A DNA stretch of 64,000 nucleotides from Bacteroidales bacterium (GTDB lineage: Bacteria > Bacteroidota > Bacteroidia > Bacteroidales > JAADJA01): contig JALSSR010000282.1 in assembly GCA_026984135.1 (NCBI GenBank), positions 1,930-65,929 on the forward strand, written 5' to 3'. The notes beneath the pieces were generated by a model. It was not told the origin of the DNA, did no database searches, and saw only the letters and a program-made list of their open reading frames with translations. This document shows positions 1 to 64,000 of this stretch, piece by piece. The position numbers and the translations under genes are program-made. Numbering within the stretch: position 1 is the stretch's first letter; each line of letters opens with the position of its first letter.

Positions 1-514
1 AGTTATTGTTAAACTTGTATATTTTATCGTAGGTGATGGCGTATCTCATATTTATTCCGTCAATTATTTTCCTGAGTTTGGGATAAAAGTGGAATGCATT
101 GTAAGCTCTGAGGATTATTGCAAAATTTGCTGCAAACAGAAGAGAATGAATAGGGTTGTCAAATATAAGAAATCCACCGTCACCGGTACTTATATAGTTA
201 TTTTCTATTTCTTTTTTTGTATATTTCTGGAAAATGAACGGATGGTTCTGAAAGCAAAGATTGATTGTTGCATCGAAAAGGGTTTTAAATAAAAAGGGAA
301 TCAATGTCTGCTCAAACTCTCCGAAAGAACTATACTGATACATATCAATACCGAGAACCGATTTCTTACTTATTTTAGAATAATTGATATACTCGGTCAG
401 TTCATTTTTAAGTTCGGTATGGTCGGGGATGATATTGGTTTTTTCAAATACAACTCTGCGGTCTTTATCCTCGAGTATGTTTTTAATAATGTCGTAATCA
501 ATTTTTTTAATCAT
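1..514 (-). CDS. partial CDS (5' part only, runs off window start): hypothetical protein with class III nucleotidyl-cyclase-like palm motifs
   Basis: My own minus-strand translation from ATG 514-512 stays open to nt 1 (MIKKIDYDIIKNILEDK..VLGIDMYQYSSF..ISTGDGGFLIFDNP..INMRYAITYD). It is absent from the ORF track because there is no stop in the window. It starts 6 nt after the GT2 stop. The cyclase-like call rests on three short motifs only. Confidence 0.45.
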   Translation of the reverse strand, partial: MIKKIDYDIIKNILEDKDRRVVFEKTNIIPDHTELKNELTEYINYSKISKKSVLGIDMYQYSSFGEFEQTLIPFLFKTLFDATINLCFQNHPFIFQKYTKKEIENNYISTGDGGFLIFDNPIHSLLFAANFAIILRAYNAFHFYPKLRKIIDGINMRYAITYDKIYKFNNN

Positions 515-520
515 AACGGT

Positions 521-1666
521 TTAGTTTTTAATTTTTCTGTCTTTCCATCTGTATTTTCCTGTCATTCCCAAGGCTCCGGATACTACGATATACACAGGAT
601 ATATCAAATAGACCGGAATTATATAAAACAGAAGTTGTGTTTTTTTTGCAAATTTAATAAATCCTGTGAGTATGGGGATGTCAATTAGCAATTTAATAAC
701 AAAAGCAACAGCAATAAACCTGAACAATTCAGGATAAAAGACAGAAAAAACGGCACCTGATAAAAGGAGTAGGTTAGTGAAATAGACTGTAACCGAGACA
801 AACAGAATATTCAACCCGAAGCCTTTGTTTTTTGATGCCCATCTCACACGTTGATTAATAAATTCACCAATACTTTTTTTTGCTTTGGTAAAGACAAATG
901 AATTTCTGTTTTTCAGGAATGAAATGGAGCCGGGGCCAAATATTTTACGGAATTTTATCATAAGAAACACATCGTCACCGGATGAGAATTTGTCCTTTGA
1001 AAAGCCACCGACAGTTTCAAAAGCTTGTTTTTCGTAAGCAAGGTTTGCCCCGTTGCTCATTATTGGTTTTCCGATTGCCGAAGCTCCCGCAGAAACAGCC
1101 ACCAGGCTTAGGAACTCCAAAGATTGCAGTTTTTCAAAAAAGGTTGCTTCGTTATAATATGCAACAGGCCCGATGATCATCTTACACTTTTTTGTTTCGT
1201 AATATCCCGCTATTGTTTGCAGCCATTCCGGCCCCACTCTGCAATCGGCATCGGTTGTTACAATAATACTACCTTTTGAAATCTCAATTCCTTTTGTGAT
1301 TGCATTTTTCTTGAAAGTATCGGAATAACTATCCGATATCAGTCTCACAATTTTAGTATTAGTTTGATTTTGTATAAACCCGGAAGCGATTTTGTATGTG
1401 TCATCAGTTGAATGGTCGTCAATAATAATTACTTCAAATAAATCGTCCGGATAGTTCTGCTTTTGCAGATCATTCAAAATATTTTGAATATTGGTTTCTT
1501 CATTTCGTGCGGGAATAACAACGGATAGATATGTTTTAGGGTTATTGTTGTTTAAAACAAATTTTTTTAATGCGAACCATCCGGTTGTGTATGAAAGTAT
1601 TATTAGAAAGTATAGAACTCCAAACAGAAAAAGGAAAACAAAGTATATTGTTAGCAGGCTAATCAT
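521..1666 (-). CDS. membrane-bound glycosyltransferase family 2 (processive type, QxxRW)
   Basis: 381-aa ORF with an N-terminal TM helix. Motifs: VVIPARNEE, IIDDHSTDD, TTDADCRV (DxD), SGDDVFL, QRVRW. C-terminal TM helices. 8-nt overlap with the upstream ORF. Confidence 0.85.
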   Translation of the reverse strand: MISLLTIYFVFLFLFGVLYFLIILSYTTGWFALKKFVLNNNNPKTYLSVVIPARNEETNIQNILNDLQKQNYPDDLFEVIIIDDHSTDDTYKIASGFIQNQTNTKIVRLISDSYSDTFKKNAITKGIEISKGSIIVTTDADCRVGPEWLQTIAGYYETKKCKMIIGPVAYYNEATFFEKLQSLEFLSLVAVSAGASAIGKPIMSNGANLAYEKQAFETVGGFSKDKFSSGDDVFLMIKFRKIFGPGSISFLKNRNSFVFTKAKKSIGEFINQRVRWASKNKGFGLNILFVSVTVYFTNLLLLSGAVFSVFYPELFRFIAVAFVIKLLIDIPILTGFIKFAKKTQLLFYIIPVYLIYPVYIVVSGALGMTGKYRWKDRKIKN

Positions 1667-2699
1667 TATCTTTATTTCTTCTGAAAAACTTTAACCTATA
1701 TACGAAAAAGGTACCTATAATTGCCGGTAGTGCAAGATTAATGAGCCATAAGGCGGATGACGAAGCCACTATTCCAAGTGTGATCTTATCGGTCAGTACG
1801 GCAAACTTTTCAAAATAAGAGCCTATGAAAAATATGGAAACGGAACCGCGGATACCAAGCTCGGCAAGAGTTACTGTGGGTATTGCTGTCATTATGAAAA
1901 ATACAAGAGAGATAATTATCATTCCTTGAAGCAACGGAAGATTAACCGAAAACAACATTAAAATAATATAAAACTGTAATGTAAAAACACAATAGCGGAG
2001 GAAGCTTAAAATTAGTACTGATGCCAGTTCAAAAGTAGAATATTCGGATATTACGGAAATATATTCATAAAAGTGAGGAAATCGTTTTTCAAAAAATTTT
2101 GTTAAAAACCCGGGTAAAGCCTTGATATTAAGAAAAATAAATATCAGTGTCGATACTATTACGACAACAATGAGAATAAGTCCGAAGTACAGATAGTTTG
2201 AGAACAGATCCGAATTCTTGTAATAAATCGGAATATATATTAGAAGGCTAAGTGAACCGACTACAATAGTTGTCAAAAGTTGTGCAAAGCTTCCTACCAT
2301 TGTAATCACAATTCCTTTCCATGGGTTTGCCTTGTCAAGAATAAAAACCCTGCCGAACCATTCTCCTACCCTGTTTGGAGTGAAAAGTGCAACGGAGACT
2401 CCCGCCAGAACAGCTTCAAAGGCTTTGGAAAAAGAAATTTTTTCAATTTTATTAATCAGAAACTGCCACTTTAACGACTCAATTCCCCAGTTGACTATCA
2501 TTAACAACAAGGTCCAGGTAAGAAAAAAATAGATATGTGGCTGGTCAATAATTTCATGGAACAGAATAACTACCTCTTCCAGTTTTTTCTTTTTAAATAT
2601 CTGAGCATAAATGAAATAGTAAGTAGTAAAGATTATTAAAACTCTTACTATTAGGTTATAAGTTTTATTTTTATGTATATTTGTAAAATACTTCTTCAT
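1659..2699 (-). CDS. flippase-like polytopic membrane protein (UPF0104 / LPG_synthase_TM-type)
   Basis: 346-aa ORF made almost entirely of TM helices. It has the C-proximal LAELGIRGS motif (compare GGIGVREG in the paralog at 25599-26501). Translationally coupled to the GT2. Confidence 0.6.
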   Translation of the reverse strand: MKKYFTNIHKNKTYNLIVRVLIIFTTYYFIYAQIFKKKKLEEVVILFHEIIDQPHIYFFLTWTLLLMIVNWGIESLKWQFLINKIEKISFSKAFEAVLAGVSVALFTPNRVGEWFGRVFILDKANPWKGIVITMVGSFAQLLTTIVVGSLSLLIYIPIYYKNSDLFSNYLYFGLILIVVVIVSTLIFIFLNIKALPGFLTKFFEKRFPHFYEYISVISEYSTFELASVLILSFLRYCVFTLQFYIILMLFSVNLPLLQGMIIISLVFFIMTAIPTVTLAELGIRGSVSIFFIGSYFEKFAVLTDKITLGIVASSSALWLINLALPAIIGTFFVYRLKFFRRNKDND

Positions 2700-2713
2700 A
2701 TTTTTAGCAATTA

Positions 2714-2721
2714 CAAAAGTA
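2714..2721 (-). promoter_or_regulatory. Bacteroidota -7 promoter box (TAnnTTTG)
   Basis: The minus strand reads TACTTTTG, 14 nt upstream of the ATG at 2699. Confidence 0.45.
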
Positions 2722-2730
2722 ATAATTTAG

Positions 2731-3282
2731 TTGAAATCAGACAGAATAATATTAGGTATTGATCCGGGAACCACAATAATGGGTTACGGACTTGTTCATA
2801 AGCGAAATAACTCGCTGGAACTTATCACTTTAGGAGTTATACATCTGGCAAAATATGACAACCAGGCTTTAAAGCTTAAAAAGATTTTCGAGAGGGTGTT
2901 GGCTTTGATTGATGAATACAAACCTGATGAAGTGGCTCTTGAAGCTCCTTTTTACGGTAAAAATGTTCAAAGTATGCTCAAGCTTGGCCGTGCACAGGGT
3001 GTTGCTATGGCTGCAGCTCTTTTCAGGGATATTCCCATATTTGAATATTCACCCAAAAAGATCAAGCAGTCAATTACCGGAAACGGTAATGCCTCCAAAG
3101 AGCAGGTTGCCGCAATGCTGAAAAGCATTATGACAATCAAGGAAATTCCCAAACATCTTGATGCCACCGACGGTCTTGCAGCTGCTGTTTGCCATTATTT
3201 TCAAAAAGGTGCAACTACCACAAAATCAGGTTATTCTGGCTGGAAAAATTTTATTAAGGATAATCCCGGAAGAGTCGGTTGA
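2731..3282 (+). CDS. ruvC: crossover junction endodeoxyribonuclease RuvC
   Basis: 183 aa. [17 protein letters not shown]-terminus, [11 protein letters not shown] and [11 protein letters not shown] motifs typical of RuvC. TTG start as given in the track. Confidence 0.9.
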
Positions 3283-3291
3283 TCTTAATAG

Positions 3292-3341
3292 TTTTCAGTT
3301 GACTGAAAATATATTTATATTTTTTTTCAGTTGACTGAAAA
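3292..3341. repeat. two copies of the perfect 18-bp palindrome TTTTCAGTTGACTGAAAA (3292-3309 and 3324-3341)
   Basis: Read directly from the sequence. Each copy has 7-nt arms (TTTTCAG/CTGAAAA) around TTGA. Copies are 32 bp start to start, between the ruvC stop and the ATPase start. Confidence 0.9.
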
Positions 3342-3346
3342 TTTTG

Positions 3347-3354
3347 TACTTTTG
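3347..3354 (+). promoter_or_regulatory. Bacteroidota -7 promoter box (TAnnTTTG)
   Basis: TACTTTTG, 14 nt upstream of the ATG at 3369 and immediately downstream of the second palindrome copy. Confidence 0.45.
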
Positions 3355-3368
3355 TAAAAAAATATCAA

Positions 3369-4664
3369 ATGGAAAAACAGAGAATATTTGAGATACTGAA
3401 TGATTGGAATTTTTGGGATAAACCTTTACCAAAGTATATACCGAGATATTCGTATCAGAAAAAACTGAGTAGTTATCAAAGATCCGGCGAAATAATTATT
3501 TTGAAAGGTGTAAGAAGGGCAGGCAAATCGTCTCTTCTGATCAGCCATATTCATAACCTTATAAACGAAGGTGTTGACAAAAAAGAGATCCTATTTGTTA
3601 ATTTTGAGGATCCGCGGTTTACAGGTGAACTGAATGTCGCTTTGTTAGAAAAAATTATTGATACGTATAAAGAATATGTTAATGATAATTCGGTTCCTTA
3701 TATTTTTCTTGATGAAATTCAAAATGTTTTTCAATGGGAAAAGTGGGTTTTGACGGGATATGAGTTAAAAATGTTTCACTTTTATATTACCGGGTCATCT
3801 TCAAAATTGTTGAGTAAGGAATTTGGAACAGCTTTGGGGGGAAGATATCTTGACATAAATGTTTTACCGTTACAATTTAAAGAGTTTATCCGGTTTAAAG
3901 GGTTTTCGCTTCCAACCAAACCGGAAATGGTTACCAATAAACTGAGATACAAAAAATTATTCAATGTTTTCATAAAAGATGGCGGCTTTCCAAAGGTTGC
4001 TTTACTTGAGGATGATCTGAGAAGGCCCGAAATATTAATGTATTTCGATACAATAATACTAAAGGATATTGTTGCAAGATATAATTTGAAAAATTATGAT
4101 TATATCAATAAAGTTGCTCTGTTTTTGTTGTCGAATATAGGAAAACCGTTAAGCCTTAATAAAATAGCGGTTTCACTGAATATTTCTTACAATTTGATCA
4201 ATAATTACTTTGAATATTTAAAAAACACTTATCTGTTTTACGAGATTTATCAATACGAATATTCTTTGAAAAAGCAATTTTCCGGTCGCCGGAAAGTATA
4301 TTGCATTGATAATGGTTTTCTTTCGAATATCTCTTTCAGAATTTCGGAAGATTACGGACGTTTTCTTGAAAACATTGTTTTTTTGGAGTTAAAGAACAGA
4401 GGAGATGATATCTATTTTCATTATGGTAAAAAAGAGTGTGATTTTATTGTTAAAAAAGGGTTGTCAATTGTTCAGGCAATACAAGTTTGTCGAACATTGA
4501 CGGATAAGGATACCGAAACACGCGAACTGGAAGGATTGATTGAGGCATTGAAAACATACGGTTTACGAGAAGGTTTAATCCTTACTGAAGATGAAGAGCA
4601 CGTTTACAATATTGATAATTACACATTAACCGTTAAACCTGTATGGAAATGGTTACTTGAATAA
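3369..4664 (+). CDS. AAA-type ATPase with DUF4143-like C-terminal region
   Basis: 431 aa. Walker A LKGVRRAGKSSLL, Walker B IFLDEIQ. The length and C-terminal pattern fit the AAA_14/DUF4143 family. Confidence 0.75.
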   Translation: MEKQRIFEILNDWNFWDKPLPKYIPRYSYQKKLSSYQRSGEIIILKGVRRAGKSSLLISHIHNLINEGVDKKEILFVNFEDPRFTGELNVALLEKIIDTYKEYVNDNSVPYIFLDEIQNVFQWEKWVLTGYELKMFHFYITGSSSKLLSKEFGTALGGRYLDINVLPLQFKEFIRFKGFSLPTKPEMVTNKLRYKKLFNVFIKDGGFPKVALLEDDLRRPEILMYFDTIILKDIVARYNLKNYDYINKVALFLLSNIGKPLSLNKIAVSLNISYNLINNYFEYLKNTYLFYEIYQYEYSLKKQFSGRRKVYCIDNGFLSNISFRISEDYGRFLENIVFLELKNRGDDIYFHYGKKECDFIVKKGLSIVQAIQVCRTLTDKDTETRELEGLIEALKTYGLREGLILTEDEEHVYNIDNYTLTVKPVWKWLLE

Positions 4665-4677
4665 AACCGTTAATTAT

Positions 4678-5853
4678 TTACATCAACTTCTGGTATGCCT
4701 GCCACCATCTGTCGGGAATTTCGTCGTTACAGGCAGTTTCGTAGTCGTTGTATGAGCAGGGTACCAGATGATGTCTTTCATAAATATTTTTATTGTCGGC
4801 CTTTACCGGAACATCCATCCACCAACGGTCGCTCGTTTTACTTTTGTAAAACACAAGTTCGTCGTTATGATCTTTAATCGAAACCGTATATTTGATATAG
4901 TTCTCTATGTCTTTATACGGGTGGTCTTTCCGGCGGCTGTAATAACCCTCAACAAAAAACCAGATCATCTGTGCCACAAGGTGTGATGTCTGGTTGTTAT
5001 TGTCGTATTTCGGATTTGTTTCGTAAAAACCAATTGATGATATTTTTTCGCTCAATCCGGCATATTTTATTATCTGGCAAATCTCTTCACCGTAAAATCC
5101 GTTGGGAGAGGCATTTCCGTTTCCCGGAGCATCCGATTGCCTTATGGCTGAAACATCAACCGTAACCATATCGGCATTTCTCATAAGAGGTTCCGTTTCG
5201 GGTAAATTACCCCTGACTTTTCCAAGACGGTAAACATCAAAATAGAGGTCGTTCATCAAAGAAGTGGCGTCGGGGTCAACAAAATACGACTGAAAACCAA
5301 TGTTTGTGTAATTGAAAAGGAAGTTGGGCTGATGAAGGATTATTTTACTCAGATATGAGTGTGAATTAATATCCTGTGCCGCCTTACCAAGGTCGAAAAC
5401 AGAATCAATGGAGACAATGTTAATCACCTGTCCAAGCGATTCGTAAGCCCTGTAGTTTGCATAAGTCAAATCCTGGCTTCCACCGATAATTACGGGAGTG
5501 ATTTTATTTTTTATCAACTCGGAAACAACAGTCGTCAATGCAAAATATGTATCTTCAATTTTATGACCCCTTTTTAAGTTTCCAAGGTCGGCTATTTTCG
5601 GATTAAAATTACTTTTAAACAATCTGTAAAAGTAATTTCTGATATAGTCGGGAGCAAGAGCGCATCCTTTATTATTTTTTGCTTTTCTCTCCTCCTGAAC
5701 TCCTACGATTGCAATATCAACTCCGTCAAGATCAGGGAAATGTCCTTCCACGATGTAACTTCTTACCAAATCTCCCAATCTCAGGTTTTTGGTTGATTCT
5801 TCAAAATCAAACTCAGGTAATTCAAGCGGTTCAAAATATATTGAAATGTCCAT
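4678..5853 (-). CDS. arginase-fold (formimidoylglutamase-like) protein with degenerate metal-ligand motifs and a C-terminal extension
   Basis: 391 aa. The arginase-family blocks are recognisable but altered: IIGGSQDLT for GG[DE]H, IDSVFD for D[AS]HxD, TVDVSAIRQSDAPG for [ST]xDxDxxx[PAQ]xxxP[GSA]. About 90 extra C-terminal residues carry two DRWW motifs. Confidence 0.7.
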   Translation of the reverse strand: MDISIYFEPLELPEFDFEESTKNLRLGDLVRSYIVEGHFPDLDGVDIAIVGVQEERKAKNNKGCALAPDYIRNYFYRLFKSNFNPKIADLGNLKRGHKIEDTYFALTTVVSELIKNKITPVIIGGSQDLTYANYRAYESLGQVINIVSIDSVFDLGKAAQDINSHSYLSKIILHQPNFLFNYTNIGFQSYFVDPDATSLMNDLYFDVYRLGKVRGNLPETEPLMRNADMVTVDVSAIRQSDAPGNGNASPNGFYGEEICQIIKYAGLSEKISSIGFYETNPKYDNNNQTSHLVAQMIWFFVEGYYSRRKDHPYKDIENYIKYTVSIKDHNDELVFYKSKTSDRWWMDVPVKADNKNIYERHHLVPCSYNDYETACNDEIPDRWWQAYQKLM

Positions 5854-6113
5854 AGAATATTTTTTTCCAGCACTTTAATGTTTATACAAAGAAAACACAA
5901 AAAGGTTATGGCAAAATTCCAAAATTTTTTGTTTCAAAAAACAATTATCTTTAAAACCCAAAGAAAATCCACAAAACGGGCTCAGCACATTTCTTATCGG
6001 GTCAGTTGTTCCGGTACGTAGAAGACGCACGGCCGTATGTCTATGCAATCCGACTAACAACCCGACGCCTTCCAAAATTTCCAACTATTTTTTTATACCA
6101 TCATTTCTTTTAC

Positions 6114-6121
6114 TATTTTTG
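6114..6121 (+). promoter_or_regulatory. Bacteroidota -7 promoter box (TAnnTTTG)
   Basis: TATTTTTG, 23 nt upstream of the ATG at 6145. Confidence 0.45.
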
Positions 6122-6144
6122 CAAATCATTTAAAATTAACAATT

Positions 6145-6792
6145 ATGAAAAAAGTAATTCTTCTATTATTGATTGCTTTTGTATCTTTCGGAACAAAAGT
6201 CTTCTCTCAGGACAAAAAGGATGACAAACAGGTTAAGGTCATAATTCATACCGATTACGGGGATATGACAGCCGTTTTATACAATGAAACTCCGCAGCAC
6301 AGGGATAATTTTGTAAAACTTATCAAAGAAGGTTGGTATAACGGTTCGCCTTTTCATAGAGTTATTGAAGGTTTTATGATTCAGGGCGGTCAGAATGCCG
6401 ACGGCAGACTTGATCCGGGATATACTGTTCCTGCTGAGTTTGTGCCGGGTAAATTTCATAAAAAAGGTGCTTTGGCGGCTGCCAGAATGCCCGATCAGGT
6501 AAATCCCGAAAAGGCTTCTTCGGGTTCGCAGTTTTATATTGTTCAGGGAAAAGTGCTTTCCGAACAGGAATTGAATATGATGGCTGCAAGATATAATCTG
6601 AATTATACAACGGAAGAAATAGATGCCTATACAACTGTCGGCGGCACACCCCATCTTGATGGTAACTATACGGTCTTCGGTGAAGTGATTGACGGTTTCG
6701 ATGTTATTGATGCCATTGCATCGGTAAATACCGACAGGTCGAACAAACCCCTAAAACCGGTTACGATGACAATAGAAATAGTTGAAGAATAG
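6145..6792 (+). CDS. secreted peptidyl-prolyl cis-trans isomerase, cyclophilin type
   Basis: 215 aa. Signal peptide [22 protein letters not shown]. Cyclophilin blocks [19 protein letters not shown] and YTVFGEV. Confidence 0.9.
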
Positions 6793-6797
6793 AAAAG

Positions 6798-7820
6798 ATG
6801 AAAGATAAGGTCAATTCATATTTAAAAGAAATTGAGGAATTTGTTGCGCAATCTCCCGAACACCTTGAGGAGTTTCGTATTAAGTTCTTGAGTAAAAAGG
6901 GTTTGATACCGGCTCTTTTTGCCGAAATGAGAAATATAGCACCTGAGGAAAGAAAAGAATTCGGAGCTTTACTGAACAATCTGAAAAACACTGCACAGCA
7001 AAAAGTTAATGATTTAAAGGAGTTGTTGGAAAGCAGTAATGTGGGTGGAAAAGAAGATGTTGACCTGACGCTCCCGGCCAATTTTATGCAGATGGGTTCA
7101 AGACATCCGTTGTCGGTTGTCAGAAATGAGATTATTGATATTTTTTCAAGAATAGGATTTTCCGTTTCCGAAGGTCCTGAAATAGAAGATGACTGGCATA
7201 ATTTCACTGCACTTAATTTTCCCGAAGAACATCCGGCAAGAGATATGCAGGATACGTTTTTTATTGAGAAAAATCCGGATATAGCTCTTCGTACGCATAC
7301 TTCTTCCGTTCAGGTCAGGGTGATGGAGAAAGAAAAACCACCCATAAGGTCAATTTTTCCGGGGAGGGTTTTTCGTAATGAAGCTATTTCTGCACGTGCA
7401 CACTGTATATTCCATCAGGTTGAAGGATTGTATATTGATGAGAATGTTTCCTTTGCCGACCTGAAACAGACACTCTACTATTTTGCAACCGAACTTTTCG
7501 GAAAAGGGACTAAAACACGGTTCAGACCTTCTTATTTTCCGTTTACCGAACCTTCGGCCGAGATGGATATTTCCTGCTTTATATGCGGAGGTAAAGGATG
7601 TAAAATATGTAAAAATACCGGATGGGTCGAAATTCTGGGCTGTGGTATGGTTGACCCCAATGTTTTGGAAAACAATAACATAGATAGTAAGAAATATACC
7701 GGATTTGCTTTTGGAATGGGTATTGAGCGAATCACCATGCTGAAATATCAGATAAATGATATAAGACTGTTTTTTGAAAACAATCTGCGTTTTCTGAAAC
7801 AGTTTGAAAGTGCTGTTTAA
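6798..7820 (+). CDS. pheS: phenylalanine--tRNA ligase alpha subunit
   Basis: 340 aa. [41 protein letters not shown] and [11 protein letters not shown] class II aaRS/PheS motifs. Confidence 0.95.
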
Positions 7821-7849
7821 TTCAGACCTTATAAAGGTTAATTAGGTTT

Positions 7850-8437
7850 ATGCTAAAACGACTATTTGATATATTCTTCTCTTTTATCGGTCTGATAGTT
7901 CTGATTCCTCTTTTTATTTTAATTTCCATATTTATCATTTTGGATTCAAGGGGTGGTGTTTTTTATTTACAGAAGCGTGTTGGCAAAGATAACAGGGATT
8001 TTTCCCTGCTGAAGTTTCGTACAATGCGAAACGGTTCGGATTCAGGCAGTCTGCTGACTGTTGGTAAAGATGATCCGAGAATTACACGAGTGGGTGCTTT
8101 TTTAAGAAAGTATAAACTTGACGAATTGCCGCAGCTTGTCAACATTTTAAAGGGTGAAATGAGTATTGTAGGCCCCCGTCCGGAAGTCAGAAAATATGTT
8201 GACCTTTATAATGACAGACAAAAAAAGGTATTGACTGTCAAACCGGGACTTACCGATTATGCTTCACTTGAATATATAAACGAAAATGAGATTTTGTCGA
8301 AATATGACGATCCCGAAAAAGCATATATCGAGGTTATTATGCCTGAAAAACTGGAGTTAAATCTTAATTATATTAAAGAAAAAAGTTTTCTGACCGATTT
8401 GAGAATTATTTTTAAAACTTTGGCAAGGATAGTTTGA
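7850..8437 (+). CDS. polyprenyl-phosphate sugar-phosphate transferase (bacterial sugar transferase family, WbaP/PglC type)
   Basis: 195 aa. [16 protein letters not shown] re-entrant helix and [21 protein letters not shown] signature. Confidence 0.85.
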
Positions 8438-8438
8438 T

Positions 8439-9314
8439 TTACAATGCACTTTCAAGCATTTTCAGCTCGTCAACCTTATCAAGGTATCCCATCTTGCCGT
8501 ATGAGGTTATCAGATTTGCCAGAAGCCTCTTTATTATTGTGATGTTATCCGTAGGTTTATAGAATGATTTTTGAGGCTTAAGTTTTATCTGTTTTATATA
8601 AACATCAATTTCTTTTTGAGTAAAGACGGCACCTTTATTAAACGGGTTGATATAAAACAAAATATCGTTTTCATCATCCAGACTTATCTTTTCATCGGCA
8701 ATTTCATTAACATATGCAAGAATAAAATGATGTGGCAGGTCAACCCCATAAACGGGGATGTCCAGACTTTGGGCAACAATCATATAAAGCATCCCAAGCG
8801 ACAGGTGATTGCCTTTTTTAGTACTCAGAAGATTGTTAAGGTAAAGATTTTGCGGTGTGTCTATATTTGTTTTATTCCCCTGAAAGTTGTAGATGTCGAA
8901 AAAAATATGATTTATAACTTTTATTTTTTCCAGTGCGGTCAGGTTAAGATTGAGTTCAAGCCAGATATCTTTTTTTATCTTTTCAACTTTCTCTCTTAAA
9001 TCTTTTTCATTAATGTCGGGATACAGGTATTTCGTTACCAGAATATATCCTTTAAGGAGATTGTAATGAGCTTTACTTTTCCAGTTTTTCAACTCTTTGG
9101 TAAGATAGTCTATCTGGATATTATGGATTAAATTTTCTATTCTTTTCTGTATAATGTTATCGAAAGAGTTGTCCCAGGCATCTTCCAGGTATGGTACGGC
9201 ATCAATACCATAATATAAAAGTTTATCTTTAATTTTATCAAAAACCTGATTATTTGGCTCGTCAAGTAAATTAATCAGTGCATTAAGTTCACTATTGTTA
9301 TGTTTTGTTTGCAT
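8439..9314 (-). CDS. SirB1-like transglutaminase-fold/TPR protein (UPF0162 type)
   Basis: The ORF track starts at a TTG at 9374. I prefer the ATG at 9314 (MQTKHNNSELN). The block GNHLSLGMLYMIVAQSLDIPVYGVDLPHHFILAY resembles SirB1 N-terminal family proteins. Confidence 0.55.
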   Translation of the reverse strand: MQTKHNNSELNALINLLDEPNNQVFDKIKDKLLYYGIDAVPYLEDAWDNSFDNIIQKRIENLIHNIQIDYLTKELKNWKSKAHYNLLKGYILVTKYLYPDINEKDLREKVEKIKKDIWLELNLNLTALEKIKVINHIFFDIYNFQGNKTNIDTPQNLYLNNLLSTKKGNHLSLGMLYMIVAQSLDIPVYGVDLPHHFILAYVNEIADEKISLDDENDILFYINPFNKGAVFTQKEIDVYIKQIKLKPQKSFYKPTDNITIIKRLLANLITSYGKMGYLDKVDELKMLESAL

Positions 9315-9396
9315 TTTATTGAATAAAACTTTAAAATCAGGTGTAAAGAAATAAAACAAAATTGACCTGACCAAATATCATTAAAAATAAATTCAA

Positions 9397-12300
9397 TTAT
9401 TTAAAGTTGTAACCCGGGAGGGTAAATTTAAATTTACTGCCTACCCCGTATTTACTTTCAACCCATATTTTACCTCCGTTTTTTTCAACAAACTCTTTAC
9501 ATAAAATCAGCCCCAAACCGGAGCCTTGCTCATTTGAAGTTCCGTAACTTTTAAATTGTTTGTCAATTTTAAACAATTTTTTTTGATTTTCTTTGCTGAT
9601 TCCCACACCATTATCGGCAATGCAAACTTCAATATAATTGCCTGTTTCGGATGCGGAAATTTCAATTTTTCCACCCGGCCGGGTAAATTTAATAGCATTT
9701 GAAAGCAGATTTCTGATGACTGTCCTTGTCATATTTTCATCAGCAAAAGCAGTTGTATTTGAAGGAACTTTCAATGTAACGGTAATATCTTTATTCGTAG
9801 CACTACTTTTGAGTACTGAAATATTGTTGTTGATAATTTCATTCAAATCAATGGCATCAGGTTTATATTCAATACTTTGGGTTTGTGTACGCGACCACTC
9901 CAAAAGATTTTGTAATAGTTTATAAGTATTTTCGGTAGCATCACTAATATTTCTGATAAATGTTTTACGTTGTTTTTCATCAAAGTTATCATATGCTTCT
10001 GACAGCAGATTTGAAAAGCCCATAATTGCATTAAAAGGATTTTTAAGGTCATGGGCAACAATGGAAAAGAATTTATCTTTTGTTGCGTTAAGCTGTCGAA
10101 GTTTTTCTTCCGACTCTTCCAAAACCGTAACAGCCTCTTTGTATTTTGTAATATCAACAGCTACAACCAGAATTGCTTTTTTACCTTCATAATCAATAGT
10201 GGTACCCAGCGCCTCGACCCATCTTATTTTATTATCTTTTCTCACTACCCGAAATTCATTTTTTTCCGGTACTACTTTTCCGCTAAACATTCTTTTCAGC
10301 AAAACAGTTGCTTTTTTGTAATCATCAGGATAAATAACCGTTTTTAACCAGTCTTTACCTTTTTTTACCATTTCGCTATAAGAATACATTGTCAGGTTTT
10401 CAAGCCTTTTATTGGCAGAAAGCAATTTGTCGTCCTGCATTATAAACATAGCCTGTAACGAGTTTTCAACAAGAATCCTGTATTTCATTTCCGATTCTGT
10501 TCTTGCATACTCGGCTTCTTTTGATTTTGTTATATCTTCAATGTTTAGGATAACATTTGAAACATTTCCCTGCCTGTTCAAAACAGGAGTTATATAGTAT
10601 TTAAGAAAAGTTGTCTTACCCCACTTTGAAGTATATTTTACCTCATTGTAGATTAGTTTTTTAAGCTCAATACACTTTTTAATATCATCGGTAATACCGG
10701 CGGATTTAAGTGGTGAATGTTTAAAACAGTTTATTTTTTTCATCTCCTCCTCGTCGGGAGAGCCGAATAGTTCGAGGATTTTTTTGTTGACTTCAAGGAT
10801 TTTCCCTGTTTTATTAAGGAGTAATATCCCTGTTGGAGAATTTTCAACAAGGCTTTTATATTTTCTTTCATTCTTTCGCAACTCTTCCAAAGTATTTGCA
10901 AAGTTTTCCTGTTCGGAAGTCAGTTTTTTATTTGCTTCCAGAATTTTTCTGTTTATTTTAGTCTTTGCTTTCAGGTCGAGAAATACCAACAAACCAAAAA
11001 TCAGAATAAGTATTAGGATGATTATCAGGTAAATACGTTGGGTTTGTTGCGCTTTCTTTTTATTTAATTCCGTTTGAACTCTCAAGTTATCATCCAACTC
11101 GATTTTTGCTATTTCGTTTTTTATCTGTACCTCGGCAAGTGTTTTGTGAAAATCCTCACTATATACCGAATCTTTTTCCGCTGTATATTTTTTAAGGTAT
11201 ATGAATGCTTTTGGGTAGTTTTTTTGCTTTTCATAAATTTGGTAAAGCAGTTTATAGTTTTTCAGAATTATTGAAGAGAGTTTTAGCGAGTCGGCTATAT
11301 TAAGACTTTTATTTACATAATTCATTGCTTTTGCAAAATTATTCAGTTTGAAATATGTTTCGCCGATTGTAAGGTATGACTCGGCAATACCTCTTTTATT
11401 TCCCCGACTGATTTCCATATCCAAAGAGCGTTGCAAAAACTCAAGAGCTTTGGAGTGTTCACCCAAATCAAAATAACTTTCACCCAGATTATTTGTTACC
11501 TGCGTAATACCCAGATTGTCGTCTTCCTCCTGATACAATTTCAAAGCTTTGGAATAGTATTCGACGGCAATATCGTTTTGCCCCCATTCACTGTAAATGA
11601 TGCCGATATTATTATATGAACCTGCAATGCCGGATTTATTTTCCGCTTTTTTATCTATCTGAAGCGATTTTTGGTAATACTCCAGAGCTTTTTCTCTATT
11701 ACCCCAATCGGAATATACAATTCCTATATTATTATATAGCTGTGCCATTCCGTCCTGGTCATTTATTTTTTTATAGACGTCGAGAGATTTCAGGTAGTAT
11801 TTAAGCGATTTTTCATAATCTCCCAGGTCGTTGTAAACAATACCTATGTTATTGTTTATGGATGCGACAAGTAATGTGTCATTTGTTTTTTTTGCAAGGT
11901 TAAGGGCTTTTTGGTAGTTTATCAATGCCGGACCGTAATCGCTTTTCCCGTAAAAAGTATCACCGAGATATGAATAAAGTCTGGCCAAATCATTTTTCTT
12001 TAATAATTGTTTTTCGTTTGACAGCAGTGAAGAGAAAAAGTTTCTGGCACTGTCGTATTCATTTTTATTCAGATAGCATAAACCTATTGAAGTTATAATA
12101 CTTGACTTTAGCGTATCGTTACTTATACTATCACGTCCGTTAAGTGCAGATTGATAAGCATCGCCTGCATTATTATATTTTGACAGATTATAATATGCGT
12201 TCCCCAGATTATATAAAGCAATTGATTTTGCGTTTTTATCTTCAAGAAGATTTGCAAGCTCAATGGCCTTGGTAGCATAATTTTTTGCTATTTCAGGATC

Positions 12301-12525
12301 TTTATTCAGATATTTTTCAGAAAGCTGATTAAAAATGGTAAGCTTTTCAACGGTAGTTGCTTTTAGTAGCTTGCTCTCAAGCTTTTCGATATTTTGAGTG
12401 TTTTTGTCAATAATAGTGTCGCAATATCCAATCTGCGTAAAAAAATTAAAAAACACCAGAAGCACAACAAGCCTGTTCAATGTTTTGCAGATTAATTTTG
12501 GATTTGTTGATAAAACTATTTTCAA
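9397..12525 (-). CDS. TPR-repeat sensor histidine kinase with PAS domains
   Basis: 1042 aa. Signal/TM, then about 10 TPR-like repeats (..YNNIGIVY.. recurs), a TM helix (IYLIIILILILIFGLLVFL) and two PAS-like regions. H-box FSIVAHDLKNP, N-box NLLSNAIKFT, G1 DNGVGI, G2 GSGLGL. Confidence 0.9.
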   Translation of the reverse strand: MKIVLSTNPKLICKTLNRLVVLLVFFNFFTQIGYCDTIIDKNTQNIEKLESKLLKATTVEKLTIFNQLSEKYLNKDPEIAKNYATKAIELANLLEDKNAKSIALYNLGNAYYNLSKYNNAGDAYQSALNGRDSISNDTLKSSIITSIGLCYLNKNEYDSARNFFSSLLSNEKQLLKKNDLARLYSYLGDTFYGKSDYGPALINYQKALNLAKKTNDTLLVASINNNIGIVYNDLGDYEKSLKYYLKSLDVYKKINDQDGMAQLYNNIGIVYSDWGNREKALEYYQKSLQIDKKAENKSGIAGSYNNIGIIYSEWGQNDIAVEYYSKALKLYQEEDDNLGITQVTNNLGESYFDLGEHSKALEFLQRSLDMEISRGNKRGIAESYLTIGETYFKLNNFAKAMNYVNKSLNIADSLKLSSIILKNYKLLYQIYEKQKNYPKAFIYLKKYTAEKDSVYSEDFHKTLAEVQIKNEIAKIELDDNLRVQTELNKKKAQQTQRIYLIIILILILIFGLLVFLDLKAKTKINRKILEANKKLTSEQENFANTLEELRKNERKYKSLVENSPTGILLLNKTGKILEVNKKILELFGSPDEEEMKKINCFKHSPLKSAGITDDIKKCIELKKLIYNEVKYTSKWGKTTFLKYYITPVLNRQGNVSNVILNIEDITKSKEAEYARTESEMKYRILVENSLQAMFIMQDDKLLSANKRLENLTMYSYSEMVKKGKDWLKTVIYPDDYKKATVLLKRMFSGKVVPEKNEFRVVRKDNKIRWVEALGTTIDYEGKKAILVVAVDITKYKEAVTVLEESEEKLRQLNATKDKFFSIVAHDLKNPFNAIMGFSNLLSEAYDNFDEKQRKTFIRNISDATENTYKLLQNLLEWSRTQTQSIEYKPDAIDLNEIINNNISVLKSSATNKDITVTLKVPSNTTAFADENMTRTVIRNLLSNAIKFTRPGGKIEISASETGNYIEVCIADNGVGISKENQKKLFKIDKQFKSYGTSNEQGSGLGLILCKEFVEKNGGKIWVESKYGVGSKFKFTLPGYNFK

Positions 12526-12557
12526 AACAAAATAATATTAATTAGTTATCAAAATTT

Positions 12558-13439
12558 TCAAGTTGTAAGCCTTTCCAAAACGGTCTTAATTAGTTCTTTA
12601 ACAGCAATGTTGTAGTCATTATTATATTCAAGTCTGTATCTGTTTGCAATGGCAACACAGATTGTAAGTGTATTGTGTCCCAGCATTTTTCCCAAACCAT
12701 ACAGTGCAGATGTTTCCATTTCAAAATTTAAAATCCTTTTATCCTTATATTTAAAATTGTGAAGAATGTCAACAAGATCGGGATAAGCGAGATTAAGCCG
12801 AACAACCCTTCCCTGCGGACCGTAAAAACCCGGTGAAGTTGCTGTAATACCCTTATAAAAACCTTTTCCGAGTTTTTCGGCAAGCATTTCCGAACCCTTT
12901 ATGATATATGGCTTTGACAAATCTTCCGGCCAGTTTGAAAACTTATAAAAGGCTTCCGTCATCTCTTTTTCAAATACCTCTTTCTTTTTATCGTAATAAA
13001 GAACCACACTGTCGAGCCCAAGCCCGTATTCCGAGACGATAAACGAGTTTAAAGGTACGTCGGGTTGAAGTGCTCCCGAAGTACCAAGTCTGATAATATT
13101 TAATGTTGTGTGCTCTTCTTTTGCCACCCTTTCATTTAAATCAACATTAACCAGGGCATCCAGTTCATTGAGAACAATATCAATATTATCGGTACCCATT
13201 CCCGTGGAGAGAACGGTCAATCTTTTGTTGTTGAACTTTCCGGTGTGAGTACACAGCTCTCTATTACAGCTCTTAAATTCAATTTTGTCAAAATGGTCGG
13301 AAATTATTTCAACTCTTTTCGGATCACCGACCAGAATAACCGTGTCGGCTAACTGTTCGGGTTTAAGGTTTAAATGATATACACTTCCGTCAGGATGTAA
13401 AATCAATTCCGATTCAGGTATTTTTTTATCTTTGGTCAT
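12558..13439 (-). CDS. nucleoside phosphorylase (PNP/UDP family)
   Basis: 293 aa. RLGTSGAL and FEMETSALYGL blocks typical of the PNP_UDP_1 family. Confidence 0.75.
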   Translation of the reverse strand: MTKDKKIPESELILHPDGSVYHLNLKPEQLADTVILVGDPKRVEIISDHFDKIEFKSCNRELCTHTGKFNNKRLTVLSTGMGTDNIDIVLNELDALVNVDLNERVAKEEHTTLNIIRLGTSGALQPDVPLNSFIVSEYGLGLDSVVLYYDKKKEVFEKEMTEAFYKFSNWPEDLSKPYIIKGSEMLAEKLGKGFYKGITATSPGFYGPQGRVVRLNLAYPDLVDILHNFKYKDKRILNFEMETSALYGLGKMLGHNTLTICVAIANRYRLEYNNDYNIAVKELIKTVLERLTT

Positions 13440-13469
13440 CAGGAAAAACTCTACTTTTGTTATAAATTA

Positions 13470-13477
13470 CAAATATA
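13470..13477 (-). promoter_or_regulatory. Bacteroidota -7 promoter box (TAnnTTTG)
   Basis: The minus strand reads TATATTTG, 30 nt upstream of the ATG at 13439. Confidence 0.4.
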
Positions 13478-13579
13478 TGTGATTGATATTAACGTATGAA
13501 GTGTTAAATATGTTTTATGTTAACAATTTATTGTTAATGACTAAAATGATTAATAGTCTGTAAATCAATAAAAAAGAAA

Positions 13580-14812
13580 ATGAAAACGGAAATAATTTCA
13601 ATTGGTGACGAGTTGCTCATAGGGCAGGTGGTGAATACCAATGCCGCATGGATAGGTGAGCAGATGACAATGGCAGGGATAAAAGTATATCAGGCGGTTT
13701 CCATTGCCGATGATTATGATCATATTTTTGAAGCTCTGAAACTTGCGAGTGAGCGGGCTGATATTGTTTTGATAACCGGCGGCCTTGGCCCCACAAAAGA
13801 TGATATTACGAAAAAGACCCTTTGTGATTTTTTCGATTCAAAACTTGTTTTTAACGAAGCTGTTTTTGAAGATGTAAAGGAGATTTTCAGGGTCAGGGGA
13901 CGGCAGGTTACCGATTTGAACCGTAAGCAGGCCGAAGTACCCGATAACTGTACTGTAATACGTAATGTTCACGGTACTGCTCCCGGAATGTGGTTTGAAA
14001 AAGATGGGATAATCTTTGTTTCTATGCCCGGGGTACCGTTTGAAATGAAGCCGATGATGACGGATTATATCATTCCCGAACTGCAACAAAGATTTAATCT
14101 TCCTGCAATATATCACAAAACTGTATTGACCCAGGGTGTTCCCGAATCGGAGATGGCTGCTATGATTGAGGATTGGGAAAACAGCCTGCCGCATAATGTG
14201 AAATTGGCCTATTTGCCTCAACCCGGAATAGTTAGGTTACGGTTAACGGCTTCGGGAAAGAACAGGGATAAACTTGTTGCTCTGGTGGAAAATGAGATAA
14301 TAAAACTGAAAAAGATTATAGGTGAATACATTTTCGGTTTTGACAAAGATACTCTTGAGGAGGTTGTCGGCAATCTTCTTCGCGAAAAAAGTAAAACCGT
14401 TTCCTCAGCCGAGAGTTGTACGGGTGGTTACATAGCGCACCTTATTACAAGTGTTGCGGGTAGTTCCGATTATTATAAAGGTTCGGTAGTGTCGTACGCT
14501 AATGAGATCAAGAGCCGGATTTTGGGAGTTGAAGAAAAAGATATTGAAAGGTATGGTGCTGTAAGCGAGTCTGTTGTGTCTCAGATGGCAGTGGGAGTAA
14601 GAGAAAAATTTAAAACCGATTATGCCGTTGCCACTTCCGGGGTAGCAGGCCCCACAGGAGGAACAAAGGAAAAACCTGTCGGTACAACATGGATTGCAGT
14701 TGCAACCAGTGACAAAGTCTTTGCAAAACAGTTTCATTTCGGCGAACACAGGGGCAGAAATATTCGCAGGGCGGCATTAATGGCACTTGATATGTTAAGA
14801 AAAGAGTTGTAG
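13580..14812 (+). CDS. cinA: CinA family protein (MoCF-binding domain plus NMN amidohydrolase domain)
   Basis: 410 aa. EIISIGDELLIGQVVNTNA start, ITGGLGPTKDDITK, and the C-terminal AESCTGG...ATSGVAGP PncC-type block. Confidence 0.9.
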   Translation: MKTEIISIGDELLIGQVVNTNAAWIGEQMTMAGIKVYQAVSIADDYDHIFEALKLASERADIVLITGGLGPTKDDITKKTLCDFFDSKLVFNEAVFEDVKEIFRVRGRQVTDLNRKQAEVPDNCTVIRNVHGTAPGMWFEKDGIIFVSMPGVPFEMKPMMTDYIIPELQQRFNLPAIYHKTVLTQGVPESEMAAMIEDWENSLPHNVKLAYLPQPGIVRLRLTASGKNRDKLVALVENEIIKLKKIIGEYIFGFDKDTLEEVVGNLLREKSKTVSSAESCTGGYIAHLITSVAGSSDYYKGSVVSYANEIKSRILGVEEKDIERYGAVSESVVSQMAVGVREKFKTDYAVATSGVAGPTGGTKEKPVGTTWIAVATSDKVFAKQFHFGEHRGRNIRRAALMALDMLRKEL

Positions 14813-14939
14813 TGTATCTCATAGTTAAACTTATGCTGAACCGTAATGCCGGAATACAAAAAATCAAATAGAGTTAAGTCAGCCGGTTATGAAAAGTTAT
14901 AACGGTAAAGTTTATGCGTTTTAGTATAAAATATTTTTC

Positions 14940-14947
14940 TACTTTTG
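14940..14947 (+). promoter_or_regulatory. Bacteroidota -7 promoter box (TAnnTTTG)
   Basis: TACTTTTG, 52 nt upstream of the ATG at 15000. Confidence 0.4.
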
Positions 14948-14999
14948 AAGTTTATTCCAGTAGCCCTTTATTTTATAAAACAAAAGGAAACATTTGAAT

Positions 15000-17324
15000 A
15001 TGAGTGAGGATTTTAATTCGGAAAGCGGTAAGGAAAAGAAAATTCCCGGAAGGAATGATGATAAGATAAACAAGGATAAAAGAAAACAATACGGTAAGTA
15101 TGTTTTTATTTTCTGGTTTTTGTTTGTTCTTGGAATTGCGTTTGTTGTCGGTCTTTTTGTAATGATATCATCCGGTAAACTCGGTTATATTCCCACCTTT
15201 GAAGAGCTTGAAAATCCAAAGATCAATCTTGCTTCGGAAGTATATTCTTCAGACGGGGTCGTTCTCGGAAAATTTTATATCGAAAACCGCTCCGACGTTG
15301 ATTTTCGTGATATTGATACTAACCTTATCAATGCACTAATAGCAACCGAGGATATCAGGTTTTACGATCATTCGGGAATTGATTTTAAAGCATTGTTGAG
15401 AGCCATAAAAGGCGTGGTTACCGGCCGGTTCAGTGGTGGTGCAAGTACTATAACACAGCAATTTGCAAAACTGTTGTATCACGAAAGGGATAAATCGCAA
15501 AAATTTAAAACCATTCTTCAAAAGCTTAACGAATGGGTAATTGCTTCAAAACTCGAAAAGAGATATTCCAAAGATGAGATCATTACAATGTATCTCAATA
15601 AATTTGATTTTATCAATAATGCCGTGGGTATAAAATCAGCAGCCAAAATTTATTTTAACACAACCCCCGATTCATTGAAAGTAGAAGAGGCTGCAGTGCT
15701 TGTGGGAATGCTGAAAAATCCCTCTCTTTATAATCCTGTCAGAAGGCCCGATACTGTTAAATTCAGGCGCAATGTGGTGATGTCGCAAATGGTAAAGTAC
15801 GGCTTTCTCGATAAAGCGGTTTATGATTCTTTGAAACTGTTGCCTGTTGATATGTCAAAATTCGGCAGACAAAGTCATATTACAGGACATGCAACATATT
15901 TCAGAGAATACTTACGCGGCGTTCTGAAAAAATGGTGTAGCACCCATTACAAACCTGACGGTTCAACATATAATCTTTATGAGGACGGACTGAAAATATA
16001 TACTACCGTTAACTCAAAGATGCAGAATTATGCTGAAGCGGCAGTCAGGGAACATTTAAGTCAGGATCTGCAACCGAAGTTTTTCAGACATTGGAAAGGT
16101 CATAAATATGCTCCCTTCTATTTTGAAAATAATGCAAAACAGGAAGTTCATAAGATAATGACACAGGCTATGCACCGCTCGGAGCGTTATCGCAGGCTTA
16201 AAAAGAGAGATGTGCCAATGGATTCCATTAAGCTGATTTTCAATACACCTACGCATATGAAGGTCTTTTCGTGGCACGGTGAGATTGATACTGTTATGTC
16301 TCCAATGGATTCCATTCATTATTATAAGTTCTTTTTACAGGCGGGATTGATGTCAATGGAGCCTCAAACAGGTTATGTGAGGGCTTATGTGGGAGGTATC
16401 AACTATAAACATTTTAAGTATGACCATGTTACGCAGGCAAAACGGCAGGTAGGTTCCACTTTCAAGCCGTTCCTTTATACTCTTGCAATGCAGAACGGAC
16501 TCTCCCCTTGTACGGAATTTCCCAATATCCAGCCGATAATTTATCTTGATAACGGTGATACCTGGGAGCCGAGAAACTCCTCGGATAAGGATAAAGGATT
16601 GGAAATCAGCCTGAAATATGCTCTGGCAACATCCAACAACTGGATTTCGGGCTGGCTTATTAAACGTTTTTCACCGCAATCCGTCGTTAAGATTGCCAGA
16701 AAAATGGGTGTTACAAGTTTTCTTGACCCTGTACCGGCTATTGTTCTCGGAACACCCGATATTTCCCTCTATGAAATGGTGGGTGCAATGAATACCTTTG
16801 CCAATAAAGGCGTTTATATCGAACCGGTCTTTATTACGAAAATTGAAGATAAAAACGGAAATATCGTTGAAACATTCATTCCCGAACAACAAGAAGCTAT
16901 GAGCGAGGAAACGGCTTATCTTATGCTTAATCTGCTTGAAGGAGTGGTACAATATGGTACAGGAATACGGCTAAGATTGAAATATCATTTTAACAATCCC
17001 ATTGCAGGAAAAACCGGAACAACAAACAACCAGTCCGACGGATGGTTTATGGGCATTACTCCGAAACTTACAACGGGAGTATGGGTAGGATGCGAAGACC
17101 GTGCAGCTCACTTCAGGACCATCAGTCTCGGTCAAGGAGCAAATATGGCACTGCCGATTTGGGCTCTTTATATGGAGAGAATTTATGCCGACTCCACTTT
17201 GAACATTCCGCAGGATATTGATTTTGAGAAACCTTTGAAACCCCTTTCCGTGGAGGTTGACTGCGATAAGTATGATTCAAAAGGAAACATAAAGGCAACG
17301 GATATTGAAGAGGATGAATTTTAG
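15000..17324 (+). CDS. penicillin-binding protein 1A (bifunctional transglycosylase/transpeptidase)
   Basis: The track ORF begins at a TTG at 14994. I prefer the ATG at 15000. GT51 motifs EDIRFYDHSGID, GASTITQQ, RKLNEW-like and KDEIITMYLN. Transpeptidase motifs STFKP, SNN and KTGTT. Confidence 0.92.
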   Translation: MSEDFNSESGKEKKIPGRNDDKINKDKRKQYGKYVFIFWFLFVLGIAFVVGLFVMISSGKLGYIPTFEELENPKINLASEVYSSDGVVLGKFYIENRSDVDFRDIDTNLINALIATEDIRFYDHSGIDFKALLRAIKGVVTGRFSGGASTITQQFAKLLYHERDKSQKFKTILQKLNEWVIASKLEKRYSKDEIITMYLNKFDFINNAVGIKSAAKIYFNTTPDSLKVEEAAVLVGMLKNPSLYNPVRRPDTVKFRRNVVMSQMVKYGFLDKAVYDSLKLLPVDMSKFGRQSHITGHATYFREYLRGVLKKWCSTHYKPDGSTYNLYEDGLKIYTTVNSKMQNYAEAAVREHLSQDLQPKFFRHWKGHKYAPFYFENNAKQEVHKIMTQAMHRSERYRRLKKRDVPMDSIKLIFNTPTHMKVFSWHGEIDTVMSPMDSIHYYKFFLQAGLMSMEPQTGYVRAYVGGINYKHFKYDHVTQAKRQVGSTFKPFLYTLAMQNGLSPCTEFPNIQPIIYLDNGDTWEPRNSSDKDKGLEISLKYALATSNNWISGWLIKRFSPQSVVKIARKMGVTSFLDPVPAIVLGTPDISLYEMVGAMNTFANKGVYIEPVFITKIEDKNGNIVETFIPEQQEAMSEETAYLMLNLLEGVVQYGTGIRLRLKYHFNNPIAGKTGTTNNQSDGWFMGITPKLTTGVWVGCEDRAAHFRTISLGQGANMALPIWALYMERIYADSTLNIPQDIDFEKPLKPLSVEVDCDKYDSKGNIKATDIEEDEF

Positions 17325-17387
17325 CCTTAGTGGCAAAATAACTGAAAATTAGGCACAAAGACACTAAGACCCAAAGAAAACACAAGG
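17324..17387 (+). repeat. ~64-nt hairpin repeat, copy A, starting on the last base of the PBP1A stop codon
   Basis: GCCTTAGTGGCAAAATAACTGAAAATTAGGCACAAAGACACTAAGACCCAAAGAAAACACAAGG. It matches the reverse complement of 22401-22466 with 5 mismatches over the first 62 positions. Internal arms are GCCTTAGTG and CACTAAGAC. Confidence 0.9.
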
Positions 17388-17641
17388 AAAAAGACAAAGA
17401 AAAGCACCATTCCTGCCGGGTGAACCCTATTAATCACCTGTCAGAAAAAAATATTTCCCCATTAACGAACTTCTTGGCAGGAATCACTCAACACCGGGAG
17501 GCCGTTCAAAATAAGTTGTTTGTCCGCCGGATTCATAATATTAACAGCTGAAAACCGGTTTGAACGGGCAAACGGATATTTTGTCCGTTTCCAATTCATT
17601 GTGAAAACTTATTTTTTTTCTTTTGTGTTATAATGCTTTAT

Positions 17642-18211
17642 CTAAAAACTAAATACCAGCCCGAATCCATTTGTGCTCAACTTAAGATTGATACCAAAAT
17701 TATAATATGAAAATTTTTTCAATCCATTGTTATAAGTTGCAGTAGCCTTGCGAATATTTTTTGAATATCCGAATTGCATGGGAACTGATAGAAGTATAAA
17801 AGAACCGCCGACAATCAAACTTTTTATCACAATATCCTGATTTTTTGTATCAGGATATTGAAGCAGCCCGTAAGCAATGGCAATAGTTCCCGATCCTAAA
17901 AGTACATTGCCCCAAATACGGTTAACATTGGCAAGTCTGACATAATTGTGCGTTTCGGGGTTAGTTAGTATAATTTTTTTTAAATCTAAATAGCTTAGTT
18001 TTTCATTATTGTAATAATAGGAAGTTGTTAAAAACCTTTTTTTCATTGTTATTGAATCAAGCATTTCATATCCGGCTGGAGTATTGTTATTTGTCAAAAC
18101 AATAGTACCTTGTTTTGTTACTTGCCTAATAGAATCCTTATTATCAGGGTGTTGCCCGAAAACGCCGGTGCTTAAAAACACAAACAAAATAAAGATGGGA
18201 ATAAATTTCAT
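17642..18211 (-). CDS. hypothetical secreted/membrane protein
   Basis: 189 aa. Signal peptide MKFIPIFILFVFLSTGVFGQ, two internal hydrophobic helices, C-terminal ..GLVFSF. No family recognised. Confidence 0.6.
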   Translation of the reverse strand: MKFIPIFILFVFLSTGVFGQHPDNKDSIRQVTKQGTIVLTNNNTPAGYEMLDSITMKKRFLTTSYYYNNEKLSYLDLKKIILTNPETHNYVRLANVNRIWGNVLLGSGTIAIAYGLLQYPDTKNQDIVIKSLIVGGSFILLSVPMQFGYSKNIRKATATYNNGLKKFSYYNFGINLKLSTNGFGLVFSF

Positions 18212-18293
18212 TTGAAAACGATTTAAAAATTTCTATTACCGCAAAATTAATAATTAATTCCGATTTGCAACTTTCCTGTACAATAAAATGTCT

Positions 18294-18301
18294 TATTTTT
18301 G
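18294..18301 (+). promoter_or_regulatory. Bacteroidota -7 promoter box (TAnnTTTG)
   Basis: TATTTTTG lies inside the 5' end of the track ORF and 25 nt upstream of the ATG at 18327. This supports the downstream start. Confidence 0.45.
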
Positions 18302-18326
18302 CTTGCTAACAATTACTTATAAAAAT

Positions 18327-21300
18327 ATGAAACAATTAAACTCCATTACTTTAGCTATTATTCTAACTATTTTTACCGGATTAACCGTTGTTAATGCTCA
18401 AAAGAAAAACATACCTGAAAATATAAAATTATTACCTAAATTATCAACTGCAGATTCAATGGGGTTAATGAACCTTCCGAAATTGACTATGCCGGAGTGG
18501 ATGAAAGGCCCCAATGCTCCAATGTTGCCCGAAGAGGTTGACAATTCACAAAATATGTACTGGCGTCCTGTTTTTGCCCAGGTTGACCTTGAGTGTGGTC
18601 AGGCTTCGGGAATAGGTCTCGGATATACTTACGAGATAAACAGATTAAGGAATCTGCCGTCGAATGTTGCAGAAAATCAATATCCTACACATTATTGCTG
18701 GAACTGGGCCAATGGTGGTGAAGGGTGGTACGGTGTCAGCTATTTCCATAGCTTCGAGATATTGAAAACCGGAGGAACTCCCGATGTTAATACTTACGGA
18801 GGAATGTATGTGGGAAATTCGGACGAACGTACAAAGGTTTGGATGTCGGGCTATGACAAGTATTACGAAGCCATGCATAACAGAATCAACGAACTTTATC
18901 AGATAGATGTCTCAACGGAAGAAGGAATTCTGACTTTGAAAAACTGGATACATAACCATCTTGACGGCTCGGAAGTAGGTGGTGTGGCAAACTTTTATGC
19001 CAATGCTCCTTATGGAATGTCAACACTGCCCTCCGGTACTCCCGAAGCGGGGAAATATGTTGTCATAAGCTGGGGCGGTGCCAATCACGGTATGACTATC
19101 TGTGCCTATCACGATTCAATACGATGGGATTATAATGGTGACGGACAATATACAAATGATATTGATATTAATAATGATGGGGTTGTCAATGTTCGCGATT
19201 GGGAAATAGGAGGATTCAAATTTGCAAATACTTACAGCGGAGGACCCACTTTCGGCAATGACGGTTTCAGTTATATGACTTATAAATCGTGTGCCGACCC
19301 TTCGGAAAACGGCGGAATCTGGAATAATGCCGTACATGTGATTTATGCCAAAGAACAATGTGACCCTTTGTTAACTGCAAGAATAACTTTAAAACATACT
19401 TGCAGAAACAAAATTAAAGTCAGAATGGGATACTCTACCGATTTAAACGCTACCTCCCCGGAGTTTGTGCTTGAGTTTCCCATATTCAATTACCAGGGCG
19501 GATGTAAATATTTGCAGGGAGGAAATACCGAAGAGGATAAAACTTTGGAGTTCGGCCTCGACCTCACACCGTTTTTGAATATGCTCGGCTCCGGAACCCT
19601 AGCACGCTATTTTCTCCTTGTTAATGAGGACGATCCTTCAAATCAGTATGACGGTGAAATAGTTCAGTTTTCGATAATTGATTATACAAACGGAGTCAAT
19701 GAAATTGACTGCGGACAGTCAAATGTTACTTTGAACAACGGAGTGAATAAACTTTGGGTTGATCATACCGTAACTTTTGATGGTGTTGATATTTCTAACG
19801 ACGAACTACCCGAAGCAACTGTTTATGAACCGTATCAATCTCAAATTGAAGCGGATGGCGGTTCCGAACCCTATTATTTCGACTTTGATATGAATTTTGC
19901 GGAAACAGACTATACGGAAACATTTCCAAATATTAATCAGATATCAATAACTCCGGGCAATACAAACACCGGTTTTACCACGGTTAACCTTGATTTTGAT
20001 TTCCCGTTTTATGATGAACAGTTCAATCAGGTTAAGGTATATGTTGACGGCTTTATTTCACTTGGCGATTATATCGAATGGCCTTATCAGGTTTATGATT
20101 TTTTACTTTTTACAAAAAATAAGTTTATTGCCCCCTTCAAAACCGACTTGATAGTTGTTTCCTCTTATGGTGACGGTATGTGGTATGAAAGTGAAGACGG
20201 ATTTGCGACTTTCAGATGGAAAGCAAGCATTAACGGTCAGCAAAGTACTTCGGAAGTGAATTTTGCAGTAAGACTTTATGAAAACGGTGATATCAAATAT
20301 TACTACGGTGATGTTAACGATTTTTCAAATGTGGATTGGATTTCTGGCATCTCGGCAGGAAACAATATTTATTACCAGTTTACAGATGTTAACAATCATC
20401 AGTCAATACCTCAGAATTATGTTTGTGACCTTGTCGCCTCTCATATACCTCAGGGATTTACAATTTCTCCCGACGGTTTGTTCAGCGGACTTCCGGAATA
20501 TGTTTACGATAATTTTGAGGTTAGATTCAGGGTTAGCGACGGAAGAAACATTACTTCGACCAAACCGCTGTATTTTTCCACCGACGGAACCAATTTTATT
20601 GTTATTGACGATTATTCCGTTAATTCGGGCGGCAATGATATTATTGAGTTCGGCGAGTCTCCCGATTTATCGGTAACGTTGAGAAGTCTTGGCGAGCAGG
20701 TTATCTCAAATGTTAATATGTCAATATCAATAGATGATGAATATGTTGATTTGACCGATAGTACCGAATTTCTCGGTGATTTTGAACCTGAAGAGTCGAA
20801 AATATTTTCCGATGCCTTTTCATTTGATGTTTCCAATGCCGTCCCCAATAATTATCAGCTCGATTTTAATACCTTAACCACTGACGACGCAGGTGGTGAG
20901 TGGGAAAGCCATATTTATCTGACAGCTTATGCTCCTATAATAAATTCAACCGGAATAACCGTTGACGACGGAGCAAACGGTGGTCTTGATCCGGGTGAAA
21001 CGGCCGACCTGATTGTTAATTTGCGTAATTTGGGAGGAGCTACGGCAAATAATCTTGAGATACTGTTTTCTTCCGATGATCCGTATGTTACCATAAACAA
21101 TAATAGTGCAACATTGAGTTTTATTGAGCCCAATTCCAATGATGAGGTTGCCTTTAACGTGACTGTTTCGGATGATGTACCGATAGGCTATATTATCGGC
21201 TTTGATGTAGATGTAAGTGCTGATAATGATTACTTTAACGAAAGTCAGGCTTTTGTTGTGATAGGTTTGATAAACGAAAGCTTTGAAACGGGAGATTTTA

Positions 21301-22307
21301 CTGCAATGCCCTGGCAATTAGGAGGGAATGCAGATTGGGTTATTGACGATAATGAGGTTTATATGGGTAATTACAGCGCCCGATCCGGTGATATTGAAGA
21401 TGATGAAATTTCCTTTATGGAGATGGAAGTTTGCATACTTGTTAACGGAGAGGTAAACTTTGCTCATAAGGTTTCCAGTGAAGCAAATTATGATTTTTTG
21501 AAATTCTATATTGATGGCGCCGAAATGGGTGCCTGGGACGGTGAAGAGCCCTGGTCGCAGTCATCTTTCAACATTACTTCCGGAGTGCATACCCTCAGAT
21601 GGGCCTATGAAAAGGATTATTCGGTCAGCAACGGCTCCGATTGCGGCTGGGTTGACTATATAACACTTCCCCCGTTCGGGGATTCCGATCCTCAAATCGC
21701 CTACACTCCTGATATCATTACCGACTCTTTAATTACGGGAGACATTGCCTATGATACTATCGTGGTTTCCAATGTGGGTTCCGGCTCGGTTCTTTTCTCG
21801 GTGGAAATTGCCGATACTCTCGGAAATCCCGTGGAGTGGCTAACCCTTGACCAAATGGCAGGAGGTTTGAATCCGGGAACATCCGATACAATTGTGTCGC
21901 TTATCAATACAAACGGCCTTGAACAGGGCGATTATGTCGCGAAAATAATAATTACCGACCATTTGGAAAATGAATATGTGACTACTGTTTATCTTAATGT
22001 TGATCTCGGGACAGGAATTGATGAAAGGCCGGCACTTGTTTCAGGTTGCTATCCCAATCCTTTTAACAATTCTACAACCATTGCGTTTACACTTAATGAT
22101 CCGGCAAAAACGACGCTCGGTATTTTTGACAATAAAGGAAGCCTTGTGAAAATGCTTATAACAGGCGAAAATCTGGCTCGGGGCAATCATAAAGCGGTTT
22201 GGTATGCCAATGACAATTACGGAAAAAGGGTCGGAGCCGGATTGTATTATTACAGGCTGATTGCGGGTGATAATATCCATATAGGAAAAATGGTTGTTTC
22301 TGAATAA
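18327..22307 (+). CDS. large T9SS-secreted multidomain protein (possible papain-like cysteine peptidase N-domain, CARDB/Ig-like and jelly-roll domains, T9SS C-terminal sorting domain)
   Basis: Start moved to MKQLNSITLAIILTIFTGLTVVNAQ (signal peptide). The C-terminus GCYPNPFNNSTTIAFTL..GIFDNKGSLVKML..GLYYYRLIAGDNIHIGKMVVSE is a typical Por_Secre_tail. ECGQASG and GGANHGMTICAYHD could be a Cys/His dyad. GETADLIVNLRNLGG is CARDB-like. Confidence 0.85.
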   Translation: MKQLNSITLAIILTIFTGLTVVNAQKKNIPENIKLLPKLSTADSMGLMNLPKLTMPEWMKGPNAPMLPEEVDNSQNMYWRPVFAQVDLECGQASGIGLGYTYEINRLRNLPSNVAENQYPTHYCWNWANGGEGWYGVSYFHSFEILKTGGTPDVNTYGGMYVGNSDERTKVWMSGYDKYYEAMHNRINELYQIDVSTEEGILTLKNWIHNHLDGSEVGGVANFYANAPYGMSTLPSGTPEAGKYVVISWGGANHGMTICAYHDSIRWDYNGDGQYTNDIDINNDGVVNVRDWEIGGFKFANTYSGGPTFGNDGFSYMTYKSCADPSENGGIWNNAVHVIYAKEQCDPLLTARITLKHTCRNKIKVRMGYSTDLNATSPEFVLEFPIFNYQGGCKYLQGGNTEEDKTLEFGLDLTPFLNMLGSGTLARYFLLVNEDDPSNQYDGEIVQFSIIDYTNGVNEIDCGQSNVTLNNGVNKLWVDHTVTFDGVDISNDELPEATVYEPYQSQIEADGGSEPYYFDFDMNFAETDYTETFPNINQISITPGNTNTGFTTVNLDFDFPFYDEQFNQVKVYVDGFISLGDYIEWPYQVYDFLLFTKNKFIAPFKTDLIVVSSYGDGMWYESEDGFATFRWKASINGQQSTSEVNFAVRLYENGDIKYYYGDVNDFSNVDWISGISAGNNIYYQFTDVNNHQSIPQNYVCDLVASHIPQGFTISPDGLFSGLPEYVYDNFEVRFRVSDGRNITSTKPLYFSTDGTNFIVIDDYSVNSGGNDIIEFGESPDLSVTLRSLGEQVISNVNMSISIDDEYVDLTDSTEFLGDFEPEESKIFSDAFSFDVSNAVPNNYQLDFNTLTTDDAGGEWESHIYLTAYAPIINSTGITVDDGANGGLDPGETADLIVNLRNLGGATANNLEILFSSDDPYVTINNNSATLSFIEPNSNDEVAFNVTVSDDVPIGYIIGFDVDVSADNDYFNESQAFVVIGLINESFETGDFTAMPWQLGGNADWVIDDNEVYMGNYSARSGDIEDDEISFMEMEVCILVNGEVNFAHKVSSEANYDFLKFYIDGAEMGAWDGEEPWSQSSFNITSGVHTLRWAYEKDYSVSNGSDCGWVDYITLPPFGDSDPQIAYTPDIITDSLITGDIAYDTIVVSNVGSGSVLFSVEIADTLGNPVEWLTLDQMAGGLNPGTSDTIVSLINTNGLEQGDYVAKIIITDHLENEYVTTVYLNVDLGTGIDERPALVSGCYPNPFNNSTTIAFTLNDPAKTTLGIFDNKGSLVKMLITGENLARGNHKAVWYANDNYGKRVGAGLYYYRLIAGDNIHIGKMVVSE

Positions 22308-22400
22308 AAAGGCGACAGGATTTTCCCGCTATCCTATTTCTTTTGCTGTAACTGATGTTTTTTCTATGCTTTTTGTTTGTTGTAAATGGTGTGTGGGTTT

Positions 22401-22466
22401 CCCTTTGTGTTTTCTTTGAGCCTTAGTGTCTTTGTGGCTAATTTTCTGCTATTTTGCCACTAAGGC
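22401..22466 (-). repeat. ~66-nt hairpin repeat, copy B, overlapping the stop codon of the 22460-24082 ORF
   Basis: The minus strand reads GCCTTAGTGGCAAAATAGCAGAAAATTAGCCACAAAGACACTAAGGCTCAAAGAAAACACAAAGGG. With 2 flanking nt it forms an 11-bp perfect stem, GAGCCTTAGTG/CACTAAGGCTC. The TAG stop is repeat positions 5-7. Confidence 0.9.
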
Positions 22467-24082
22467 TCAATGACACTAAGAACCGCAATTTTTTCCGCTT
22501 CTATTTGCAGTGCCTCATCAAAGGTCATATAATACTGTTTTGCTATGGAGTCTGTTTTGGCAACTAAACTGCTGTTGTTCAGGATAATCTCTTTCTGCTT
22601 TCTTATGGCATTGTACTTTTTAAATTGTTCGGGATACTCTTTTTTGAATGAGTAATTAGCCTCCATTCGTATCATTTTTTCAACCGGTATGTTTTTTTTC
22701 TTTGCTTTTTCTTTCACCGATTTTAACCAATCGGGAGTGTTTTTTATCTTTTCTTCATAATATTCACCACCTTTTAGTACCATAAAATCTTTCTTTTCAT
22801 TGACCATAAATATATAATTTCCATCCTCTTTCAGTTTTTCACCGAGGGTCATATTTTTCTCTTTGGCTTTTTCGATTATTACATCAAACCACTTACTATC
22901 GTTACATATATTGTCAATAAATGAATACAATTTATCATATTCGGATGCAGGCGCATAAAGTTTGTAAGCTTTATTAAGAAAAGTCCAGTCGAATTTATAG
23001 AGAAAGCGCTTTGTTACCATCAGAAAGATAACATCCTGTTTTTCGATTTCCTTTTTAAGGTTCAGATCGGATGTTCGTGTTTTCTTGGAATAGCTATCGG
23101 GATAAACCAAAGCGTTGAAATACCAGAATGCCTCATTCTTGAACAGATGTTTGGGAATGCGGGTATTAAAGATGTTCCAGTAGTAACTGTCGGCAATTGT
23201 CAGCACCATTGGTCTTGTTTTTTGGGGATTATTCTCAAAACGGTAAACCGGATATGCCAGTTTCTGTTTTTCGGGTAAACGCCACAACAGATTGAGAGTG
23301 GTTGCCACGTCATAATCGGGGCGGCGGGCATGTTGTTCTATCTCCAGACTGTCAATATAAACATCGGGCATATCAATATGTCGCAGATTTTCAATGTATT
23401 TGATCAGAGAATCGGCTGCAAACGACATTCCGTAAATACTCCAGTGGATACCGTATTGGGGATAAATCGGATATTCGGTATTTCCTTTTAATTGATGGAA
23501 ATAATTTTCAAGATCAATATACCTGACATTGTACTCATCAGCCTTTTGCAGGAAAACCTTCGAATTTGTCGTTGATATGCCCTCTTTTAAAAAACGGTCG
23601 GGAATATATTCGGGATTGACGGATGCTTTTCCGGGTTCGAAAACCAGAATGAGGTCAATGTTTTTTTCTTTTTTGAGATAAGTCTGAAGATATTTCAACA
23701 TTCTCATTTTTTTGTCAATCAACTCTTTTCCGATGTAATCACCACCGACATATTCCCTGATGTAATCATATTCGAAAAGTTGATCGTCTTTACCAATTAC
23801 CACTCCTTCGGCGTGGGGTACTCTGTAAAAGCTGAAGTCTATCTGATTTGTAAGTCTGACCAGAAAGTCACGGAATCCGATATGGTCTTCAATATAATTG
23901 TTGAATTTGGATTGAAAATCTCCCGAATACCAGCTTTTCCGGGTTAACTTGGGTTTTTCTGCCAACACGAAACTGCCGTCCAGTTTTTTGACTTTAACAA
24001 AAGGATACTCCTTTTGTATGCCCGGTAAAACCAGAAGAGCAAGCATAAATATAACCAATATTTTTTCCGTCGTTTTCATCAA
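22460..24082 (-). CDS. membrane-anchored AlgJ/AlgX-like partner of the MBOAT O-acyltransferase (hypothetical), with C-terminal triple repeat
   Basis: 540 aa with an N-terminal TM helix. The 4-nt ATGA overlap with the upstream MBOAT gene is the usual AlgI/AlgJ-type arrangement. YGIHWSIYG resembles the DxHW motif but lacks the Asp. Three ~29-aa repeats lie at aa 397-533. Confidence 0.5.
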   Translation of the reverse strand: MMKTTEKILVIFMLALLVLPGIQKEYPFVKVKKLDGSFVLAEKPKLTRKSWYSGDFQSKFNNYIEDHIGFRDFLVRLTNQIDFSFYRVPHAEGVVIGKDDQLFEYDYIREYVGGDYIGKELIDKKMRMLKYLQTYLKKEKNIDLILVFEPGKASVNPEYIPDRFLKEGISTTNSKVFLQKADEYNVRYIDLENYFHQLKGNTEYPIYPQYGIHWSIYGMSFAADSLIKYIENLRHIDMPDVYIDSLEIEQHARRPDYDVATTLNLLWRLPEKQKLAYPVYRFENNPQKTRPMVLTIADSYYWNIFNTRIPKHLFKNEAFWYFNALVYPDSYSKKTRTSDLNLKKEIEKQDVIFLMVTKRFLYKFDWTFLNKAYKLYAPASEYDKLYSFIDNICNDSKWFDVIIEKAKEKNMTLGEKLKEDGNYIFMVNEKKDFMVLKGGEYYEEKIKNTPDWLKSVKEKAKKKNIPVEKMIRMEANYSFKKEYPEQFKKYNAIRKQKEIILNNSSLVAKTDSIAKQYYMTFDEALQIEAEKIAVLSVIEP

Positions 24083-25500
24083 AACCTGAAATAAATAAAG
24101 GGGTTAAAACCCGATGAAGTAATATATCCGAGACTTATAATAAAAAGCAATACAGCTATCAAAAAGAACAGAACAAGTGTTGCGGCATTTTTATTTTTTT
24201 CATATAATTTCATTTGCCACTTTTCAATTTTCTTAAATCCTCCGAAGAAAGAAAAGAAAAAGGCAACCGCCATAATGAACCAAAATTTAGTATCGAAATA
24301 ATGACCGTCATATTTAAAATCAGCTGCAAACATATTATGAAAATAATCACCTGCCTGTGTCATACTCTCAACCCTGAAAAGGACCCAGCCCACAAGGGTA
24401 ATAAAGAATGTTATAACGATACTCGGTATTTTGCCTATTTTTTTATAAAATTTCAACAGAAAAAGTTTATCCATAACGAGAAACAAACCGTGAAAAGCAC
24501 CCCAGATGACAAAGTTCCATGCAGCACCGTGCCACAAACCCGAGATGAGGAATACTACCCAAAGATTGAAATAGAGACGCTTTGTGGAAACCCTGTTTCC
24601 TCCGAGCGGAATGTAAAGATAATCGCGCATCCACCTTCCGAGGGTTATGTGCCAACGCCTCCAAAATTCGGAAATGCTTTGGCTGATATACGGATTGTTG
24701 AAGTTTTCGGGGAAGTCGAAACCTATCATTCTGCCTATGCCTATTGCCATATCGGAATAACCCGAAAAGTCGAAATATATTTGAAACGCATACGCCGTAA
24801 TGCCTACCCAGGCAGTTAAAGTGTTGAATTCCATCTGCCCCGTCCCGAAGATCATATCTACCTGCTCACCGAGTACGTTAGCTATGAGAACCTTTTTTGC
24901 AAGTCCGACGGTAAATCTGAAAAAACCTGTGAGCCTGTTATTGTTATTTTCATTCCAACTGCGGTCTTCAATCTGGTTTGCTATTTCGTTGAACCTGACA
25001 ATAGGACCGGCTATAAGTTGCGGAAACATAAGTATGTAAAGGGCAAAATCGGCAGGTTTTTTCAACGGATGATACACACCGCGATACACATCCACGGCAT
25101 AGGTCATCTTTTGAAAAGTGAAAAACGAAATCCCGATTGGAAGTGCCACGGCAGTCCATTTTAACCGGTGCATACCTACGGCGGCAAGTATCTCGTTTAT
25201 ATTTTCAACAAAAAAGTTTGCATATTTAAAATAGGCAAGCAGCCCCACGTTCAACAGAACGGAAGTGGTAACGAGCAATATTTTCTTCTTACCCGTTGAT
25301 TCGTTCATCACCTTTACAAGATAGAAATCAATTATTATGGATCCAAGGACGATGAAGATAAAATCGGGTGCTCCCCAGGCATAGAAGACGATACTCGCTA
25401 TAAGAGCAAATGAATTTTTCAGCTTTTTCGGGATAATAAAATATATTATCAGGAAAGCAGGTAAAAAGTATAAAAGAAATATGCTGCTGCTGAATACCAT
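24079..25500 (-). CDS. MBOAT family O-acyltransferase (AlgI/DltB/PatA type)
   Basis: 473 aa, polytopic. GYSDMAIG, FWRRWHITLGRWMRDYLYIPLGGNR and SGLWHGA are hallmark MBOAT blocks that include the catalytic His. Confidence 0.9.
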   Translation of the reverse strand: MVFSSSIFLLYFLPAFLIIYFIIPKKLKNSFALIASIVFYAWGAPDFIFIVLGSIIIDFYLVKVMNESTGKKKILLVTTSVLLNVGLLAYFKYANFFVENINEILAAVGMHRLKWTAVALPIGISFFTFQKMTYAVDVYRGVYHPLKKPADFALYILMFPQLIAGPIVRFNEIANQIEDRSWNENNNNRLTGFFRFTVGLAKKVLIANVLGEQVDMIFGTGQMEFNTLTAWVGITAYAFQIYFDFSGYSDMAIGIGRMIGFDFPENFNNPYISQSISEFWRRWHITLGRWMRDYLYIPLGGNRVSTKRLYFNLWVVFLISGLWHGAAWNFVIWGAFHGLFLVMDKLFLLKFYKKIGKIPSIVITFFITLVGWVLFRVESMTQAGDYFHNMFAADFKYDGHYFDTKFWFIMAVAFFFSFFGGFKKIEKWQMKLYEKNKNAATLVLFFLIAVLLFIISLGYITSSGFNPFIYFRF

Positions 25501-25543
25501 ATGCTACTTAACGAGTATAAAAATTATTATTTCAGAGAGGCTG

Positions 25544-25551
25544 CAAAAGTA
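25544..25551 (-). promoter_or_regulatory. Bacteroidota -7 promoter box (TAnnTTTG)
   Basis: The minus strand reads TACTTTTG, 44 nt upstream of the MBOAT ATG at 25500. Confidence 0.4.
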
Positions 25552-25583
25552 TTGTTCTTTTTGGTTTTAAACAAATGATGATT

Positions 25584-25591
25584 TACTTTTG
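25584..25591 (+). promoter_or_regulatory. Bacteroidota -7 promoter box (TAnnTTTG)
   Basis: TACTTTTG lies inside the track ORF's first 8 codons and 7 nt before the ATG at 25599. This would imply a near-leaderless transcript. Confidence 0.35.
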
Positions 25592-25598
25592 CAGCAAA

Positions 25599-26501
25599 AT
25601 GAAAAAGATATATCTCAACATACTCATTTATACATCTATTGTTTTCCTTTTTATTTATCTGTATAAGTTTGATTATTTTGCATTTGATGAAGTTGAATTT
25701 GTTTTATGGCCATTGGTTGTCTCAACAATATTACTTTGGGGTGGATATTTGCTGAGCACTTTAAGTTGGTATAATATCCTGAACCGGTATGACTTTACAG
25801 TAACTGTTAAGCAGGCGATTATCTCACATGGGTTGGCAATATTTGCAAAATATATTCCCGGGAAAATATGGGTAATACTTGGACGGGCGGGATATTTTTC
25901 CAAGTACGGATATTCATTAAAAACAACATCTTTTCTATCTCTAAAGGAGCAATTGATTTATGTTTGGGAAGGATTGGTTATAAGTACTGTTCCGATGCTT
26001 TTCATCTACGGATTTACTCTTTTCGCGCTAATGGTTTTATTTATAACACTGTTTTTAACATTTTTGCTCTTTTCCGAAAAGTTTCATAACCGTTTATTAA
26101 TAATATTTACAAAAATTACAAAAAAGGAATTAGACCTTCCTTTTATGAAATTCAATGATAGTTATAGTATAATGCTATATGTTTTTGTTTACTGGGTTGT
26201 TTGGTTATTTGCTTTCGGTTTTTTTGTGTTTTCATTTTATAGAGATGCGGATTTTCGGGTTTCGTTTGCTTTTCCTTTGAGTGTAACATTAGGTTTATTG
26301 GCTATTATCTTCCCGGGCGGAATTGGTGTGAGGGAAGGAATTATGAGCGGTTATTTGGTAATATCTGGAATACCTCTTGACATAGCAATTGTTATTTCGG
26401 TGTATGCAAGACTGTGGTTTGTATCGGGTGAAATTTTTATTTTTCTTGTTGCTCTTATAATGTCAAAAAGAATACGGAAAAAGTCGAAATCAGGCGGTTA
26501 A
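25599..26501 (+). CDS. flippase-like polytopic membrane protein (UPF0104 / LPG_synthase_TM-type)
   Basis: Start moved from 25575 to MKKIYLNIL. Multi-TM protein with FPGGIGVREG, the conserved motif of this family. Confidence 0.65.
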   Translation: MKKIYLNILIYTSIVFLFIYLYKFDYFAFDEVEFVLWPLVVSTILLWGGYLLSTLSWYNILNRYDFTVTVKQAIISHGLAIFAKYIPGKIWVILGRAGYFSKYGYSLKTTSFLSLKEQLIYVWEGLVISTVPMLFIYGFTLFALMVLFITLFLTFLLFSEKFHNRLLIIFTKITKKELDLPFMKFNDSYSIMLYVFVYWVVWLFAFGFFVFSFYRDADFRVSFAFPLSVTLGLLAIIFPGGIGVREGIMSGYLVISGIPLDIAIVISVYARLWFVSGEIFIFLVALIMSKRIRKKSKSGG

Positions 26502-26509
26502 TTTAGTAT

Positions 26510-27613
26510 TTATTTTTGTAGCCTTTCATTATCCTGTATATCCATCCACATAGCAAAAAAAAGTGATTGTAAACCCGTGATTATTAGAAAAATAAAGAAA
26601 ATAATATTTTGTTGTGGCGTTGATTCGCCAATTTTAAAAAGGTTTATGATTAAACTGATTAGAAAAGGAATAGAGGCTAAAAGCAAAACAATTCCCAAGT
26701 GATACAATAGAAAGAGAGGATGAAAATCTTTAAAGAGATACTTTATCCACATTCGCTTGAAAAATGATTTAAACAATAAAAGACTAATAGGCAGAATAAC
26801 TTTTAATACTTTCATTTTTGATTTTTCTCCAACATTATAAACCGGTTTTATTGTAACTTCTTTAAGCGTACAAAAAGAGATATTCAACTTAACAAGCAAA
26901 TCATTGGGCATACCGTAAGTTGGATAAATATCGTATATGTTGATACTGTTGAGAGCGTTTTTTGAAATTGCAGTATATCCTGTTTGGGTATCGGAGACGT
27001 GCCAATAGCCTGAAGCAATTTTAGTAAGAATTGAAAGTATTGAATTACCGAGGAATCGTGTTTTTGGAATCAGATCAAAAGCACTTGCGTGTTTTAATCT
27101 GTTGCCTTTAACATAATCAATATTTTCTTCCACAACAGGCATGCAAATCGACTCAAGCTCATTCGGGTCCATTTGTCCGTCACCCGCCATAACGGCAGTA
27201 CAGTCAATGCTATAATCTTTACACCATTTATATCCACGCGCAATGGCAGCTCCAACTCCCCCGTTTTCCAAATGATCTATCAATATTATTCTGTTATTTT
27301 CAGGATTTTTGTTTGCAACCTTCGAAGGGATAAATTTTTCAATTTCTTTCCTGTTCTTTTCATTTACAATCTGCTCGGCAGTATTATAGATATTTTTTGT
27401 AATCGCAACATTTTTTTTAGAGATGATAAGGGGGGTCTTGTTTTCGGGTTTATCAAAATATGATTTGACGACATCTGATGTTTTATCTTTAGAGAGGTCA
27501 TTTACAATAATAATCCTGTCAACAAAGTCGGGCATCGTTTCAACCACCATACCGATTTGATTTTCTTCATTATAAGCAGGTACAACTACTGCAATGGTTT
27601 TATTATTTAGCAT
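26510..27613 (-). CDS. polyprenyl-phosphate glycosyltransferase, GT2 (GtrB/DPM1/ArnC-like)
   Basis: 367 aa. IAVVVPAYNEENQI, IIVNDLSKDKT, GGVGAAIARGY, VMAGDGQMDP, and two C-terminal TM helices as in GtrB. 11-nt overlap with the upstream ORF. Confidence 0.8.
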   Translation of the reverse strand: MLNNKTIAVVVPAYNEENQIGMVVETMPDFVDRIIIVNDLSKDKTSDVVKSYFDKPENKTPLIISKKNVAITKNIYNTAEQIVNEKNRKEIEKFIPSKVANKNPENNRIILIDHLENGGVGAAIARGYKWCKDYSIDCTAVMAGDGQMDPNELESICMPVVEENIDYVKGNRLKHASAFDLIPKTRFLGNSILSILTKIASGYWHVSDTQTGYTAISKNALNSINIYDIYPTYGMPNDLLVKLNISFCTLKEVTIKPVYNVGEKSKMKVLKVILPISLLLFKSFFKRMWIKYLFKDFHPLFLLYHLGIVLLLASIPFLISLIINLFKIGESTPQQNIIFFIFLIITGLQSLFFAMWMDIQDNERLQK

Positions 27614-29225
27614 TTTTAGCCCTCTTTCTTTTTTCTAAATTTTGATTATATAACCATTCAGCATCTATATTAATCATACTGTCAACAGAAATTTTTCTTT
27701 TTTCAGCTTTCTGTCTTATAAAATTATATAATTTTATGTTTGATTTAAAATTATGTTTTATGTAATTGATTGAATCTTCTCTGGTTTTTAATTTTTCAGA
27801 TAACTGTTTAAGTTTTTCTCCTTCTAAAATATCTTTCTTGGAATAGTAAATTCCTTTATGAGCCATTTCATAGCTTGGCATAACCAAATAATTTTTATAC
27901 TCGGGATCTGCTTCGGTTTTTAAAAAATTCAACCAATATGATTCTTTTGTCATTTTGATTGAATCAATTAACCAGTTCTTATATTGCCATGTTTGAAATA
28001 AATTAAGAAAAATAAGAAACAGAAAAACGAAATAAATGAAAGACTTTAAATATTTTTTACGATGGTTAACAAATTTTATAAAAGCGGCATAAGGGATAGC
28101 AAGGATTGCATAAATATCGATCATCGGCCGTTGGCTGAAACTAGAGCCATACCACCATGACCACCAGCAAGACATCACATAAATGAATAAGGGAACGAAT
28201 ATGGCTATTGGAATGGTTGATTTACGTAAATATCTCCATAAAAAAGGAATCCCGGCAATAGCAAAAATCATTATTGGGGTGTAAAGAAGCCACCCTTTTC
28301 TGTAGCTGAATAGGACATTAATTATTTGTGGATTATTAAAGAAAAACGAAGCGTCATTACCATAACTCCAAAAAAGGAAAGAGCCTGCAACTGTTTTCCA
28401 GTACAGAAATTGAGGAATCCAAACTAAAATAAAAATAAAAACCATTATTAAGACAAGGTCGATTTTACTAAAAAAGAAAACAATTCTTTCCTTTAGGTCT
28501 TTCCATGTGATAACACCCCATAAAACAAAAATTATTAATAATAACAAGTTTGTTGGCCTGATTAAAGTAATGAGGCCAAGAAGGAAACCAATAAATGCTG
28601 AGTTTTTTTTGTTAGGATTTCTATACCAGATAATTGTGGTGTAAATAAATACTGATATTAATGAGAAGCTATAAATGTGTGATGTTAAATGAGCTGTTGC
28701 ATAATACAACAGATTTGTTCCCAGAACAATTGAGATAAGTGTAAAAGAGGTTATGTATTCGTTAAAAAATAGTAGTAGTATTTTTCGTAGGAAAAGTAAA
28801 CCAATAAAAAGATAAAATAGCATACTTAACATCAATCCAATTGCATAAACCATTGAGTATCCGTCAGTTTTTTGTCCGGTAATAAATGCCGTGATATGAG
28901 AAACTACAAAAAACGGGCTAATTAAATAAGTAACACCCATTGTAGTTGGTAACAAATAGTTTCCTGTTGGGGTTTTTTTTGGTAAATTATGGAATCTGCT
29001 TTTCAAAGCCATATCTGTTGAGTTATAAAAACTCATTTTAAGATCCTTATAAACAAAAGTGAGTGGCAGATATCCATAATATGATAAACCGTCATTACCA
29101 AAAATCAGATATTGTTTCTTCCAGTCTTGCTGCTTTATGTCAACAAAAATAACAGTTAATAACAATAACCACACTGTAATAAGTGAAATTGACCGCCGTT
29201 TTATGTTAATAAAATTAAAAATCAT
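27603..29225 (-). CDS. polytopic GT-C-like membrane glycosyltransferase (ArnT/PMT-like), hypothetical
   Basis: The track ORF starts at 29276 and overlaps the VTC gene. I prefer the ATG at 29225 (MIFNFINIKRR), 13 nt after the VTC stop. About 12 TM helices, a first extracytoplasmic loop with GNDGLSYYGYLP, and a soluble C-terminal tail. The family call is based on architecture and on pairing with the GtrB-like GT2. Confidence 0.5.
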   Translation of the reverse strand: MIFNFINIKRRSISLITVWLLLLTVIFVDIKQQDWKKQYLIFGNDGLSYYGYLPLTFVYKDLKMSFYNSTDMALKSRFHNLPKKTPTGNYLLPTTMGVTYLISPFFVVSHITAFITGQKTDGYSMVYAIGLMLSMLFYLFIGLLFLRKILLLFFNEYITSFTLISIVLGTNLLYYATAHLTSHIYSFSLISVFIYTTIIWYRNPNKKNSAFIGFLLGLITLIRPTNLLLLIIFVLWGVITWKDLKERIVFFFSKIDLVLIMVFIFILVWIPQFLYWKTVAGSFLFWSYGNDASFFFNNPQIINVLFSYRKGWLLYTPIMIFAIAGIPFLWRYLRKSTIPIAIFVPLFIYVMSCWWSWWYGSSFSQRPMIDIYAILAIPYAAFIKFVNHRKKYLKSFIYFVFLFLIFLNLFQTWQYKNWLIDSIKMTKESYWLNFLKTEADPEYKNYLVMPSYEMAHKGIYYSKKDILEGEKLKQLSEKLKTREDSINYIKHNFKSNIKLYNFIRQKAEKRKISVDSMINIDAEWLYNQNLEKRKRAKNAK

Positions 29226-29238
29226 TATTAATATTGTT

Positions 29239-29943
29239 TTACAAAGCAAGACTTTGCCGGAATATTTCAATACCATTTACATATTTTGAACTTTTAGTCA
29301 TTCTAAATGGAAAGTAATTTGTAATCAGGCTTGCATTATTATCTTCTTCATAGCCGTATTTTAGCTCTACTATTACTGAACTATTGTCCGATTTCATTCT
29401 TAAAAAAGAGTTAAAGGTGCGGTCGACGTGAATATATTTCAATTGATAATCAATAGTTGTTCGGAATAATTTATCGAATGATTGAAAGTATTTTCGCGAA
29501 TATCTGTTTATCAATGCCGGTTCGACTGTAAACAGTTCTTCCCTAACCCATTCAGGTAAGTCCGATTTTTCAAAAACCGCCTTCAGAATATTATGATTGA
29601 AGTTTTTATCTAAAGTAAATCCCGAGAGGGGAAACGAAAGTTTGGTACCTGTTGCACCCGATTTCAGTTTGAATTCAAGCACCGGTTTTTCAACTTTTCC
29701 GAAAAGTTCGCCGTACCATCTTATTCTTATTTTTTTTCGGGTACTCTTTCCAACAACATTATCCAAAAAAAATGTAAGTTTGGGTGTATCAAGATAGATG
29801 TTATTGATAAATCTTTGATGGAAAATTTGTGTAAATCTTGCCGGATTGTGTTTTATGTATGTTTCAGCTCTTACGGGAGAAAAGTTTTGTATGAAAAACT
29901 TTCTCTCATATCTGCTGTTTTTAACTGTTGCCTCTCCTGACAT
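29239..29943 (-). CDS. VTC-domain protein (triphosphate-tunnel / polyphosphate-polymerase-type)
   Basis: Start moved to ATG 29943 (MSGEATVKNSRYERKFFI), 10 nt after the DUF4956 stop. The YERKF first strand, IRIRWY and VIVELKY basic/acidic strands are typical of CYTH/VTC tunnels. No signal peptide. Confidence 0.7.
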   Translation of the reverse strand: MSGEATVKNSRYERKFFIQNFSPVRAETYIKHNPARFTQIFHQRFINNIYLDTPKLTFFLDNVVGKSTRKKIRIRWYGELFGKVEKPVLEFKLKSGATGTKLSFPLSGFTLDKNFNHNILKAVFEKSDLPEWVREELFTVEPALINRYSRKYFQSFDKLFRTTIDYQLKYIHVDRTFNSFLRMKSDNSSVIVELKYGYEEDNNASLITNYFPFRMTKSSKYVNGIEIFRQSLAL

Positions 29944-29953
29944 TGTCCGCCTA

Positions 29954-30637
29954 TTAATAGGTTTTGTTATCAATGAAAGATATTGAAACCGAATCATTGA
30001 GTTTTTGCAGTTCCTGTTTGCAGGATTGCAGTTTCTCTGTTTTATCAATATCTACAAGGAATGAAGCTTCAATAAGTTCTTTGTTTTCATCAAAACGTTT
30101 CAGCTCGGCAGCTTTGAAATACTTTTTAATGATAGCTGTAATATCGTTCAATTGTAAGTCAACCGGGGAGTTGCTTGAGATATTCAAAAAGAGGTTTTGC
30201 TTTGTGTTTTTTCCACGAAGTAAATATCTGATCCACAGTATAATCATCATTACGATAAATGCGGCAACAACTATAAAGCGCTGACTGGCACCCAAACCTA
30301 AACCAATTGAGATGGCAAAAAACAGATATGCAAGCTCTTCCGGTTCTTTTATAGCCGCTCTGAAACGTACTATTGACAATGCACCTACCAGACCTAACGA
30401 AAGCGCAAGTGACGATTTTACAATTGAAATGATAAGCATTGTTGTGAAAGAGATCATCAGGAAGTTGTAGGCAAACATTTTGCGGTTCGACAAGCTGTTG
30501 GCACATTTTGAATATGTATATTCAAGAATAAGTGACAAAATAACTATCAACAACGAGTTGATGAGAAAATCGGGAAGAGATATCTGAGCACTCTCCGTAA
30601 TCATAAACTTTTGAAACAAACTCCATTTATCCTGCAT
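29954..30637 (-). CDS. DUF4956-like membrane protein
   Basis: 227 aa with 3-4 TM helices, including GALSIVRFRAAIKEPEELAYLFFAISIGLGLG, then a soluble C-terminal domain. It sits between the CotH and VTC genes, as I recall for this family. Confidence 0.6.
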   Translation of the reverse strand: MQDKWSLFQKFMITESAQISLPDFLINSLLIVILSLILEYTYSKCANSLSNRKMFAYNFLMISFTTMLIISIVKSSLALSLGLVGALSIVRFRAAIKEPEELAYLFFAISIGLGLGASQRFIVVAAFIVMMIILWIRYLLRGKNTKQNLFLNISSNSPVDLQLNDITAIIKKYFKAAELKRFDENKELIEASFLVDIDKTEKLQSCKQELQKLNDSVSISFIDNKTY

Positions 30638-30671
30638 AATTGTTTATTTTAACTGTAAAAAAACGGCAAAA

Positions 30672-33600
30672 TTACTTTTTATAAAATATATCGGCAACTT
30701 TTTTATTAGTTCCGCTGATTAATGTGTCATTAAGTATTAATTGCGACCCCTCTTCAATGAGGTGTAACGTGTTGTTATTGTGATATATTAATAAGTGAGT
30801 TATGATTGTTGCTTCTCCGAATTCAGGTTTTTTACGGAATGCGGTCATCCCGTAATTACAATTGTGAACCGAAGAGTTAAAAACTTTCACAACCGACTTA
30901 TCTTTTGAAGCAATACCGATATTGCAATTTGAGATGTCGGTATTTTTTACGATGAGATGCGAGTCTTCTCCGCCACTGATTCCTTTGTCCTTTGCCCCGA
31001 AGACTTTTATCGAATCAATTGTGATCTCACTTCCCGAAAAATCAATGGCATCATTCAGTATATTTGTGAAAGTGATTCCGGATGCTTTTCCGGTACAAAA
31101 ATCGGAATCGAAAGCATCGGAAAAGATATTGTCAAACCTGCAACCGGTAACATTAAAATCGGAACGTACTATGTTAATTGCATCTTCGCAGTTATTATTT
31201 TGAATATTGCTGTTTGAGATGTCAACGTCCGATTCATAAAATGTTACGCCTCCGGTTAATATCCAGCCTTTATAATTCAGGGTATTCAGATTATCAAACA
31301 CGGCATAATTTATTTTCGACCTCTCATCAGCCTGCAAAACCGTAAAACCGTTTGCCGTACCGTCAGAAGAGTAAATCTTTACGGGCTTATTTTCAGTTCC
31401 CTCCAAAAAAACCGGCGACCAGGATATTAAAAATGCGCTGTCGGTAAAATCTATTTTTGTTCCCGGTTTAAAAATTACCCTGTATCCTTTCGGAATAATG
31501 ACAGGCGCTGTTATCTTTTGTTCTCCCGAAAATAATATTTCTTTTCCCTCAATTTTAATAAATGCAGTGTTTTTATTAACCGCATATTCTTCTAACAACT
31601 CCTGCCTCGGAGACCACGCTTTCGGATATGGCCATTGGTAAATGGGACTTGTGTATATTTCATCATCACCATAGACCATATAAAACAAAAATGCGGCATT
31701 TGTGTCGGTTGGTATTGTATATGCTTTTTGTGAAAAAACATAACAAGGCACTTCAATTTTAGGGTCTGTTCTAAAAAAAGAGGTTATTCTTTTAGCTTTT
31801 CTCCCTGTCCCCAGAAGTATAACAGGCTTACTGTAAAAATTGTATATATCAATGTATGCCGTATCGTCAGAGATAAATGAAGTGTAGGTTTTAACATAAC
31901 GGTTTGGAGGTATTACAGTTTGTGTAGTGTCAATCTCGGCATTATCAAGAATACTTTTTTTAAAGACTTTTTCGTAGGGAGCTGTATTTTGCAATTTACT
32001 TTTAAGTTTATTAAGATAGGTTCTGATCTTTTTTGCATCGTCAAGTAAAAATGTAGAATCAAAATCATAACCCTTAAATTCTTTTGCTATCTCAGATTCA
32101 TAAAGATTGATTTCATTTTTATATCTGTTCAGGAGGTTTTCTATAAAATCCTTTTTTGAATATTTTTCAAGATAATGCAAATATTTATTGTTAAACACAG
32201 AATCTTTAAAAGGGAAAAAGGGGAAACGCTCCATATTACTTTTCGTTTTGAGTTCGTTAGAAATACCTAAATCGGGTACTTTAAATGGGTTGTAAGGCCC
32301 TTCTCCTGTATAGCAGTCGAATATGACAGGCTCGAGTTGTGATAAAACGGGGTCGTAATAATAACGCCGGTTGTGCCAGGCAATGGAATGATAGCTTTTT
32401 GTTACATTCATTAATGCATAATACTTTGCAAATTTATCAATGTTAAATAATTCGGAAACACCGGTTTTGAAATATGAATATTGCCAAACCAGATTTTGCG
32501 CTATTAAAAATTCCTTTTTCAGGGTAGGGTTGTTCATTGTCCGGTTCAATTTAAAAGGTAAGATCTCGGCAGCAGCATATACCGGCATTTTCTTATATAC
32601 TCCTGTCTGGCTTATCCTTATCCATTCCCAGAATCCGTCTTCGTCAAGTTTTAATATAGGCCCCTCTCTCCTTTTTCTCGACTCTACAAGTTGCTTGTCG
32701 AAGTGCTCCTCATAAGCATAAATACCCAGACTTTTATTGTTAAGATAAACGGGTATAAAGCCATATCTTGTAGTTAGCAAATTCTCATCTTCAAAAAGTT
32801 TGTGTGCAAGCCATTCATTAACGAAGAAGCGTGTTGCCGGAGTTTGGATTGAAAACGTTCTCATCCCTCTCCACGAATATTTTTTACTGAGCTTTATGCG
32901 AAATGACCACTTTATTCCTTCAAGATGATCGAGCCAGTCGCCTTTCAGCCTTACTTTTGCTTTCATCATCTTGTCACCCGAAAATAGTATTGCCCTGACC
33001 CAGTCATCATCCGTTGATTCAAGTACACCGTTTTCAAATGCTCTGTTGCGGATTTTATAAAGCTTTTCCATATAGACACTGTCAATAAAAATCTTTAACG
33101 GCTCGTCGAAATCAAATTCAGGATAATCAATGGTTTTTCTTTTTATTATAGTATAATCATCAATATAAACAGGTTTTTTTGAAATGTTCCAGAAATAGAT
33201 TTTCATATCTCTGCCTCTCATTTTTTCAGGAATCTGAAATTCAACTGCAAGATGCTTCCAACCGGCTGAATCAACCTCAAAGTATTTTTTTTGAGTTTTA
33301 TAGAAGAATTTAGGATCCTTGTCTGTTGCTACCAGAATAGCCCCGTTACCTCCATCAGGTATATATTCCCAAGCGTCAATAAAGTAAAAGTCACCCGGTT
33401 TTGAGTTTTTGATAATATCTGAAAATCCAAATTCTTTATCAAGTTTTAATGAATATTTTCCTGTCCTGGAATGAATATCGCTTCTTAAAGCTCCGTCGTT
33501 AAAAGTAATGGAAGAGTCCGTTTCCGAGATAAAATATTTTCCATCAGGGGTTAACAACTCCATTCTACAAATAACCGGTTCATCATATTTCGCTCCGGGA

Positions 33601-33689
33601 TTATTGTTAAAGTACCCGCATCCCGGGGCCAAAACCATTGCTATTAAGCCGGTTATCAAAAAAGTGATATTAAAAAATTTATTTTTCAT
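30672..33689 (-). CDS. CotH kinase-family lipoprotein with N-terminal CBM-like domain and C-terminal parallel beta-helix repeats
   Basis: 1005 aa. Lipobox ..MVLAPGC. CotH blocks KVRLKGDWLDHLEGIKWSFRIKL, VNEWLAHKLF, PVYLNNKSLGIYAYEEH and YHSIAWHNRRYYYDP..VIFD. The tail carries repeated N/D-rich PbH1-like turns (NNNCEDAINI.., DAFDSDF.., NDAIDFSGS.., ISNCNIGIAS..). Confidence 0.8.
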   Translation of the reverse strand: MKNKFFNITFLITGLIAMVLAPGCGYFNNNPGAKYDEPVICRMELLTPDGKYFISETDSSITFNDGALRSDIHSRTGKYSLKLDKEFGFSDIIKNSKPGDFYFIDAWEYIPDGGNGAILVATDKDPKFFYKTQKKYFEVDSAGWKHLAVEFQIPEKMRGRDMKIYFWNISKKPVYIDDYTIIKRKTIDYPEFDFDEPLKIFIDSVYMEKLYKIRNRAFENGVLESTDDDWVRAILFSGDKMMKAKVRLKGDWLDHLEGIKWSFRIKLSKKYSWRGMRTFSIQTPATRFFVNEWLAHKLFEDENLLTTRYGFIPVYLNNKSLGIYAYEEHFDKQLVESRKRREGPILKLDEDGFWEWIRISQTGVYKKMPVYAAAEILPFKLNRTMNNPTLKKEFLIAQNLVWQYSYFKTGVSELFNIDKFAKYYALMNVTKSYHSIAWHNRRYYYDPVLSQLEPVIFDCYTGEGPYNPFKVPDLGISNELKTKSNMERFPFFPFKDSVFNNKYLHYLEKYSKKDFIENLLNRYKNEINLYESEIAKEFKGYDFDSTFLLDDAKKIRTYLNKLKSKLQNTAPYEKVFKKSILDNAEIDTTQTVIPPNRYVKTYTSFISDDTAYIDIYNFYSKPVILLGTGRKAKRITSFFRTDPKIEVPCYVFSQKAYTIPTDTNAAFLFYMVYGDDEIYTSPIYQWPYPKAWSPRQELLEEYAVNKNTAFIKIEGKEILFSGEQKITAPVIIPKGYRVIFKPGTKIDFTDSAFLISWSPVFLEGTENKPVKIYSSDGTANGFTVLQADERSKINYAVFDNLNTLNYKGWILTGGVTFYESDVDISNSNIQNNNCEDAINIVRSDFNVTGCRFDNIFSDAFDSDFCTGKASGITFTNILNDAIDFSGSEITIDSIKVFGAKDKGISGGEDSHLIVKNTDISNCNIGIASKDKSVVKVFNSSVHNCNYGMTAFRKKPEFGEATIITHLLIYHNNNTLHLIEEGSQLILNDTLISGTNKKVADIFYKK

Positions 33690-33697
33690 TGCGGCTG

Positions 33698-33705
33698 CAA
33701 AAGTA
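33698..33705 (-). promoter_or_regulatory. Bacteroidota -7 promoter box (TAnnTTTG)
   Basis: The minus strand reads TACTTTTG, only 8 nt upstream of the CotH ATG at 33689 (near-leaderless if real). Confidence 0.35.
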
Positions 33706-33756
33706 ACTAATTGTAGAAAAAATATAACTTTTAAATTGCGATTGAGTTAATTATTA

Positions 33757-33764
33757 TACATTTG
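33757..33764 (+). promoter_or_regulatory. Bacteroidota -7 promoter box (TAnnTTTG)
   Basis: TACATTTG, 32 nt upstream of the topA ATG at 33797. Confidence 0.45.
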
Positions 33765-33796
33765 CACGATTTTTTGAAATTAAATAGTATAGTATA

Positions 33797-36124
33797 ATGG
33801 CTGAAAACCTTGTAATAGTCGAGTCGCCTGCCAAGGCAAAAACAATAGAAAAGTTTCTGGGAAAAGATTTCATTGTGAAATCCAGTTTCGGACATATTCG
33901 CGATCTTTCTCCAAAGGATTTGAGTGTTGATGTTGATCACGATTTCAAACCGCAGTATGAAATTCCGTCGGACAAGAAAAAAACGGTTGCTGAGCTTAAG
34001 AAACTTGCCAAGAAAGCAAAGACAGTATGGCTCGCAACTGATGAGGACCGCGAAGGGGAAGCTATATCCTGGCACCTTGCGGAGGCTCTCGGGCTGAGTG
34101 ATGAAAAAACAAAAAGAATTGTTTTTCACGAAATTACAAAAAGTGCAATCCTTGATGCTGTTGAGAATCCTCGCGGCATTGATTATCATCTTGTTGATGC
34201 ACAACAGGCACGCCGTGTACTTGACAGGCTGGTTGGGTTTGAACTTTCACCCGTTTTGTGGAAAAAGGTGAAACCTGCCCTTTCTGCCGGAAGGGTTCAA
34301 TCGGTGGCAGTGCGTCTTATTGTTGAAAGAGAGGAGGAGATAAAGAATTTTAAGCCGGAATCTTCTTACAAAGTAACAGCTGTTTTTGAAATTAAAAAGG
34401 ATGGCGGTACTTCTAATGTTGAAGCGGAACTTCAAAACCGTTTTAAAACTAAAAAAGAGGCTGTTGCCTTTCTGCAAAAATGTATTTCTGCCCAATACAC
34501 TATTGAATCGGTGGAGAAAAAGCCTGCAAAAAAATCTCCGGCACCTCCGTTTACAACGTCAACATTACAACAGGAGGCCAGCCGTAAGCTTGGTTTTTCA
34601 GTATCAAAAACAATGGTGATTGCCCAGCAACTCTATGAATCGGGAAAAATTACCTATATGAGAACGGACTCGGTCAACCTTTCCAATCTTGCTATAGGAA
34701 TGGCTAAAAAAGTTATTGCCGGAACTTATGGAGAAGATTATGTTAAGACGAGAAAATATAAAACAAAATCTAAATCGGCACAGGAAGCACACGAAGCTAT
34801 AAGGCCTACATATCTTGATAATCAGACGATTTCGGGTGACAGTTCACAACAAAGACTTTACGAATTGATCTGGAAAAGGACAATTGCTTCTCAAATGAGT
34901 GATGCTCAGTTGGAGAAGACTACCATAAAAATCGGTGTTTCTACGGCTGGTGAAAAGTTTATTGCAAGAGGTGAAGTTATTAAATTTGACGGCTTTTTGA
35001 AGGTTTATATGGAATCAACAGACGATGAAGATTCATCTGAATCAACAAAAGGCCTGTTGCCTCCTGTAAAAGTCGGAGAAAAACTAAATGCAAAAGAGAT
35101 TTATGCAATTCAAAGATTTACACAGTCACCTCCGAGATATACTGAGGCCAGCCTCGTGAAAAAACTTGAAGAGCTTGGAATCGGAAGACCTTCGACTTAT
35201 GCCCCGACAATTTCAACTATTCAGAAGAGGGGATATGTAGAAAAAGCCGACAAGAAGGGAACGGAACGAAAATATGATTTTATCTCCCTGTCCGACGGAA
35301 AAATAAAAGAAGAGGTTAAAAAAGAAAAAACAGGCTATGAAAAGGCAAAATTATTCCCGACTGATATCGGTACGATTGTAAATAATTTCTTAGTTCAGTA
35401 TTTTGACAAGGTACTGGATTATAATTTTACAGCAGGTGTTGAGAAAGAGTTTGATGAAATAGCCGAGGGGAAAAAAGCCTGGAATGAAATGATAAAGGAG
35501 TTTTACAAACCTTTTCATGATAACGTTGAGGAAACACTTGAGAAATCGAAGAAGCAAAGTGGCGAGAGATTGCTGGGACAAGACCCCGAAACAGGGAAGA
35601 ATGTTTTTGCAAAAATTGGCAGATATGGTCCAATTGTTCAGATAGGTGAGTCGAATGATGAGGAAAAACCGAAGTTCGCCGGACTTAAAAAGGGCAGAAG
35701 CATTGAGGACGTTACCCTTGAGGAGGCTCTTGATATGTTCAAACTACCTCGTACAATTGGCAAATATGAAGATGAAGATATGGTTGTTGCCATTGGTAGA
35801 TTCGGTCCCTATGTAAGACATGCAGGTAAATTTTATGCCCTCGGTAAGACAGATGATCCTATTACCGTAACTCCCGAAAGAGCTATTGAGATAATTGAAG
35901 CAAAACGCAAAGCCGACAAGGAGAAAACAATTAAGGAGTTTAAGGAAGATCCTTCTTTGAAAATTCTGAATGGCCGATACGGTGCATATATTTCAAAAGA
36001 TAAAAAGAATTACAGAATACCGAAAAACAAAGATCCGAAGGAGCTGACACTTGAAGAGTGCCTCGAAATTATTGAAAAGGCTCCCAAGAAAACAAATACC
36101 GGTGGTAAAAGGAGAAAAAAGTAG
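33797..36124 (+). CDS. topA: DNA topoisomerase I
   Basis: 775 aa. LVIVESPAKAKTIEKFLG Toprim start, ATDEDREGEAISWH, the active-site region ITYMRTDS, and a lysine-rich C-terminus. Confidence 0.95.
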   Translation: MAENLVIVESPAKAKTIEKFLGKDFIVKSSFGHIRDLSPKDLSVDVDHDFKPQYEIPSDKKKTVAELKKLAKKAKTVWLATDEDREGEAISWHLAEALGLSDEKTKRIVFHEITKSAILDAVENPRGIDYHLVDAQQARRVLDRLVGFELSPVLWKKVKPALSAGRVQSVAVRLIVEREEEIKNFKPESSYKVTAVFEIKKDGGTSNVEAELQNRFKTKKEAVAFLQKCISAQYTIESVEKKPAKKSPAPPFTTSTLQQEASRKLGFSVSKTMVIAQQLYESGKITYMRTDSVNLSNLAIGMAKKVIAGTYGEDYVKTRKYKTKSKSAQEAHEAIRPTYLDNQTISGDSSQQRLYELIWKRTIASQMSDAQLEKTTIKIGVSTAGEKFIARGEVIKFDGFLKVYMESTDDEDSSESTKGLLPPVKVGEKLNAKEIYAIQRFTQSPPRYTEASLVKKLEELGIGRPSTYAPTISTIQKRGYVEKADKKGTERKYDFISLSDGKIKEEVKKEKTGYEKAKLFPTDIGTIVNNFLVQYFDKVLDYNFTAGVEKEFDEIAEGKKAWNEMIKEFYKPFHDNVEETLEKSKKQSGERLLGQDPETGKNVFAKIGRYGPIVQIGESNDEEKPKFAGLKKGRSIEDVTLEEALDMFKLPRTIGKYEDEDMVVAIGRFGPYVRHAGKFYALGKTDDPITVTPERAIEIIEAKRKADKEKTIKEFKEDPSLKILNGRYGAYISKDKKNYRIPKNKDPKELTLEECLEIIEKAPKKTNTGGKRRKK

Positions 36125-36170
36125 ATTATTCTTATATTACTAATTTATTGTTAATTAAAAAATTAAGAAA

Positions 36171-36707
36171 ATGAAAAAAATTGCATTACTGATTGTTTTT
36201 GGTGTTTTCGCCTTTACACTTAACGCTCAAAAAATTATGGAAAAAGGCGATGTAATGATAAATGCCGGAATTGGTGAACTTTCCAGTTATGGCTTGATAC
36301 CTTCAATAAATGCAAGCGTTGAGTTCGGAGTTATTCCGACAGGTGATGTGGGAATTGTTACTTTCGGCGGTATCACGGCTTTTCAGCTTGGTTATGACAG
36401 CTATTATTTGTATGGTTATCCGGATGAATCTTATACTTATACCGTATTTGTGTTTGGCGGCAGAGCCTCCTGGCACCTTCAAACTTTTGAAAGTGATAAA
36501 TGGGATGTATATGCCGGTGCCGGTTTGGGTGTGAAGATGAAATCAGGTTATGAGGTTTACGGATATAAATATGACAGTTGGACAGGTGTCTATGGAGAAT
36601 CTTATGTAGGAGGCCGTATGATGTTCACGAAATCTTTCGGACTCTTCGGAGAGGTCGGATACGGAACCCTTTCAGCAGTAAAATTCGGAGTTACTTTCGG
36701 ATTCTAA
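36171..36707 (+). CDS. small outer-membrane beta-barrel protein (hypothetical)
   Basis: 178 aa. Signal peptide ending LNAQ. Alternating aromatic/glycine beta-strand pattern. C-terminal ..KFGVTFGF with a terminal Phe. Confidence 0.6.
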   Translation: MKKIALLIVFGVFAFTLNAQKIMEKGDVMINAGIGELSSYGLIPSINASVEFGVIPTGDVGIVTFGGITAFQLGYDSYYLYGYPDESYTYTVFVFGGRASWHLQTFESDKWDVYAGAGLGVKMKSGYEVYGYKYDSWTGVYGESYVGGRMMFTKSFGLFGEVGYGTLSAVKFGVTFGF

Positions 36708-36727
36708 GCGTAACTGAAAATATTTTG

Positions 36728-36761
36728 AAACTCCCTGTTCTTTTGAGTAGGGAGTTTTTTT
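36728..36761 (+). terminator. intrinsic terminator
   Basis: AAACTCCCT (36728-36736) pairs with AGGGAGTTT (36749-36757) across a 12-nt loop. It runs into a T tract ending at 36761, 21 nt after the stop. Confidence 0.7.
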
Positions 36762-36951
36762 GCCATAAAATCATTCTCAGACTTCGTTGGGAATAGCATT
36801 GGAGTAATGTTAAAACCTGAAATATCAAAATTCGGCAACTCAACTTCCCGAATTAAATTTTTTTATAACTTTTGTAATTTTGGGGTGGTTTAGGTCATAG
36901 AATACATTTGAAGTTATCAACAGGGAAAACTTTTTGGAATTTATATAACTT

Positions 36952-37539
36952 TTATTTCGACTTTTCAACATAACATTTTCTGCAAAGAGGAACATAGCTG
37001 TCGGTTTCGCCGAGCAGCACAAGATTGTCGTCTTTAACAATTCTGTATGAATACTGGGCAAGGTTGCCGCATTGCATACAAATAGCATGAACTTTTGTAA
37101 CATATTCGGCTGTTGCCATAAGCGAAGGAATAGGCCCGAAAGGCTTCCCGAGATAATCCATATCAAGCCCTGCAACAATAACCCTGATACCTTCGTTTGC
37201 CAATATATTACAAACACTCGCAAGCTCCTTATCAAAAAATTGTGCTTCGTCAATTCCGATAACATCAACATCCGAAACAAGTAATAAAATTTGAGATGCC
37301 GTTTGTACCGGTGTGGATTTTATTGACGATTTGTCATGCGATACAACATTCTCCTCATCATACCTTACATCAATGGCAGGCTTGAAAATCTCAACTTTTT
37401 GTTTCGCTATTTTTGCACGGTTTAGCCGGCGGATAAGCTCTTCGGTCTTTCCGGAAAACATCGAACCGCAGATAACCTCCACCCATCCGTTGCGCTTTTG
37501 TGTGCCGTTGGTATTTTCCAGAAATATTGTGTCCGTCAT
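36952..37539 (-). CDS. tdk: thymidine kinase
   Basis: 195 aa. [15 protein letters not shown]-loop, [10 protein letters not shown], and the C-terminal zinc ribbon CMQCG..CRKC. Confidence 0.95.
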
Positions 37540-37577
37540 TGATAAAAAATTCCTACTTTAGTCGCTTGTTTAGCGTA

Positions 37578-37585
37578 CAAAAATA
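37578..37585 (-). promoter_or_regulatory. Bacteroidota -7 promoter box (TAnnTTTG)
   Basis: The minus strand reads TATTTTTG, 38 nt upstream of the tdk ATG at 37539. Confidence 0.4.
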
Positions 37586-37595
37586 TTAAAAAATT

Positions 37596-38402
37596 ATGGA
37601 TAAAAAATTAATTATTAAAGATTTGGTGGGTGGTGAGAAAGAAATTGCCCGTTTAATAACAAAATTAAGCTCCGAACAGGCAAATATTGCGACTATTGAT
37701 ATTGATTTGACATTGGAAAAACTAAGAAAACTATATGATTTGGTTTTGAAGTTAAAAAACTATGAAACAGATACCTATGAAACAAAAGTGGACATAGTTT
37801 CGGAAAGTTTGCCTGCCGAAGAAGAAAGTAAAAAGGAAGATACCTCGTATCCGTTAAAAAAAGAAGAAGAGTTGCCGAATGAAAACAAACATGTTAGTCA
37901 AGAAATTGTTGCCGGTGAAATGAATGATGAAGAAACGAGAGAGGAGAAAAAACAGCAGGAGCCTGATACTCCGGCGTTATTCGAAGAAGAGGAGATTAGC
38001 GCGACGAAACCGGAAAAGCCGCAGGAAAAGCAGGTTTCAACAGGAGTTACAATGGACCTTTTCGGGAATACGGTGGAGAACACAATGACTTCCGAAGATA
38101 GTAAAACAATTGCCGATACTATTTCCGAGCAGATAAAGGAAGAAAGTGTTGCTGATAAATTAAATAAAACGGCCATTAGCGATTTGAAAGAGGCAATCGG
38201 AATAAATGAGAAGTTTTTCTTTATTAATGAACTCTTTGACGGAAATATGGGCGATTACAATAAAGCCGTTGACACTCTCAATAATTTTTCGGGAAAGGAT
38301 GAAGCTATGGCACATCTTAACGAACTGAAAACCAAGTATCAGTGGGACGAAAATAATGAAGCATTAAAGCAATTATCGGAATTAATCAATAGAAGGTATT
38401 AA
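37596..38402 (+). CDS. hypothetical acidic protein
   Basis: 268 aa with a Glu/Lys-rich low-complexity centre and a more ordered C-terminus (AISDLKEAIGINEKFFFINELFDGNMGDYNKAV). No family recognised. Confidence 0.55.
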   Translation: MDKKLIIKDLVGGEKEIARLITKLSSEQANIATIDIDLTLEKLRKLYDLVLKLKNYETDTYETKVDIVSESLPAEEESKKEDTSYPLKKEEELPNENKHVSQEIVAGEMNDEETREEKKQQEPDTPALFEEEEISATKPEKPQEKQVSTGVTMDLFGNTVENTMTSEDSKTIADTISEQIKEESVADKLNKTAISDLKEAIGINEKFFFINELFDGNMGDYNKAVDTLNNFSGKDEAMAHLNELKTKYQWDENNEALKQLSELINRRY

Positions 38403-38405
38403 CAA

Positions 38406-39656
38406 GTGAAGATTATACTAACAATATCAACTCTTTTTGCATTCGTTTTATTAAATGCCCAGGATAAGCAATATGCCTTTTCGGTTGTTGACACGCTTAC
38501 TTCACCCTCTATGCACGGCAGGGGCTATGTCAATAACGGCAATCGTATTGCGGCGGAGTTCATTGCCGGAGAATTCAAAAAAGCAAAGCTAAAACATTTC
38601 GGGAAAGACTATTTCCAGCCCTTTTCATATCCGATGAACACATTTAAGGATACCATTGATGTTTTCGTTGACGGGAAAAGGCTGATTCCGGGAAAAGATT
38701 TTGTCCTGTACTGTTCTTCTCCTTCTGTTGACGGAACTTTTAAAATGGTACGGGCATTGAAAGACAGCACCGGAAATCCTTTTTTTGGTCCGGACGTTAA
38801 TCTTTCCGGCTTGGCCGATAAGGTGATTGTCACCGATGCCAATCCCCGTAAATTCGACTATAAAAAATATAGAGCAGCCGGCTATGTTTTTTTAAAGGAT
38901 GGAAATGTGTGGTGGCACGTATCCGACGGAGGTGAGGTGCTTCCCTATTTCAGGCTTATTATTGCGGAAGATAAAATTTCTTCAAAAAGTAAAATACTGA
39001 AAATCAAAGCTAAAAATGATTTTGTAGAAGCTTTTGCAACTCAAAATGTGATAGGATATGTCAAAGGTAAAGTTCAGCCCGATACCTTTCTTGTCATCAC
39101 GGCTCATTACGACCATCTCGGGCAGATGGGACCTGAGGCATATTTCCCGGGAGGAAACGATAATGCCAGTGGGTCGGCTATGCTGCTTGATCTGGCAAGA
39201 TATTTTTCATCAAAGAAACATCGTCCTTATTACTCTGTTCTTTTTATTGCGTTCAGTGGTGAGGAAGCAGGATTGCTCGGCTCGTTTTACTACGTAAATC
39301 ATCCCCTGTTTCCTTTGTCGCAAATAAAATTTTTAATAAATATTGATATGGTGGGTTCGGGCAGTGACGGAATAAAAGTGGTTAACGGCTCCGTGTTCAA
39401 GAATGATTTCGGTAAACTTGTAAAACTGAATGATGATAAACATTATTTGAAGAAAGTCAGTCCGCGCGGAGCTGCAGCAAACAGCGACCATTATCCCTTC
39501 TATGACAAAGGTGTACCTTCGTTCTTTATTTATACCCTTGGAAAAGAGTGTGTGGAGTACCACAATATTTACGATACAAAAGAAAATGTGCCATATACCG
39601 CGTATGATGATCTGTTCGGTTTGCTCATTGATTTTTTCGGTTCATTTTATAAATAA
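38406..39656 (+). CDS. M28 family metallopeptidase
   Basis: 416 aa, GTG start, signal peptide. ITAHYDHLG, GGNDNASGSAMLLDLARYF and FIAFSGEEAGLLGSFYY are the zinc-ligand blocks. Confidence 0.85.
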   Translation: MKIILTISTLFAFVLLNAQDKQYAFSVVDTLTSPSMHGRGYVNNGNRIAAEFIAGEFKKAKLKHFGKDYFQPFSYPMNTFKDTIDVFVDGKRLIPGKDFVLYCSSPSVDGTFKMVRALKDSTGNPFFGPDVNLSGLADKVIVTDANPRKFDYKKYRAAGYVFLKDGNVWWHVSDGGEVLPYFRLIIAEDKISSKSKILKIKAKNDFVEAFATQNVIGYVKGKVQPDTFLVITAHYDHLGQMGPEAYFPGGNDNASGSAMLLDLARYFSSKKHRPYYSVLFIAFSGEEAGLLGSFYYVNHPLFPLSQIKFLINIDMVGSGSDGIKVVNGSVFKNDFGKLVKLNDDKHYLKKVSPRGAAANSDHYPFYDKGVPSFFIYTLGKECVEYHNIYDTKENVPYTAYDDLFGLLIDFFGSFYK

Positions 39657-39662
39657 AAAATT

Positions 39663-40346
39663 ATGTCGAAACTGTATCTCATACCGACACCAATAGGAAA
39701 TCTTGAGGATATTACACTCCGGGCTATCCGTATTTTGAAAGAGACCGATCTTATTCTTGCAGAAGACACAAGGACAACCGGTGTTCTTCTAAAGCATTAT
39801 GATATTAACACACCGATGAAATCGCATCATCAGTTCAATGAGCATAAAACCGTTTCCGATATTGTTAACAGACTTTTGTCGGGTGAAAATATATCCTTGG
39901 TAACCGATGCCGGTACTCCTGCTGTTTCCGACCCGGGATTTCTGCTTGTGAGAGAGTGCATTAAAAATAATATTGAGGTGGAAACACTGCCGGGTGCTAC
40001 GGCTTTTGTTCCCGCTCTTGTAAATTCCGGTCTTCCGTGCGACAGGTTTGTTTTTGAGGGCTTTTTGCCACACAAAAAGGGTCGTAAAACGAAACTCGAA
40101 AGCCTTGTTATTCAACCATATACAATGGTCTTTTATGAATCGCCGTTCAGATTGGTGAAAACATTAATGCAGTTTGCAGAGTATTTCGGAAACGATAGAA
40201 AAGCTTCCGTTTCAAGAGAGTTGACAAAGATATATGAAGAGACCGTACGTGGTACTTTGGCGGAACTGATTGTACATTTTTCGGAGAAAAAACCAAAAGG
40301 GGAAATAGTTGTTGTAGTTGCCGGGAAAAACAACACTAACGGTTAA
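39663..40346 (+). CDS. rsmI: 16S rRNA (cytidine1402-2'-O)-methyltransferase
   Basis: 227 aa. LYLIPTPIGNLEDITLRAIRIL, AEDTR and SDAGTPAVSDPGF are RsmI/tetrapyrrole-methylase-fold signatures. Confidence 0.92.
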   Translation: MSKLYLIPTPIGNLEDITLRAIRILKETDLILAEDTRTTGVLLKHYDINTPMKSHHQFNEHKTVSDIVNRLLSGENISLVTDAGTPAVSDPGFLLVRECIKNNIEVETLPGATAFVPALVNSGLPCDRFVFEGFLPHKKGRKTKLESLVIQPYTMVFYESPFRLVKTLMQFAEYFGNDRKASVSRELTKIYEETVRGTLAELIVHFSEKKPKGEIVVVVAGKNNTNG

Positions 40347-40351
40347 AACGA

Positions 40352-41521
40352 ATGGGGCAATTTAAAAAGGATATGGAAGAACAGGGAGTCTGCATTATAA
40401 TCCCCGCATATAATAATGCAGGGACTTTGAGAAATGTCATTGAAGATGTTTTTCGATATTCTGAAAATATCATTGTTGTAAATGATGGTTCAACGGACGA
40501 GACCTTGCAAATATTGGGCACCATAAACAATATTGATGTGGTTTCTTACAAAAAAAACAGAGGTAAGGGATACGCTCTGAGGAAAGGTTTTGAAAGGGCA
40601 ATTGAAAAGGATTTTAAATATGCAATAACCATTGATGCCGACGGACAGCATTTTGCCGATGACATTCCGTTATTTATCAAGAAACTTAAAGAAGAAGAAG
40701 ATGCTGTTATAATCGGTGCCCGGAATATGACTCAGGATGGCGTGCCGGGAAAAAGCAGTTTCGGACACAAATTTTCAAATTTCTGGTTTTGGGTGGAGAC
40801 GGGAATAAGGCATCCCGATACACAGTCGGGCTTCAGACTTTACCCGTTGGAACGTATCAAAGATTCAAAATGGTTCACAAGAAAATATGAATTTGAAATA
40901 GAGGTCATTGTCAGACTTGCGTGGAAGGGTGTAAAAATAACTTACGTCCCCGTAAAGGTTTATTATGCACCTGCTAATGAAAGAATATCCCACTTCCGTC
41001 CCTTTGTTGACTTTTCAAGAATCAGCGTGTTAAATACTATGCTTGTTATTTGGACTTTCCTGTATATCAAACCGCGGGATTTCACAAAAAAAGCTTTCAG
41101 AAAATCCGTTAAACAGCATTTTAACGAACAGATAAACAACCCTAAATATTCCAATCTTTATTTATCACTCTCGGTAGCATTCGGTGTTTTTATGGGAATA
41201 ATTCCTATTTGGGGTTATCAACTTGTTTCCGCAATTTTTCTGGCACACGTTTTAAAACTTAATAAGGTTATTGTTGCTATTTCGGCAAATATAAGTCTGC
41301 CGCCGTTGATACCGTTCATTTTGTTTGCATCCGTAAAAACCGGCGAACTGATTCTCGGAACACACACGGGACTGAATTTCAATTCCGAAATAACATTTGA
41401 CCTTATCAAATCGCTGTTAACCGTTTACATCACCGGAAGCATTGTTTTTGCAGTTGTGATGTCATTATTTTCAGGATTGATATCGTGGGCTCTTCTTGCA
41501 ATCTTCCGAAGAAGAAATTAG
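40352..41521 (+). CDS. GT2 glycosyltransferase fused to a DUF2062-like membrane domain
   Basis: 389 aa. CIIIPAYNNAGTL, IVVNDGSTDET and TIDADGQH (DxD). The C-terminal ~130 aa form TM helices, with IPIWGYQL and ISLPPLIPF typical of DUF2062. Confidence 0.8.
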   Translation: MGQFKKDMEEQGVCIIIPAYNNAGTLRNVIEDVFRYSENIIVVNDGSTDETLQILGTINNIDVVSYKKNRGKGYALRKGFERAIEKDFKYAITIDADGQHFADDIPLFIKKLKEEEDAVIIGARNMTQDGVPGKSSFGHKFSNFWFWVETGIRHPDTQSGFRLYPLERIKDSKWFTRKYEFEIEVIVRLAWKGVKITYVPVKVYYAPANERISHFRPFVDFSRISVLNTMLVIWTFLYIKPRDFTKKAFRKSVKQHFNEQINNPKYSNLYLSLSVAFGVFMGIIPIWGYQLVSAIFLAHVLKLNKVIVAISANISLPPLIPFILFASVKTGELILGTHTGLNFNSEITFDLIKSLLTVYITGSIVFAVVMSLFSGLISWALLAIFRRRN

Positions 41522-41643
41522 TGATGCAAATAATAAAACAATAAGATCAAATTTTTCAGGGTGTTTCATAAAAAACGGACATCATTTTAAAATATTGTAA
41601 ATTAATAGTTCAAAATGTAATGAGCCTGCAGACATCTTTTAGT

Positions 41644-41651
41644 TATTTTTG
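41644..41651 (+). promoter_or_regulatory. Bacteroidota -7 promoter box (TAnnTTTG)
   Basis: TATTTTTG, 27 nt upstream of the ATG at 41679. Confidence 0.45.
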
Positions 41652-41678
41652 CGCCGAAATAGGCTTTAAAGGAAGTAT

Positions 41679-44600
41679 ATGGGGCAATTTTTTATTTTCA
41701 TTTACGAATTTCTGTCGAAAAGGATTTGGCTGTTGGTTTTGGTTGCAATTGCTTTTATTGCAACGGTTTTTTATTCTGCCGAAAATCTGAAAACCGACGA
41801 AGATTTTTCAACCCTTTTTCCAAAAGAAAAAAACTTTGAAAAGTTCAACCTCATTCTTAAAAATTCCTCTTTTTCAGATAAAATTGTTGTCTTTTTTACT
41901 GCAAATGATACAGCCAACCCTGAAAAAACCAAGCTCCTGATAAAGCGAGCCGATACTTTTGTTGATTCCGTTGAAAAAAGATTTGGTGCTCAAATCAAGG
42001 ATATCAAGTATAAAATTTCCGATAAAGATATTTTAATGCTGTATGATTTTTTCTACGAAAACCTTCCGCTGTTTCTTGATAAGCAGGATTATGATGAAAT
42101 TGAAAAAAGGTTGTCGCCCGAATCAATAAAAACCACCTTGCAAAAAGACCTGAACACTCTTGTTTCTCCTGCGGGAATAGCTATGAAAAGGTTTATTCTT
42201 AAAGATCCTTTGGGTTTAACTCCTCTTGCTTTGAATAAAATAAGCCGGTTTCAGGCCGGGAATGATTTTGCCATTGTTGACAACAGGATTTTTTCAAAAG
42301 ATAAAAATGTTCTTTTTGTTTTCATTACGGTTTCCAATTCTTCCGATACGCGTAAAACAGGAGAGTTGATTACGGGCATTAGCAATTTGACAGATGACGG
42401 AAACGATAATACTATTTCCGTAAACTATTACGGTGCTCCTGTTGTGGCTGCCGCTAATGCAGAAAGAATCAAAAAGGATATTATGCTGACGGTAAGTTTG
42501 ACATTGCTCTTCATCTTTTTATTTCTGAGTCTCTATTTCCGCAGTTTTATTCTGCCTTTCTTGCTTTTTATTCCTGTTCTTGCCGGTGCAGGTATTTCAC
42601 TCGTTGCCGTTTATCTTTTCAAGGGTGAAATTTCTGCCATTTCAATGGGTGTGGGTTCGGTTTTGCTTGGTATCGGAATAGACTATTCGCTTCATTTTTT
42701 CACTCATTCGCGAAAGACCAAATCGGTTTCCGAATTGCTCAAGGACATTTCTGTCCCGATTATGATGAGCAGTCTAACCACGGCTTCCGCTTTTTTGTGT
42801 CTTTTTGTTGTGAAATCCGACGTATTCCGGGATTTGGGCTTCTTTGCCTCCGTGAGCGTTATCTCCATTGCTTTTGCCACACTTATAATACTTCCTCTGA
42901 TATTCGGGTTTCTGAAAAAGCTGAAGCACGATAAAGCAGGTATCTCCTTCCCCGGAAAGATAGCTTCGGTTGAATTTGAAAGAAAGAAGTATTTGATTTA
43001 CATAATTTTAATACTTACCGTAGTCTTCTATTTTACGGGAAAAAGGATATCTTTCAACGAAAATTTGATGGATATGAATTATATGCCCGAAAAATTAGTT
43101 GAGGCAGAGTCATTCCTGAACAAAAAAACGGCTTTTGCAAAGACTTCCCTTTATCTTGTATCGTCCGGAAAAAACATTGAAGAGGCAATCAACTATTCGG
43201 GAAAGGTAATCCCTGCGTTGGACAGTTTGAAAAGAGCAGGTGTCATTGACGATTATTCTTCGGTTAATTCTGTTTTACTTACTCCCGAAATACAAAGGGA
43301 AAAGATACGTATTTGGAATGATTTCTTTAGAAAAAGAAAGGATAGCTTAATATCAAACATCATTCGGGAAGGCAAAGCAATTAAGTTTAAATCCGATGCT
43401 TTCAAAGATTTTTTTAGGCTAATGAACCGGGATTTCAAACCTGTTTCTCTGAAAAAATTTGAGGATATTAAAAATCTCTATTTTAAAGATTATATCATTG
43501 ATAATGAGGATATACATGCTACCGTAACCTTGATAAAAGCCGGCCGGAACAAAAAGGAAATTATTAAAAATCAAATCGGAAATTCGGATTCAATTTTTGT
43601 ATTTGATCGCCAGGGTATAACGGAAAAGCTGTTTGGCGTTATCAAGTCGGAATTTAATTCTTTGATCATTCTTTCGTCTCTGATTGTTTTTGTGATTCTT
43701 TTACTCTCTTTCGGCAGAATAGAATTGGCTGTTATCAGCTTTGTCCCGATTGTTATCAGTTGGATATGGACAGTGGGGATAATGGGATTATTCGGCATTC
43801 AATTCAATATTTTCAATATTATTATCTCGACGTTTATTTTCGGTTTGGGAGTTGATTACAGCATTTTTATTACTAAAGGATTATTGCAAAAGTTGCAATT
43901 CGGAAAGGAAAATATTACAACTTTCAAAACATCAATTTTACTTTCCGGAATTACTACCGTTGTGGGAACAGGTGTATTGATATTTGCAAAACATCCGGCA
44001 CTAAAATCCATTGCTTTGGTGTCTGTGATCGGTATTTCATCGGCAGTGGTCATCTCTTTTACAATTTTACCCGTATTGTTTAATTTTTTGACCGTTTACA
44101 ATGGAAGAAAAAGAACCTTGCCGGTTACCCTGTTGAATTTTACATTTTCAATAACATCACTTCTCTACTTCTTATTGTCAACTGCAACACTGGCGCTTGT
44201 AGTAATTCCCGTATTGAAGATATTACCGGTCAAAAAGAGGTCGAAAGAGCTGTTTGTTCATCACGCAATAAAATTCTTTTCAAAGACAGTTGTATATCTT
44301 AACATCCACGTTCCTAAAATCCTTGTTAATCTTAACAAACATACATTCGACAAACCTGTATTTGCAATTTCCAATCACCAATCAATGCTGGATCTGGTTT
44401 TCTTGTTAATGCTACATCCGAAGTTGTTAATTGTCTCAAACCGGCGCTCTTTGAATAATACCTTTTATGGCCCGGCAATCCGCTATACCGGTTTTATTTT
44501 TTCCGGAGAAGGACTTGACAAAATATCGGATGAGATAAAGAGAAAAATGGATGAGGGTTATTCGGTGATTGTATTCCCCGAAGGAACACGTTCGGCAAAC

Positions 44601-45509
44601 TGTAAAATAAAACGTTTTCACAAGGGAGCTTTTTATATTGCCGAAAAACTGAATCTTCCCGTAATGCCTATGATGATTCACGGTGCTTGTCAGGCATTGA
44701 ACAAAAACGAATTTTTCCTTCGCAGAGGAATCGTGCATATCATAGCTTTTGAAAAAATGGATTTTAGCAGCGGTAAGTATGGCCCTACATATCGTGAACA
44801 TACAAAAGCAATGCAGAAATTTTACCGCAAGGAATTTGAAAAACTTGACAGGGAGGTTTGGATTCCTAACCGGTTAAAACATAATTTGATAAACAGATAT
44901 ATCTTTCGCGGACCCGTGCTTGAATGGTATATGAGGATTAAACTCAGGCTGGAAGATAATTACAATTTTATTAACGGTATTGTCCCACGTAATGCAGTAG
45001 TAACGGATATCGGCTGCGGATACGGTTTCTTGTCAACTATGCTTGCCCTTGTATCGTCCGAAAGGAAAATAACGGGTATTGATTATGATGAAGAAAAGAT
45101 ATTGACTGCGGAACATTGTACCGAAGACCTTGATAATCTGAGATTTGTTACCGGTGATGTATTGACGGCGGAAATACCGCAAAGTGATGTGATGATTATC
45201 AGTGATGTGTTGCACTATATGTCGAAAGAAAAGCAAATGCTGTTACTTGAAAAATGTTTTTCAGCTTTAAATGACAACGGGATTATCATTGTGCGGGATG
45301 CGGATGCCGACCTGAAAAAAAGAACCAAGGGAACCCGGATTACGGAATTTTTCTCAACACGTTTCGGATTTAACAAAACCGTTGAAAAGCTGGATTTTGT
45401 TTCGGGAAAACTTATTATAGAAACGGCAAAGAATGCCGGATTTGAAACGGAAATAATTGATAATACGAAATTTACATCTAATATAATTTATGTATTGAAG
45501 AAACATTAA
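41679..45509 (+). CDS. trifunctional fusion: MMPL/RND-type exporter + PlsC-type lysophospholipid acyltransferase + class I SAM methyltransferase
   Basis: 1276 aa. Two 5-6-helix TM bundles are separated by large soluble loops (MMPL topology). These are followed by NHQSMLDLVF (HX4D, nt ~44373-44393) and VFPEGTRS (PlsC blocks), and then by VTDIGCGYGFLS (GxGxG, nt ~45000-45030) and IISDVLHYM (methyltransferase motifs). Confidence 0.8.
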   Translation: MGQFFIFIYEFLSKRIWLLVLVAIAFIATVFYSAENLKTDEDFSTLFPKEKNFEKFNLILKNSSFSDKIVVFFTANDTANPEKTKLLIKRADTFVDSVEKRFGAQIKDIKYKISDKDILMLYDFFYENLPLFLDKQDYDEIEKRLSPESIKTTLQKDLNTLVSPAGIAMKRFILKDPLGLTPLALNKISRFQAGNDFAIVDNRIFSKDKNVLFVFITVSNSSDTRKTGELITGISNLTDDGNDNTISVNYYGAPVVAAANAERIKKDIMLTVSLTLLFIFLFLSLYFRSFILPFLLFIPVLAGAGISLVAVYLFKGEISAISMGVGSVLLGIGIDYSLHFFTHSRKTKSVSELLKDISVPIMMSSLTTASAFLCLFVVKSDVFRDLGFFASVSVISIAFATLIILPLIFGFLKKLKHDKAGISFPGKIASVEFERKKYLIYIILILTVVFYFTGKRISFNENLMDMNYMPEKLVEAESFLNKKTAFAKTSLYLVSSGKNIEEAINYSGKVIPALDSLKRAGVIDDYSSVNSVLLTPEIQREKIRIWNDFFRKRKDSLISNIIREGKAIKFKSDAFKDFFRLMNRDFKPVSLKKFEDIKNLYFKDYIIDNEDIHATVTLIKAGRNKKEIIKNQIGNSDSIFVFDRQGITEKLFGVIKSEFNSLIILSSLIVFVILLLSFGRIELAVISFVPIVISWIWTVGIMGLFGIQFNIFNIIISTFIFGLGVDYSIFITKGLLQKLQFGKENITTFKTSILLSGITTVVGTGVLIFAKHPALKSIALVSVIGISSAVVISFTILPVLFNFLTVYNGRKRTLPVTLLNFTFSITSLLYFLLSTATLALVVIPVLKILPVKKRSKELFVHHAIKFFSKTVVYLNIHVPKILVNLNKHTFDKPVFAISNHQSMLDLVFLLMLHPKLLIVSNRRSLNNTFYGPAIRYTGFIFSGEGLDKISDEIKRKMDEGYSVIVFPEGTRSANCKIKRFHKGAFYIAEKLNLPVMPMMIHGACQALNKNEFFLRRGIVHIIAFEKMDFSSGKYGPTYREHTKAMQKFYRKEFEKLDREVWIPNRLKHNLINRYIFRGPVLEWYMRIKLRLEDNYNFINGIVPRNAVVTDIGCGYGFLSTMLALVSSERKITGIDYDEEKILTAEHCTEDLDNLRFVTGDVLTAEIPQSDVMIISDVLHYMSKEKQMLLLEKCFSALNDNGIIIVRDADADLKKRTKGTRITEFFSTRFGFNKTVEKLDFVSGKLIIETAKNAGFETEIIDNTKFTSNIIYVLKKH

Positions 45510-45555
45510 CAAATCTTATTTTCAATGAAAAATGAAAAATTTCGTTTTTTTTCAT

Positions 45556-45563
45556 TATCTTTG
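45556..45563 (+). promoter_or_regulatory. Bacteroidota -7 promoter box (TAnnTTTG)
   Basis: TATCTTTG, 26 nt upstream of the ATG at 45590. Confidence 0.45.
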
Positions 45564-45589
45564 TTGGGAAATTTCACAAACGGTTTAAT

Positions 45590-47125
45590 ATGAAAAATCT
45601 ACCCATCGGCATACAGGAATTTAAGAAACTCCGGGAAGGAGATTTTCTCTATATTGATAAAACGGAATTTATCTACAATTTGATAAATTCGGCTTCCTAC
45701 TATTTCCTGTCCCGCCCACGCCGATTCGGTAAATCGCTGTTGTTGAACACAATAAAAGAGATATTTTACGGAAATAAAGAGTTGTTTGAAGGTCTGTGGA
45801 TTTACGATAAGATAGAGTGGGAAAAGTATCCGGTGATTAAGATTTCCTTTTCAAATATGAACTACCGTTCACTCGGATTGGAGAAAGCTATTAATAACGA
45901 ATTGTTAATGATTGCCAAACAATACGATATTGCATTTGAATTTGACGATTTCAGCACAAGATTCAGGGAACTGATTCAAAAACTTTCAACGGATAAAAAG
46001 GTTGTCATCCTCATTGACGAATACGACAAACCCATAATAGACTACATTGAAGATATTCCGCAAGCCGAAGAAAACCGTAAAATTCTGAAAAGTTTTTATT
46101 CCGTCATCAAAGACAGCGACAACTACATCAAATTCTTTTTCGTAACGGGAGTATCCAAATTCAGTCAGGTCTCCATCTTTTCCGATTTGAACAATCTGAA
46201 TGATATTACACTTGATAAAAATTATGCTGCTTTAACAGGTTACACCCAAGAAGAATTAGACTCATATTTTCCCGAGTACATTGAAAAGGTAGAAGAGGAT
46301 TATGAAGGCATCTTCGATGATATCCCCGCCCAAATAAAAAAATGGTACAACGGCTATTCCTGGGACGGGAAAACTTTTGTTTATAATCCCTTTTCTATTT
46401 TGAACTTTTTCTACAAAAGAACCTTCGGTGATTACTGGTATGCCACCGGAACTCCCACTTTTCTTATGAAACTGATAAAGGAAAACAAATATACTATTTT
46501 CGACATAAAGAACAAAACCGTTCCGAGAGGTCTTTTGGATAAATATGAAATCACTTCCATTTCACTGATTCCGTTACTTTTCCAAACAGGTTATCTCACG
46601 GTAAAAAAAATTGATATGCGCAAAATGACATTGCAGCTCGACTATCCCAACCTCGAAGTGGAAAGTTCGTTCAATATGCATCTTTTGTCATATCTTCTTG
46701 GCGGCAAAACCGACAAAACAGGCAGTCTGCTTGTACAATTGTCCGAATCCATAGAACAACACCGCATAGAACAATTCATAGATAATGTTAACTCGGTTTT
46801 CAAAGGTATTTCATATACACTTATTGACAAAAAAGAAAAATATTTCCACTCGCTTTTTTATCTGATAATCAACCTTCTCGGCTTTACAATCGAAACGGAA
46901 GTGATGACCGTTGACGGCAGAATTGATGCCGTGATAACCACGGACGATTATATCTATGTCATAGAGTTCAAGGCAAATCAGGATGCAAAAACGGCATTGG
47001 AACAGATAAAAGAGAAAGGCTACCACAAAAGATACACTTCCGGCAAACGGAAAATCACTTTGCTTGGAATTAACTTCGACATTGAGAATAAAATAATTGA
47101 CGATTATATTTCCGAGGAAATATAA
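45590..47125 (+). CDS. AAA-ATPase_like / PD-(D/E)XK (PDDEXK_9-type) family protein
   Basis: 511 aa. The N-terminus LPIGIQEFKKLREGDFLYIDKTEFIYNLI..RPRRFGKSL matches the predicted-AAA-ATPase family that is multi-copy in Bacteroidota. The C-terminus GRIDAVI..IYVIEFK is a PD-(D/E)XK-like core. Confidence 0.8.
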   Translation: MKNLPIGIQEFKKLREGDFLYIDKTEFIYNLINSASYYFLSRPRRFGKSLLLNTIKEIFYGNKELFEGLWIYDKIEWEKYPVIKISFSNMNYRSLGLEKAINNELLMIAKQYDIAFEFDDFSTRFRELIQKLSTDKKVVILIDEYDKPIIDYIEDIPQAEENRKILKSFYSVIKDSDNYIKFFFVTGVSKFSQVSIFSDLNNLNDITLDKNYAALTGYTQEELDSYFPEYIEKVEEDYEGIFDDIPAQIKKWYNGYSWDGKTFVYNPFSILNFFYKRTFGDYWYATGTPTFLMKLIKENKYTIFDIKNKTVPRGLLDKYEITSISLIPLLFQTGYLTVKKIDMRKMTLQLDYPNLEVESSFNMHLLSYLLGGKTDKTGSLLVQLSESIEQHRIEQFIDNVNSVFKGISYTLIDKKEKYFHSLFYLIINLLGFTIETEVMTVDGRIDAVITTDDYIYVIEFKANQDAKTALEQIKEKGYHKRYTSGKRKITLLGINFDIENKIIDDYISEEI

Positions 47126-47165
47126 AACACAAAATAATCCTACTTTACGCTTTAAGCTATTCTAT

Positions 47166-47173
47166 TATCTTTG
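47166..47173 (+). promoter_or_regulatory. Bacteroidota -7 promoter box (TAnnTTTG)
   Basis: TATCTTTG, 32 nt upstream of the ATG at 47206. Confidence 0.45.
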
Positions 47174-47205
47174 TAAATTTTATTATTCTTTAGGATTATA
47201 TCTTT

Positions 47206-48717
47206 ATGGTAACAGAATGGCAATACGATGTAGTAATTATCGGCAGCGGTCTCGGCGGTCTTTTGGCAGGCGCATTGCTGAGTAAAGAAGGATACAATGT
47301 CTGCATTGTCGAGAAAAATCCGGTTTTCGGAGGTAATTTGCAAACCTTCAGGCGTAATGGTGTTGTTTTCGATACGGGAATGCACTATTTCGGAAGCGCT
47401 GCAAAAGGACAGTTCATTTACAAACTTTTTAAATATCTTGGCATTTATGACTCCCTGAAACTGAAAAGACTTGATATTGACGGATTTGATATCCTTAATT
47501 TTAAAGATAGAGAGTACAAGTTTGCCCAGGGATTTGATAATTTTACCGACACTATCTCCTCATATTTTCCAACCGAAAGGGCTGCGGTAAAAAAGTTTAC
47601 CGAAACAATAAAAAAGGTTGGCTTTTCTGAAAACATGTTCAATCTCATTGCAAAAAATAATGAGGATTTTTTCAAAGTCGGTGAGCACTATTCTCAGAAT
47701 GCCTTTAAAGTAATTAGCTCTTTGACAGATGATTATGATTTGCGTAATGTTCTTGCAGGACTTAACGGACTTATCGGAGGAGGAAGGGATAAGACTAATA
47801 TGTTTGTTTTCGGGATGACCTATTATTCCTATATTGAAAGCGCCTGGAGATTTGTCGGTGGGTCTTCTCAGCTCACGGATGCCCTTGTAGGGGTTATTAA
47901 ACAATACGGTGGCACGGTTATAAACAATGCGAAGGTAACCGAAATTATTCTTAACGAGAAAAGAACAGTAGATTCATTAAGGACAGATAAAAATCTTATC
48001 GTTAAAGGAAAAAAGTTTATTTCAAACATTCATCCGGCAAATACAATTAACCTGCTACCAAAAAATTCACTTAGAAAAGTCTATGTCAACCGGATAAGAA
48101 GGTTGGAAAACAGCATCAGTATGTTTTCCGTTTATCTTGTACTTAAAGATAATATGGCAAAATATTTAAACTATAACTATTTTGATATTTTTACTGACTC
48201 TACTTGGGCTGATCATGAAGCGGGAATGGATAAATGGCCTCAGGGATATATACTTACATCCCAGGTTCCGGAGAGGGGAGGGGAATTTGTTTCGGGTATA
48301 ACCATAATGACTCCCGTTAATCCCAGGATTTTTGATAAATGGATTAATACAACAGTTGAAAAAAGAGGCGGGGAATATAAAGACTTTAAAAGTGAATTGG
48401 CGGAGAAGCTTCTGAAAAAAGTTTTTATGAGATTTCCTGAATTTCGTGCCGCCGCTAAAAAATATTATACGGCTACACCTCTGACGTTCAGGGATTATAC
48501 AGGTACACCTGACGGTTCGGCTTACGGATTAATAAAAGACAGTGAAAAACCCTTTGAAACACTTGTGCTGCCGAAGACACATATCAGAAATCTTTTTTTT
48601 ACAGGCCAGAATATCAATGTCCACGGATTGCTTGGTGTTTCTACCGGTTCGCTGTTAACCGTTTCATACATAACTGACATTAAAAGAATTATTAAGGAGA
48701 TTAATGATGCGGGATAA
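47206..48717 (+). CDS. FAD/NAD(P)-dependent oxidoreductase, phytoene-desaturase (CrtI-like) family
   Basis: 503 aa. YDVVIIGSGLGGLLAGALLSKEGYNVCIVEKN dinucleotide-binding fold and the C-terminal FFTGQN block. Confidence 0.8.
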   Translation: MVTEWQYDVVIIGSGLGGLLAGALLSKEGYNVCIVEKNPVFGGNLQTFRRNGVVFDTGMHYFGSAAKGQFIYKLFKYLGIYDSLKLKRLDIDGFDILNFKDREYKFAQGFDNFTDTISSYFPTERAAVKKFTETIKKVGFSENMFNLIAKNNEDFFKVGEHYSQNAFKVISSLTDDYDLRNVLAGLNGLIGGGRDKTNMFVFGMTYYSYIESAWRFVGGSSQLTDALVGVIKQYGGTVINNAKVTEIILNEKRTVDSLRTDKNLIVKGKKFISNIHPANTINLLPKNSLRKVYVNRIRRLENSISMFSVYLVLKDNMAKYLNYNYFDIFTDSTWADHEAGMDKWPQGYILTSQVPERGGEFVSGITIMTPVNPRIFDKWINTTVEKRGGEYKDFKSELAEKLLKKVFMRFPEFRAAAKKYYTATPLTFRDYTGTPDGSAYGLIKDSEKPFETLVLPKTHIRNLFFTGQNINVHGLLGVSTGSLLTVSYITDIKRIIKEINDAG

Positions 48718-50386
48718 AAAAGGCAACCGGTGGAGACGATTTCTGAAAATTTTGTTTGGAATAATTCTGTTTATTGTAATTTTATTCCTGATATTCAGAG
48801 AAACGGTTATAATTAACCCCCCTAAGATTGACGATAAAAACTTAACTGAATTGCAAAGACATAAAGTCAGTAATGATTATTTCAGAATAGGTGAGAATTT
48901 TCTTAAGCAAGATGATTCCGGTCTGTGGGAAATGTATGTTACCGGACACCCTTTCAAAAGGGGAGTCATTAACGGTAAATTATCCAAAGAGTTGATTCAT
49001 TATCAGGAAGAGGCTTTTATCAAAATGATAAAGGAACTGATTCCCAATGAATTTTATCTGAATTTCCTGAAATATTTTATAGCCTGGTTCGACCGTGACC
49101 TTGACGATTATGTTCCGTTGGAATATCAGAAGGAAATTTACGGAATTTCAATGAATGCAAGTCCCGATTTCGATTTCATCGGTACAGGATACCAGCGTAT
49201 GCTTAATTATCATGCCGCCCATGATATCGGTCATGCAATGCAAAATATGAATTTTGTAGCTTGTACTTCATTTGGCGTTTGGGATGAATTTTCAGCCGAC
49301 AGCTCTTTGTTAATAGGTAGAAATTTTGATTTTTATTCCGGTGATGATTTTGCAAAAAACAAAATTGTAGAGTTCGTTCGCCCTGCAAATGGGTATGAGT
49401 TCGCTTTTATTACCTGGGGCGGTTTTATCGGAGTGGTTTCCGGAATGAATATGCAAGGACTTACGGTTACTCTTAATGCTGCCAAATCGGATATTCCGGC
49501 AAAAGCAAAAACCCCCGTATCTATTGTCGGAAGAGCTATCCTGCAATATGCTAAGAATATTGACGAAGCTTTTGAAATTGCTAAAAAATATGAAACTTTT
49601 GTCTCCGAAACCTTTTTGATCGGTTCGGCAAATGACGGCTATGCGGCAATTATTGAAAAATCGTTGGATACAACCGTGCTTTTCAGGCTAAATAAGCACT
49701 ATATCATTGCCACTAACCATTTTCAGGATAAAGCTTTTGCAAAAACAAAACTGAATATTGAAAACCGTGAAAACGGAACATCGGTTTACAGGTATGAAAG
49801 GGTTGACGAGTTGATAAACGATTACGGAAAACTCAATTATTTGAAAGCCGCAGCATTGCTTAGAAACCAAAAGGGACTTCGCAACAGAGATATAGGAATG
49901 ACAAATGAAAAGGTTATCAATCAGTTGATTGCACATCATTCGGTTATCTTTAAACCGGAACAACGACTAATGTGGGTTTCGACACAACCCTTTCAACTTG
50001 GAAAATTTGTTTGTTACGACCTGAATAAGGTTTTTGCTGATAATGCAAATGCCGGAAAGGCTGACTTTACGGTTGATACATTGATGATTCCCGCCGATAA
50101 GTTCCTGTTTTCTGATAAATACAATGATTTCCTTTTTTACAAGAGTTTTGTGGAGAAGACAAAACGGGATAACTTTGACGGAATAACGGAAAGCGATTTG
50201 GAAAAGTTTATTGCTTCAAATCCTGAATTTTATTATACTTATGAAAAGGCCGGCGATTACTATCATTTTATTAAGGATGACAATAAATCGGTGGAATATT
50301 ATAATTTTGCCCTTCAAAAGGAGGTTTCTTCAAAAGCGGAAAGAGAAAAGATATTGAAAAAGATAGCGGATATAAAAAATAAATAA
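48704..50386 (+). CDS. C45-family (acyl-CoA:6-APA acyltransferase-like) Ntn-hydrolase-fold protein with C-terminal helical repeat
   Basis: 560 aa. N-terminal TM helix. FVACTSFGVW holds the candidate Ntn nucleophile Cys. 14-nt overlap with the upstream gene. Homologues of this type occur in flexirubin clusters (from memory). Confidence 0.65.
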   Translation: MMRDKKGNRWRRFLKILFGIILFIVILFLIFRETVIINPPKIDDKNLTELQRHKVSNDYFRIGENFLKQDDSGLWEMYVTGHPFKRGVINGKLSKELIHYQEEAFIKMIKELIPNEFYLNFLKYFIAWFDRDLDDYVPLEYQKEIYGISMNASPDFDFIGTGYQRMLNYHAAHDIGHAMQNMNFVACTSFGVWDEFSADSSLLIGRNFDFYSGDDFAKNKIVEFVRPANGYEFAFITWGGFIGVVSGMNMQGLTVTLNAAKSDIPAKAKTPVSIVGRAILQYAKNIDEAFEIAKKYETFVSETFLIGSANDGYAAIIEKSLDTTVLFRLNKHYIIATNHFQDKAFAKTKLNIENRENGTSVYRYERVDELINDYGKLNYLKAAALLRNQKGLRNRDIGMTNEKVINQLIAHHSVIFKPEQRLMWVSTQPFQLGKFVCYDLNKVFADNANAGKADFTVDTLMIPADKFLFSDKYNDFLFYKSFVEKTKRDNFDGITESDLEKFIASNPEFYYTYEKAGDYYHFIKDDNKSVEYYNFALQKEVSSKAEREKILKKIADIKNK

Positions 50387-50407
50387 TAACTGAAAAAAAA
50401 TATTTGT

Positions 50408-51715
50408 GTGATACCGGAAATTGAATTAAAAAGCAGGGAAGAGATAAAAGCATTTCAGGAAGAAAAACTACGGGAATTACTCGGCTATTTGTCTGAGAAG
50501 TCTCCGTATTATTCCGAAATGTTCAAAGAGAATAATATAGATATACGTTCAATAAAAAAGCTGGAAGATCTGACAAAAATTCCGGTTACCACGAAGGATG
50601 ATCTGCAAAAGCGCACCAAAGATTTTATCTGTATTGCAAAAAATAAGATTGTTGACTACAATACAACTTCGGGTACACTTGGCGACCCGGTCACTTTCGT
50701 ACTTTCCGATAAAGACCTTGACCGCCTTGCGTATAATGAATTTATATCACTCTCTTGCAGCAACGGCACTCCCGACGATATTTATCAAATGATGGTAACC
50801 ATTGACCGCAGATTTATGGCCGGAATAGCTTATTATCTCGGGTTGAGACGAATGGGTGCCGGAATTGTGCGTGTCGGTCCGGGGAATGCCCAGCTACAAT
50901 TTGATACTATGGTACGGATAAATCCTACTGCATTGATTGCCGTCCCTTCATTTTTGATAAAATTGATCGAATATGCCGAAAGAAACGGTATTGATATTAA
51001 TTCCACTTCGGTGAAAAAAGCCGTATGCATCGGCGAACCTATCAGGAATAGTGACTTTTCACTTAACACTCTTGGGAAAAGGATAAAAGCAAAATGGGAT
51101 ATTGAAATATATTCCACCTATGCTTCAACGGAAATGGGAACGGCGTTCAATGAATGTGAGTATGGTGTGGGTGGTCATCATCATCCCGAACTGATAATTG
51201 TTGAGTTTTTGGATGATAATAATGAACCTGTTGCAGATAATGAACCCGGTGAGGTAGTTATCACAACCCTCGGTGTGGAGGCTATGCCCCTGTTGAGATT
51301 TAAAACAGGTGATATTTGCTATCATTTCAAAGAACCCTGCAAATGCGGTAGGACGACCTTAAGAATAGGACCTGTCTTGGGCAGAAAACAACAAATGATA
51401 AAATACAAGGGTACAACTCTCTATCCATCAATAATTTATGATATTTTAAATGAAATTGATTTTATTGAAAATTATTTTATTGAGGTTTCTACCGGAGCCC
51501 TCGGAACGGATGAACTGTTAATAAAAGTGGGTGGAAAATCCGGAATAAAAAATGCGGAAAAACAGATAAAGGACAGGTTCAGGGCAAAAATGAGAGTGGC
51601 TCCCGAAATTGAAATTATTAGCCCCGCAGAAATAAAAAAACTTCAAATGATTGATGTTAACCGAAAACCTCGTATTTTTGCAGATAAAAGAGGATTAAAT
51701 AGCTATGACGGATAA
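50408..51715 (+). CDS. adenylate-forming CoA ligase, phenylacetate-CoA ligase (PaaK/F390 synthetase) family
   Basis: 435 aa, GTG start. TTSGTLGDP (AMP-binding P-loop variant), YSTYASTEMG and RFKTGD blocks. Confidence 0.8.
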   Translation: MIPEIELKSREEIKAFQEEKLRELLGYLSEKSPYYSEMFKENNIDIRSIKKLEDLTKIPVTTKDDLQKRTKDFICIAKNKIVDYNTTSGTLGDPVTFVLSDKDLDRLAYNEFISLSCSNGTPDDIYQMMVTIDRRFMAGIAYYLGLRRMGAGIVRVGPGNAQLQFDTMVRINPTALIAVPSFLIKLIEYAERNGIDINSTSVKKAVCIGEPIRNSDFSLNTLGKRIKAKWDIEIYSTYASTEMGTAFNECEYGVGGHHHPELIIVEFLDDNNEPVADNEPGEVVITTLGVEAMPLLRFKTGDICYHFKEPCKCGRTTLRIGPVLGRKQQMIKYKGTTLYPSIIYDILNEIDFIENYFIEVSTGALGTDELLIKVGGKSGIKNAEKQIKDRFRAKMRVAPEIEIISPAEIKKLQMIDVNRKPRIFADKRGLNSYDG

Positions 51716-51830
51716 AACAGGAATAAAAATAAATTAAAAGTTATATAGTGCTATGCTATATAATGCTTTGCATGCTTTTTAATCTGTAATTTAAATAATT
51801 TGAAAATATAAATTGAAAAAACAAATAACA

Positions 51831-52466
51831 ATGAAAAAATTTACAGTTTTATTAATCGGCCTTTTTTTCACCGTTAACCTGTTTTCACAGGATATGAGTG
51901 AAATTTTTCAAACGGAAAAAGCAACCTGGTTCGGGCTTGACTATTCCGAAGCCTATTTTATCGGATCCGAAGGTTTTACAAATCCTTCGGATATTAAAGA
52001 CAGATATTTTAATTCTTGGAATCTTTTGATTAAAAACGAATACGAAAAATATAACCTCGGTAAGTTTTTCAAAAAGTCAAAAGTGGAAATTTCTTTGGAT
52101 AATGTTAACGCCGTAAATCAGGAAGTTAATATTTATGACCGGGTTATTGACGATAACGGTAAAATGCTCCATCTCGACGATGCCAAAGTTCAGGAAATGA
52201 TAAATAAATATAATTTTACCGAAGATCAGGAAGGGCTTGGAATTGTATTTATCGTTGAGAGTTACAGTAAAACGGCTGTTATTGCCAATTATTTTGTGAC
52301 CTTTTTCGATATAAAAACAAAAAAAGTTCTCCTGACCGAAAGAATGGAGGGAAAACCCGGCGGCTTCGGATTGAGAAATTATTGGGCAAGAAGTTATTAT
52401 AATGTTTTTAATACCATTTATAAAAAACGCTATAAAGCCTGGGCGAAGAAATACAATAAAAAGTAA
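51831..52466 (+). CDS. hypothetical secreted protein
   Basis: ATG at 51831 preferred over the TTG at 51813. Signal peptide MKKFTVLLIGLFFTVNLFSQ. No family recognised. Confidence 0.55.
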   Translation: MKKFTVLLIGLFFTVNLFSQDMSEIFQTEKATWFGLDYSEAYFIGSEGFTNPSDIKDRYFNSWNLLIKNEYEKYNLGKFFKKSKVEISLDNVNAVNQEVNIYDRVIDDNGKMLHLDDAKVQEMINKYNFTEDQEGLGIVFIVESYSKTAVIANYFVTFFDIKTKKVLLTERMEGKPGGFGLRNYWARSYYNVFNTIYKKRYKAWAKKYNKK

Positions 52467-52478
52467 CTCTGCTGTTTG

Positions 52479-54017
52479 ATGTACACTGTCGGAAGTAAAA
52501 ATATAACACCTGATGATTTTTATGATATTCTTTATAAGGGGATTAAAATAGAAATATCTGCGCAAGCATTGGAACGTGTTGATCTGAGTTTTAATTTTCT
52601 GAAAGAGTTTTCAAAAGAAAAGATCATTTACGGGATAAACACTGGCTTTGGGCCTATGGCTCAATATGCGATAGAGGATGCCAATCAGATTCAACTTCAA
52701 TATAATCTTATCAAAAGTCACGCTTCTGGAGTGGGAGATACTATTCCTCCTGTTGAGATAAAAGCAGCAATGATTGTTATGCTAAACAATCTGCTTCAGG
52801 GCTATTCGGGTGTGCATCAAAGTGTTGTTAATTTGCTTGCTGAGTTCATAAACAGGGATATAATACCCTTTGTTCCCGAACATGGTGGCGTTGGAGCCAG
52901 CGGTGACCTTGTTCAACTGGCACATATTGCTCTTTGTTTGATTGGCGAAGGAGAAGTTTATTATAAGGGCCGGTTATCGAACACAACGGAAGTTTTTAAC
53001 AGCACCGGGCTTAAACCCGTTGAAATACACATTCGTGAAGGTTTGGCATTAATGAACGGAACTTCGGTTATGACCGGTATTAGTATTGTCAATGCATTAA
53101 AAGCCCGTCGCTTGATCAACTGGTCGTTGATAGCCTCGGCATTCATCAATCAGATTGTTCAATCCTTTGACGATTACTATTCCGAAGAGCTTAACAGCGT
53201 TAAAAAGCATAAAGGACAGCAATATATCTCCCGGAAAATAAGATGGCTCGAAGAGGGTAGTAAACGAATTAAAAAAAGAGAAAGTGAGTTTTATAACGGA
53301 AACGGATTTCAATCAAAAATTTCCACAAGAGTTCAGGAGTACTATTCAATAAGGTGTGTTCCGCAAATCCTGGGACCGGTATATGAAGCAATTGAAAATG
53401 CAATTGCAGTGTTTATTAATGAAGCTAACTCGGTTCACGATAATCCGGTCATAAATTATAAAACCGGAAACGTTTATCACGGTGGTAATTTTCACGGCGA
53501 TTATGTCTCTTTTGAATCGGATAAACTGAAAATTGCCGTTACAAAACTCTCTATGATAACTGAAAGACAACTGAATTTCCTGATGAATGATAAACTGAAT
53601 AAAATTTTACCTCCGTTTGTCAATCTAGGAACTTTGGGATTGAATCTTGGGATGCAGGGAGTGCAGTTTACTGCAACTTCAACCACTGCTGAAAATCAAA
53701 CTCTTTCTTTTCCGATGTATCTTCATAGTATCCCGAATAATAATGATAATCAGGATATTGTGAGTATGGGAACAAATTCTGCCCTGATAACCAAAAAGGT
53801 TATTAATAATGCTTTTCAGGTTATGTCAATAGAATTGATTGCACTATTGCAAGCAATTGATTATCTTGATATTGTATCGGATTTGTCGGAGAAAACCAAA
53901 ACAGTATATAATGATTTGAGACAAATAGTTCCCAAATTTATTGAAGATTCACCAAAATATTCGGATATCGAAAACATAAATAATTTTATTCAAAATAATT
54001 GTGTAAAAGGATTTTAA
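52479..54017 (+). CDS. aromatic amino acid ammonia-lyase (HAL/PAL/TAL family; likely tyrosine ammonia-lyase of the flexirubin/APE pathway)
   Basis: MIO-forming GGVGASGDLVQLAH, YGINTGFGPMAQY, REGLALMNGTSVMTG, YSIRCVPQILGP, VYHGGNFHGDY and SIPNNNDNQDIVSMG. These blocks match my recollection of the Flavobacterium johnsoniae TAL. The gene context is polyketide-type, not hut. Confidence 0.8.
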   Translation: MYTVGSKNITPDDFYDILYKGIKIEISAQALERVDLSFNFLKEFSKEKIIYGINTGFGPMAQYAIEDANQIQLQYNLIKSHASGVGDTIPPVEIKAAMIVMLNNLLQGYSGVHQSVVNLLAEFINRDIIPFVPEHGGVGASGDLVQLAHIALCLIGEGEVYYKGRLSNTTEVFNSTGLKPVEIHIREGLALMNGTSVMTGISIVNALKARRLINWSLIASAFINQIVQSFDDYYSEELNSVKKHKGQQYISRKIRWLEEGSKRIKKRESEFYNGNGFQSKISTRVQEYYSIRCVPQILGPVYEAIENAIAVFINEANSVHDNPVINYKTGNVYHGGNFHGDYVSFESDKLKIAVTKLSMITERQLNFLMNDKLNKILPPFVNLGTLGLNLGMQGVQFTATSTTAENQTLSFPMYLHSIPNNNDNQDIVSMGTNSALITKKVINNAFQVMSIELIALLQAIDYLDIVSDLSEKTKTVYNDLRQIVPKFIEDSPKYSDIENINNFIQNNCVKGF

Positions 54018-54032
54018 GAAACTGATAAGAAT

Positions 54033-54761
54033 ATGAGAAACGCATTAGTAACAGGAGGTTCGGGAGGTATTGGACAAGCAATTTGTATTAAACTTGCTTC
54101 CTCCGGTTTTCATGTTCTGGTTCATTATAACAGAAACGAAGCAGGTGCAGAAGAAACTTTAAAAACGATTGAGGAAGCCGGAGGTTCGGCTGAGATTACG
54201 GGATTTGATATCGGCAGTAAGAAAGAAATCAATGATTTTTATGAGTCGTTTAAAAAAGATCATCCCGGTGAATATATTGACGTATTGGTTAACAATGCCG
54301 GGAAAAGTGCCGATAATCTAATGATCTTTATGTCGGATGAGGAATGGGAAAGTGTGATTGACATAAACCTGAACGGATTTTTCTATTTGACCAAAGCATT
54401 GTTGAAAGACATGATTGTTAAAAAGTACGGCAGGATAATCAATGTTGTCTCCCTTTCGGGAATAAAAGGGTTGCCCGGACAAACGAACTATTCGGCTGCA
54501 AAAGCAGGTGTGATTGCCGCAACCAAAGCTTTGGCACAGGAGGTTGGGAAAAAGCACGTTACCGTTAATGCTGTGGCTCCGGGATATATTAAAACAAAAA
54601 TGACCGAAAACCTTGATGAAAGTCAATTGAAAAAATTCATCCCTCTTAACCGGTTCGGTTTACCTGATGAAGTGGCTGAAGTTGTTGAGTTTTTAGCTTC
54701 CGACAGGTCTTCCTATATCACGGGTGAAGTAATTTCAGTTAACGGAGGTATCTATACTTAG
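54033..54761 (+). CDS. fabG: 3-oxoacyl-ACP reductase (SDR, FabG-like)
   Basis: 242 aa. ALVTGGSGGIGQAI, NNAG, YSAAKAG catalytic Tyr/Lys and PGYIKT. Confidence 0.88.
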   Translation: MRNALVTGGSGGIGQAICIKLASSGFHVLVHYNRNEAGAEETLKTIEEAGGSAEITGFDIGSKKEINDFYESFKKDHPGEYIDVLVNNAGKSADNLMIFMSDEEWESVIDINLNGFFYLTKALLKDMIVKKYGRIINVVSLSGIKGLPGQTNYSAAKAGVIAATKALAQEVGKKHVTVNAVAPGYIKTKMTENLDESQLKKFIPLNRFGLPDEVAEVVEFLASDRSSYITGEVISVNGGIYT

Positions 54762-54798
54762 ATGAGTTTTCGGTATTAAAAAATTGTAAAACTTTATT

Positions 54799-54806
54799 TA
54801 TATTTG
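54799..54806 (+). promoter_or_regulatory. Bacteroidota -7 promoter box (TAnnTTTG)
   Basis: TATATTTG, 17 nt upstream of the ATG at 54824. Confidence 0.45.
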
Positions 54807-54823
54807 CAACAAATTTAACATCT

Positions 54824-55132
54824 ATGATTCAACAGGTTATATATGATAAACTTTCGGAAGTCAGACGATTATTAAAAGAGAATAAAGTTAAGCGTGCTTA
54901 TTTATTTGGTTCGGTTTGTAGTAATAATTTTAAAGAGCAAAGTGATGTGGATTTTTTAGTTTCTTTTAATGATAATTTGGACCCGATTGAATATGGCGAA
55001 AATTATTTTAAATTATTGTACGCTCTTCAAAATTTACTGAAAAGAGATGTAGATATTGTTGCTGAAGAAACACTTTCAAACCCATACTTAATTAATTCAA
55101 TTAATAAAACGAAAGTGTTATTGTATGAGTGA
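54824..55132 (+). CDS. MNT-type nucleotidyltransferase antitoxin
   Basis: 102 aa. GSVCSNNFKEQSDVDFLV fits the GSx10DxD minimal nucleotidyltransferase motif. Its stop overlaps the ATG of the following HepT-like reading frame (ATGAGTGA). Confidence 0.8.
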   Translation: MIQQVIYDKLSEVRRLLKENKVKRAYLFGSVCSNNFKEQSDVDFLVSFNDNLDPIEYGENYFKLLYALQNLLKRDVDIVAEETLSNPYLINSINKTKVLLYE

Positions 55133-55464
55133 TGAAGAAAAAAAATATTTGACTGACATTTTTACAGCAATTGAATCTATTGATTTCCATATTGGTAAAA
55201 AAAAGATATTTAATGAATATATTAATAATAAAACAATTAGAAGGGGCAGTAGAGAGGGAACTTGAAATAATTGGTGAAGCCACAGGAAGATTGCTAAAGC
55301 TAAATCCGGATATTAATATTTCTTATGCAAGAGTGATCGTTGATTTAAGAAATAAAGTTATTCATGCTTATGATGAAGTGAATCATATGGTGCTATGGAA
55401 AATTATTATAAAAGATTTGCCGGTATTAAAATCCGAGGTTTCAAAATTACTTATTGACCACTAA
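55125..55464 (+). pseudogene. HepT (DUF86) RNase toxin gene, disrupted by a +1 frameshift
   Basis: Frame A runs 55125-55265 (MSDEEKKYLTDIFTAIESIDFHIGKKKIFNEYINNKTIRRGSREGT*). Frame B (the track ORF from 55171) carries ..QLEGAVERELEIIGEATGRLLK..DLRNKVIHAYDEV (Rx4HxY). Removing one A from the A4 run at 55230-55233 would join them into a 112-aa DUF86 protein. Confidence 0.7.
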
Positions 55465-55475
55465 TTTTATTTTAA

Positions 55476-56693
55476 ATGAACAGGGTTGTAATAACAGGAA
55501 TAGGAATTTATTCAACGATTGGATTGAATCTGGACGAGGTCAGAGATTCTCTATACAATGGAAAGTCGGGAATTGGTATTGATGAGTACAGAAAAGAGTT
55601 GGGTTTTATATCACCGCTGACGGGAGTCATTGAGAGACCGAAACTGAAAGGTGTTATTCCGAGAAGGATGCGTGTGGGTATGGCTGAGCAGGGCGAATAT
55701 GCTTATATGTCAACGGTGGAAGCATTGAAAAATGCAAATATTGATGAAGAGTATATTGAAAAAACCAAAGCCGGTATCATCTTCGGGAACGACAGTTCCG
55801 CTGTGCCAGTGGTTGAAGCTGCCGATACAATACGAGAAAAAAAAGATACTACGCTTGTGGGCTCCGGTTCGGTTTTCCAGTCAATGAACTCAACGGTTAC
55901 CATGAACCTTGCGGTTATTTTTAAACTTAAAGGAATAAATTTTACGGTAAGTGCTGCCTGCGCAAGCGGCTCACATTCGATAGGACTTGGATATCACTTG
56001 ATTAAGAGTGGTTTACAAAACATGATCATTTGCGGTGGAGCTCAGGAGATAAATGCAATGTCAATGGGAAGCTTTGACGGACTGATGGCTTTCTCAAAAA
56101 GAGTTGATGCCCCGCAAAAAGCCTCCCGACCCTTTGATGCTAACCGTGACGGACTTGTTCCGAGCGGCGGTGCTGCAACGGTTATTCTGGAAAGCTATGA
56201 ATCGGCTGTTAAAAGAGGTGCACCCATACTCGGAGAGATTATCGGATACGGATTCTCATCCAACGGCGACCACATAACTGTTCCCAATGTTGAAGGCCCC
56301 GCAACCTCTCTCGAAATGAGTATAAAGCAAGCGGGTATTACTGCCAAAGAGATTGATTATATCAATGCGCATGCCACTTCAACTCCAGTTGGTGATAAAA
56401 TGGAAGCTCAGGCTATTTATAAGGTTTTCGGAGATTTGAAAACACCTGTAAGCTCTACAAAAGCAATGACAGGTCACGAAATGTGGATGGGCGGTGCCAG
56501 CGAAATAGTCTATTCGTTGATTATGATGCACAACTCCTTTATTGCTCCCAACATTAATTTTGAAACACCGGATGAATTTTCCTCCAAACTTAATATTATT
56601 GATAAAACAGTAAATAAAAACATTAATATGTTTTTGTCAAACTCTTTCGGCTTTGGTGGTACCAACTCTTCGCTTGTGGTAAAAAGGATTTAA
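55476..56693 (+). CDS. beta-ketoacyl-ACP synthase (FabB/FabF-type KS)
   Basis: 405 aa. Active-site SAACASGSHSIG (Cys), NAHATSTPVGD (His), TGHEMWMGGA (His). Confidence 0.9.
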   Translation: MNRVVITGIGIYSTIGLNLDEVRDSLYNGKSGIGIDEYRKELGFISPLTGVIERPKLKGVIPRRMRVGMAEQGEYAYMSTVEALKNANIDEEYIEKTKAGIIFGNDSSAVPVVEAADTIREKKDTTLVGSGSVFQSMNSTVTMNLAVIFKLKGINFTVSAACASGSHSIGLGYHLIKSGLQNMIICGGAQEINAMSMGSFDGLMAFSKRVDAPQKASRPFDANRDGLVPSGGAATVILESYESAVKRGAPILGEIIGYGFSSNGDHITVPNVEGPATSLEMSIKQAGITAKEIDYINAHATSTPVGDKMEAQAIYKVFGDLKTPVSSTKAMTGHEMWMGGASEIVYSLIMMHNSFIAPNINFETPDEFSSKLNIIDKTVNKNINMFLSNSFGFGGTNSSLVVKRI

Positions 56694-56749
56694 AATCAAA
56701 TAATTAAGGTAAATTTTCTCAGGTTCGCTGTTATTTCAAAAATTTATTC

Positions 56750-56757
56750 TACTTTTG
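56750..56757 (+). promoter_or_regulatory. Bacteroidota -7 promoter box (TAnnTTTG)
   Basis: TACTTTTG, 64 nt upstream of the ACP ATG at 56822. Confidence 0.4.
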
Positions 56758-56821
56758 CGCATTCATTGGGTTTTTGCTAATTTTAACTCATTTTTAATAC
56801 GAAAAACGGTTTAATTGATAT

Positions 56822-57070
56822 ATGAAAGAACAGGATATTATAAAAATAGTTAACGATTTTTTAATTGACGAATTTGAGCTTGAGCCGGAGCAGATTAAAG
56901 ATGATACATTACTCAGGGATGAACTGGAATTGGAAAGTCTTGACCTCGTTGATATTATTGTTCTCATAGAAAGGGAGTTCGGATTTAAGGTTGAACCTAC
57001 TGAAATAGTTAAAGTTAATACCGTCAGGGAACTCTACGACTTTATAACGGAAAGAGTTAATAAATCATAA
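56822..57070 (+). CDS. acyl carrier protein
   Basis: 82 aa, acidic. LELESLDLVDII contains the phosphopantetheine-attachment Ser in a DSL-like context. Confidence 0.85.
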   Translation: MKEQDIIKIVNDFLIDEFELEPEQIKDDTLLRDELELESLDLVDIIVLIEREFGFKVEPTEIVKVNTVRELYDFITERVNKS

Positions 57071-57071
57071 T

Positions 57072-57971
57072 ATGCCGCAATGGACAGGTAAAACCAGAGG
57101 TGGAATTGCCGGTTATAAATCGTTTGTTTTCATACTGAAATATTTCGGTATCTCCTCCGCATATTTTTTCCTTCGGTTTGTTGTTTTATACTTTTTGATT
57201 TTTGCACCGAAGGCTTTCAAAGCATCCTATTATTTTCTTAATAAACGACTTCATTTTTCGCCTTTTAAATCTTTTCGGTATGTAAGCAAAACATTCTATA
57301 AACTTGGGCAGGTACTTATTGATAAGGTTGCTTTTCTTTCGGGATTAAATAAAAACTATACTTTTGATTTTGACGGTGAAGAGCATCTGCGACAATTGGC
57401 TGATGAAACCGGAGGTGTATTGATAGGAGTTCATGCAGGTAGCTGGGAAATAGCAGGTCATCTGCTGAAACGTCTCAATACAAAGATCAATATCGTAATG
57501 TTTGCCGATGAGCACGAAAGAATAGAAGGTTTTCTAACGCAAATGTATAAAGATAAAAATGTTAATTTTATTCTTATCGGAAAGAATGATTATTCTCACC
57601 TGTTTCAAATTGCCGAAGCATTGAAGAATAGGGAGATGATTGCAATTCATGGCGACAGGTTTTTGCCGGGTACCAATACTCTATCCAAAGAATTTTTTGG
57701 AAAAAATGCTTTGTTTCCTGCCGGGCCGTTCCTTATCCCTTTGAAATATAATGTTCCGGTGAGTTTTGTTATGGCTATGAAAGAAACATCGAAGCACTAT
57801 CATTTTTATGCCACACCTCCAAAAAAATTCCAATCTCCCAAAAATCCGGACGACAGAAACCGGCTTGTTAATATTATGTTGGAAGAGTATATTGAAAATC
57901 TGGAAAATATTTTAATGAAATATCCCGACCAATGGTTTAATTTTTACGACTTTTGGGGTGATATTAAATGA
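57072..57971 (+). CDS. LpxL/HtrB-family (lipid A biosynthesis-type) acyltransferase
   Basis: 299 aa. N-terminal TM helix. GVHAGSWEIAG corresponds to the HxGNWE catalytic block. It starts 1 nt after the ACP stop. Confidence 0.75.
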   Translation: MPQWTGKTRGGIAGYKSFVFILKYFGISSAYFFLRFVVLYFLIFAPKAFKASYYFLNKRLHFSPFKSFRYVSKTFYKLGQVLIDKVAFLSGLNKNYTFDFDGEEHLRQLADETGGVLIGVHAGSWEIAGHLLKRLNTKINIVMFADEHERIEGFLTQMYKDKNVNFILIGKNDYSHLFQIAEALKNREMIAIHGDRFLPGTNTLSKEFFGKNALFPAGPFLIPLKYNVPVSFVMAMKETSKHYHFYATPPKKFQSPKNPDDRNRLVNIMLEEYIENLENILMKYPDQWFNFYDFWGDIK

Positions 57972-57989
57972 GATTAAATTTATATTTTT

Positions 57990-59066
57990 ATGTCGAACTC
58001 CTATGGAAATGATAAAAAGCGTGCTGTTGATGCAAAAACCGATGCCCAAAAAATAGCTTTTGCCCCTTTGATGTTTCAGGCTGCCAAAGCTTTGAGAGAC
58101 TTCGGTATCCTGAAATTGCTCTTACGGGAAAAGAAGGGTCTAACATCCGAACAAATTGCCTCAAATGTGAATATTTCCAGATACGGTGCAACGGTTTTGC
58201 TTGAAGCGGGTCTCAGTTTGGAACTTGTATATTTGAAAGAGGGTAAATTTAAACTGACAAAAACAGGTTTCTTTTTGGAACGGGATGCTATGACAAAAGC
58301 CAATATGAATTTTGCCAACGATATTAATTATAAGGGCGCATTTTATCTTCAGGAGTCTATCAGGGAGGGAAAACCGGTTGGTTTGCACAATGTTTTCGGA
58401 AATTGGAATACCGTGTATGAAGCACTATCCGAACTACCTGATGATGCACGGAAAAGCTGGTTTGAGTTTGACCATTTTTATTCCGATTTTGCTTTCGACG
58501 AGATACTGAAAATAATCTTTAAATCGAAGCCGGAAAAAATTGTTGACCTTGGCGGAAATACGGGAAAATTTGCTATTGCCTGTGCCTCATATTCTCCAAA
58601 GGCTTCAATTACAATTATGGATTTACCCGGACAACTTGAAAATGCAAAAGAGAATGTTTCCGAATATGGGTTTAAGGATAGAATTAATTTTTATCCCATA
58701 AACTTTTTAGATGATGACAAACCTTTCCCGAAGGGTTTCGATGTGTTTTGGATGAGTCAGTTTCTGGATTGTTTCTCTGAAAATGAAATAGTTAGTATTT
58801 TGCGACGAGCAAAAAATGCAATGAAAGATACTTCTGAATTATTCATTCTCGAGACTTTTTGGGATGAACAAAAATTTGAAGCAACAACATACAGTTTGCA
58901 CGCAACATCATTGTATTTCACTTGTATGGCAAACGGTAACAGCAGGATGTACCATTCCGGCGATATGAAAAAACTTGTCGAAAATGCCGGATTATTCATT
59001 GATGCGGAGTTTAAAGATATAGGATTGGGGCATACTTTGTTACGATGTAAAAAACAGCTTAAATGA
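57990..59066 (+). CDS. class I SAM-dependent (O-)methyltransferase with N-terminal dimerisation/wHTH-like domain
   Basis: 358 aa. IVDLGGNTGKFA (motif I), TIMDLP and DVFWMSQFLDCF blocks, typical of small-molecule O-methyltransferases. Confidence 0.75.
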   Translation: MSNSYGNDKKRAVDAKTDAQKIAFAPLMFQAAKALRDFGILKLLLREKKGLTSEQIASNVNISRYGATVLLEAGLSLELVYLKEGKFKLTKTGFFLERDAMTKANMNFANDINYKGAFYLQESIREGKPVGLHNVFGNWNTVYEALSELPDDARKSWFEFDHFYSDFAFDEILKIIFKSKPEKIVDLGGNTGKFAIACASYSPKASITIMDLPGQLENAKENVSEYGFKDRINFYPINFLDDDKPFPKGFDVFWMSQFLDCFSENEIVSILRRAKNAMKDTSELFILETFWDEQKFEATTYSLHATSLYFTCMANGNSRMYHSGDMKKLVENAGLFIDAEFKDIGLGHTLLRCKKQLK

Positions 59067-59473
59067 CTGCACTTAATATACAAGAATTGATTCCGCAACG
59101 TCCCCCGTTTGTAATGGTGGAAAAACTTGTTAATGCCGGTGAGAAAACGGCGGAATCGTCATTCACGGTAACGGAAGAAAATGTTTTGACCGAAGCGGGA
59201 GTATTTACCGAAGCGGGTATCATTGAGAATATTGCTCAAACCTGTGCCCTTCAGGCCGGTTTCGTTGCATTAAACAGAGGCGTGGAAATTCCGCAGGGAA
59301 TGATTGGTGGTATTAAAAATCTGGAAATAGATTTGTTACCTGAAATTAACGATACCATAACTACATCTGTTTCAGTAGAACACGAAGTTATGAACGCCAA
59401 AATAGTAAAAGGAACCGTTTTTCTGAACGGAGAAAAAATTGCTGCTTGTGAAATGAAAGTCTTTTTGTTTTAA
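59063..59473 (+). CDS. hotdog-fold 3-hydroxyacyl-ACP dehydratase (FabZ/ApeI-like)
   Basis: 136 aa. LIPQRPPFVMVEKL N-terminus, like FabA/FabZ LPHRxPFLLVD. 4-nt overlap with the methyltransferase gene. Confidence 0.7.
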   Translation: MTALNIQELIPQRPPFVMVEKLVNAGEKTAESSFTVTEENVLTEAGVFTEAGIIENIAQTCALQAGFVALNRGVEIPQGMIGGIKNLEIDLLPEINDTITTSVSVEHEVMNAKIVKGTVFLNGEKIAACEMKVFLF

Positions 59474-59492
59474 CTTTGTAAAAAATGCCTTA

Positions 59493-59945
59493 ATGAAAAG
59501 GAAAAGATTAGCCGGTTTTGAAAGTAAGACCGATTTAATAAACCGAACAAATATAAAAGTTCGTTTTAGTGAAGTGGACTCTTTACGGATTGTGTGGCAC
59601 GGAAATTATATAAAGTATTTTGAGGACGGACGCGAAGCCTTCGGAAAGCAATACGGACTCGGTTATCTTGATTTTTATGAGCAAAAGTTGGTTACGCCCG
59701 TTGTGGATATTGCCGTTCATTATAAAAGTCAATTGGTTTATGGTGATGAAATAGTTGTTGAAACGGAGTTCGTTAACAGTGAAGCTGCAAAAATAATATT
59801 TGAGTACAGAATAATCAGAAAAAGTGATATGTCAGTTATTGCAACCGGAAGAAGCGTTCAGGTGTTTTTAAGCACTGACGGTGAATTAATCCTGACAAAT
59901 CCGGATTTTTTTGTTGATTGGAAAAAAAAGCAGGGTTTGGTTTAA
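59493..59945 (+). CDS. acyl-CoA/ACP thioesterase, 4HBT (YbgC-like) hotdog family
   Basis: 150 aa. VRFSEVDSLRIVWHGNYIKYFEDGREAF matches the YbgC/4HBT N-terminal catalytic block. Confidence 0.8.
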   Translation: MKRKRLAGFESKTDLINRTNIKVRFSEVDSLRIVWHGNYIKYFEDGREAFGKQYGLGYLDFYEQKLVTPVVDIAVHYKSQLVYGDEIVVETEFVNSEAAKIIFEYRIIRKSDMSVIATGRSVQVFLSTDGELILTNPDFFVDWKKKQGLV

Positions 59946-59965
59946 ATTAATATTAAAAATTTGTA

Positions 59966-59973
59966 TATATTTG
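59966..59973 (+). promoter_or_regulatory. Bacteroidota -7 promoter box (TAnnTTTG)
   Basis: TATATTTG, 49 nt upstream of the ATG at 60023. Confidence 0.4.
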
Positions 59974-60022
59974 CATTGAAAGTATATTTAGTATTTTTCT
60001 ATTAATTAAAAAACCTTGAATT

Positions 60023-60595
60023 ATGAAAACTTTAAAGCTTATTATCGCCGTAGCACTTCTTTATGCTGTTTCGGCTTCAGCAGTATTTGCTAAAGGATTT
60101 CAACCCCCGTCAGAAGGAAAAGCAGTCATCTATTTTGTGCGTGTCACTGGCTGGGGAGGTGCAATCTCCTTTGAGTATTTTCACGGTGATAAGTATATTG
60201 GCGTGTTCAAAGGGAAAAATTATATGAGGTATGAATGTGATCCGGGAGAACAATTGCTTTGGGCATCTTCGGAAAATAAAGAGTTTTTAACTGCCGACCT
60301 TAAAGCAGGCGGAACATATGTTGTTATTGTTGACGTAATAATGGGGGGCTGGAAAGCACATGTGGGTTTAAAACCTATAACTGCCGATGATACCGAATTG
60401 TTTGAAAGAGCTAAAAAATTAATTGAAAAAAAAGACCCGGTTGTCACACCACAGGCTAAGATTGACAAAATGAATAAAAAACTTGCCGAGTTTATTCCAA
60501 AGATGCTGAACCGGTATGAGAATGAATGGAAGAATGAACATAACTTCAGGCATATCTCCCCGGATATGGCAATTCCCGAAGATAAACTGAAATAG
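60023..60595 (+). CDS. secreted DUF2846-like protein
   Basis: 190 aa with a signal peptide. The AVIYFVR..FHGDKYIGVFKGKNYMRYECDPGEQLLWA pattern resembles DUF2846. Confidence 0.55.
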   Translation: MKTLKLIIAVALLYAVSASAVFAKGFQPPSEGKAVIYFVRVTGWGGAISFEYFHGDKYIGVFKGKNYMRYECDPGEQLLWASSENKEFLTADLKAGGTYVVIVDVIMGGWKAHVGLKPITADDTELFERAKKLIEKKDPVVTPQAKIDKMNKKLAEFIPKMLNRYENEWKNEHNFRHISPDMAIPEDKLK

Positions 60596-60607
60596 TTTTT
60601 TTTATAC

Positions 60608-60615
60608 TACTTTTG
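60608..60615 (+). promoter_or_regulatory. Bacteroidota -7 promoter box (TAnnTTTG)
   Basis: TACTTTTG, 28 nt upstream of the ATG at 60644. Confidence 0.45.
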
Positions 60616-60643
60616 CCGTCTGATAATTTGAGTTATTGGTTTT

Positions 60644-61780
60644 ATGGCAAATAGTTACATTGCAGGCGATAATGTTATATCCTCTCTCGGTTTTTCAACT
60701 GCTGAAAACTTTGGAAGTTTGCTTAAGGGTGTTTCCGGCATTAAAACCGGTAAATATGATGACCTCTACCCCGAAGAGTTTCCAGCTTCCCTGATTGACA
60801 GGGAAAGACTTGCTTCGGAATCTGAAAAACTGAAAATAAACAGCAATTTTACTCCTTTTGAACAACTACTGATAATCTCAATTAGCAAGGCTTTGAAGAG
60901 TACTGCTATTGATGTTAAATCTCCCGGAACCCTGTTGATAATATCAACAACAAAGGGAAATATTGATTTACTTAAAAACAATCCGCAGGATTTTGACAAA
61001 GAGAGAGTTAAACTTTGGAAATCGTCTCGGGAAATCGGGAAATTTTTCGGAGTGGCTAACGAACCACTTGTAATTTCAAATGCTTGTATATCAGGAGTTT
61101 TGGCTTTGAATATTGCCGACAGATTTATTAAATGGGGCAAATATAACAATGTGATTGTTGCCGGTGCGGATCTCTTGTCGGAATTTGTTGTTTCGGGGTT
61201 TCAATCCTTTTTATCACTTAGCAAAGATATCTGCAAACCCTTTGACAGCGACAGGACGGGTCTCTCCCTTGGTGACGGAGCCGCTACCGTTGTTCTGACA
61301 GAAAGTAAGGAGGAGGCTAAAAAGCCGCTGATAAAGATAGTCTCAGGCTCGGGAAGCAATGATGCAAACCATATTTCCGGACCGTCAAGAACGGGAGAAG
61401 GTCTGTATATTGTTATAAACGATATTTTAAAAGGGAAAAAAGATATTGATTTTATTTCCGCACATGGAACGGCAACACCTTACAACGACGATATGGAGTC
61501 AATGGCTATTGACCGAAACGGTTTGAATAGTGTTCCTGTTAACAGCTTCAAAGGATATATCGGACATACACTCGGCGCGGCAGGTGTTATGGAGTCGGTA
61601 TTTTGTTTTGAGTCAATGCGACAAAATGTAATAATCGGCACTTACGGATTTCAGAATCCCGGAACCGTAAAAAAAATCAATGTTGTGAAAGAGACAAAAC
61701 CTGCAGAATTAAACAGAGTTTTAAAAACGGCTTCGGGATTCGGGGGTAGCAATGCGGCTGTTTTATTTGAAAAAACGTAG
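60644..61780 (+). CDS. beta-ketoacyl synthase (second KS of the cluster, FabB/F-type triad)
   Basis: 378 aa. ISNACISGVLAL (Cys), SAHGTATPYND (His), GYIGHTLGAAG (His). This is not a FabH/DarB-type Cys-His-Asn enzyme. Confidence 0.85.
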   Translation: MANSYIAGDNVISSLGFSTAENFGSLLKGVSGIKTGKYDDLYPEEFPASLIDRERLASESEKLKINSNFTPFEQLLIISISKALKSTAIDVKSPGTLLIISTTKGNIDLLKNNPQDFDKERVKLWKSSREIGKFFGVANEPLVISNACISGVLALNIADRFIKWGKYNNVIVAGADLLSEFVVSGFQSFLSLSKDICKPFDSDRTGLSLGDGAATVVLTESKEEAKKPLIKIVSGSGSNDANHISGPSRTGEGLYIVINDILKGKKDIDFISAHGTATPYNDDMESMAIDRNGLNSVPVNSFKGYIGHTLGAAGVMESVFCFESMRQNVIIGTYGFQNPGTVKKINVVKETKPAELNRVLKTASGFGGSNAAVLFEKT

Positions 61781-61928
61781 AAGTGTATATATAACTTTAG
61801 TTGTTCTTTTTTTGTTGGGCACTTTTATTGGTTCATCTCTTAATTTCAAAATTATTAAGGCTACCTGAATTTAATCTTTCATATAATATTTATCGCAAGG
61901 CCAAGCGGCATATTATCACTATCCACCG

Positions 61929-64000
61929 TTAATGTGCCTCAAGCCAGTTATCTCCCGTATTCATATCAACGACAACCGGAACTTTCATAGGTATGGCCGT
62001 GACCATCAATTCTCTTACAAGGGGTTGCACTATGTCCAGCTCTTGTTTAAAAGTATCGAATATCAGTTCGTCGTGTACCTGAAGTATCATTTTGGTTTTC
62101 AGGTTTTTTTCCGTAAGAGCCTTATGTATGTTTATCATTGCAATCTTTATCATATCGGCCGAAGAGCCTTGTATAGGTGCGTTAATGGCATTTCGTTCGG
62201 CAAAGCCTCTTACGACGGCATTATGAGAGTTTATATCCCTGAGATAGCGTCTGCGACCCATTATTGTTTCCACATAGCCGTGTTCGCGTGCAAACTCAAT
62301 GGTTTTTTCCATATATTTTTTAACACCCGGATATTTTTCAAAATATTGATCAATGATATGTTTTGCTTCCTTTCTCGGAATATTCAGTCTTTCGCTAAGC
62401 CCGAAAGCCGAAATACCGTAAACAATGCCGAAGTTAACCGTTTTGGCATGGCGACGCATTTCTTTGGTCACTTCTTCAATTGGCAGACCGTACACCTTGG
62501 AAGCAGTGGCAGCATGAATATCCTGACCCATCCTGAAGGCTTCAATCATTCCTTGGTCACCGCTTAACTCTGCAATTATCCTTAACTCAATCTGGGAATA
62601 GTCGGCCGCAAGCAAAGTATATTTCTCATTTCGCGGAACAAAAGCTTTTCTAATCTCTCTTCCCCGTTCGGTGCGTATTGGAATATTTTGCAGGTTGGGA
62701 TTGTTTGAACTTAACCGTCCAGTAGCTGCAACGGCCTGATTATAAGAGGTATGTATTCTTCCGGTACGGGGATTGACCATATCGGGTAGCGTATCCACGT
62801 AGGTTGATTTCAGCTTTGTCAGTGAACGGTAGTCGAGTATTAGCTTTACTATTTCGTGTCTGTTTTCAAGTTTTCGCAAAACATCTTCTCCCGTGGAATA
62901 TTGCTTTGTCTTGGTGAGTTTAGGCTTGTCGGTTATCTTCAGTTTTTCAAATAAAATAACACCGAGTTGTTTCGGAGACGAAATGTTGAACTCCTCACCG
63001 GCCAGTTTATGAATTTGTTTAACAAGCTCATCAATTTCCTTTTCCAGCTGTTTTGAGTACTCTCTGAGAGTTTCAATGTCGAGTTTTACACCTTCCGCCT
63101 CCATTGAAGCAAGTACGGGAATAAGGGGGTTTTCAATTTCGTCAAAAAGTTTTCTTGTCTTTGTTTCGTCAAGCAGAGGCTCAAAAATTAGTTTCAACTG
63201 CAAGGTTATGTCGGCATCTTCCGCCGCATACTCTTTAATGGTCTCCATATCAACCGTTCTCATACTTAGTTGGTTTTTACCTTTTTTACCTATCAACTTT
63301 TCTATGGGAACGGGCTTATAATTAAGGTAGGTTTCGGCAAGCACATCCATATTGTGCCTCATATCGGGCTCAAGAAGATAGTGGGCAAGCATTGTATCGA
63401 AAAGTTTTCCTTTAACTTCGGTATCATACCATTTCAGGACGGAGATGTCGAATTTAATGTTTTGGCCGACCTTTTCAATATTTTCATTCTCAAAAGCAGG
63501 TTTAAATTCGTTCACTATTTCAAGGCAATTGTTGTAATTTTCCGGAAGAGGAACAAACCATGCTTCACCCGGTTTTACGGCAAATGACATACCCACAAGC
63601 TCGGAATTATGGGCATCAAGTCCGGTAGTTTCGGTATCGAAACAGAACGAATCCACATTTTGTAATTTTTTTATCAGATTTGTTCTTTTATCTTTTGTAT
63701 CAACAAGATAATATGTGTGTGGTGTATTGGAGATATTTTTTGTTTTTGTTTCATCGTCACGGTTTTCAAAAAGTTCAGCCTGTGTTGCATCGTCACCTTT
63801 TTTCAAAGAGAGGTCGGTAAAAATCCTTTTGGCAAAGTTCCTGAATTCCAGTTCGTCAAGTAGTTGGCGAAGAGCTTTTTCATCGGGCTCTTTTCGTAAC
63901 AGTTTTTCTTCCTCAAACTCTATGGGAACATCAAGAATAATAGTTGCAAGTTGTTTGGATTGTAATCCTTGCTGTGCAAACATTTCGATATTTTCCCTCA
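61929..64000 (-). CDS. polA: DNA polymerase I (C-terminal 3'-5' exo-like and polymerase domains; the N-terminus lies beyond the window end)
   Basis: The reading frame is open to the window edge. LLAADYSQIELRI (motif A), RRHAKTVNFGIVYGISAFGL (motif B), LQVHDELIF (motif C), and an ending ..NWLEAH. Confidence 0.93.
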   Translation of the reverse strand, partial: RENIEMFAQQGLQSKQLATIILDVPIEFEEEKLLRKEPDEKALRQLLDELEFRNFAKRIFTDLSLKKGDDATQAELFENRDDETKTKNISNTPHTYYLVDTKDKRTNLIKKLQNVDSFCFDTETTGLDAHNSELVGMSFAVKPGEAWFVPLPENYNNCLEIVNEFKPAFENENIEKVGQNIKFDISVLKWYDTEVKGKLFDTMLAHYLLEPDMRHNMDVLAETYLNYKPVPIEKLIGKKGKNQLSMRTVDMETIKEYAAEDADITLQLKLIFEPLLDETKTRKLFDEIENPLIPVLASMEAEGVKLDIETLREYSKQLEKEIDELVKQIHKLAGEEFNISSPKQLGVILFEKLKITDKPKLTKTKQYSTGEDVLRKLENRHEIVKLILDYRSLTKLKSTYVDTLPDMVNPRTGRIHTSYNQAVAATGRLSSNNPNLQNIPIRTERGREIRKAFVPRNEKYTLLAADYSQIELRIIAELSGDQGMIEAFRMGQDIHAATASKVYGLPIEEVTKEMRRHAKTVNFGIVYGISAFGLSERLNIPRKEAKHIIDQYFEKYPGVKKYMEKTIEFAREHGYVETIMGRRRYLRDINSHNAVVRGFAERNAINAPIQGSSADMIKIAMINIHKALTEKNLKTKMILQVHDELIFDTFKQELDIVQPLVRELMVTAIPMKVPVVVDMNTGDNWLEAH

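Follow-up and report, generated by a model that had tools for sequence, protein, structure and literature searches.

A mosaic gene cluster in a Bacteroidales genome that may modify an envelope glycan outside the cytoplasm

A 64,000-nucleotide stretch of Bacteroidales DNA (the window) encodes a CotH-like lipoprotein, a DUF4956 membrane protein and a VTC-domain tunnel protein (the trio) directly beside a pair of glycosyltransferases, raising the question of whether these genes serve a common envelope process or are unrelated neighbors. A sequence-only reading had described five co-directional minus-strand ORFs, at 30672-33689, 29954-30637, 29239-29943, 27603-29225 and 26510-27613, separated by +34, +10, +13 and -11 nt, and these coordinates and gaps are confirmed. 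The ORFs are real genes rather than chance ORFs, since many relatives are found: at least 8000 for DUF4956, at least 1041 for the GT-C protein, at least 1663 for the CotH-like protein and at least 3036 clusters (50% identity) for VTC.

Layout of the cluster and its transcription units

The envelope cluster is larger than these five genes and comprises eight, spanning 22460-33689. The LPG_synthase_TM gene (25599-26501, plus strand) and the MBOAT and ALGX genes (22460-25500) are part of this unit but were left out of the earlier description. The cluster is split into three predicted transcription units, each preceded on its 5' side by an identical promoter-like box, TACTTTTGCAGC, which contains TAnnTTTG. 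Specifically, the box lies at 33694..33705 (minus strand), where 4 nt separate it from the ATG of CotH; at 25540..25551 (minus), 39 nt ahead of the ATG of MBOAT; and at 25584..25595 (plus), 3 nt upstream of the LPG_synthase_TM ATG at 25599. The exact 12-mer occurs three times in the whole window, and a search tolerating one mismatch finds 6 matches where 0.28 would be expected. It also precedes MBOAT in L003, L004 and L014, and in L013 it closely follows VTC where that locus breaks off, in the position expected for MBOAT.

The impression that the region is AT-rich holds for part of it. Among the window's 45 genes, the GT-C gene has the lowest GC (0.295, z -2.4), and the LPG_synthase_TM, GT2 and VTC genes are low (z -1.1 to -1.5), whereas the CotH and DUF4956 genes are average.

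The encoded proteins and their predicted topology

Pfam agrees with the domains first proposed for CotH, DUF4956, VTC and the GT2, and an AF2 model with Foldseek does so for the GT-C protein. The CotH-like lipoprotein (1005 aa, 30672..33689, minus strand; Pfam CotH 6.4e-11) carries a signal peptide and Cys24 at its N-terminus, followed by a CBM-like domain, the CotH core and, as its tail, a parallel beta-helix; domains of carbohydrate-binding type flank the core. The signal peptide, the lipobox LAPGC with its Cys (at least 90% conserved) and one N-terminal hydrophobic segment (hydropathy) bear out the claims of lipidation and export, and the protein is extracytoplasmic. The beta-helix tail is likewise borne out by PF13229 (Beta_helix) in most homologues; the CBM-like head is weakly suggested by CBM61 (E=0.12) and by PF02018 in two homologues. 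The Pfam CotH match covers residues 246-546 above the gathering score, and hhalign against B. cereus CotH aligns window residues 231-520 (E 3.3e-4, probability 38%), while an hmmsearch with the CotH-like profile did not reach the Bacillus CotH structure 5jd9. Within the core, H434 occupies the catalytic Asp position, which is His in 43 of 45 cases. The metal-binding N440 and D458 are kept and many further core residues are invariant, which argues for a working active site.

The VTC-domain (triphosphate tunnel) protein (234 aa, 29239..29943, minus strand; Pfam VTC 7.9e-25) begins at ATG, the longest ORF beginning at TTG, 30048. It is cytoplasmic, with no TM segment and no N-terminal export signal by hydropathy. 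A search with its family profile reaches the catalytic domains of Vtc2 (1e-8) and Vtc4 (1e-7). Residues K15, R73/R75, E90/K92, K101 and S219/K220, all invariant, align to Vtc4 K200, R264/R266, E279/K281, K294 and S457/K458, and all mappable Vtc4 tunnel/catalytic residues are kept. Retention of catalytic residues thus applies to the VTC tunnel and not to the CotH Asp.

The adjacent DUF4956 membrane protein (227 aa, 29954..30637, minus strand; Pfam DUF4956 1.4e-15) is placed in its family by profile search, as VTC is, in agreement with the sequence-only reading. It carries four TM helices and a cytoplasmic ACT/PII-like domain at residues 147-223, an architecture that looks like that of MgtC, whose known role is regulatory rather than that of a channel. 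The Pfam MgtC match is weak (E 0.12), a sequence search of the PDB gave no match at E<=10, and Foldseek matches of the AF2 model (pLDDT 73; TM part of moderate confidence) are limited to ACT, SbtB and CutA folds. JGI names some DUF4956 homologues YhiD.

The GT-C-fold glycosyltransferase (27603..29225, minus strand) has 540 aa from the Met18 start chosen by gene callers (longest ORF 557 aa) and no Pfam match, its family being absent from Pfam. Its AF2 model (pLDDT 93, pTM 0.90) has GT-C enzymes throughout its 28 best Foldseek/PDB matches; the matches include ALG12, PglB, STT3, AglB, ArnT and ALG9/3/6, and further AftA, Pmt4 and Emb. The first loop carries an invariant D45, and a match to NCBIfam NF047440 (1e-12, below that model's cut-off) is in keeping with a distantly LA_3751/LA_3752-like protein. 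The Dpm1/GtrB-type GT2 (367 aa, 26510..27613, minus strand; PF00535, Glycos_transf_2, 5.3e-16) is predicted to be of the polyprenyl-phosphate sugar synthase type. It has a ~55-aa insertion, an invariant GDGQMDP motif, three C-terminal hydrophobic/TM segments (hydropathy), NCBIfam matches to AglJ, PpgS and Dol-P-hexose transferase, and Dol-P-Man synthase (DPMS) 5mlz as the best PDB match of its profile (2.3e-6). The proposed logic of a GT2 paired with a GT-C acting at the outer face is sound. The third member of this glycosylation module is the MprF-flippase-like LPG_synthase_TM protein (300 aa, 25599..26501, plus strand; PF03706 4.4e-9), which has eight TM segments (hydropathy), is divergently transcribed and always lies beside GT-C and GT2 in L003-L005 and L093-L095.

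The remaining pair comprises a DltB/AlgI-like MBOAT acyltransferase (473 aa, 24079..25500, minus strand; PF03062 2.1e-33; TIGR04091 DltB 1.5e-47, below that model's cut-off) and an AlgX-type SGNH-like O-acetyltransferase (540 aa, 22460..24082, minus strand; PF16822 ALGX 1.2e-8) with an N-terminal signal or anchor (hydropathy). The same pairing recurs in 10-12 further loci; the annotation of the window cluster includes no AlgF.

Three modules, their recurrence and competing explanations

What is observed is the organization of the genes, their assignment to families and folds, residue conservation, topology and patterns of co-occurrence; all catalytic activities, the export of polyP, and a shared target and its identity are inferred. 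The reading we favor, at a probability of roughly 40%, is that 22460-33689 forms a mosaic locus whose three separable modules modify an envelope glycan beyond the cytoplasm, each of them solving the task of bringing an activated group through the inner membrane. By the paradigms of GtrABC, ArnC/ArnT and CsbB/GtcA/YfhO, the GT2 would load a sugar onto polyprenyl phosphate, LPG_synthase_TM would flip the loaded lipid, and the GT-C would hand the sugar to an acceptor at the outer face. By analogy with AlgI/AlgJ/AlgX and PatA/PatB, MBOAT would pass an acyl group through the membrane for the AlgX-type protein to put on the glycan. In the putative phosphoryl module, cytoplasmic VTC docked on DUF4956 would make polyP from NTP; the 4-TM/ACT protein would anchor VTC and possibly pass or gate the chain; and the CotH-like phosphotransferase core of the surface lipoprotein would use the polyP donor to phosphorylate the glycan.

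Neighborhoods were counted in 80 species-level loci, and 6-kb distances in the 33 loci with full flanks. The trio is widespread in Bacteroidota. Its constant pair is DUF4956 and VTC, adjacent in 71/80 loci and on the same strand in 66 of 67 cases with a typical gap of ~10 nt. The five genes, expected to co-occur, do so as a set in the window's nearest relatives but not beyond them. The GT module and the trio are independent of each other, and their joining in the window is lineage-specific. A doubtful but serious alternative is that the modules are unrelated, have different targets and belong to envelope genes piling up at a recombination-prone site beside PBP1A. Each module is found without the others: at the same chromosomal site L094 carries GT-C/GT2/LPG_synthase_TM/MBOAT/ALGX but not the trio, L005 and L095 the GT module alone, L006-L009 DUF4956-VTC alone, and L010 the trio with a small GT2 and MBOAT/ALGX. 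The occurrence of GT-C/GT2/flippase and MBOAT/AlgX without the trio also weakens the case for a shared target. The window-type GT-C is present in 6/80 loci and is found no more than 6 kb from VTC in 2/33, LPG_synthase_TM in 0/33; the GT block is lower in GC than its flanks; and in L014, an 80%-identical relative, MBOAT directly follows VTC.

Against this stands the recurrence of these partners in many lineages. In L059 and L087 the MBOAT-AlgX pair is enclosed by the operon, with CotH on one side and DUF4956-VTC on the other; in L035, L048 and L061 it shares the strand of DUF4956-VTC and sits immediately 5' of it. Next to the trio, different lineages have Dpm1-like GT2s and members of three GT-C families, one being the window type and the other two PMT_2 types, which suggests non-orthologous replacement. 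At the site beside PBP1A that it shares with L010, the whole block appears as a single unit in the opposite orientation, and the identical 12-mer heads all three transcription units. Together with the Gram-positive trio found independently beside exopolysaccharide (pel) loci, these points favor the three-module reading, although no gene of the window is recognized as a polysaccharide synthase or an acceptor.

A second alternative, which we consider unlikely, is that VTC and DUF4956 form a cytoplasmic-face polyP/phosphate-homeostasis device that exports nothing, the CotH-like lipoprotein being a polyP-independent glycan-binding/processing protein or a pseudokinase. Here the MgtC-like ACT-sensor protein would regulate the polymerase or be regulated by polyP. 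The MgtC-like architecture and ACT domain of DUF4956, also assigned by CDD in a study of S. intermedius, and the link of MgtC to ATP synthase and PhoR regulation stated there agree with such a device, and the authors of that study suggest that polyP may stay in the cytoplasm (10.1101/2024.04.20.589940). The missing catalytic Asp, the weak link to solved CotH and the lack of any DUF4956 relation to yeast VTC membrane subunits detectable by sequence or fold also weigh against polyP export to a phosphotransferase, as does the lack of any CotH within 6 kb of DUF4956-VTC in 12/33 loci. The operon partners, however, are overwhelmingly secreted or surface proteins recurring across species, two of them with phosphoryl-transfer folds: the large CotH-like protein, present in 46/80 loci and with invariant metal-binding Asn/Asp and core residues, and a T9SS-tagged calcineurin-like phosphoesterase in 22/80 loci. 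A small lipoprotein is an operon partner in 18/80. These secreted metallophosphoesterase and lipoprotein partners lend some support to polyP export feeding an extracytoplasmic phosphotransferase, which is plausible. Additionally, the three-module reading is favored by the invariant VTC tunnel residues, the tight DUF4956-VTC pairing, and export signals on the CotH-like and AlgX proteins with none on VTC.

That the common target is peptidoglycan, with MBOAT/AlgX acting PatA/PatB-like on MurNAc and the other modules decorating the sacculus, is improbable: PBP1A adjoins the block in the window, L010 and L094, and a MurF-Alr gene neighbors the cluster in 29/80 loci, but in closely related genomes both are separate genes or sit on a different strand, probably plain synteny, PBP1A is near the cluster in just 4/80 distant loci, and no PG-specific domain is found in any module. 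The cluster is a useful, not unique, place to ask whether exported bacterial polyP drives extracellular phosphorylation.

Comparison with known systems

The trio is not new to the literature: a cassette of cotH - polyphosphate polymerase (VTC) - DUF4956 was reported bioinformatically beside Gram-positive pel operons (Whitfield et al. 2020, 10.1101/768473 / PMC7112168), and the same trio appears in the S. intermedius preprint, whose authors could not find it outside pel operons (10.1101/2024.04.20.589940), whereas it is widespread in Bacteroidota. The statement of the sequence-only reading that no experimental function of the trio is known stands, as the literature search found no functional study. 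Both cassettes combine a CotH-like protein predicted to be secreted, a VTC tunnel enzyme predicted to be cytoplasmic and keeping its catalytic residues, a 4-TM + ACT MgtC-like protein and nearby polysaccharide genes. The window cluster, in a Bacteroidales host, has neither pel genes nor a DUF4832 hydrolase, and its neighbors are GT-C/GT2/flippase and MBOAT/AlgX. Its CotH, of ~1000 aa, has a CBM-like head, a beta-helix tail and His at the catalytic Asp, whereas the pel-cassette CotH has FN3.

Yeast VTC is a polyphosphate polymerase/translocase built from the Vtc4 catalytic tunnel and Vtc1/2/3 membrane subunits. The window pair resembles it (3g3q, 7ytj, 8i6v) in Pfam VTC family, Vtc4-aligned residues and a membrane-protein partner, and differs in lacking an SPX domain and a TM region fused to the catalytic domain, and in a partner whose sequence and fold show no relation to Vtc1-type subunits. 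The proposed analogy holds for the catalytic residues and near-constant pairing, and not for the membrane component. DUF4956 shares with MgtC/SapB/YhiD an N-terminal TM bundle and a C-terminal ACT-like domain, but its Pfam match is below any significance threshold, four helices rather than five are predicted, and it is coupled to a VTC enzyme.

The CotH-like core shares the catalytic-loop His-Asn (Bsu H232/N233) and metal-binding Asp (D251) with the Bacillus spore-coat Ser kinase (5jd9); unlike it, the window protein has His for the catalytic Asp (Bsu D228) and is extracytoplasmic, lipidated and flanked by carbohydrate-type domains, and its substrate is probably not a spore-coat protein. The glycosyl module matches GtrA/GtrB/GtrC, ArnC/ArnT and CsbB/GtcA/YfhO as a set of GT2 with C-terminal TM helices, putative small flippase and GT-C, except that the flippase candidate is LPG_synthase_TM (MprF-flippase) rather than GtrA and the GT-C family is without a Pfam model. 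AlgI/AlgJ/AlgX O-acetylate alginate and PatA/PatB O-acetylate peptidoglycan; the window pair, with no alginate or other synthase genes nearby, likewise joins an MBOAT acyltransferase to an exported AlgX-type SGNH-like protein.

Gene content and predicted transcription units

The locus centers on five co-directional minus-strand genes, whose positions agree with an earlier sequence-only reading of this DNA and whose products are 1005, 227, 234, 540 and 367 aa long. They encode a CotH-like lipoprotein (30672–33689), a DUF4956 protein (29954–30637), a VTC protein (29239–29943), a polytopic protein (27603–29225) and a GT2 glycosyltransferase (26510–27613), the first three forming a contiguous trio. 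The gaps of +34, +10, +13 and −11 nt proposed in that reading hold, given the VTC ATG at 29943 and Met18 of the polytopic protein at 29225, which are the starts chosen by the gene callers. Pfam likewise places four of the ORFs in the proposed families, with E-values of 6.4e-11 for CotH, 1.4e-15 for DUF4956, 7.9e-25 for VTC and 5.3e-16 for Glycos_transf_2. The contig is metagenome-assembled, with the ENA record ERZ27262647 k141_509869, and its nearest relatives are Bacteroidales/Bacteroidota MAGs; since homologues number hundreds to thousands for each of the five genes, none is a chance ORF.

The unit extends past these five genes. Directly downstream of them, a divergently transcribed LPG_synthase_TM gene, MprF-flippase-like and missing from the earlier gene list, lies on the plus strand (25575–26501, ATG 25599), followed by minus-strand genes for an MBOAT protein (24079–25500; PF03062, 2.1e-33) and an AlgX-type protein (22460–24082; PF16822, 1.2e-8), the latter with an N-terminal hydrophobic segment.

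An exact 12-mer, TACTTTTGCAGC, is present in just three copies across the 64 kb, each at the 5′ end of one cluster unit: on the minus strand at 33694–33705, 4 nt before the CotH ATG, and at 25540–25551, 39 nt before the MBOAT ATG, and on the plus strand at 25584–25595, 3 nt before the ATG of the flippase-like gene (25599). The latter two copies stand back to back within the 98-nt divergent intergenic region between the MBOAT and flippase-like genes. With one mismatch allowed, the window holds six matches against 0.28 expected. The 12-mer contains TAnnTTTG, the Bacteroidota −7 promoter consensus. Among the loci from related genomes, the same box precedes MBOAT in L003, L004 and L014 and DUF4956 in L018 and L023, and it follows VTC at the truncated end of L013. 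Because the box heads each part, the block reads as three predicted transcription units, namely CotH-DUF4956-VTC-GT-C-GT2, the flippase-like gene alone, and MBOAT-AlgX; its distance of merely 3–4 nt from the ATG in two cases suggests near-leaderless mRNAs. A sigma-70 promoter and terminator scan returned the same counts as shuffled sequence, the promoter model being of the wrong type for Bacteroidota. A hairpin with a T-run at 22315–22329 (minus strand), ~130 nt downstream of the AlgX stop, resembles a terminator and would close the MBOAT-AlgX unit; such sites are no commoner in this region than in shuffled sequence.

The VTC protein, its membrane partner and the CotH-like lipoprotein

The VTC protein, which has no hydrophobic segment, scores 88.2 bits against PF09359 (Pfam gathering score 23). 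A PDB search with the single sequence gave nothing useful and a profile was needed: built from 66 diverse bacterial homologues, it matches the catalytic domains of yeast Vtc2 (1e-8) and Vtc4 (1e-7). Specifically, K15 corresponds to Vtc4 K200, R73/R75 to R264/R266, E90/K92 to E279/K281, K101 to K294 and S219/K220 to S457/K458, in Vtc4 numbering taken from the 8i6v alignment offset, and all of these mapped tunnel or catalytic residues are invariant across the 66 sequences. Judged by these residues, the protein is plausibly an active tunnel enzyme, and we infer that it may make polyP. One homologue, P0480 (1110 aa, from a high-GC organism), carries CotH-like/beta-helix and VTC regions in a single ORF; its linker resembles read-through, and it is likely a gene-call artefact and not a fusion.

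The DUF4956 protein scores 57.9 bits against PF16316 (cut-off 30.6), and its AF2 model (pLDDT 73) consists of four TM helices and a C-terminal beta-alpha-beta-beta-alpha-beta domain. Foldseek matches fall on the C-terminal domain alone, to the ACT, PII-like SbtB and CutA folds, with TM-scores of 0.5–0.7 normalised to target length. Conservation peaks at residues 64–117, a stretch that includes R91, R93, K97, E100 and E101. Three lines of evidence agree in pointing to an MgtC-like architecture: a weak match to Pfam MgtC (E 0.12), the name "YhiD" given by JGI to some homologues, and the CDD assignment of a streptococcal homologue as MgtC-like, quoted in a preprint on S. intermedius (10.1101/2024.04.20.589940). 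The sequence-only reading had suggested that VTC and DUF4956 could be a bacterial analogue of the VTC complex. Homology of DUF4956 to the yeast VTC channel is rejected, in that its family profile matched no PDB chain even at E<=10, VTC subunits included, and no VTC membrane chain stands among the 50 listed Foldseek matches of the model. A bacterial "VTC complex" could therefore be an analogy only. Elsewhere, a second DUF4956 paralogue lies near the DUF4956-VTC pair at two related loci (L021:3019-3714 and L071:14479-14796), and a third locus encodes a 447-aa DUF4956 protein (L084:8627-9970) whose N-terminal extension is weakly like a 3-keto-disaccharide hydrolase domain (E 3.5e-4).

The CotH-like lipoprotein matches PF08757 over residues 246–546 with 42.8 bits (cut-off 23.8). 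The predicted beta-helix tail is supported by PF13229 in most homologues, and the evidence points weakly to the CBM-like head proposed with it. A PDB search with the single sequence gave nothing useful, and two CotH-family profiles did not reach B. cereus CotH (5jd9) by hmmsearch; the 5jd9 sequence itself was found with a B. subtilis CotH query, which matched it at 4.5e-141. By hhalign the protein aligns to 5jd9 over 275 columns with E 3.3e-4 and a probability of 38%, and on these comparisons it is remote from solved CotH. In B. subtilis CotH the catalytic Asp is D228, and the mutant D228Q is inactive. The B. cereus catalytic Asp falls on H434 of the window protein by hhalign and, independently, by hmmalign, and this column holds His in all 37 close homologues and in 43 of the 45 VTC-linked relatives. 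In the same two alignments, the His-Asn pair 439/440 and D458 correspond to B. subtilis H232/N233 and D251, with N440 kept in 43/45 and D458 in 42/45 VTC-linked relatives. Of the kinase catalytic residues presupposed by the earlier kinase assignment, the Asp is thus absent and N440 and D458 are present. The active site looks functional but non-canonical; any role of H434 as base or phospho-acceptor is speculation. The protein is a putative phosphotransferase of the CotH family, a family marked by ATP-dependent Ser phosphorylation of proteins. Canonical, Asp-keeping CotH proteins adjoin VTC in L062 and L083. At these loci (L062:2152-4044, L062:4774-6378 and L083:11426-12073) VTC has on its flanks a canonical CotH (PF08757 1.9e-60) with the catalytic Asp and a divergent CotH-like protein in which that column holds Gln, so two CotH types can accompany one VTC.

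Glycosyl and acyl modules in genomic context

The 540-aa polytopic protein has no Pfam match even at E<=10, and it reaches 47.7 bits, with a cut-off of 200, against NF047440 (Leptospira LA_3751/LA_3752 putative glycosyltransferases). Modelling with AF2 from 60 homologues gave a confident structure (pLDDT 93, pTM 0.90), and its best 28 Foldseek PDB matches are all GT-C enzymes, most with a probability of about 1.0, among them ALG12, PglB, STT3, AglB, ArnT, ALG9/3/6, AftA, Pmt4 and EmbA/B. The confident model and the all-GT-C matches identify the fold as GT-C, as had been proposed; the family is one without a curated sequence model, lying outside PMT_2, PMT, YfhO and LA_3751/3752. D45, just after TM1, is invariant in the 60 homologues and is a candidate counterpart of the catalytic Asp of ArnT or PglB.

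The GtrB/DPM1-like assignment of the GT2 enzyme is upheld by PF00535 (5.3e-16), an invariant GDGQMDP motif of the DxDxQ type, three C-terminal hydrophobic segments and its best solved relative: a PDB search with the single sequence gave nothing useful, and a small family profile found Pyrococcus Dol-P-Man synthase 5mlz (2.3e-6). Its NCBIfam likeness is to AglJ, PpgS and Dol-P-hexose transferases. Residues 54–107 of this enzyme (26510–27613, minus strand) form a ~55-residue Lys/Asn/Glu-rich insertion that splits the catalytic domain, present in 4/5 relatives and absent in L049. GtrA flippases are absent both from the annotations of the locus and from those window genes that were scanned. LPG_synthase_TM is the conserved third partner of GT-C and GT2 in six related loci (L003–L005 and L093–L095), and the three occur together without the trio in Tenuifilum thalassicum and several MAGs; this co-travel argues for a three-component glycosylation module with LPG_synthase_TM in the GtrA role.

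Bacterial VTC-domain proteins are numerous and fall into 3036 clusters at 50% identity. When genomes, one for each species, were scanned with an alignment of closer VTC sequences, at least 584 relatives were confirmed, and the best 80 of these loci were compared through purpose-built HMMs and all-against-all clustering. DUF4956 is present at 71/80 loci, most absences falling at contig edges, and in 66 of 67 adjacent cases it shares the strand of VTC, usually with a gap of ~10 nt. A large CotH-like/beta-helix protein occurs at 46/80, the Dpm1-like GT2 at 19/80, AlgX at 12/80, MBOAT at 10/80 and window-type GT-C at 6/80. Where at least 6 kb is available on both sides (n=33), VTC has the large CotH-like protein within 6 kb at 21 loci, window-type GT-C at 2 and LPG_synthase_TM at 0. 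MBOAT-AlgX sits inside the trio in L059 and L087, where it separates CotH from DUF4956-VTC, and immediately upstream of the DUF4956-VTC pair in L035, L048 and L061. Two other PMT_2-type GT-C families adjoin the trio in other lineages. Judged by gene content, DUF4956 and VTC make up the core, often joined by the CotH-like enzyme, and the glycosyl and acyl modules are add-ons that can be separated from it. The proposed "fusion" of the trio to the GT pair is present but lineage-specific, being found in the window and one 75%-identical relative.

Two further families recur around the trio, neither with a homologue in the window. A T9SS sorting tail marks the first, a calcineurin-like metallophosphoesterase found at 22/80 loci, mostly on the same strand as CotH/DUF4956/VTC (L017, L018, L020, L022, L031, L034, L035, L040, L042, L044, L046, L052, L058, L060, L061, L066, L092 and others). 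The second, a lipoprotein of ~180 aa without a Pfam family, is the immediate neighbour of the pair at 18/80 loci, preceding DUF4956 or following VTC (e.g. L069:7993-8538, L034, L039, L044, L050 and L055).

The chromosomal site is shared with two relatives: upstream, window positions 9397–17324 are syntenic with L010 and L094 and encode a TPR(-PAS) histidine kinase, PNP, CinA and PBP1A. At that site L010 carries CotH-DUF4956-VTC-small GT2-MBOAT-AlgX, L094 carries GT-C-x-GT2-flippase-MBOAT-AlgX without the trio, and the window carries both sets, inverted. The CotH...AlgX block is inverted relative to L010, and a 1339-aa T9SS-type protein (18288–22307) and a 189-aa ORF separate it from PBP1A. In L014, whose VTC is 80% identical, MBOAT directly follows VTC. 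The AT-richness noted by eye applies to the GT block, where GC falls to its lowest in the window (GT-C gene GC 0.295, z −2.4; GC3 near 0.30 for the flippase-like gene, GT2 and VTC); MBOAT and AlgX lie above the mean. This lower GC, together with the comparison with relatives, suggests that the GT block may have been horizontally acquired; a search for flanking repeats marking its insertion gave none convincing. Elsewhere in the window, a single 1276-aa polypeptide (41679–45509, plus strand) unites MMPL transporter, acyltransferase and methyltransferase domains.

Possible envelope-glycan modification and known systems

The arrangement may be read as three modules, each of which would deliver an activated group to an extracytoplasmic glycan: a sugar on polyprenyl phosphate through GT2, the flippase-like protein and GT-C; an acyl group through MBOAT/AlgX; and phosphate, in the least certain step, through a membrane-docked VTC polymerase and the surface CotH-like transferase. 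We give this overall picture a probability of about 0.4. True polyP export appears unlikely. The argument for it is one of association, because the operons in which the cytoplasmic/membrane pair stands repeatedly include secreted proteins, two of them with phosphoryl-transfer folds; the MgtC-like character of DUF4956 and the existence of DUF4956-VTC pairs without CotH lower the odds, and the S. intermedius preprint (10.1101/2024.04.20.589940) allows that polyP may remain cytoplasmic. An equally improbable reading joins the parts, so that DUF4956 and VTC would form a non-homologous bacterial VTC machine, with the polymerase docked at the membrane and polyP crossing the inner membrane to bring phosphoanhydride energy to ATP-free compartments. 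There, the His-variant CotH-like enzyme, perhaps by way of a phospho-His intermediate, would add phosphate to a surface glycan, while secreted metallophosphoesterases would trim or recycle polyP, making a third "activated-group import" route beside polyprenyl-P-sugars and MBOAT acyl transfer. The sequence-only reading is thus supported in part: its family calls and the VTC tunnel residues stand, but not the co-occurrence of the five genes as a set or the canonical kinase Asp.

The locus bears on the supply of phosphoryl donors to bacterial extracytoplasmic kinases, for which it and its relatives offer concrete candidate components: a tunnel enzyme, its membrane partner, a CotH-like enzyme at the surface and a phosphoesterase that is secreted. 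If polyP export were true, the view of envelope phosphorylation and of bacterial polyP biology would change; if false, the cluster would be an ordinary mosaic of envelope-glycan modification genes. The export hypothesis is attractive, but it is not exclusive to the window, and the trio has already been noticed in the literature. As the earlier reading stated, no experimental function emerged for the trio in a literature search on DUF4956, CotH with polyphosphate polymerase, and the bacterial VTC domain, nor was one found there for any bacterial VTC-domain protein.

Compared with yeast Vtc4, the window protein consists of the VTC domain only (234 aa) and lacks the SPX regulatory domain, and whereas yeast VTC has a Vtc1-type (DUF202) membrane subunit, the partner here is DUF4956. 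The lipoprotein has the catalytic-loop Asn and the metal-binding Asp in common with Bacillus CotH but carries His in place of the catalytic Asp. Relative to Gtr-type systems, the GtrA family is missing and LPG_synthase_TM fills the conserved third position, while the pairing of an MBOAT with an exported AlgX SGNH-like protein matches AlgI/AlgX-type O-acetylation. The closest precedent lies downstream of pel operons in Gram-positives, where cotH, polyphosphate polymerase, DUF4956 and DUF4832 genes form a conserved accessory set (Whitfield et al., 10.1101/768473, PMC7112168). The 2024 S. intermedius preprint describes the same three proteins from AF2 models and reports that the trio was not found outside pel operons; C. 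perfringens NELoc-2 also carries VTC-domain, membrane and CotH genes. Gene contiguity is common to the pel-associated cassette and the window, but neither pelDEADAFG nor the DUF4832 hydrolase appears in Pfam annotations within ±10 kb of the trio or among the other window genes scanned. Rather than being restricted to pel operons of Gram-positives, the cassette is common among Bacteroidota and combines there with glycosylation and O-acetylation modules. A DUF4956-VTC pair is also on record for B. thetaiotaomicron (BT3498). The cassette as such is already in the literature and not unique to the window, which presents it in a new variant and context.

Follow-up and report, generated by a model that had tools for sequence, protein, structure and literature searches.

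This study addressed whether a block of pigment-type genes in which DarA and DarB are missing encodes a self-contained aryl-polyene pathway or one portion of a flexirubin pathway with the remaining genes elsewhere. The host is an uncultured Bacteroidales bacterium, known from hydrothermal-vent metagenomes only, and the window, meaning the whole stretch of DNA that was analysed, is 64 kb long. Judged from its sequence, the region 40352-61780 is a partial gene cluster for a flexirubin-type yellow pigment (an aryl polyene), and thus a known type of cluster. All 15 gene types proposed in the initial annotation were found there on the plus strand with Pfam and NCBIfam, and the housekeeping borders, an rsmI-like gene on one side and polA on the other, are real (Table 1). 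The flexirubin-type assignment is also borne out, both by the equivalogs FlxA, FlxY and FlxB, which pass their NCBIfam cut-offs (FlxJ lies near its own), and by the gene order, which corresponds to flxT-U-V-W-Y and flxA-B-C-D-E-J-F-H-I of the published Chitinophaga pinensis and Flavobacterium johnsoniae clusters. Domain architectures and local gene order map one-to-one onto the published flx and Fjoh tables (PMC3992019 supplement; PMC12968099).

Table 1. Features of the cluster and its borders, in window coordinates
Feature	Coordinates	Strand	Evidence or position	Counterpart
TP_methylase/RsmI-like flank	39663-40346		Pfam	
FlxT, GT2-DUF2062	40352..41521	+	Pfam Glycos_transf_2 1.7e-24, DUF2062 3e-17	flxT/Fjoh_1079
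TAnnTTTG box	41644..41651	+	35 bp upstream of flxU	
FlxU, MMPL/RND exporter + PlsC acyltransferase + SAM methyltransferase fusion, 1276 aa	41679..45509	+	Pfam MMPL, Acyltransferase, Methyltransf_31	Fjoh_1078
TAnnTTTG box	45556..45563	+	34 bp upstream of inserted AAA/PDDEXK gene	
AAA-ATPase_like + PD-(D/E)XK (PDDEXK_9), 511 aa, inserted	45590..47125	+	Pfam 8.9e-61, 6.8e-21	
TAnnTTTG box	47166..47173	+	40 bp upstream of flxV	
FlxV, CrtI-like	47206..48717	+	Pfam NAD_binding_8, Amino_oxidase	flxV/Fjoh_1077 (fits by place)
FlxW, C45 Ntn-hydrolase / acyl-CoA:6-APA acyltransferase-like proenzyme	48704..50386	+	NCBIfam C45_proenzyme 220 bits > 85	flxW/Fjoh_1076
FlxY, 4-coumarate-CoA ligase (PaaK-like)	50408..51715	+	NF053551 FlxY_rubin equivalog 682 bits > 520	
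Conserved secreted 217-aa protein	51813..52466	+	between CoA ligase and ammonia-lyase	
FlxA, MIO tyrosine ammonia-lyase	52476..54017	+	NF053541 FlxA_rubin_TAL equivalog 817 bits > 700	
FlxB, SDR ketoreductase	54033..54761	+	NF053542 FlxB_rubin_SDR equivalog 372 bits > 340	
TAnnTTTG box	54799..54806	+	25 bp upstream of mntA	
MntA nucleotidyltransferase antitoxin, inserted	54824..55132	+	Pfam Polbeta, NTP_transf_2; NCBIfam MntA 50 bits, below cut-off of 60	
HepT RNase toxin, inserted	55125..55464	+	Pfam HepT-like	
KS1 = FlxC, FabB/F-like ketosynthase	55476..56693	+	Pfam ketoacyl-synt and _C	
TAnnTTTG box	56750..56757	+	72 bp upstream of ACP gene	
ACP = FlxD	56822..57070	+	Pfam PP-binding 2.3e-11	
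FlxE, LpxL-like (lipid A biosynthesis-type) acyltransferase	57072..57971	+	Pfam Lip_A_acyltrans 3.3e-17	flxE/Fjoh_1104
FlxJ-like O-methyltransferase	57990..59066	+	NF053543 FlxJ_fam_MTase 514 bits vs cut-off 560	
FlxF, ApeP-like hotdog dehydratase	59063..59473	+	PF22817 ApeP-like, on identical product	
FlxH, 4HBT thioesterase	59493..59945	+	Pfam 4HBT_2 5.7e-16; TIGR00051 69.9 bits > 68.7	
TAnnTTTG box	59966..59973	+	57 bp upstream of 190-aa gene	
Secreted 190-aa protein, weak DUF2846	60023..60595	+	Pfam DUF2846 E = 0.004, below cut-off	
TAnnTTTG box	60608..60615	+	36 bp upstream of KS2	
KS2 = FlxI ketosynthase	60644..61780	+	Pfam, NCBIfam; last cluster gene ahead of polA	
polA flank			directly after KS2; NCBIfam PRK05755, 858 bits	

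With regard to the individual genes, FlxA has the ASG (MIO) motif at residue 141, the TAL/PAL-type Gln in its 'NQD' motif and S-H as its selectivity-switch motif. The FlxU orthologues in the related loci L005 and L006 are 1275 aa long and 58-66% identical. Every NCBIfam match of FlxV is under its cut-off, NF053543 is by far the best family for the FlxJ-like protein (the runner-up scores 47 bits), and the similarity of FlxF to FabZ is weak. Where related loci extend over KS1, it is 62-93% identical, and both KS1 and KS2 exhibit a full Cys-His-His triad (alignment A1). The FlxA-B-KS1-ACP-AT core is kept in the related loci long enough to contain it and is usually followed by FlxJ and a TE, with a DH in about half. 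As the KS, ACP, KR, DH, TE, LpxL-like and PlsC-like proteins have folds of the fatty-acid-synthesis and lipid type, the genes might be thought to serve ordinary fatty-acid synthesis together with lipid A and phospholipid metabolism. The probability of this is negligible: it is ruled out by the flexirubin-specific equivalogs FlxA, FlxY and FlxB above their cut-offs, by the NCBIfam matches of KS1 and KS2, which all score far under the FabB/FabF cut-offs, and by the conserved synteny with published flx clusters, and such a pathway has no use for an ammonia-lyase, a C45 protein or a CrtI-like enzyme.

The earlier gene list overlooked an AAA-ATPase/PD-(D/E)XK gene, an MntA/HepT pair and a secreted 217-aa protein. 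The last of these has no match in Pfam, NCBIfam or PDB; its N-terminal hydrophobic segment, judged by eye, is a putative signal peptide, and copies that are 51-88% identical occupy the same position in L003, L004 (n=2), L005 and L022. The secreted 190-aa protein has orthologues in L005 and L007, and neither of the two proteins matches LolA. The AAA/PDDEXK_9 gene splits the exporter fusion FlxU from FlxV and is accompanied by an 11-nt direct repeat, ATTATCTTTGT, at 45554 and 47164; it is not found in L005 or L006, where flxU and flxV overlap. The MntA/HepT toxin-antitoxin pair (54824-55464) is placed between FlxB and KS1. In the window, HepT is frameshifted by one extra G (GGGG vs GGG, about 55241-55244), which is missing from the public runs X1-X3 (X4 is without coverage there), and HepT is an intact 112-aa ORF in ENA and Logan contigs. 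The AAA/PD-(D/E)XK gene and the MntA/HepT pair would both be selfish insertions, which would break the cluster into extra transcription units.

The proposal that the cluster consists of several transcription units was based on five TAnnTTTG boxes (41644, 47166, 56750, 59966 and 60608), all of which are present. Over the whole window this motif is not enriched (95 seen vs 87 +/- 9 expected). The plus-strand intergenic gaps of the cluster, 823 bp in total, contain seven boxes where 0.7-1.1 would be expected (Poisson P about 1e-5 when the window-wide value of 0.7 is used), and all seven are located 25-72 bp upstream of a start codon. This intergenic enrichment supports the proposal and suggests that the locus is transcribed as several units.

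The cluster had been taken as complete. Nevertheless, it has no flxL, ACP2, KS:CLF, deacetylase or LolA genes and no second dehydratase. With tblastn, no homologue of FlxL-M-N-O (KS partner, second ACP, KS:CLF pair) was found in the window or L001, no flxL remnant was found between KS2 and polA, and no Pfam domain of FlxP/Q/S (polysaccharide deacetylase, LolA, second dehydratase) was found among the window ORFs scanned. FlxL-M-N-O are present in L005, L006, L009, L022, L023, L032, L033 and L034. KS2 is followed by flxL in L005, L021, L022, L023 and L032, and is fused to a flxL-like domain in L009. Past KS2, L005 continues with flxL and the start of ACP2, L022 with L-M-N-O-P-P-MT2, L032 with the same order, complete, and L023 with flxL, a 7.5-kb unrelated insert and M-N-O-P. 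L034 contains L-M-N-O-P-LolA-216aa-ApeI-like DH and is the one relative with LolA in its elongation block. Three independent public assemblies run through the KS2|polA junction without a break, the spanning contigs coming from runs X1-X3 of two studies, and the arrangement persists in all three.

Two observations are pertinent to the location of the missing block. First, MAG AC3.32 has the pathway on two separate contigs: flxA..L lies on JAWKKM010000042 (L021), and flxM-N-O-P-MT2 lies midway along JAWKKM010000008 (L033), a contig of 197 kb. Second, the depth of a 5-kb KS-CLF contig (10.5 / 15.7 / 5.7-9.6 / 3.9-4.7) tracks that of the window (9.9 / 15.2 / 8-12 / 2.4-5.6) across four vent metagenome runs, in which other flx-like contigs reach 41-179x. 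This contig matched none of the 30 lineage CLF clusters inspected, and it may belong to another population of similar abundance. The most likely place for the flxL-M-N-O-P(-Q-R-S) block, in our view, is another locus in this genome.

A rearrangement at KS2|polA could instead have removed flxL-S, and any DAR genes, leaving a relic which has lost pigment production and is being colonised by selfish genes. The truncation exactly past KS2 relative to L005, L021, L022, L023 and L032, the two insertions of unrelated genes and the failure to recover a flxL-S block for this organism are in line with such a loss. However, none of the 15 biosynthetic ORFs is disrupted or shortened compared with its orthologues, and the 40 strain differences listed comprise 30 synonymous, 9 non-synonymous and 1 intergenic change. 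As 30 of the 39 coding changes are synonymous, the cluster genes are under purifying selection. The stability of the arrangement in X1-X3 and the existence of the co-abundant KS-CLF contig also speak against decay, and the MntA/HepT insertion is old, as the pair is found at the identical site in L023, where it coexists with a complete pathway. A relic is therefore improbable, and decidedly so.

The reading that we favour, with some reserve, is that 40352-61780 encodes those steps of the flx pathway that start the chain, begin its elongation, tailor it and export the product, the rest being encoded at a second locus. By homology to characterised enzymes, FlxA converts tyrosine to 4-coumarate by deamination and FlxY activates it to 4-coumaroyl-CoA. 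FlxD would take up the starter as ACP, and KS1/FlxC and KS2/FlxI would elongate it, with ketoreduction by FlxB and dehydration by the ApeP-like FlxF, while the FlxJ-like enzyme probably methylates the ring. Release or transfer of the acyl chain may be the task of FlxH (thioesterase), FlxE (LpxL-like) and FlxW (C45), and FlxT and FlxU are candidates for taking the product to the outer membrane. The locus would not be self-sufficient, with both the flxL-M-N-O-P(-Q-R-S) block and the DAR module (darA, B, G, H, I, J) missing from it. In APE systems, the KS:CLF pair carries out chain elongation, and most core-gene deletions abolish the pigment (PMC8253772). KS1 and KS2 alone may make a shorter polyene, since both bear the full triad.

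The reported absence of DarA/DarB between the borders holds. With DarA/DarB of two related loci as queries, tblastn gave no match in the 64-kb window or the 10 kb downstream, and among the ORFs of the 40 kb upstream none resembled FabH or DarA. Judged against the reference modules of L014, L017, L026 and L027, no DAR module (DarA aromatase, DarB KAS III cyclase, DarG, BtrH-like DarH, ABC transporter DarI/J) is present in the window or L001. The absence of darAB in cis has a precedent, because in C. pinensis they form a separate locus; L026 likewise has a stand-alone DAR module distant from its flx genes. Given that the elongation block and DarA/DarB are missing together, the absence of the latter says little about new chemistry. 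We regard the chances that the DAR module lies elsewhere in this genome as roughly even.

It had been proposed that the two acyltransferase domains probably link the polyene to a (lyso)lipid, which would make this a self-contained, DAR-less cluster of the APE type, with LpxL-like and PlsC-like enzymes esterifying the product. DarA/DarB were not found over 74 kb, and two intact ketosynthases, ACP, KR, DH and TE are on hand. On the other hand, the TAL and FlxY starter and FlxV/FlxW are flexirubin-type features, foreign to E. coli or Vibrio APE clusters. APE lipids anchored via acyltransferases are known (bioRxiv 10.1101/2020.12.19.423268), but FlxE (LpxL-like acyltransferase), FlxU (acyltransferase-containing exporter fusion), FlxT (GT2), FlxV (CrtI-like reductase) and FlxW (C45) all belong to the usual gene set of the C. 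pinensis and F. johnsoniae clusters, which contain DAR genes (PMC3992019 supplement; PMC12968099), so their presence is no argument for a DAR-less product. In addition, the window is missing KS:CLF, the second ACP, flxL, LolA and the second DH, which are contiguous in relatives, and KS:CLF is the elongation engine in APE work (PMC8253772). Taken together, this makes a self-contained cluster unlikely.

A less improbable, though still doubtful, alternative is that DarA/DarB are absent from the genome, and that the lineage joins a two-locus polyene to a partner other than a dialkylresorcinol. No DarA/DarB was found in the stretches of up to 10 kb read to each side of the query gene for eight lineage relatives (L005, L006, L021, L022, L023, L031, L032 and L033), and in L031 DarG/DarH-like genes adjoin ACP, sulfotransferase and rSAM genes, not DarAB. 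The DarAB-like contigs of the same vent runs have depths of 8.1/0/44/0 and 4.6/6-8/5.9/16, unlike the window, and read-based probes, whose sensitivity is low at about 50-65% protein identity, yielded no DarAB contig with the depth profile of the window. The partner might come from a KS-3HCDH-KASIII-ECH-ECH-thioesterase-B12 rSAM-ACP-MCAT operon beside flxM-P, which recurs in L022, L032 and L033, or might be a lipid. This operon could in principle provide both a beta-ketoacyl and an enoyl substrate for a DarB-analogous condensing enzyme. However, its KASIII is only 21-25% identical to DarB, and it is situated outside the window. The linkage could be coincidence. DAR modules distant from flx genes are known, as noted above, and DarA homologues are common among Bacteroidales MAGs.

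These results place an uncultured Bacteroidales lineage of hydrothermal vents among the carriers of flexirubin-type clusters; otherwise, they add little beyond annotation. As such clusters are often split, the lack of darAB in an antiSMASH region should not be taken as DAR-less chemistry. The lead worth following lies beyond the window, in the relatives without nearby darAB and in the KASIII/3HCDH/crotonase/rSAM operon by flxM-P in three of them. Should the whole genome prove to have no darAB, the product of this lineage would be an aryl-polyene conjugate of a new class.

Among the known systems, C. pinensis (flxA-flxY, Cpin_1853-1877; darAB, Cpin_6843-6852) is the one for which the equivalog models passed by FlxA, FlxY and FlxB were built. 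FlxC, D, E, F, H, I, J, T, U, V and W are matched by domain architecture, including the exporter-acyltransferase-methyltransferase fusion of FlxU, the local orders A-B-C-D-E... and T-U-V-W-Y are conserved, and in both cases darAB are not beside the polyene genes. In contrast to C. pinensis, the window is without flxK (halogenase), flxL, M, N, O, P, Q, R, S and flxX (PPTase), it has its T-Y block ahead of flxA rather than after flxS, it contains the two selfish insertions and a FlxJ slightly under the cut-off, and its host is a vent Bacteroidales rather than a member of the Chitinophagales. In the cluster of F. johnsoniae UW101 (Fjoh_1075-1110), Fjoh_1079-1075 (GT2, exporter/acyltransferase fusion, retinol-reductase-like, C45, CoA ligase) are ordered as in 40352-51715, and the TAL-side KS, ACP and lipid A-type acyltransferase are common to both. 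Within a single cluster of 37 kb, F. johnsoniae also has two darA/darB pairs and genes for BtrH-like, ABC transporter, LolA, deacetylase and KS/CLF proteins, all of which the window lacks.

The APE clusters of E. coli CFT073, Xenorhabdus doucetiae and Vibrio fischeri share with the window the type II FAS-like logic, GT2, MMPL exporter and methyltransferase, and the ApeP-like dehydratase, ApeK-like 4HBT thioesterase and ApeD-like (LpxL-like) acyltransferase; their products are polyene antioxidants localised in the outer membrane. The ApeP-, ApeK- and ApeD-like genes and MMPL do not discriminate, because flexirubin clusters share them. APE clusters are without TAL, C45 and CrtI-like genes, whereas the window has FlxA and FlxY, FlxW and FlxV. 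They possess the KS:CLF pair ApeO:ApeC and the tandem ACPs ApeE/ApeF, whereas the window has one ACP, no CLF and two KSs that both carry the active-site Cys. The APE starter is 4-hydroxybenzoate (PMC8253772), which enters via ApeH. The split flx loci of AC3.32 and L023 exhibit the gene order of the window at 65-89% protein identity, and their interruption falls at the same junction, after KS2/flxL. They keep flxL beside KS2, whereas the window breaks right after KS2 and continues with polA.

This analysis revealed that the locus at 40352-61780 (+ strand) is a flexirubin-type flx locus encoding part of the pathway only. ORF listing and Pfam and NCBIfam scans recovered, between both borders, all of the gene types that had been named in the initial annotation; the list itself was short of three features, as an AAA-ATPase_like/PDDEXK_9 gene, an MntA/HepT pair and a secreted 217-aa ORF had been overlooked. 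The left border is an RsmI-like TP_methylase gene and the right border is polA (PRK05755, 858 bits, NCBIfam). The flexirubin NCBIfam equivalogs were passed by the tyrosine ammonia-lyase FlxA (817 > 700), the acyl-CoA ligase FlxY (682 > 520) and the SDR FlxB (372 > 340), matches which rule out ordinary fatty-acid synthesis; the score for the FlxJ methyltransferase model was slightly under the NCBIfam cut-off (514 < 560).

Positions of features in the window, and the flx genes of C. pinensis with their products (supplement of Schöner et al. 2014, PMC3992019); positions in flx rows are those of the window counterparts
Gene or feature	Product or type	Position in window
1339-aa protein	FlgD_ig domain at C-terminus	18288-22307
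MBOAT + AlgX-like SGNH pair	polysaccharide O-acylation type	22460-25500
CotH kinase-like/DUF4956/VTC-domain trio	CotH kinase-like protein of 1004 aa	29239-33689
left border	RsmI-like TP_methylase	39663-40346
AAA-ATPase_like/PDDEXK_9 gene		45590-47125
secreted 217-aa ORF	conserved	51813-52466
MntA/HepT	toxin-antitoxin pair	54824-55464
HepT gene		55125-55464
190-aa protein		60023-60595
right border	polA	minus strand, from 61929
flxA	TAL	52476-54017
flxB	SDR	
flxC	KS	55476-56693
flxD	ACP	
flxE	lipid A-type acyltransferase	
flxF	DH-like	
flxG	hypothetical	
flxH	TE	
flxI	KS	60644-61780
flxJ	MT	
flxK	halogenase	
flxL	small 'condensing enzyme'	
flxM	ACP	
flxN	KS	
flxO	condensing enzyme/CLF	
flxP	deacetylase	
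flxQ	LolA	
flxR	hypothetical	
flxS	DH-like	
flxT	GT2	
flxU	exporter + acyl- + methyltransferase	
flxV	retinol-reductase-like	
flxW	C45	
flxX	PPTase	
flxY	CoA ligase	

With regard to FlxA, residues about 80-86 read KSHASGVG at the published selectivity-switch position (S-H, as in histidine ammonia-lyases), and a glutamine of the TAL/PAL type lies in DNQDIVSM (residues about 424-428). The substrate specificity cannot be deduced from the sequence alone, a point also made in the C. pinensis paper (PMC3992019). All biosynthetic ORFs are full length relative to their orthologues, and of the 40 differences with the best support that distinguish the window from the strain in X2, one of four public vent-metagenome runs in which the window occurs (X1-X4), 30 are synonymous, nine non-synonymous (mostly conservative) and one intergenic. 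The full-length ORFs and the prevalence of synonymous differences argue against a decaying relic. In the strains of X2-X4 an A is added at 59048, which is 18 nt short of the FlxJ stop and of the dehydratase start that overlaps it, so that the FlxJ C-terminus differs between strains; in the X2 strain, the thioesterase stop is also followed by an additional ATTAAT (window 59945).

Comparison with relatives shows that the flx cluster of the window is incomplete. A scan of available genome contigs with FlxA returned relatives only, none above 85% identity: uncultured Bacteroidales MAGs (75-85%), Chlorobiota-labelled ones (71-85%), Draconibacterium-type MAGs (about 60%) and Myroides (56%). In the related locus L005, the order is that of the window, neither insertion being present, and after KS2 (FlxI) come flxL, of 226 aa, and the first part of a second ACP. 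L022 and L032 continue from I with L, M, N, O, P, P and MT2, L034 has L, M, N, O, P, LolA, a 216-aa gene and an ApeI-like DH, and in L009 KS2 is fused to an flxL-like domain, which is followed by an ACP2-like stretch (tblastn), KS, CLF and deacetylase. In the window, only 148 bp lie between KS2 and polA, no flxL remnant was found after KS2 and no CLF was found, KS1 (FlxC) and KS2 each having a Cys-His-His triad. In APE systems, elongation is performed by a KS:CLF pair, and the pigment is lost in most core deletions (PMC8253772). Contigs of three runs read through the KS2-polA junction without a break, which rules out an artefact of assembly. The pathway of MAG AC3.32 (GCA_041393255.1) is divided between two contigs, with flxA to flxL on JAWKKM010000042 (L021) and flxM-N-O-P-MT2 mid-way in the 197-kb JAWKKM010000008 (L033), and in L023, whose biosynthetic genes are 71-89% identical to those of the window, a 7.5-kb block of unrelated genes separates flxL from flxM.

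The window occurs in hydrothermal-vent metagenomes, and the only contigs from which it is known are one in ENA (107.6 kb) and one in Logan. When the vent runs were compared with the flxM-N-O region of L006 at 80% likeness, a KS-CLF-collinear contig was found, of 5082 bp in X1 and 4715 bp in X2, the latter of sufficient length to take in the expected ACP2 position. Its depth in X1/X2/X3/X4 (10.5 / 15.7 / 5.7-9.6 / 3.9-4.7) co-varies with that of the window contig (9.9 / 15.2 / 8-12 / 2.4-5.6), which tentatively suggests that this population has a second flx locus; the remaining flx-like contigs of these runs have depths of 41-179x. The CLF/FlxL-homologue contigs read, all from other samples, gave no match to 30-nt probes from the co-abundant X1/X2 contig, and no place was found for the CLF of the KS-CLF contig among the inspected lineage clusters.

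About 1.7 kb (45510-47205) with the AAA-ATPase_like/PD-(D/E)XK (PDDEXK_9) gene is inserted between flxU and flxV; in L005 and L006 these two genes overlap. The 11-nt sequence ATTATCTTTGT, which includes a TAnnTTTG box, is present as an exact direct repeat, with one copy (45554) shortly before the inserted gene and the other (47164) shortly before flxV. The repeat may reflect duplication of a target or of a promoter, or may be due to chance; further 11-nt repeats are present in the same 2 kb. MntA/HepT, between flxB and flxC, is found at the same site in L023 (116-752, 68-73% protein identity) and is absent from it in L005, L006 and L022. As a toxin-antitoxin insertion within a biosynthetic operon, the pair is old and has been inherited vertically. 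HepT is frameshifted in the window by one extra G (GGGG versus GGG, about 55241-55244), which the ENA and Logan contigs and the three public runs X1-X3 lack, their HepT being intact at 112 aa; the extra G probably reflects an error of assembly or consensus in the source of the window, or else a variant that is rare. The 217-aa protein had no match in a PDB profile search and no family match, and its AlphaFold single-sequence model has a pLDDT of 46; two paralogues stand in tandem in L004 (2746-4055). The 190-aa protein, likewise secreted, matches DUF2846 weakly, below the cut-off, and has two paralogues in L007 (7873-8433 and 9732-10301), one either side of KS2.

TAnnTTTG boxes show no enrichment window-wide (95 observed versus 87 +/- 9 expected). 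In the intergenic gaps of the cluster (823 bp, + strand) there are seven, where 0.7-1.1 would be expected; with the window-wide expectation of 0.7, the Poisson P is about 1e-5. All seven lie 25-72 bp ahead of a start codon, and two of them precede inserted genes. This enrichment of predicted boxes makes several transcription units plausible, as the initial annotation had proposed.

The MBOAT/AlgX-like pair and the CotH kinase-like trio lie upstream of the cluster. Beyond polA, the longer stretch L001 (14157-21137) encodes a Por_Secre_tail protein, GlyRS, YitT, PorP/SprF, GldK and GldL, from which it follows that the organism has a type IX secretion/gliding apparatus.

The reported lack of DarA/DarB, the enzymes for the dialkylresorcinol (DAR) ester partner of flexirubin, was borne out between the housekeeping borders, and a search of the 40 kb upstream and of the 10 kb beyond polA likewise found neither gene. 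Four reference proteins, the DarA/DarB pairs from Myroides L017 and the MAG locus L014, whose family was confirmed by the source name 'dialkylresorcinol condensing enzyme DarA', matched by tblastn only L014, L017, L026 and L027, never the window. Such absence in cis has precedent, given that C. pinensis has flx (Cpin_1853-1877) and darAB (Cpin_6850/6851) at separate loci (PMC3992019) and that L026 is a stand-alone DAR module (FabH, DarG, BtrH-like, two ABC genes, DarA, DarB and ApeP-like DH) flanked by housekeeping genes. In the relatives L005, L006, L021, L022, L023, L031, L032 and L033, no darAB was found within up to 10 kb either side of the query gene. DarG- and BtrH-like genes are carried by L021 (10931-11947) and L031 (6452-10740); in L031 the DarG-/BtrH-like (DarH) genes are followed by ACP, sulfotransferase and radical SAM genes, not by ABC transporter and DarA/DarB. 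Comparison of the vent runs with the DarAB DNA of L014 and L017 identified DarAB-like contigs that belong to other populations, at least two in number (depths 8.1/0/44/0 and 4.6/6-8/5.9/16 in X1/X2/X3/X4). None in X1-X4 has the window's depth profile, in a search of limited sensitivity, as DarB orthologues are 51-65% identical between lineages. One 14.4x X2 contig is ambiguous, its match being confined to a short DarB stretch around the SDGA(A/G)A segment, which is taken to be common to FabH-like KAS III enzymes. The chances that darAB lies elsewhere in the genome of the window's organism are about even.

We consider it rather unlikely that the lineage makes a DAR-free flexirubin-like conjugate, with a partner that might come from a KS-3HCDH-KASIII-ECH-ECH-TE-rSAM-ACP-MCAT operon. 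This conserved operon adjoins flxM-P/MT2 in the lineage relatives L022 (15844-20660), L032 (13756-21059) and L033 (12-8344), with only part of it falling in the stretch read for L022 and for L033. The full set, in L032, comprises KS, 3-hydroxyacyl-CoA dehydrogenase, KAS III, two or three crotonases, 4HBT thioesterase, B12 radical SAM, ACP and malonyl-CoA:ACP transacylase. Its KAS III is 21-25% identical to DarB, and the operon could make a non-polyene partner in place of DarAB; it is absent from the window.

By the C. pinensis gene table and the assignment of F. johnsoniae Fjoh_1075-1079 as Y, W, V, U and T (PMC3992019), the order in the window is T, U, (insert), V, W, Y, 217 aa, A, B, (MntA/HepT), C, D, E, J, F, H, 190 aa, I. 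Its fusion of exporter, acyltransferase and methyltransferase is the known FlxU. Clusters for DAR-ester flexirubins normally contain both acyltransferases, a GT2, the CrtI-like enzyme and a C45 protein, which thus do not point to APE-like lipid anchoring. The initial annotation had proposed such attachment as probable from the missing darAB, a reading that is not supported, since the acyltransferases FlxE and FlxU belong to DAR-ester clusters too.
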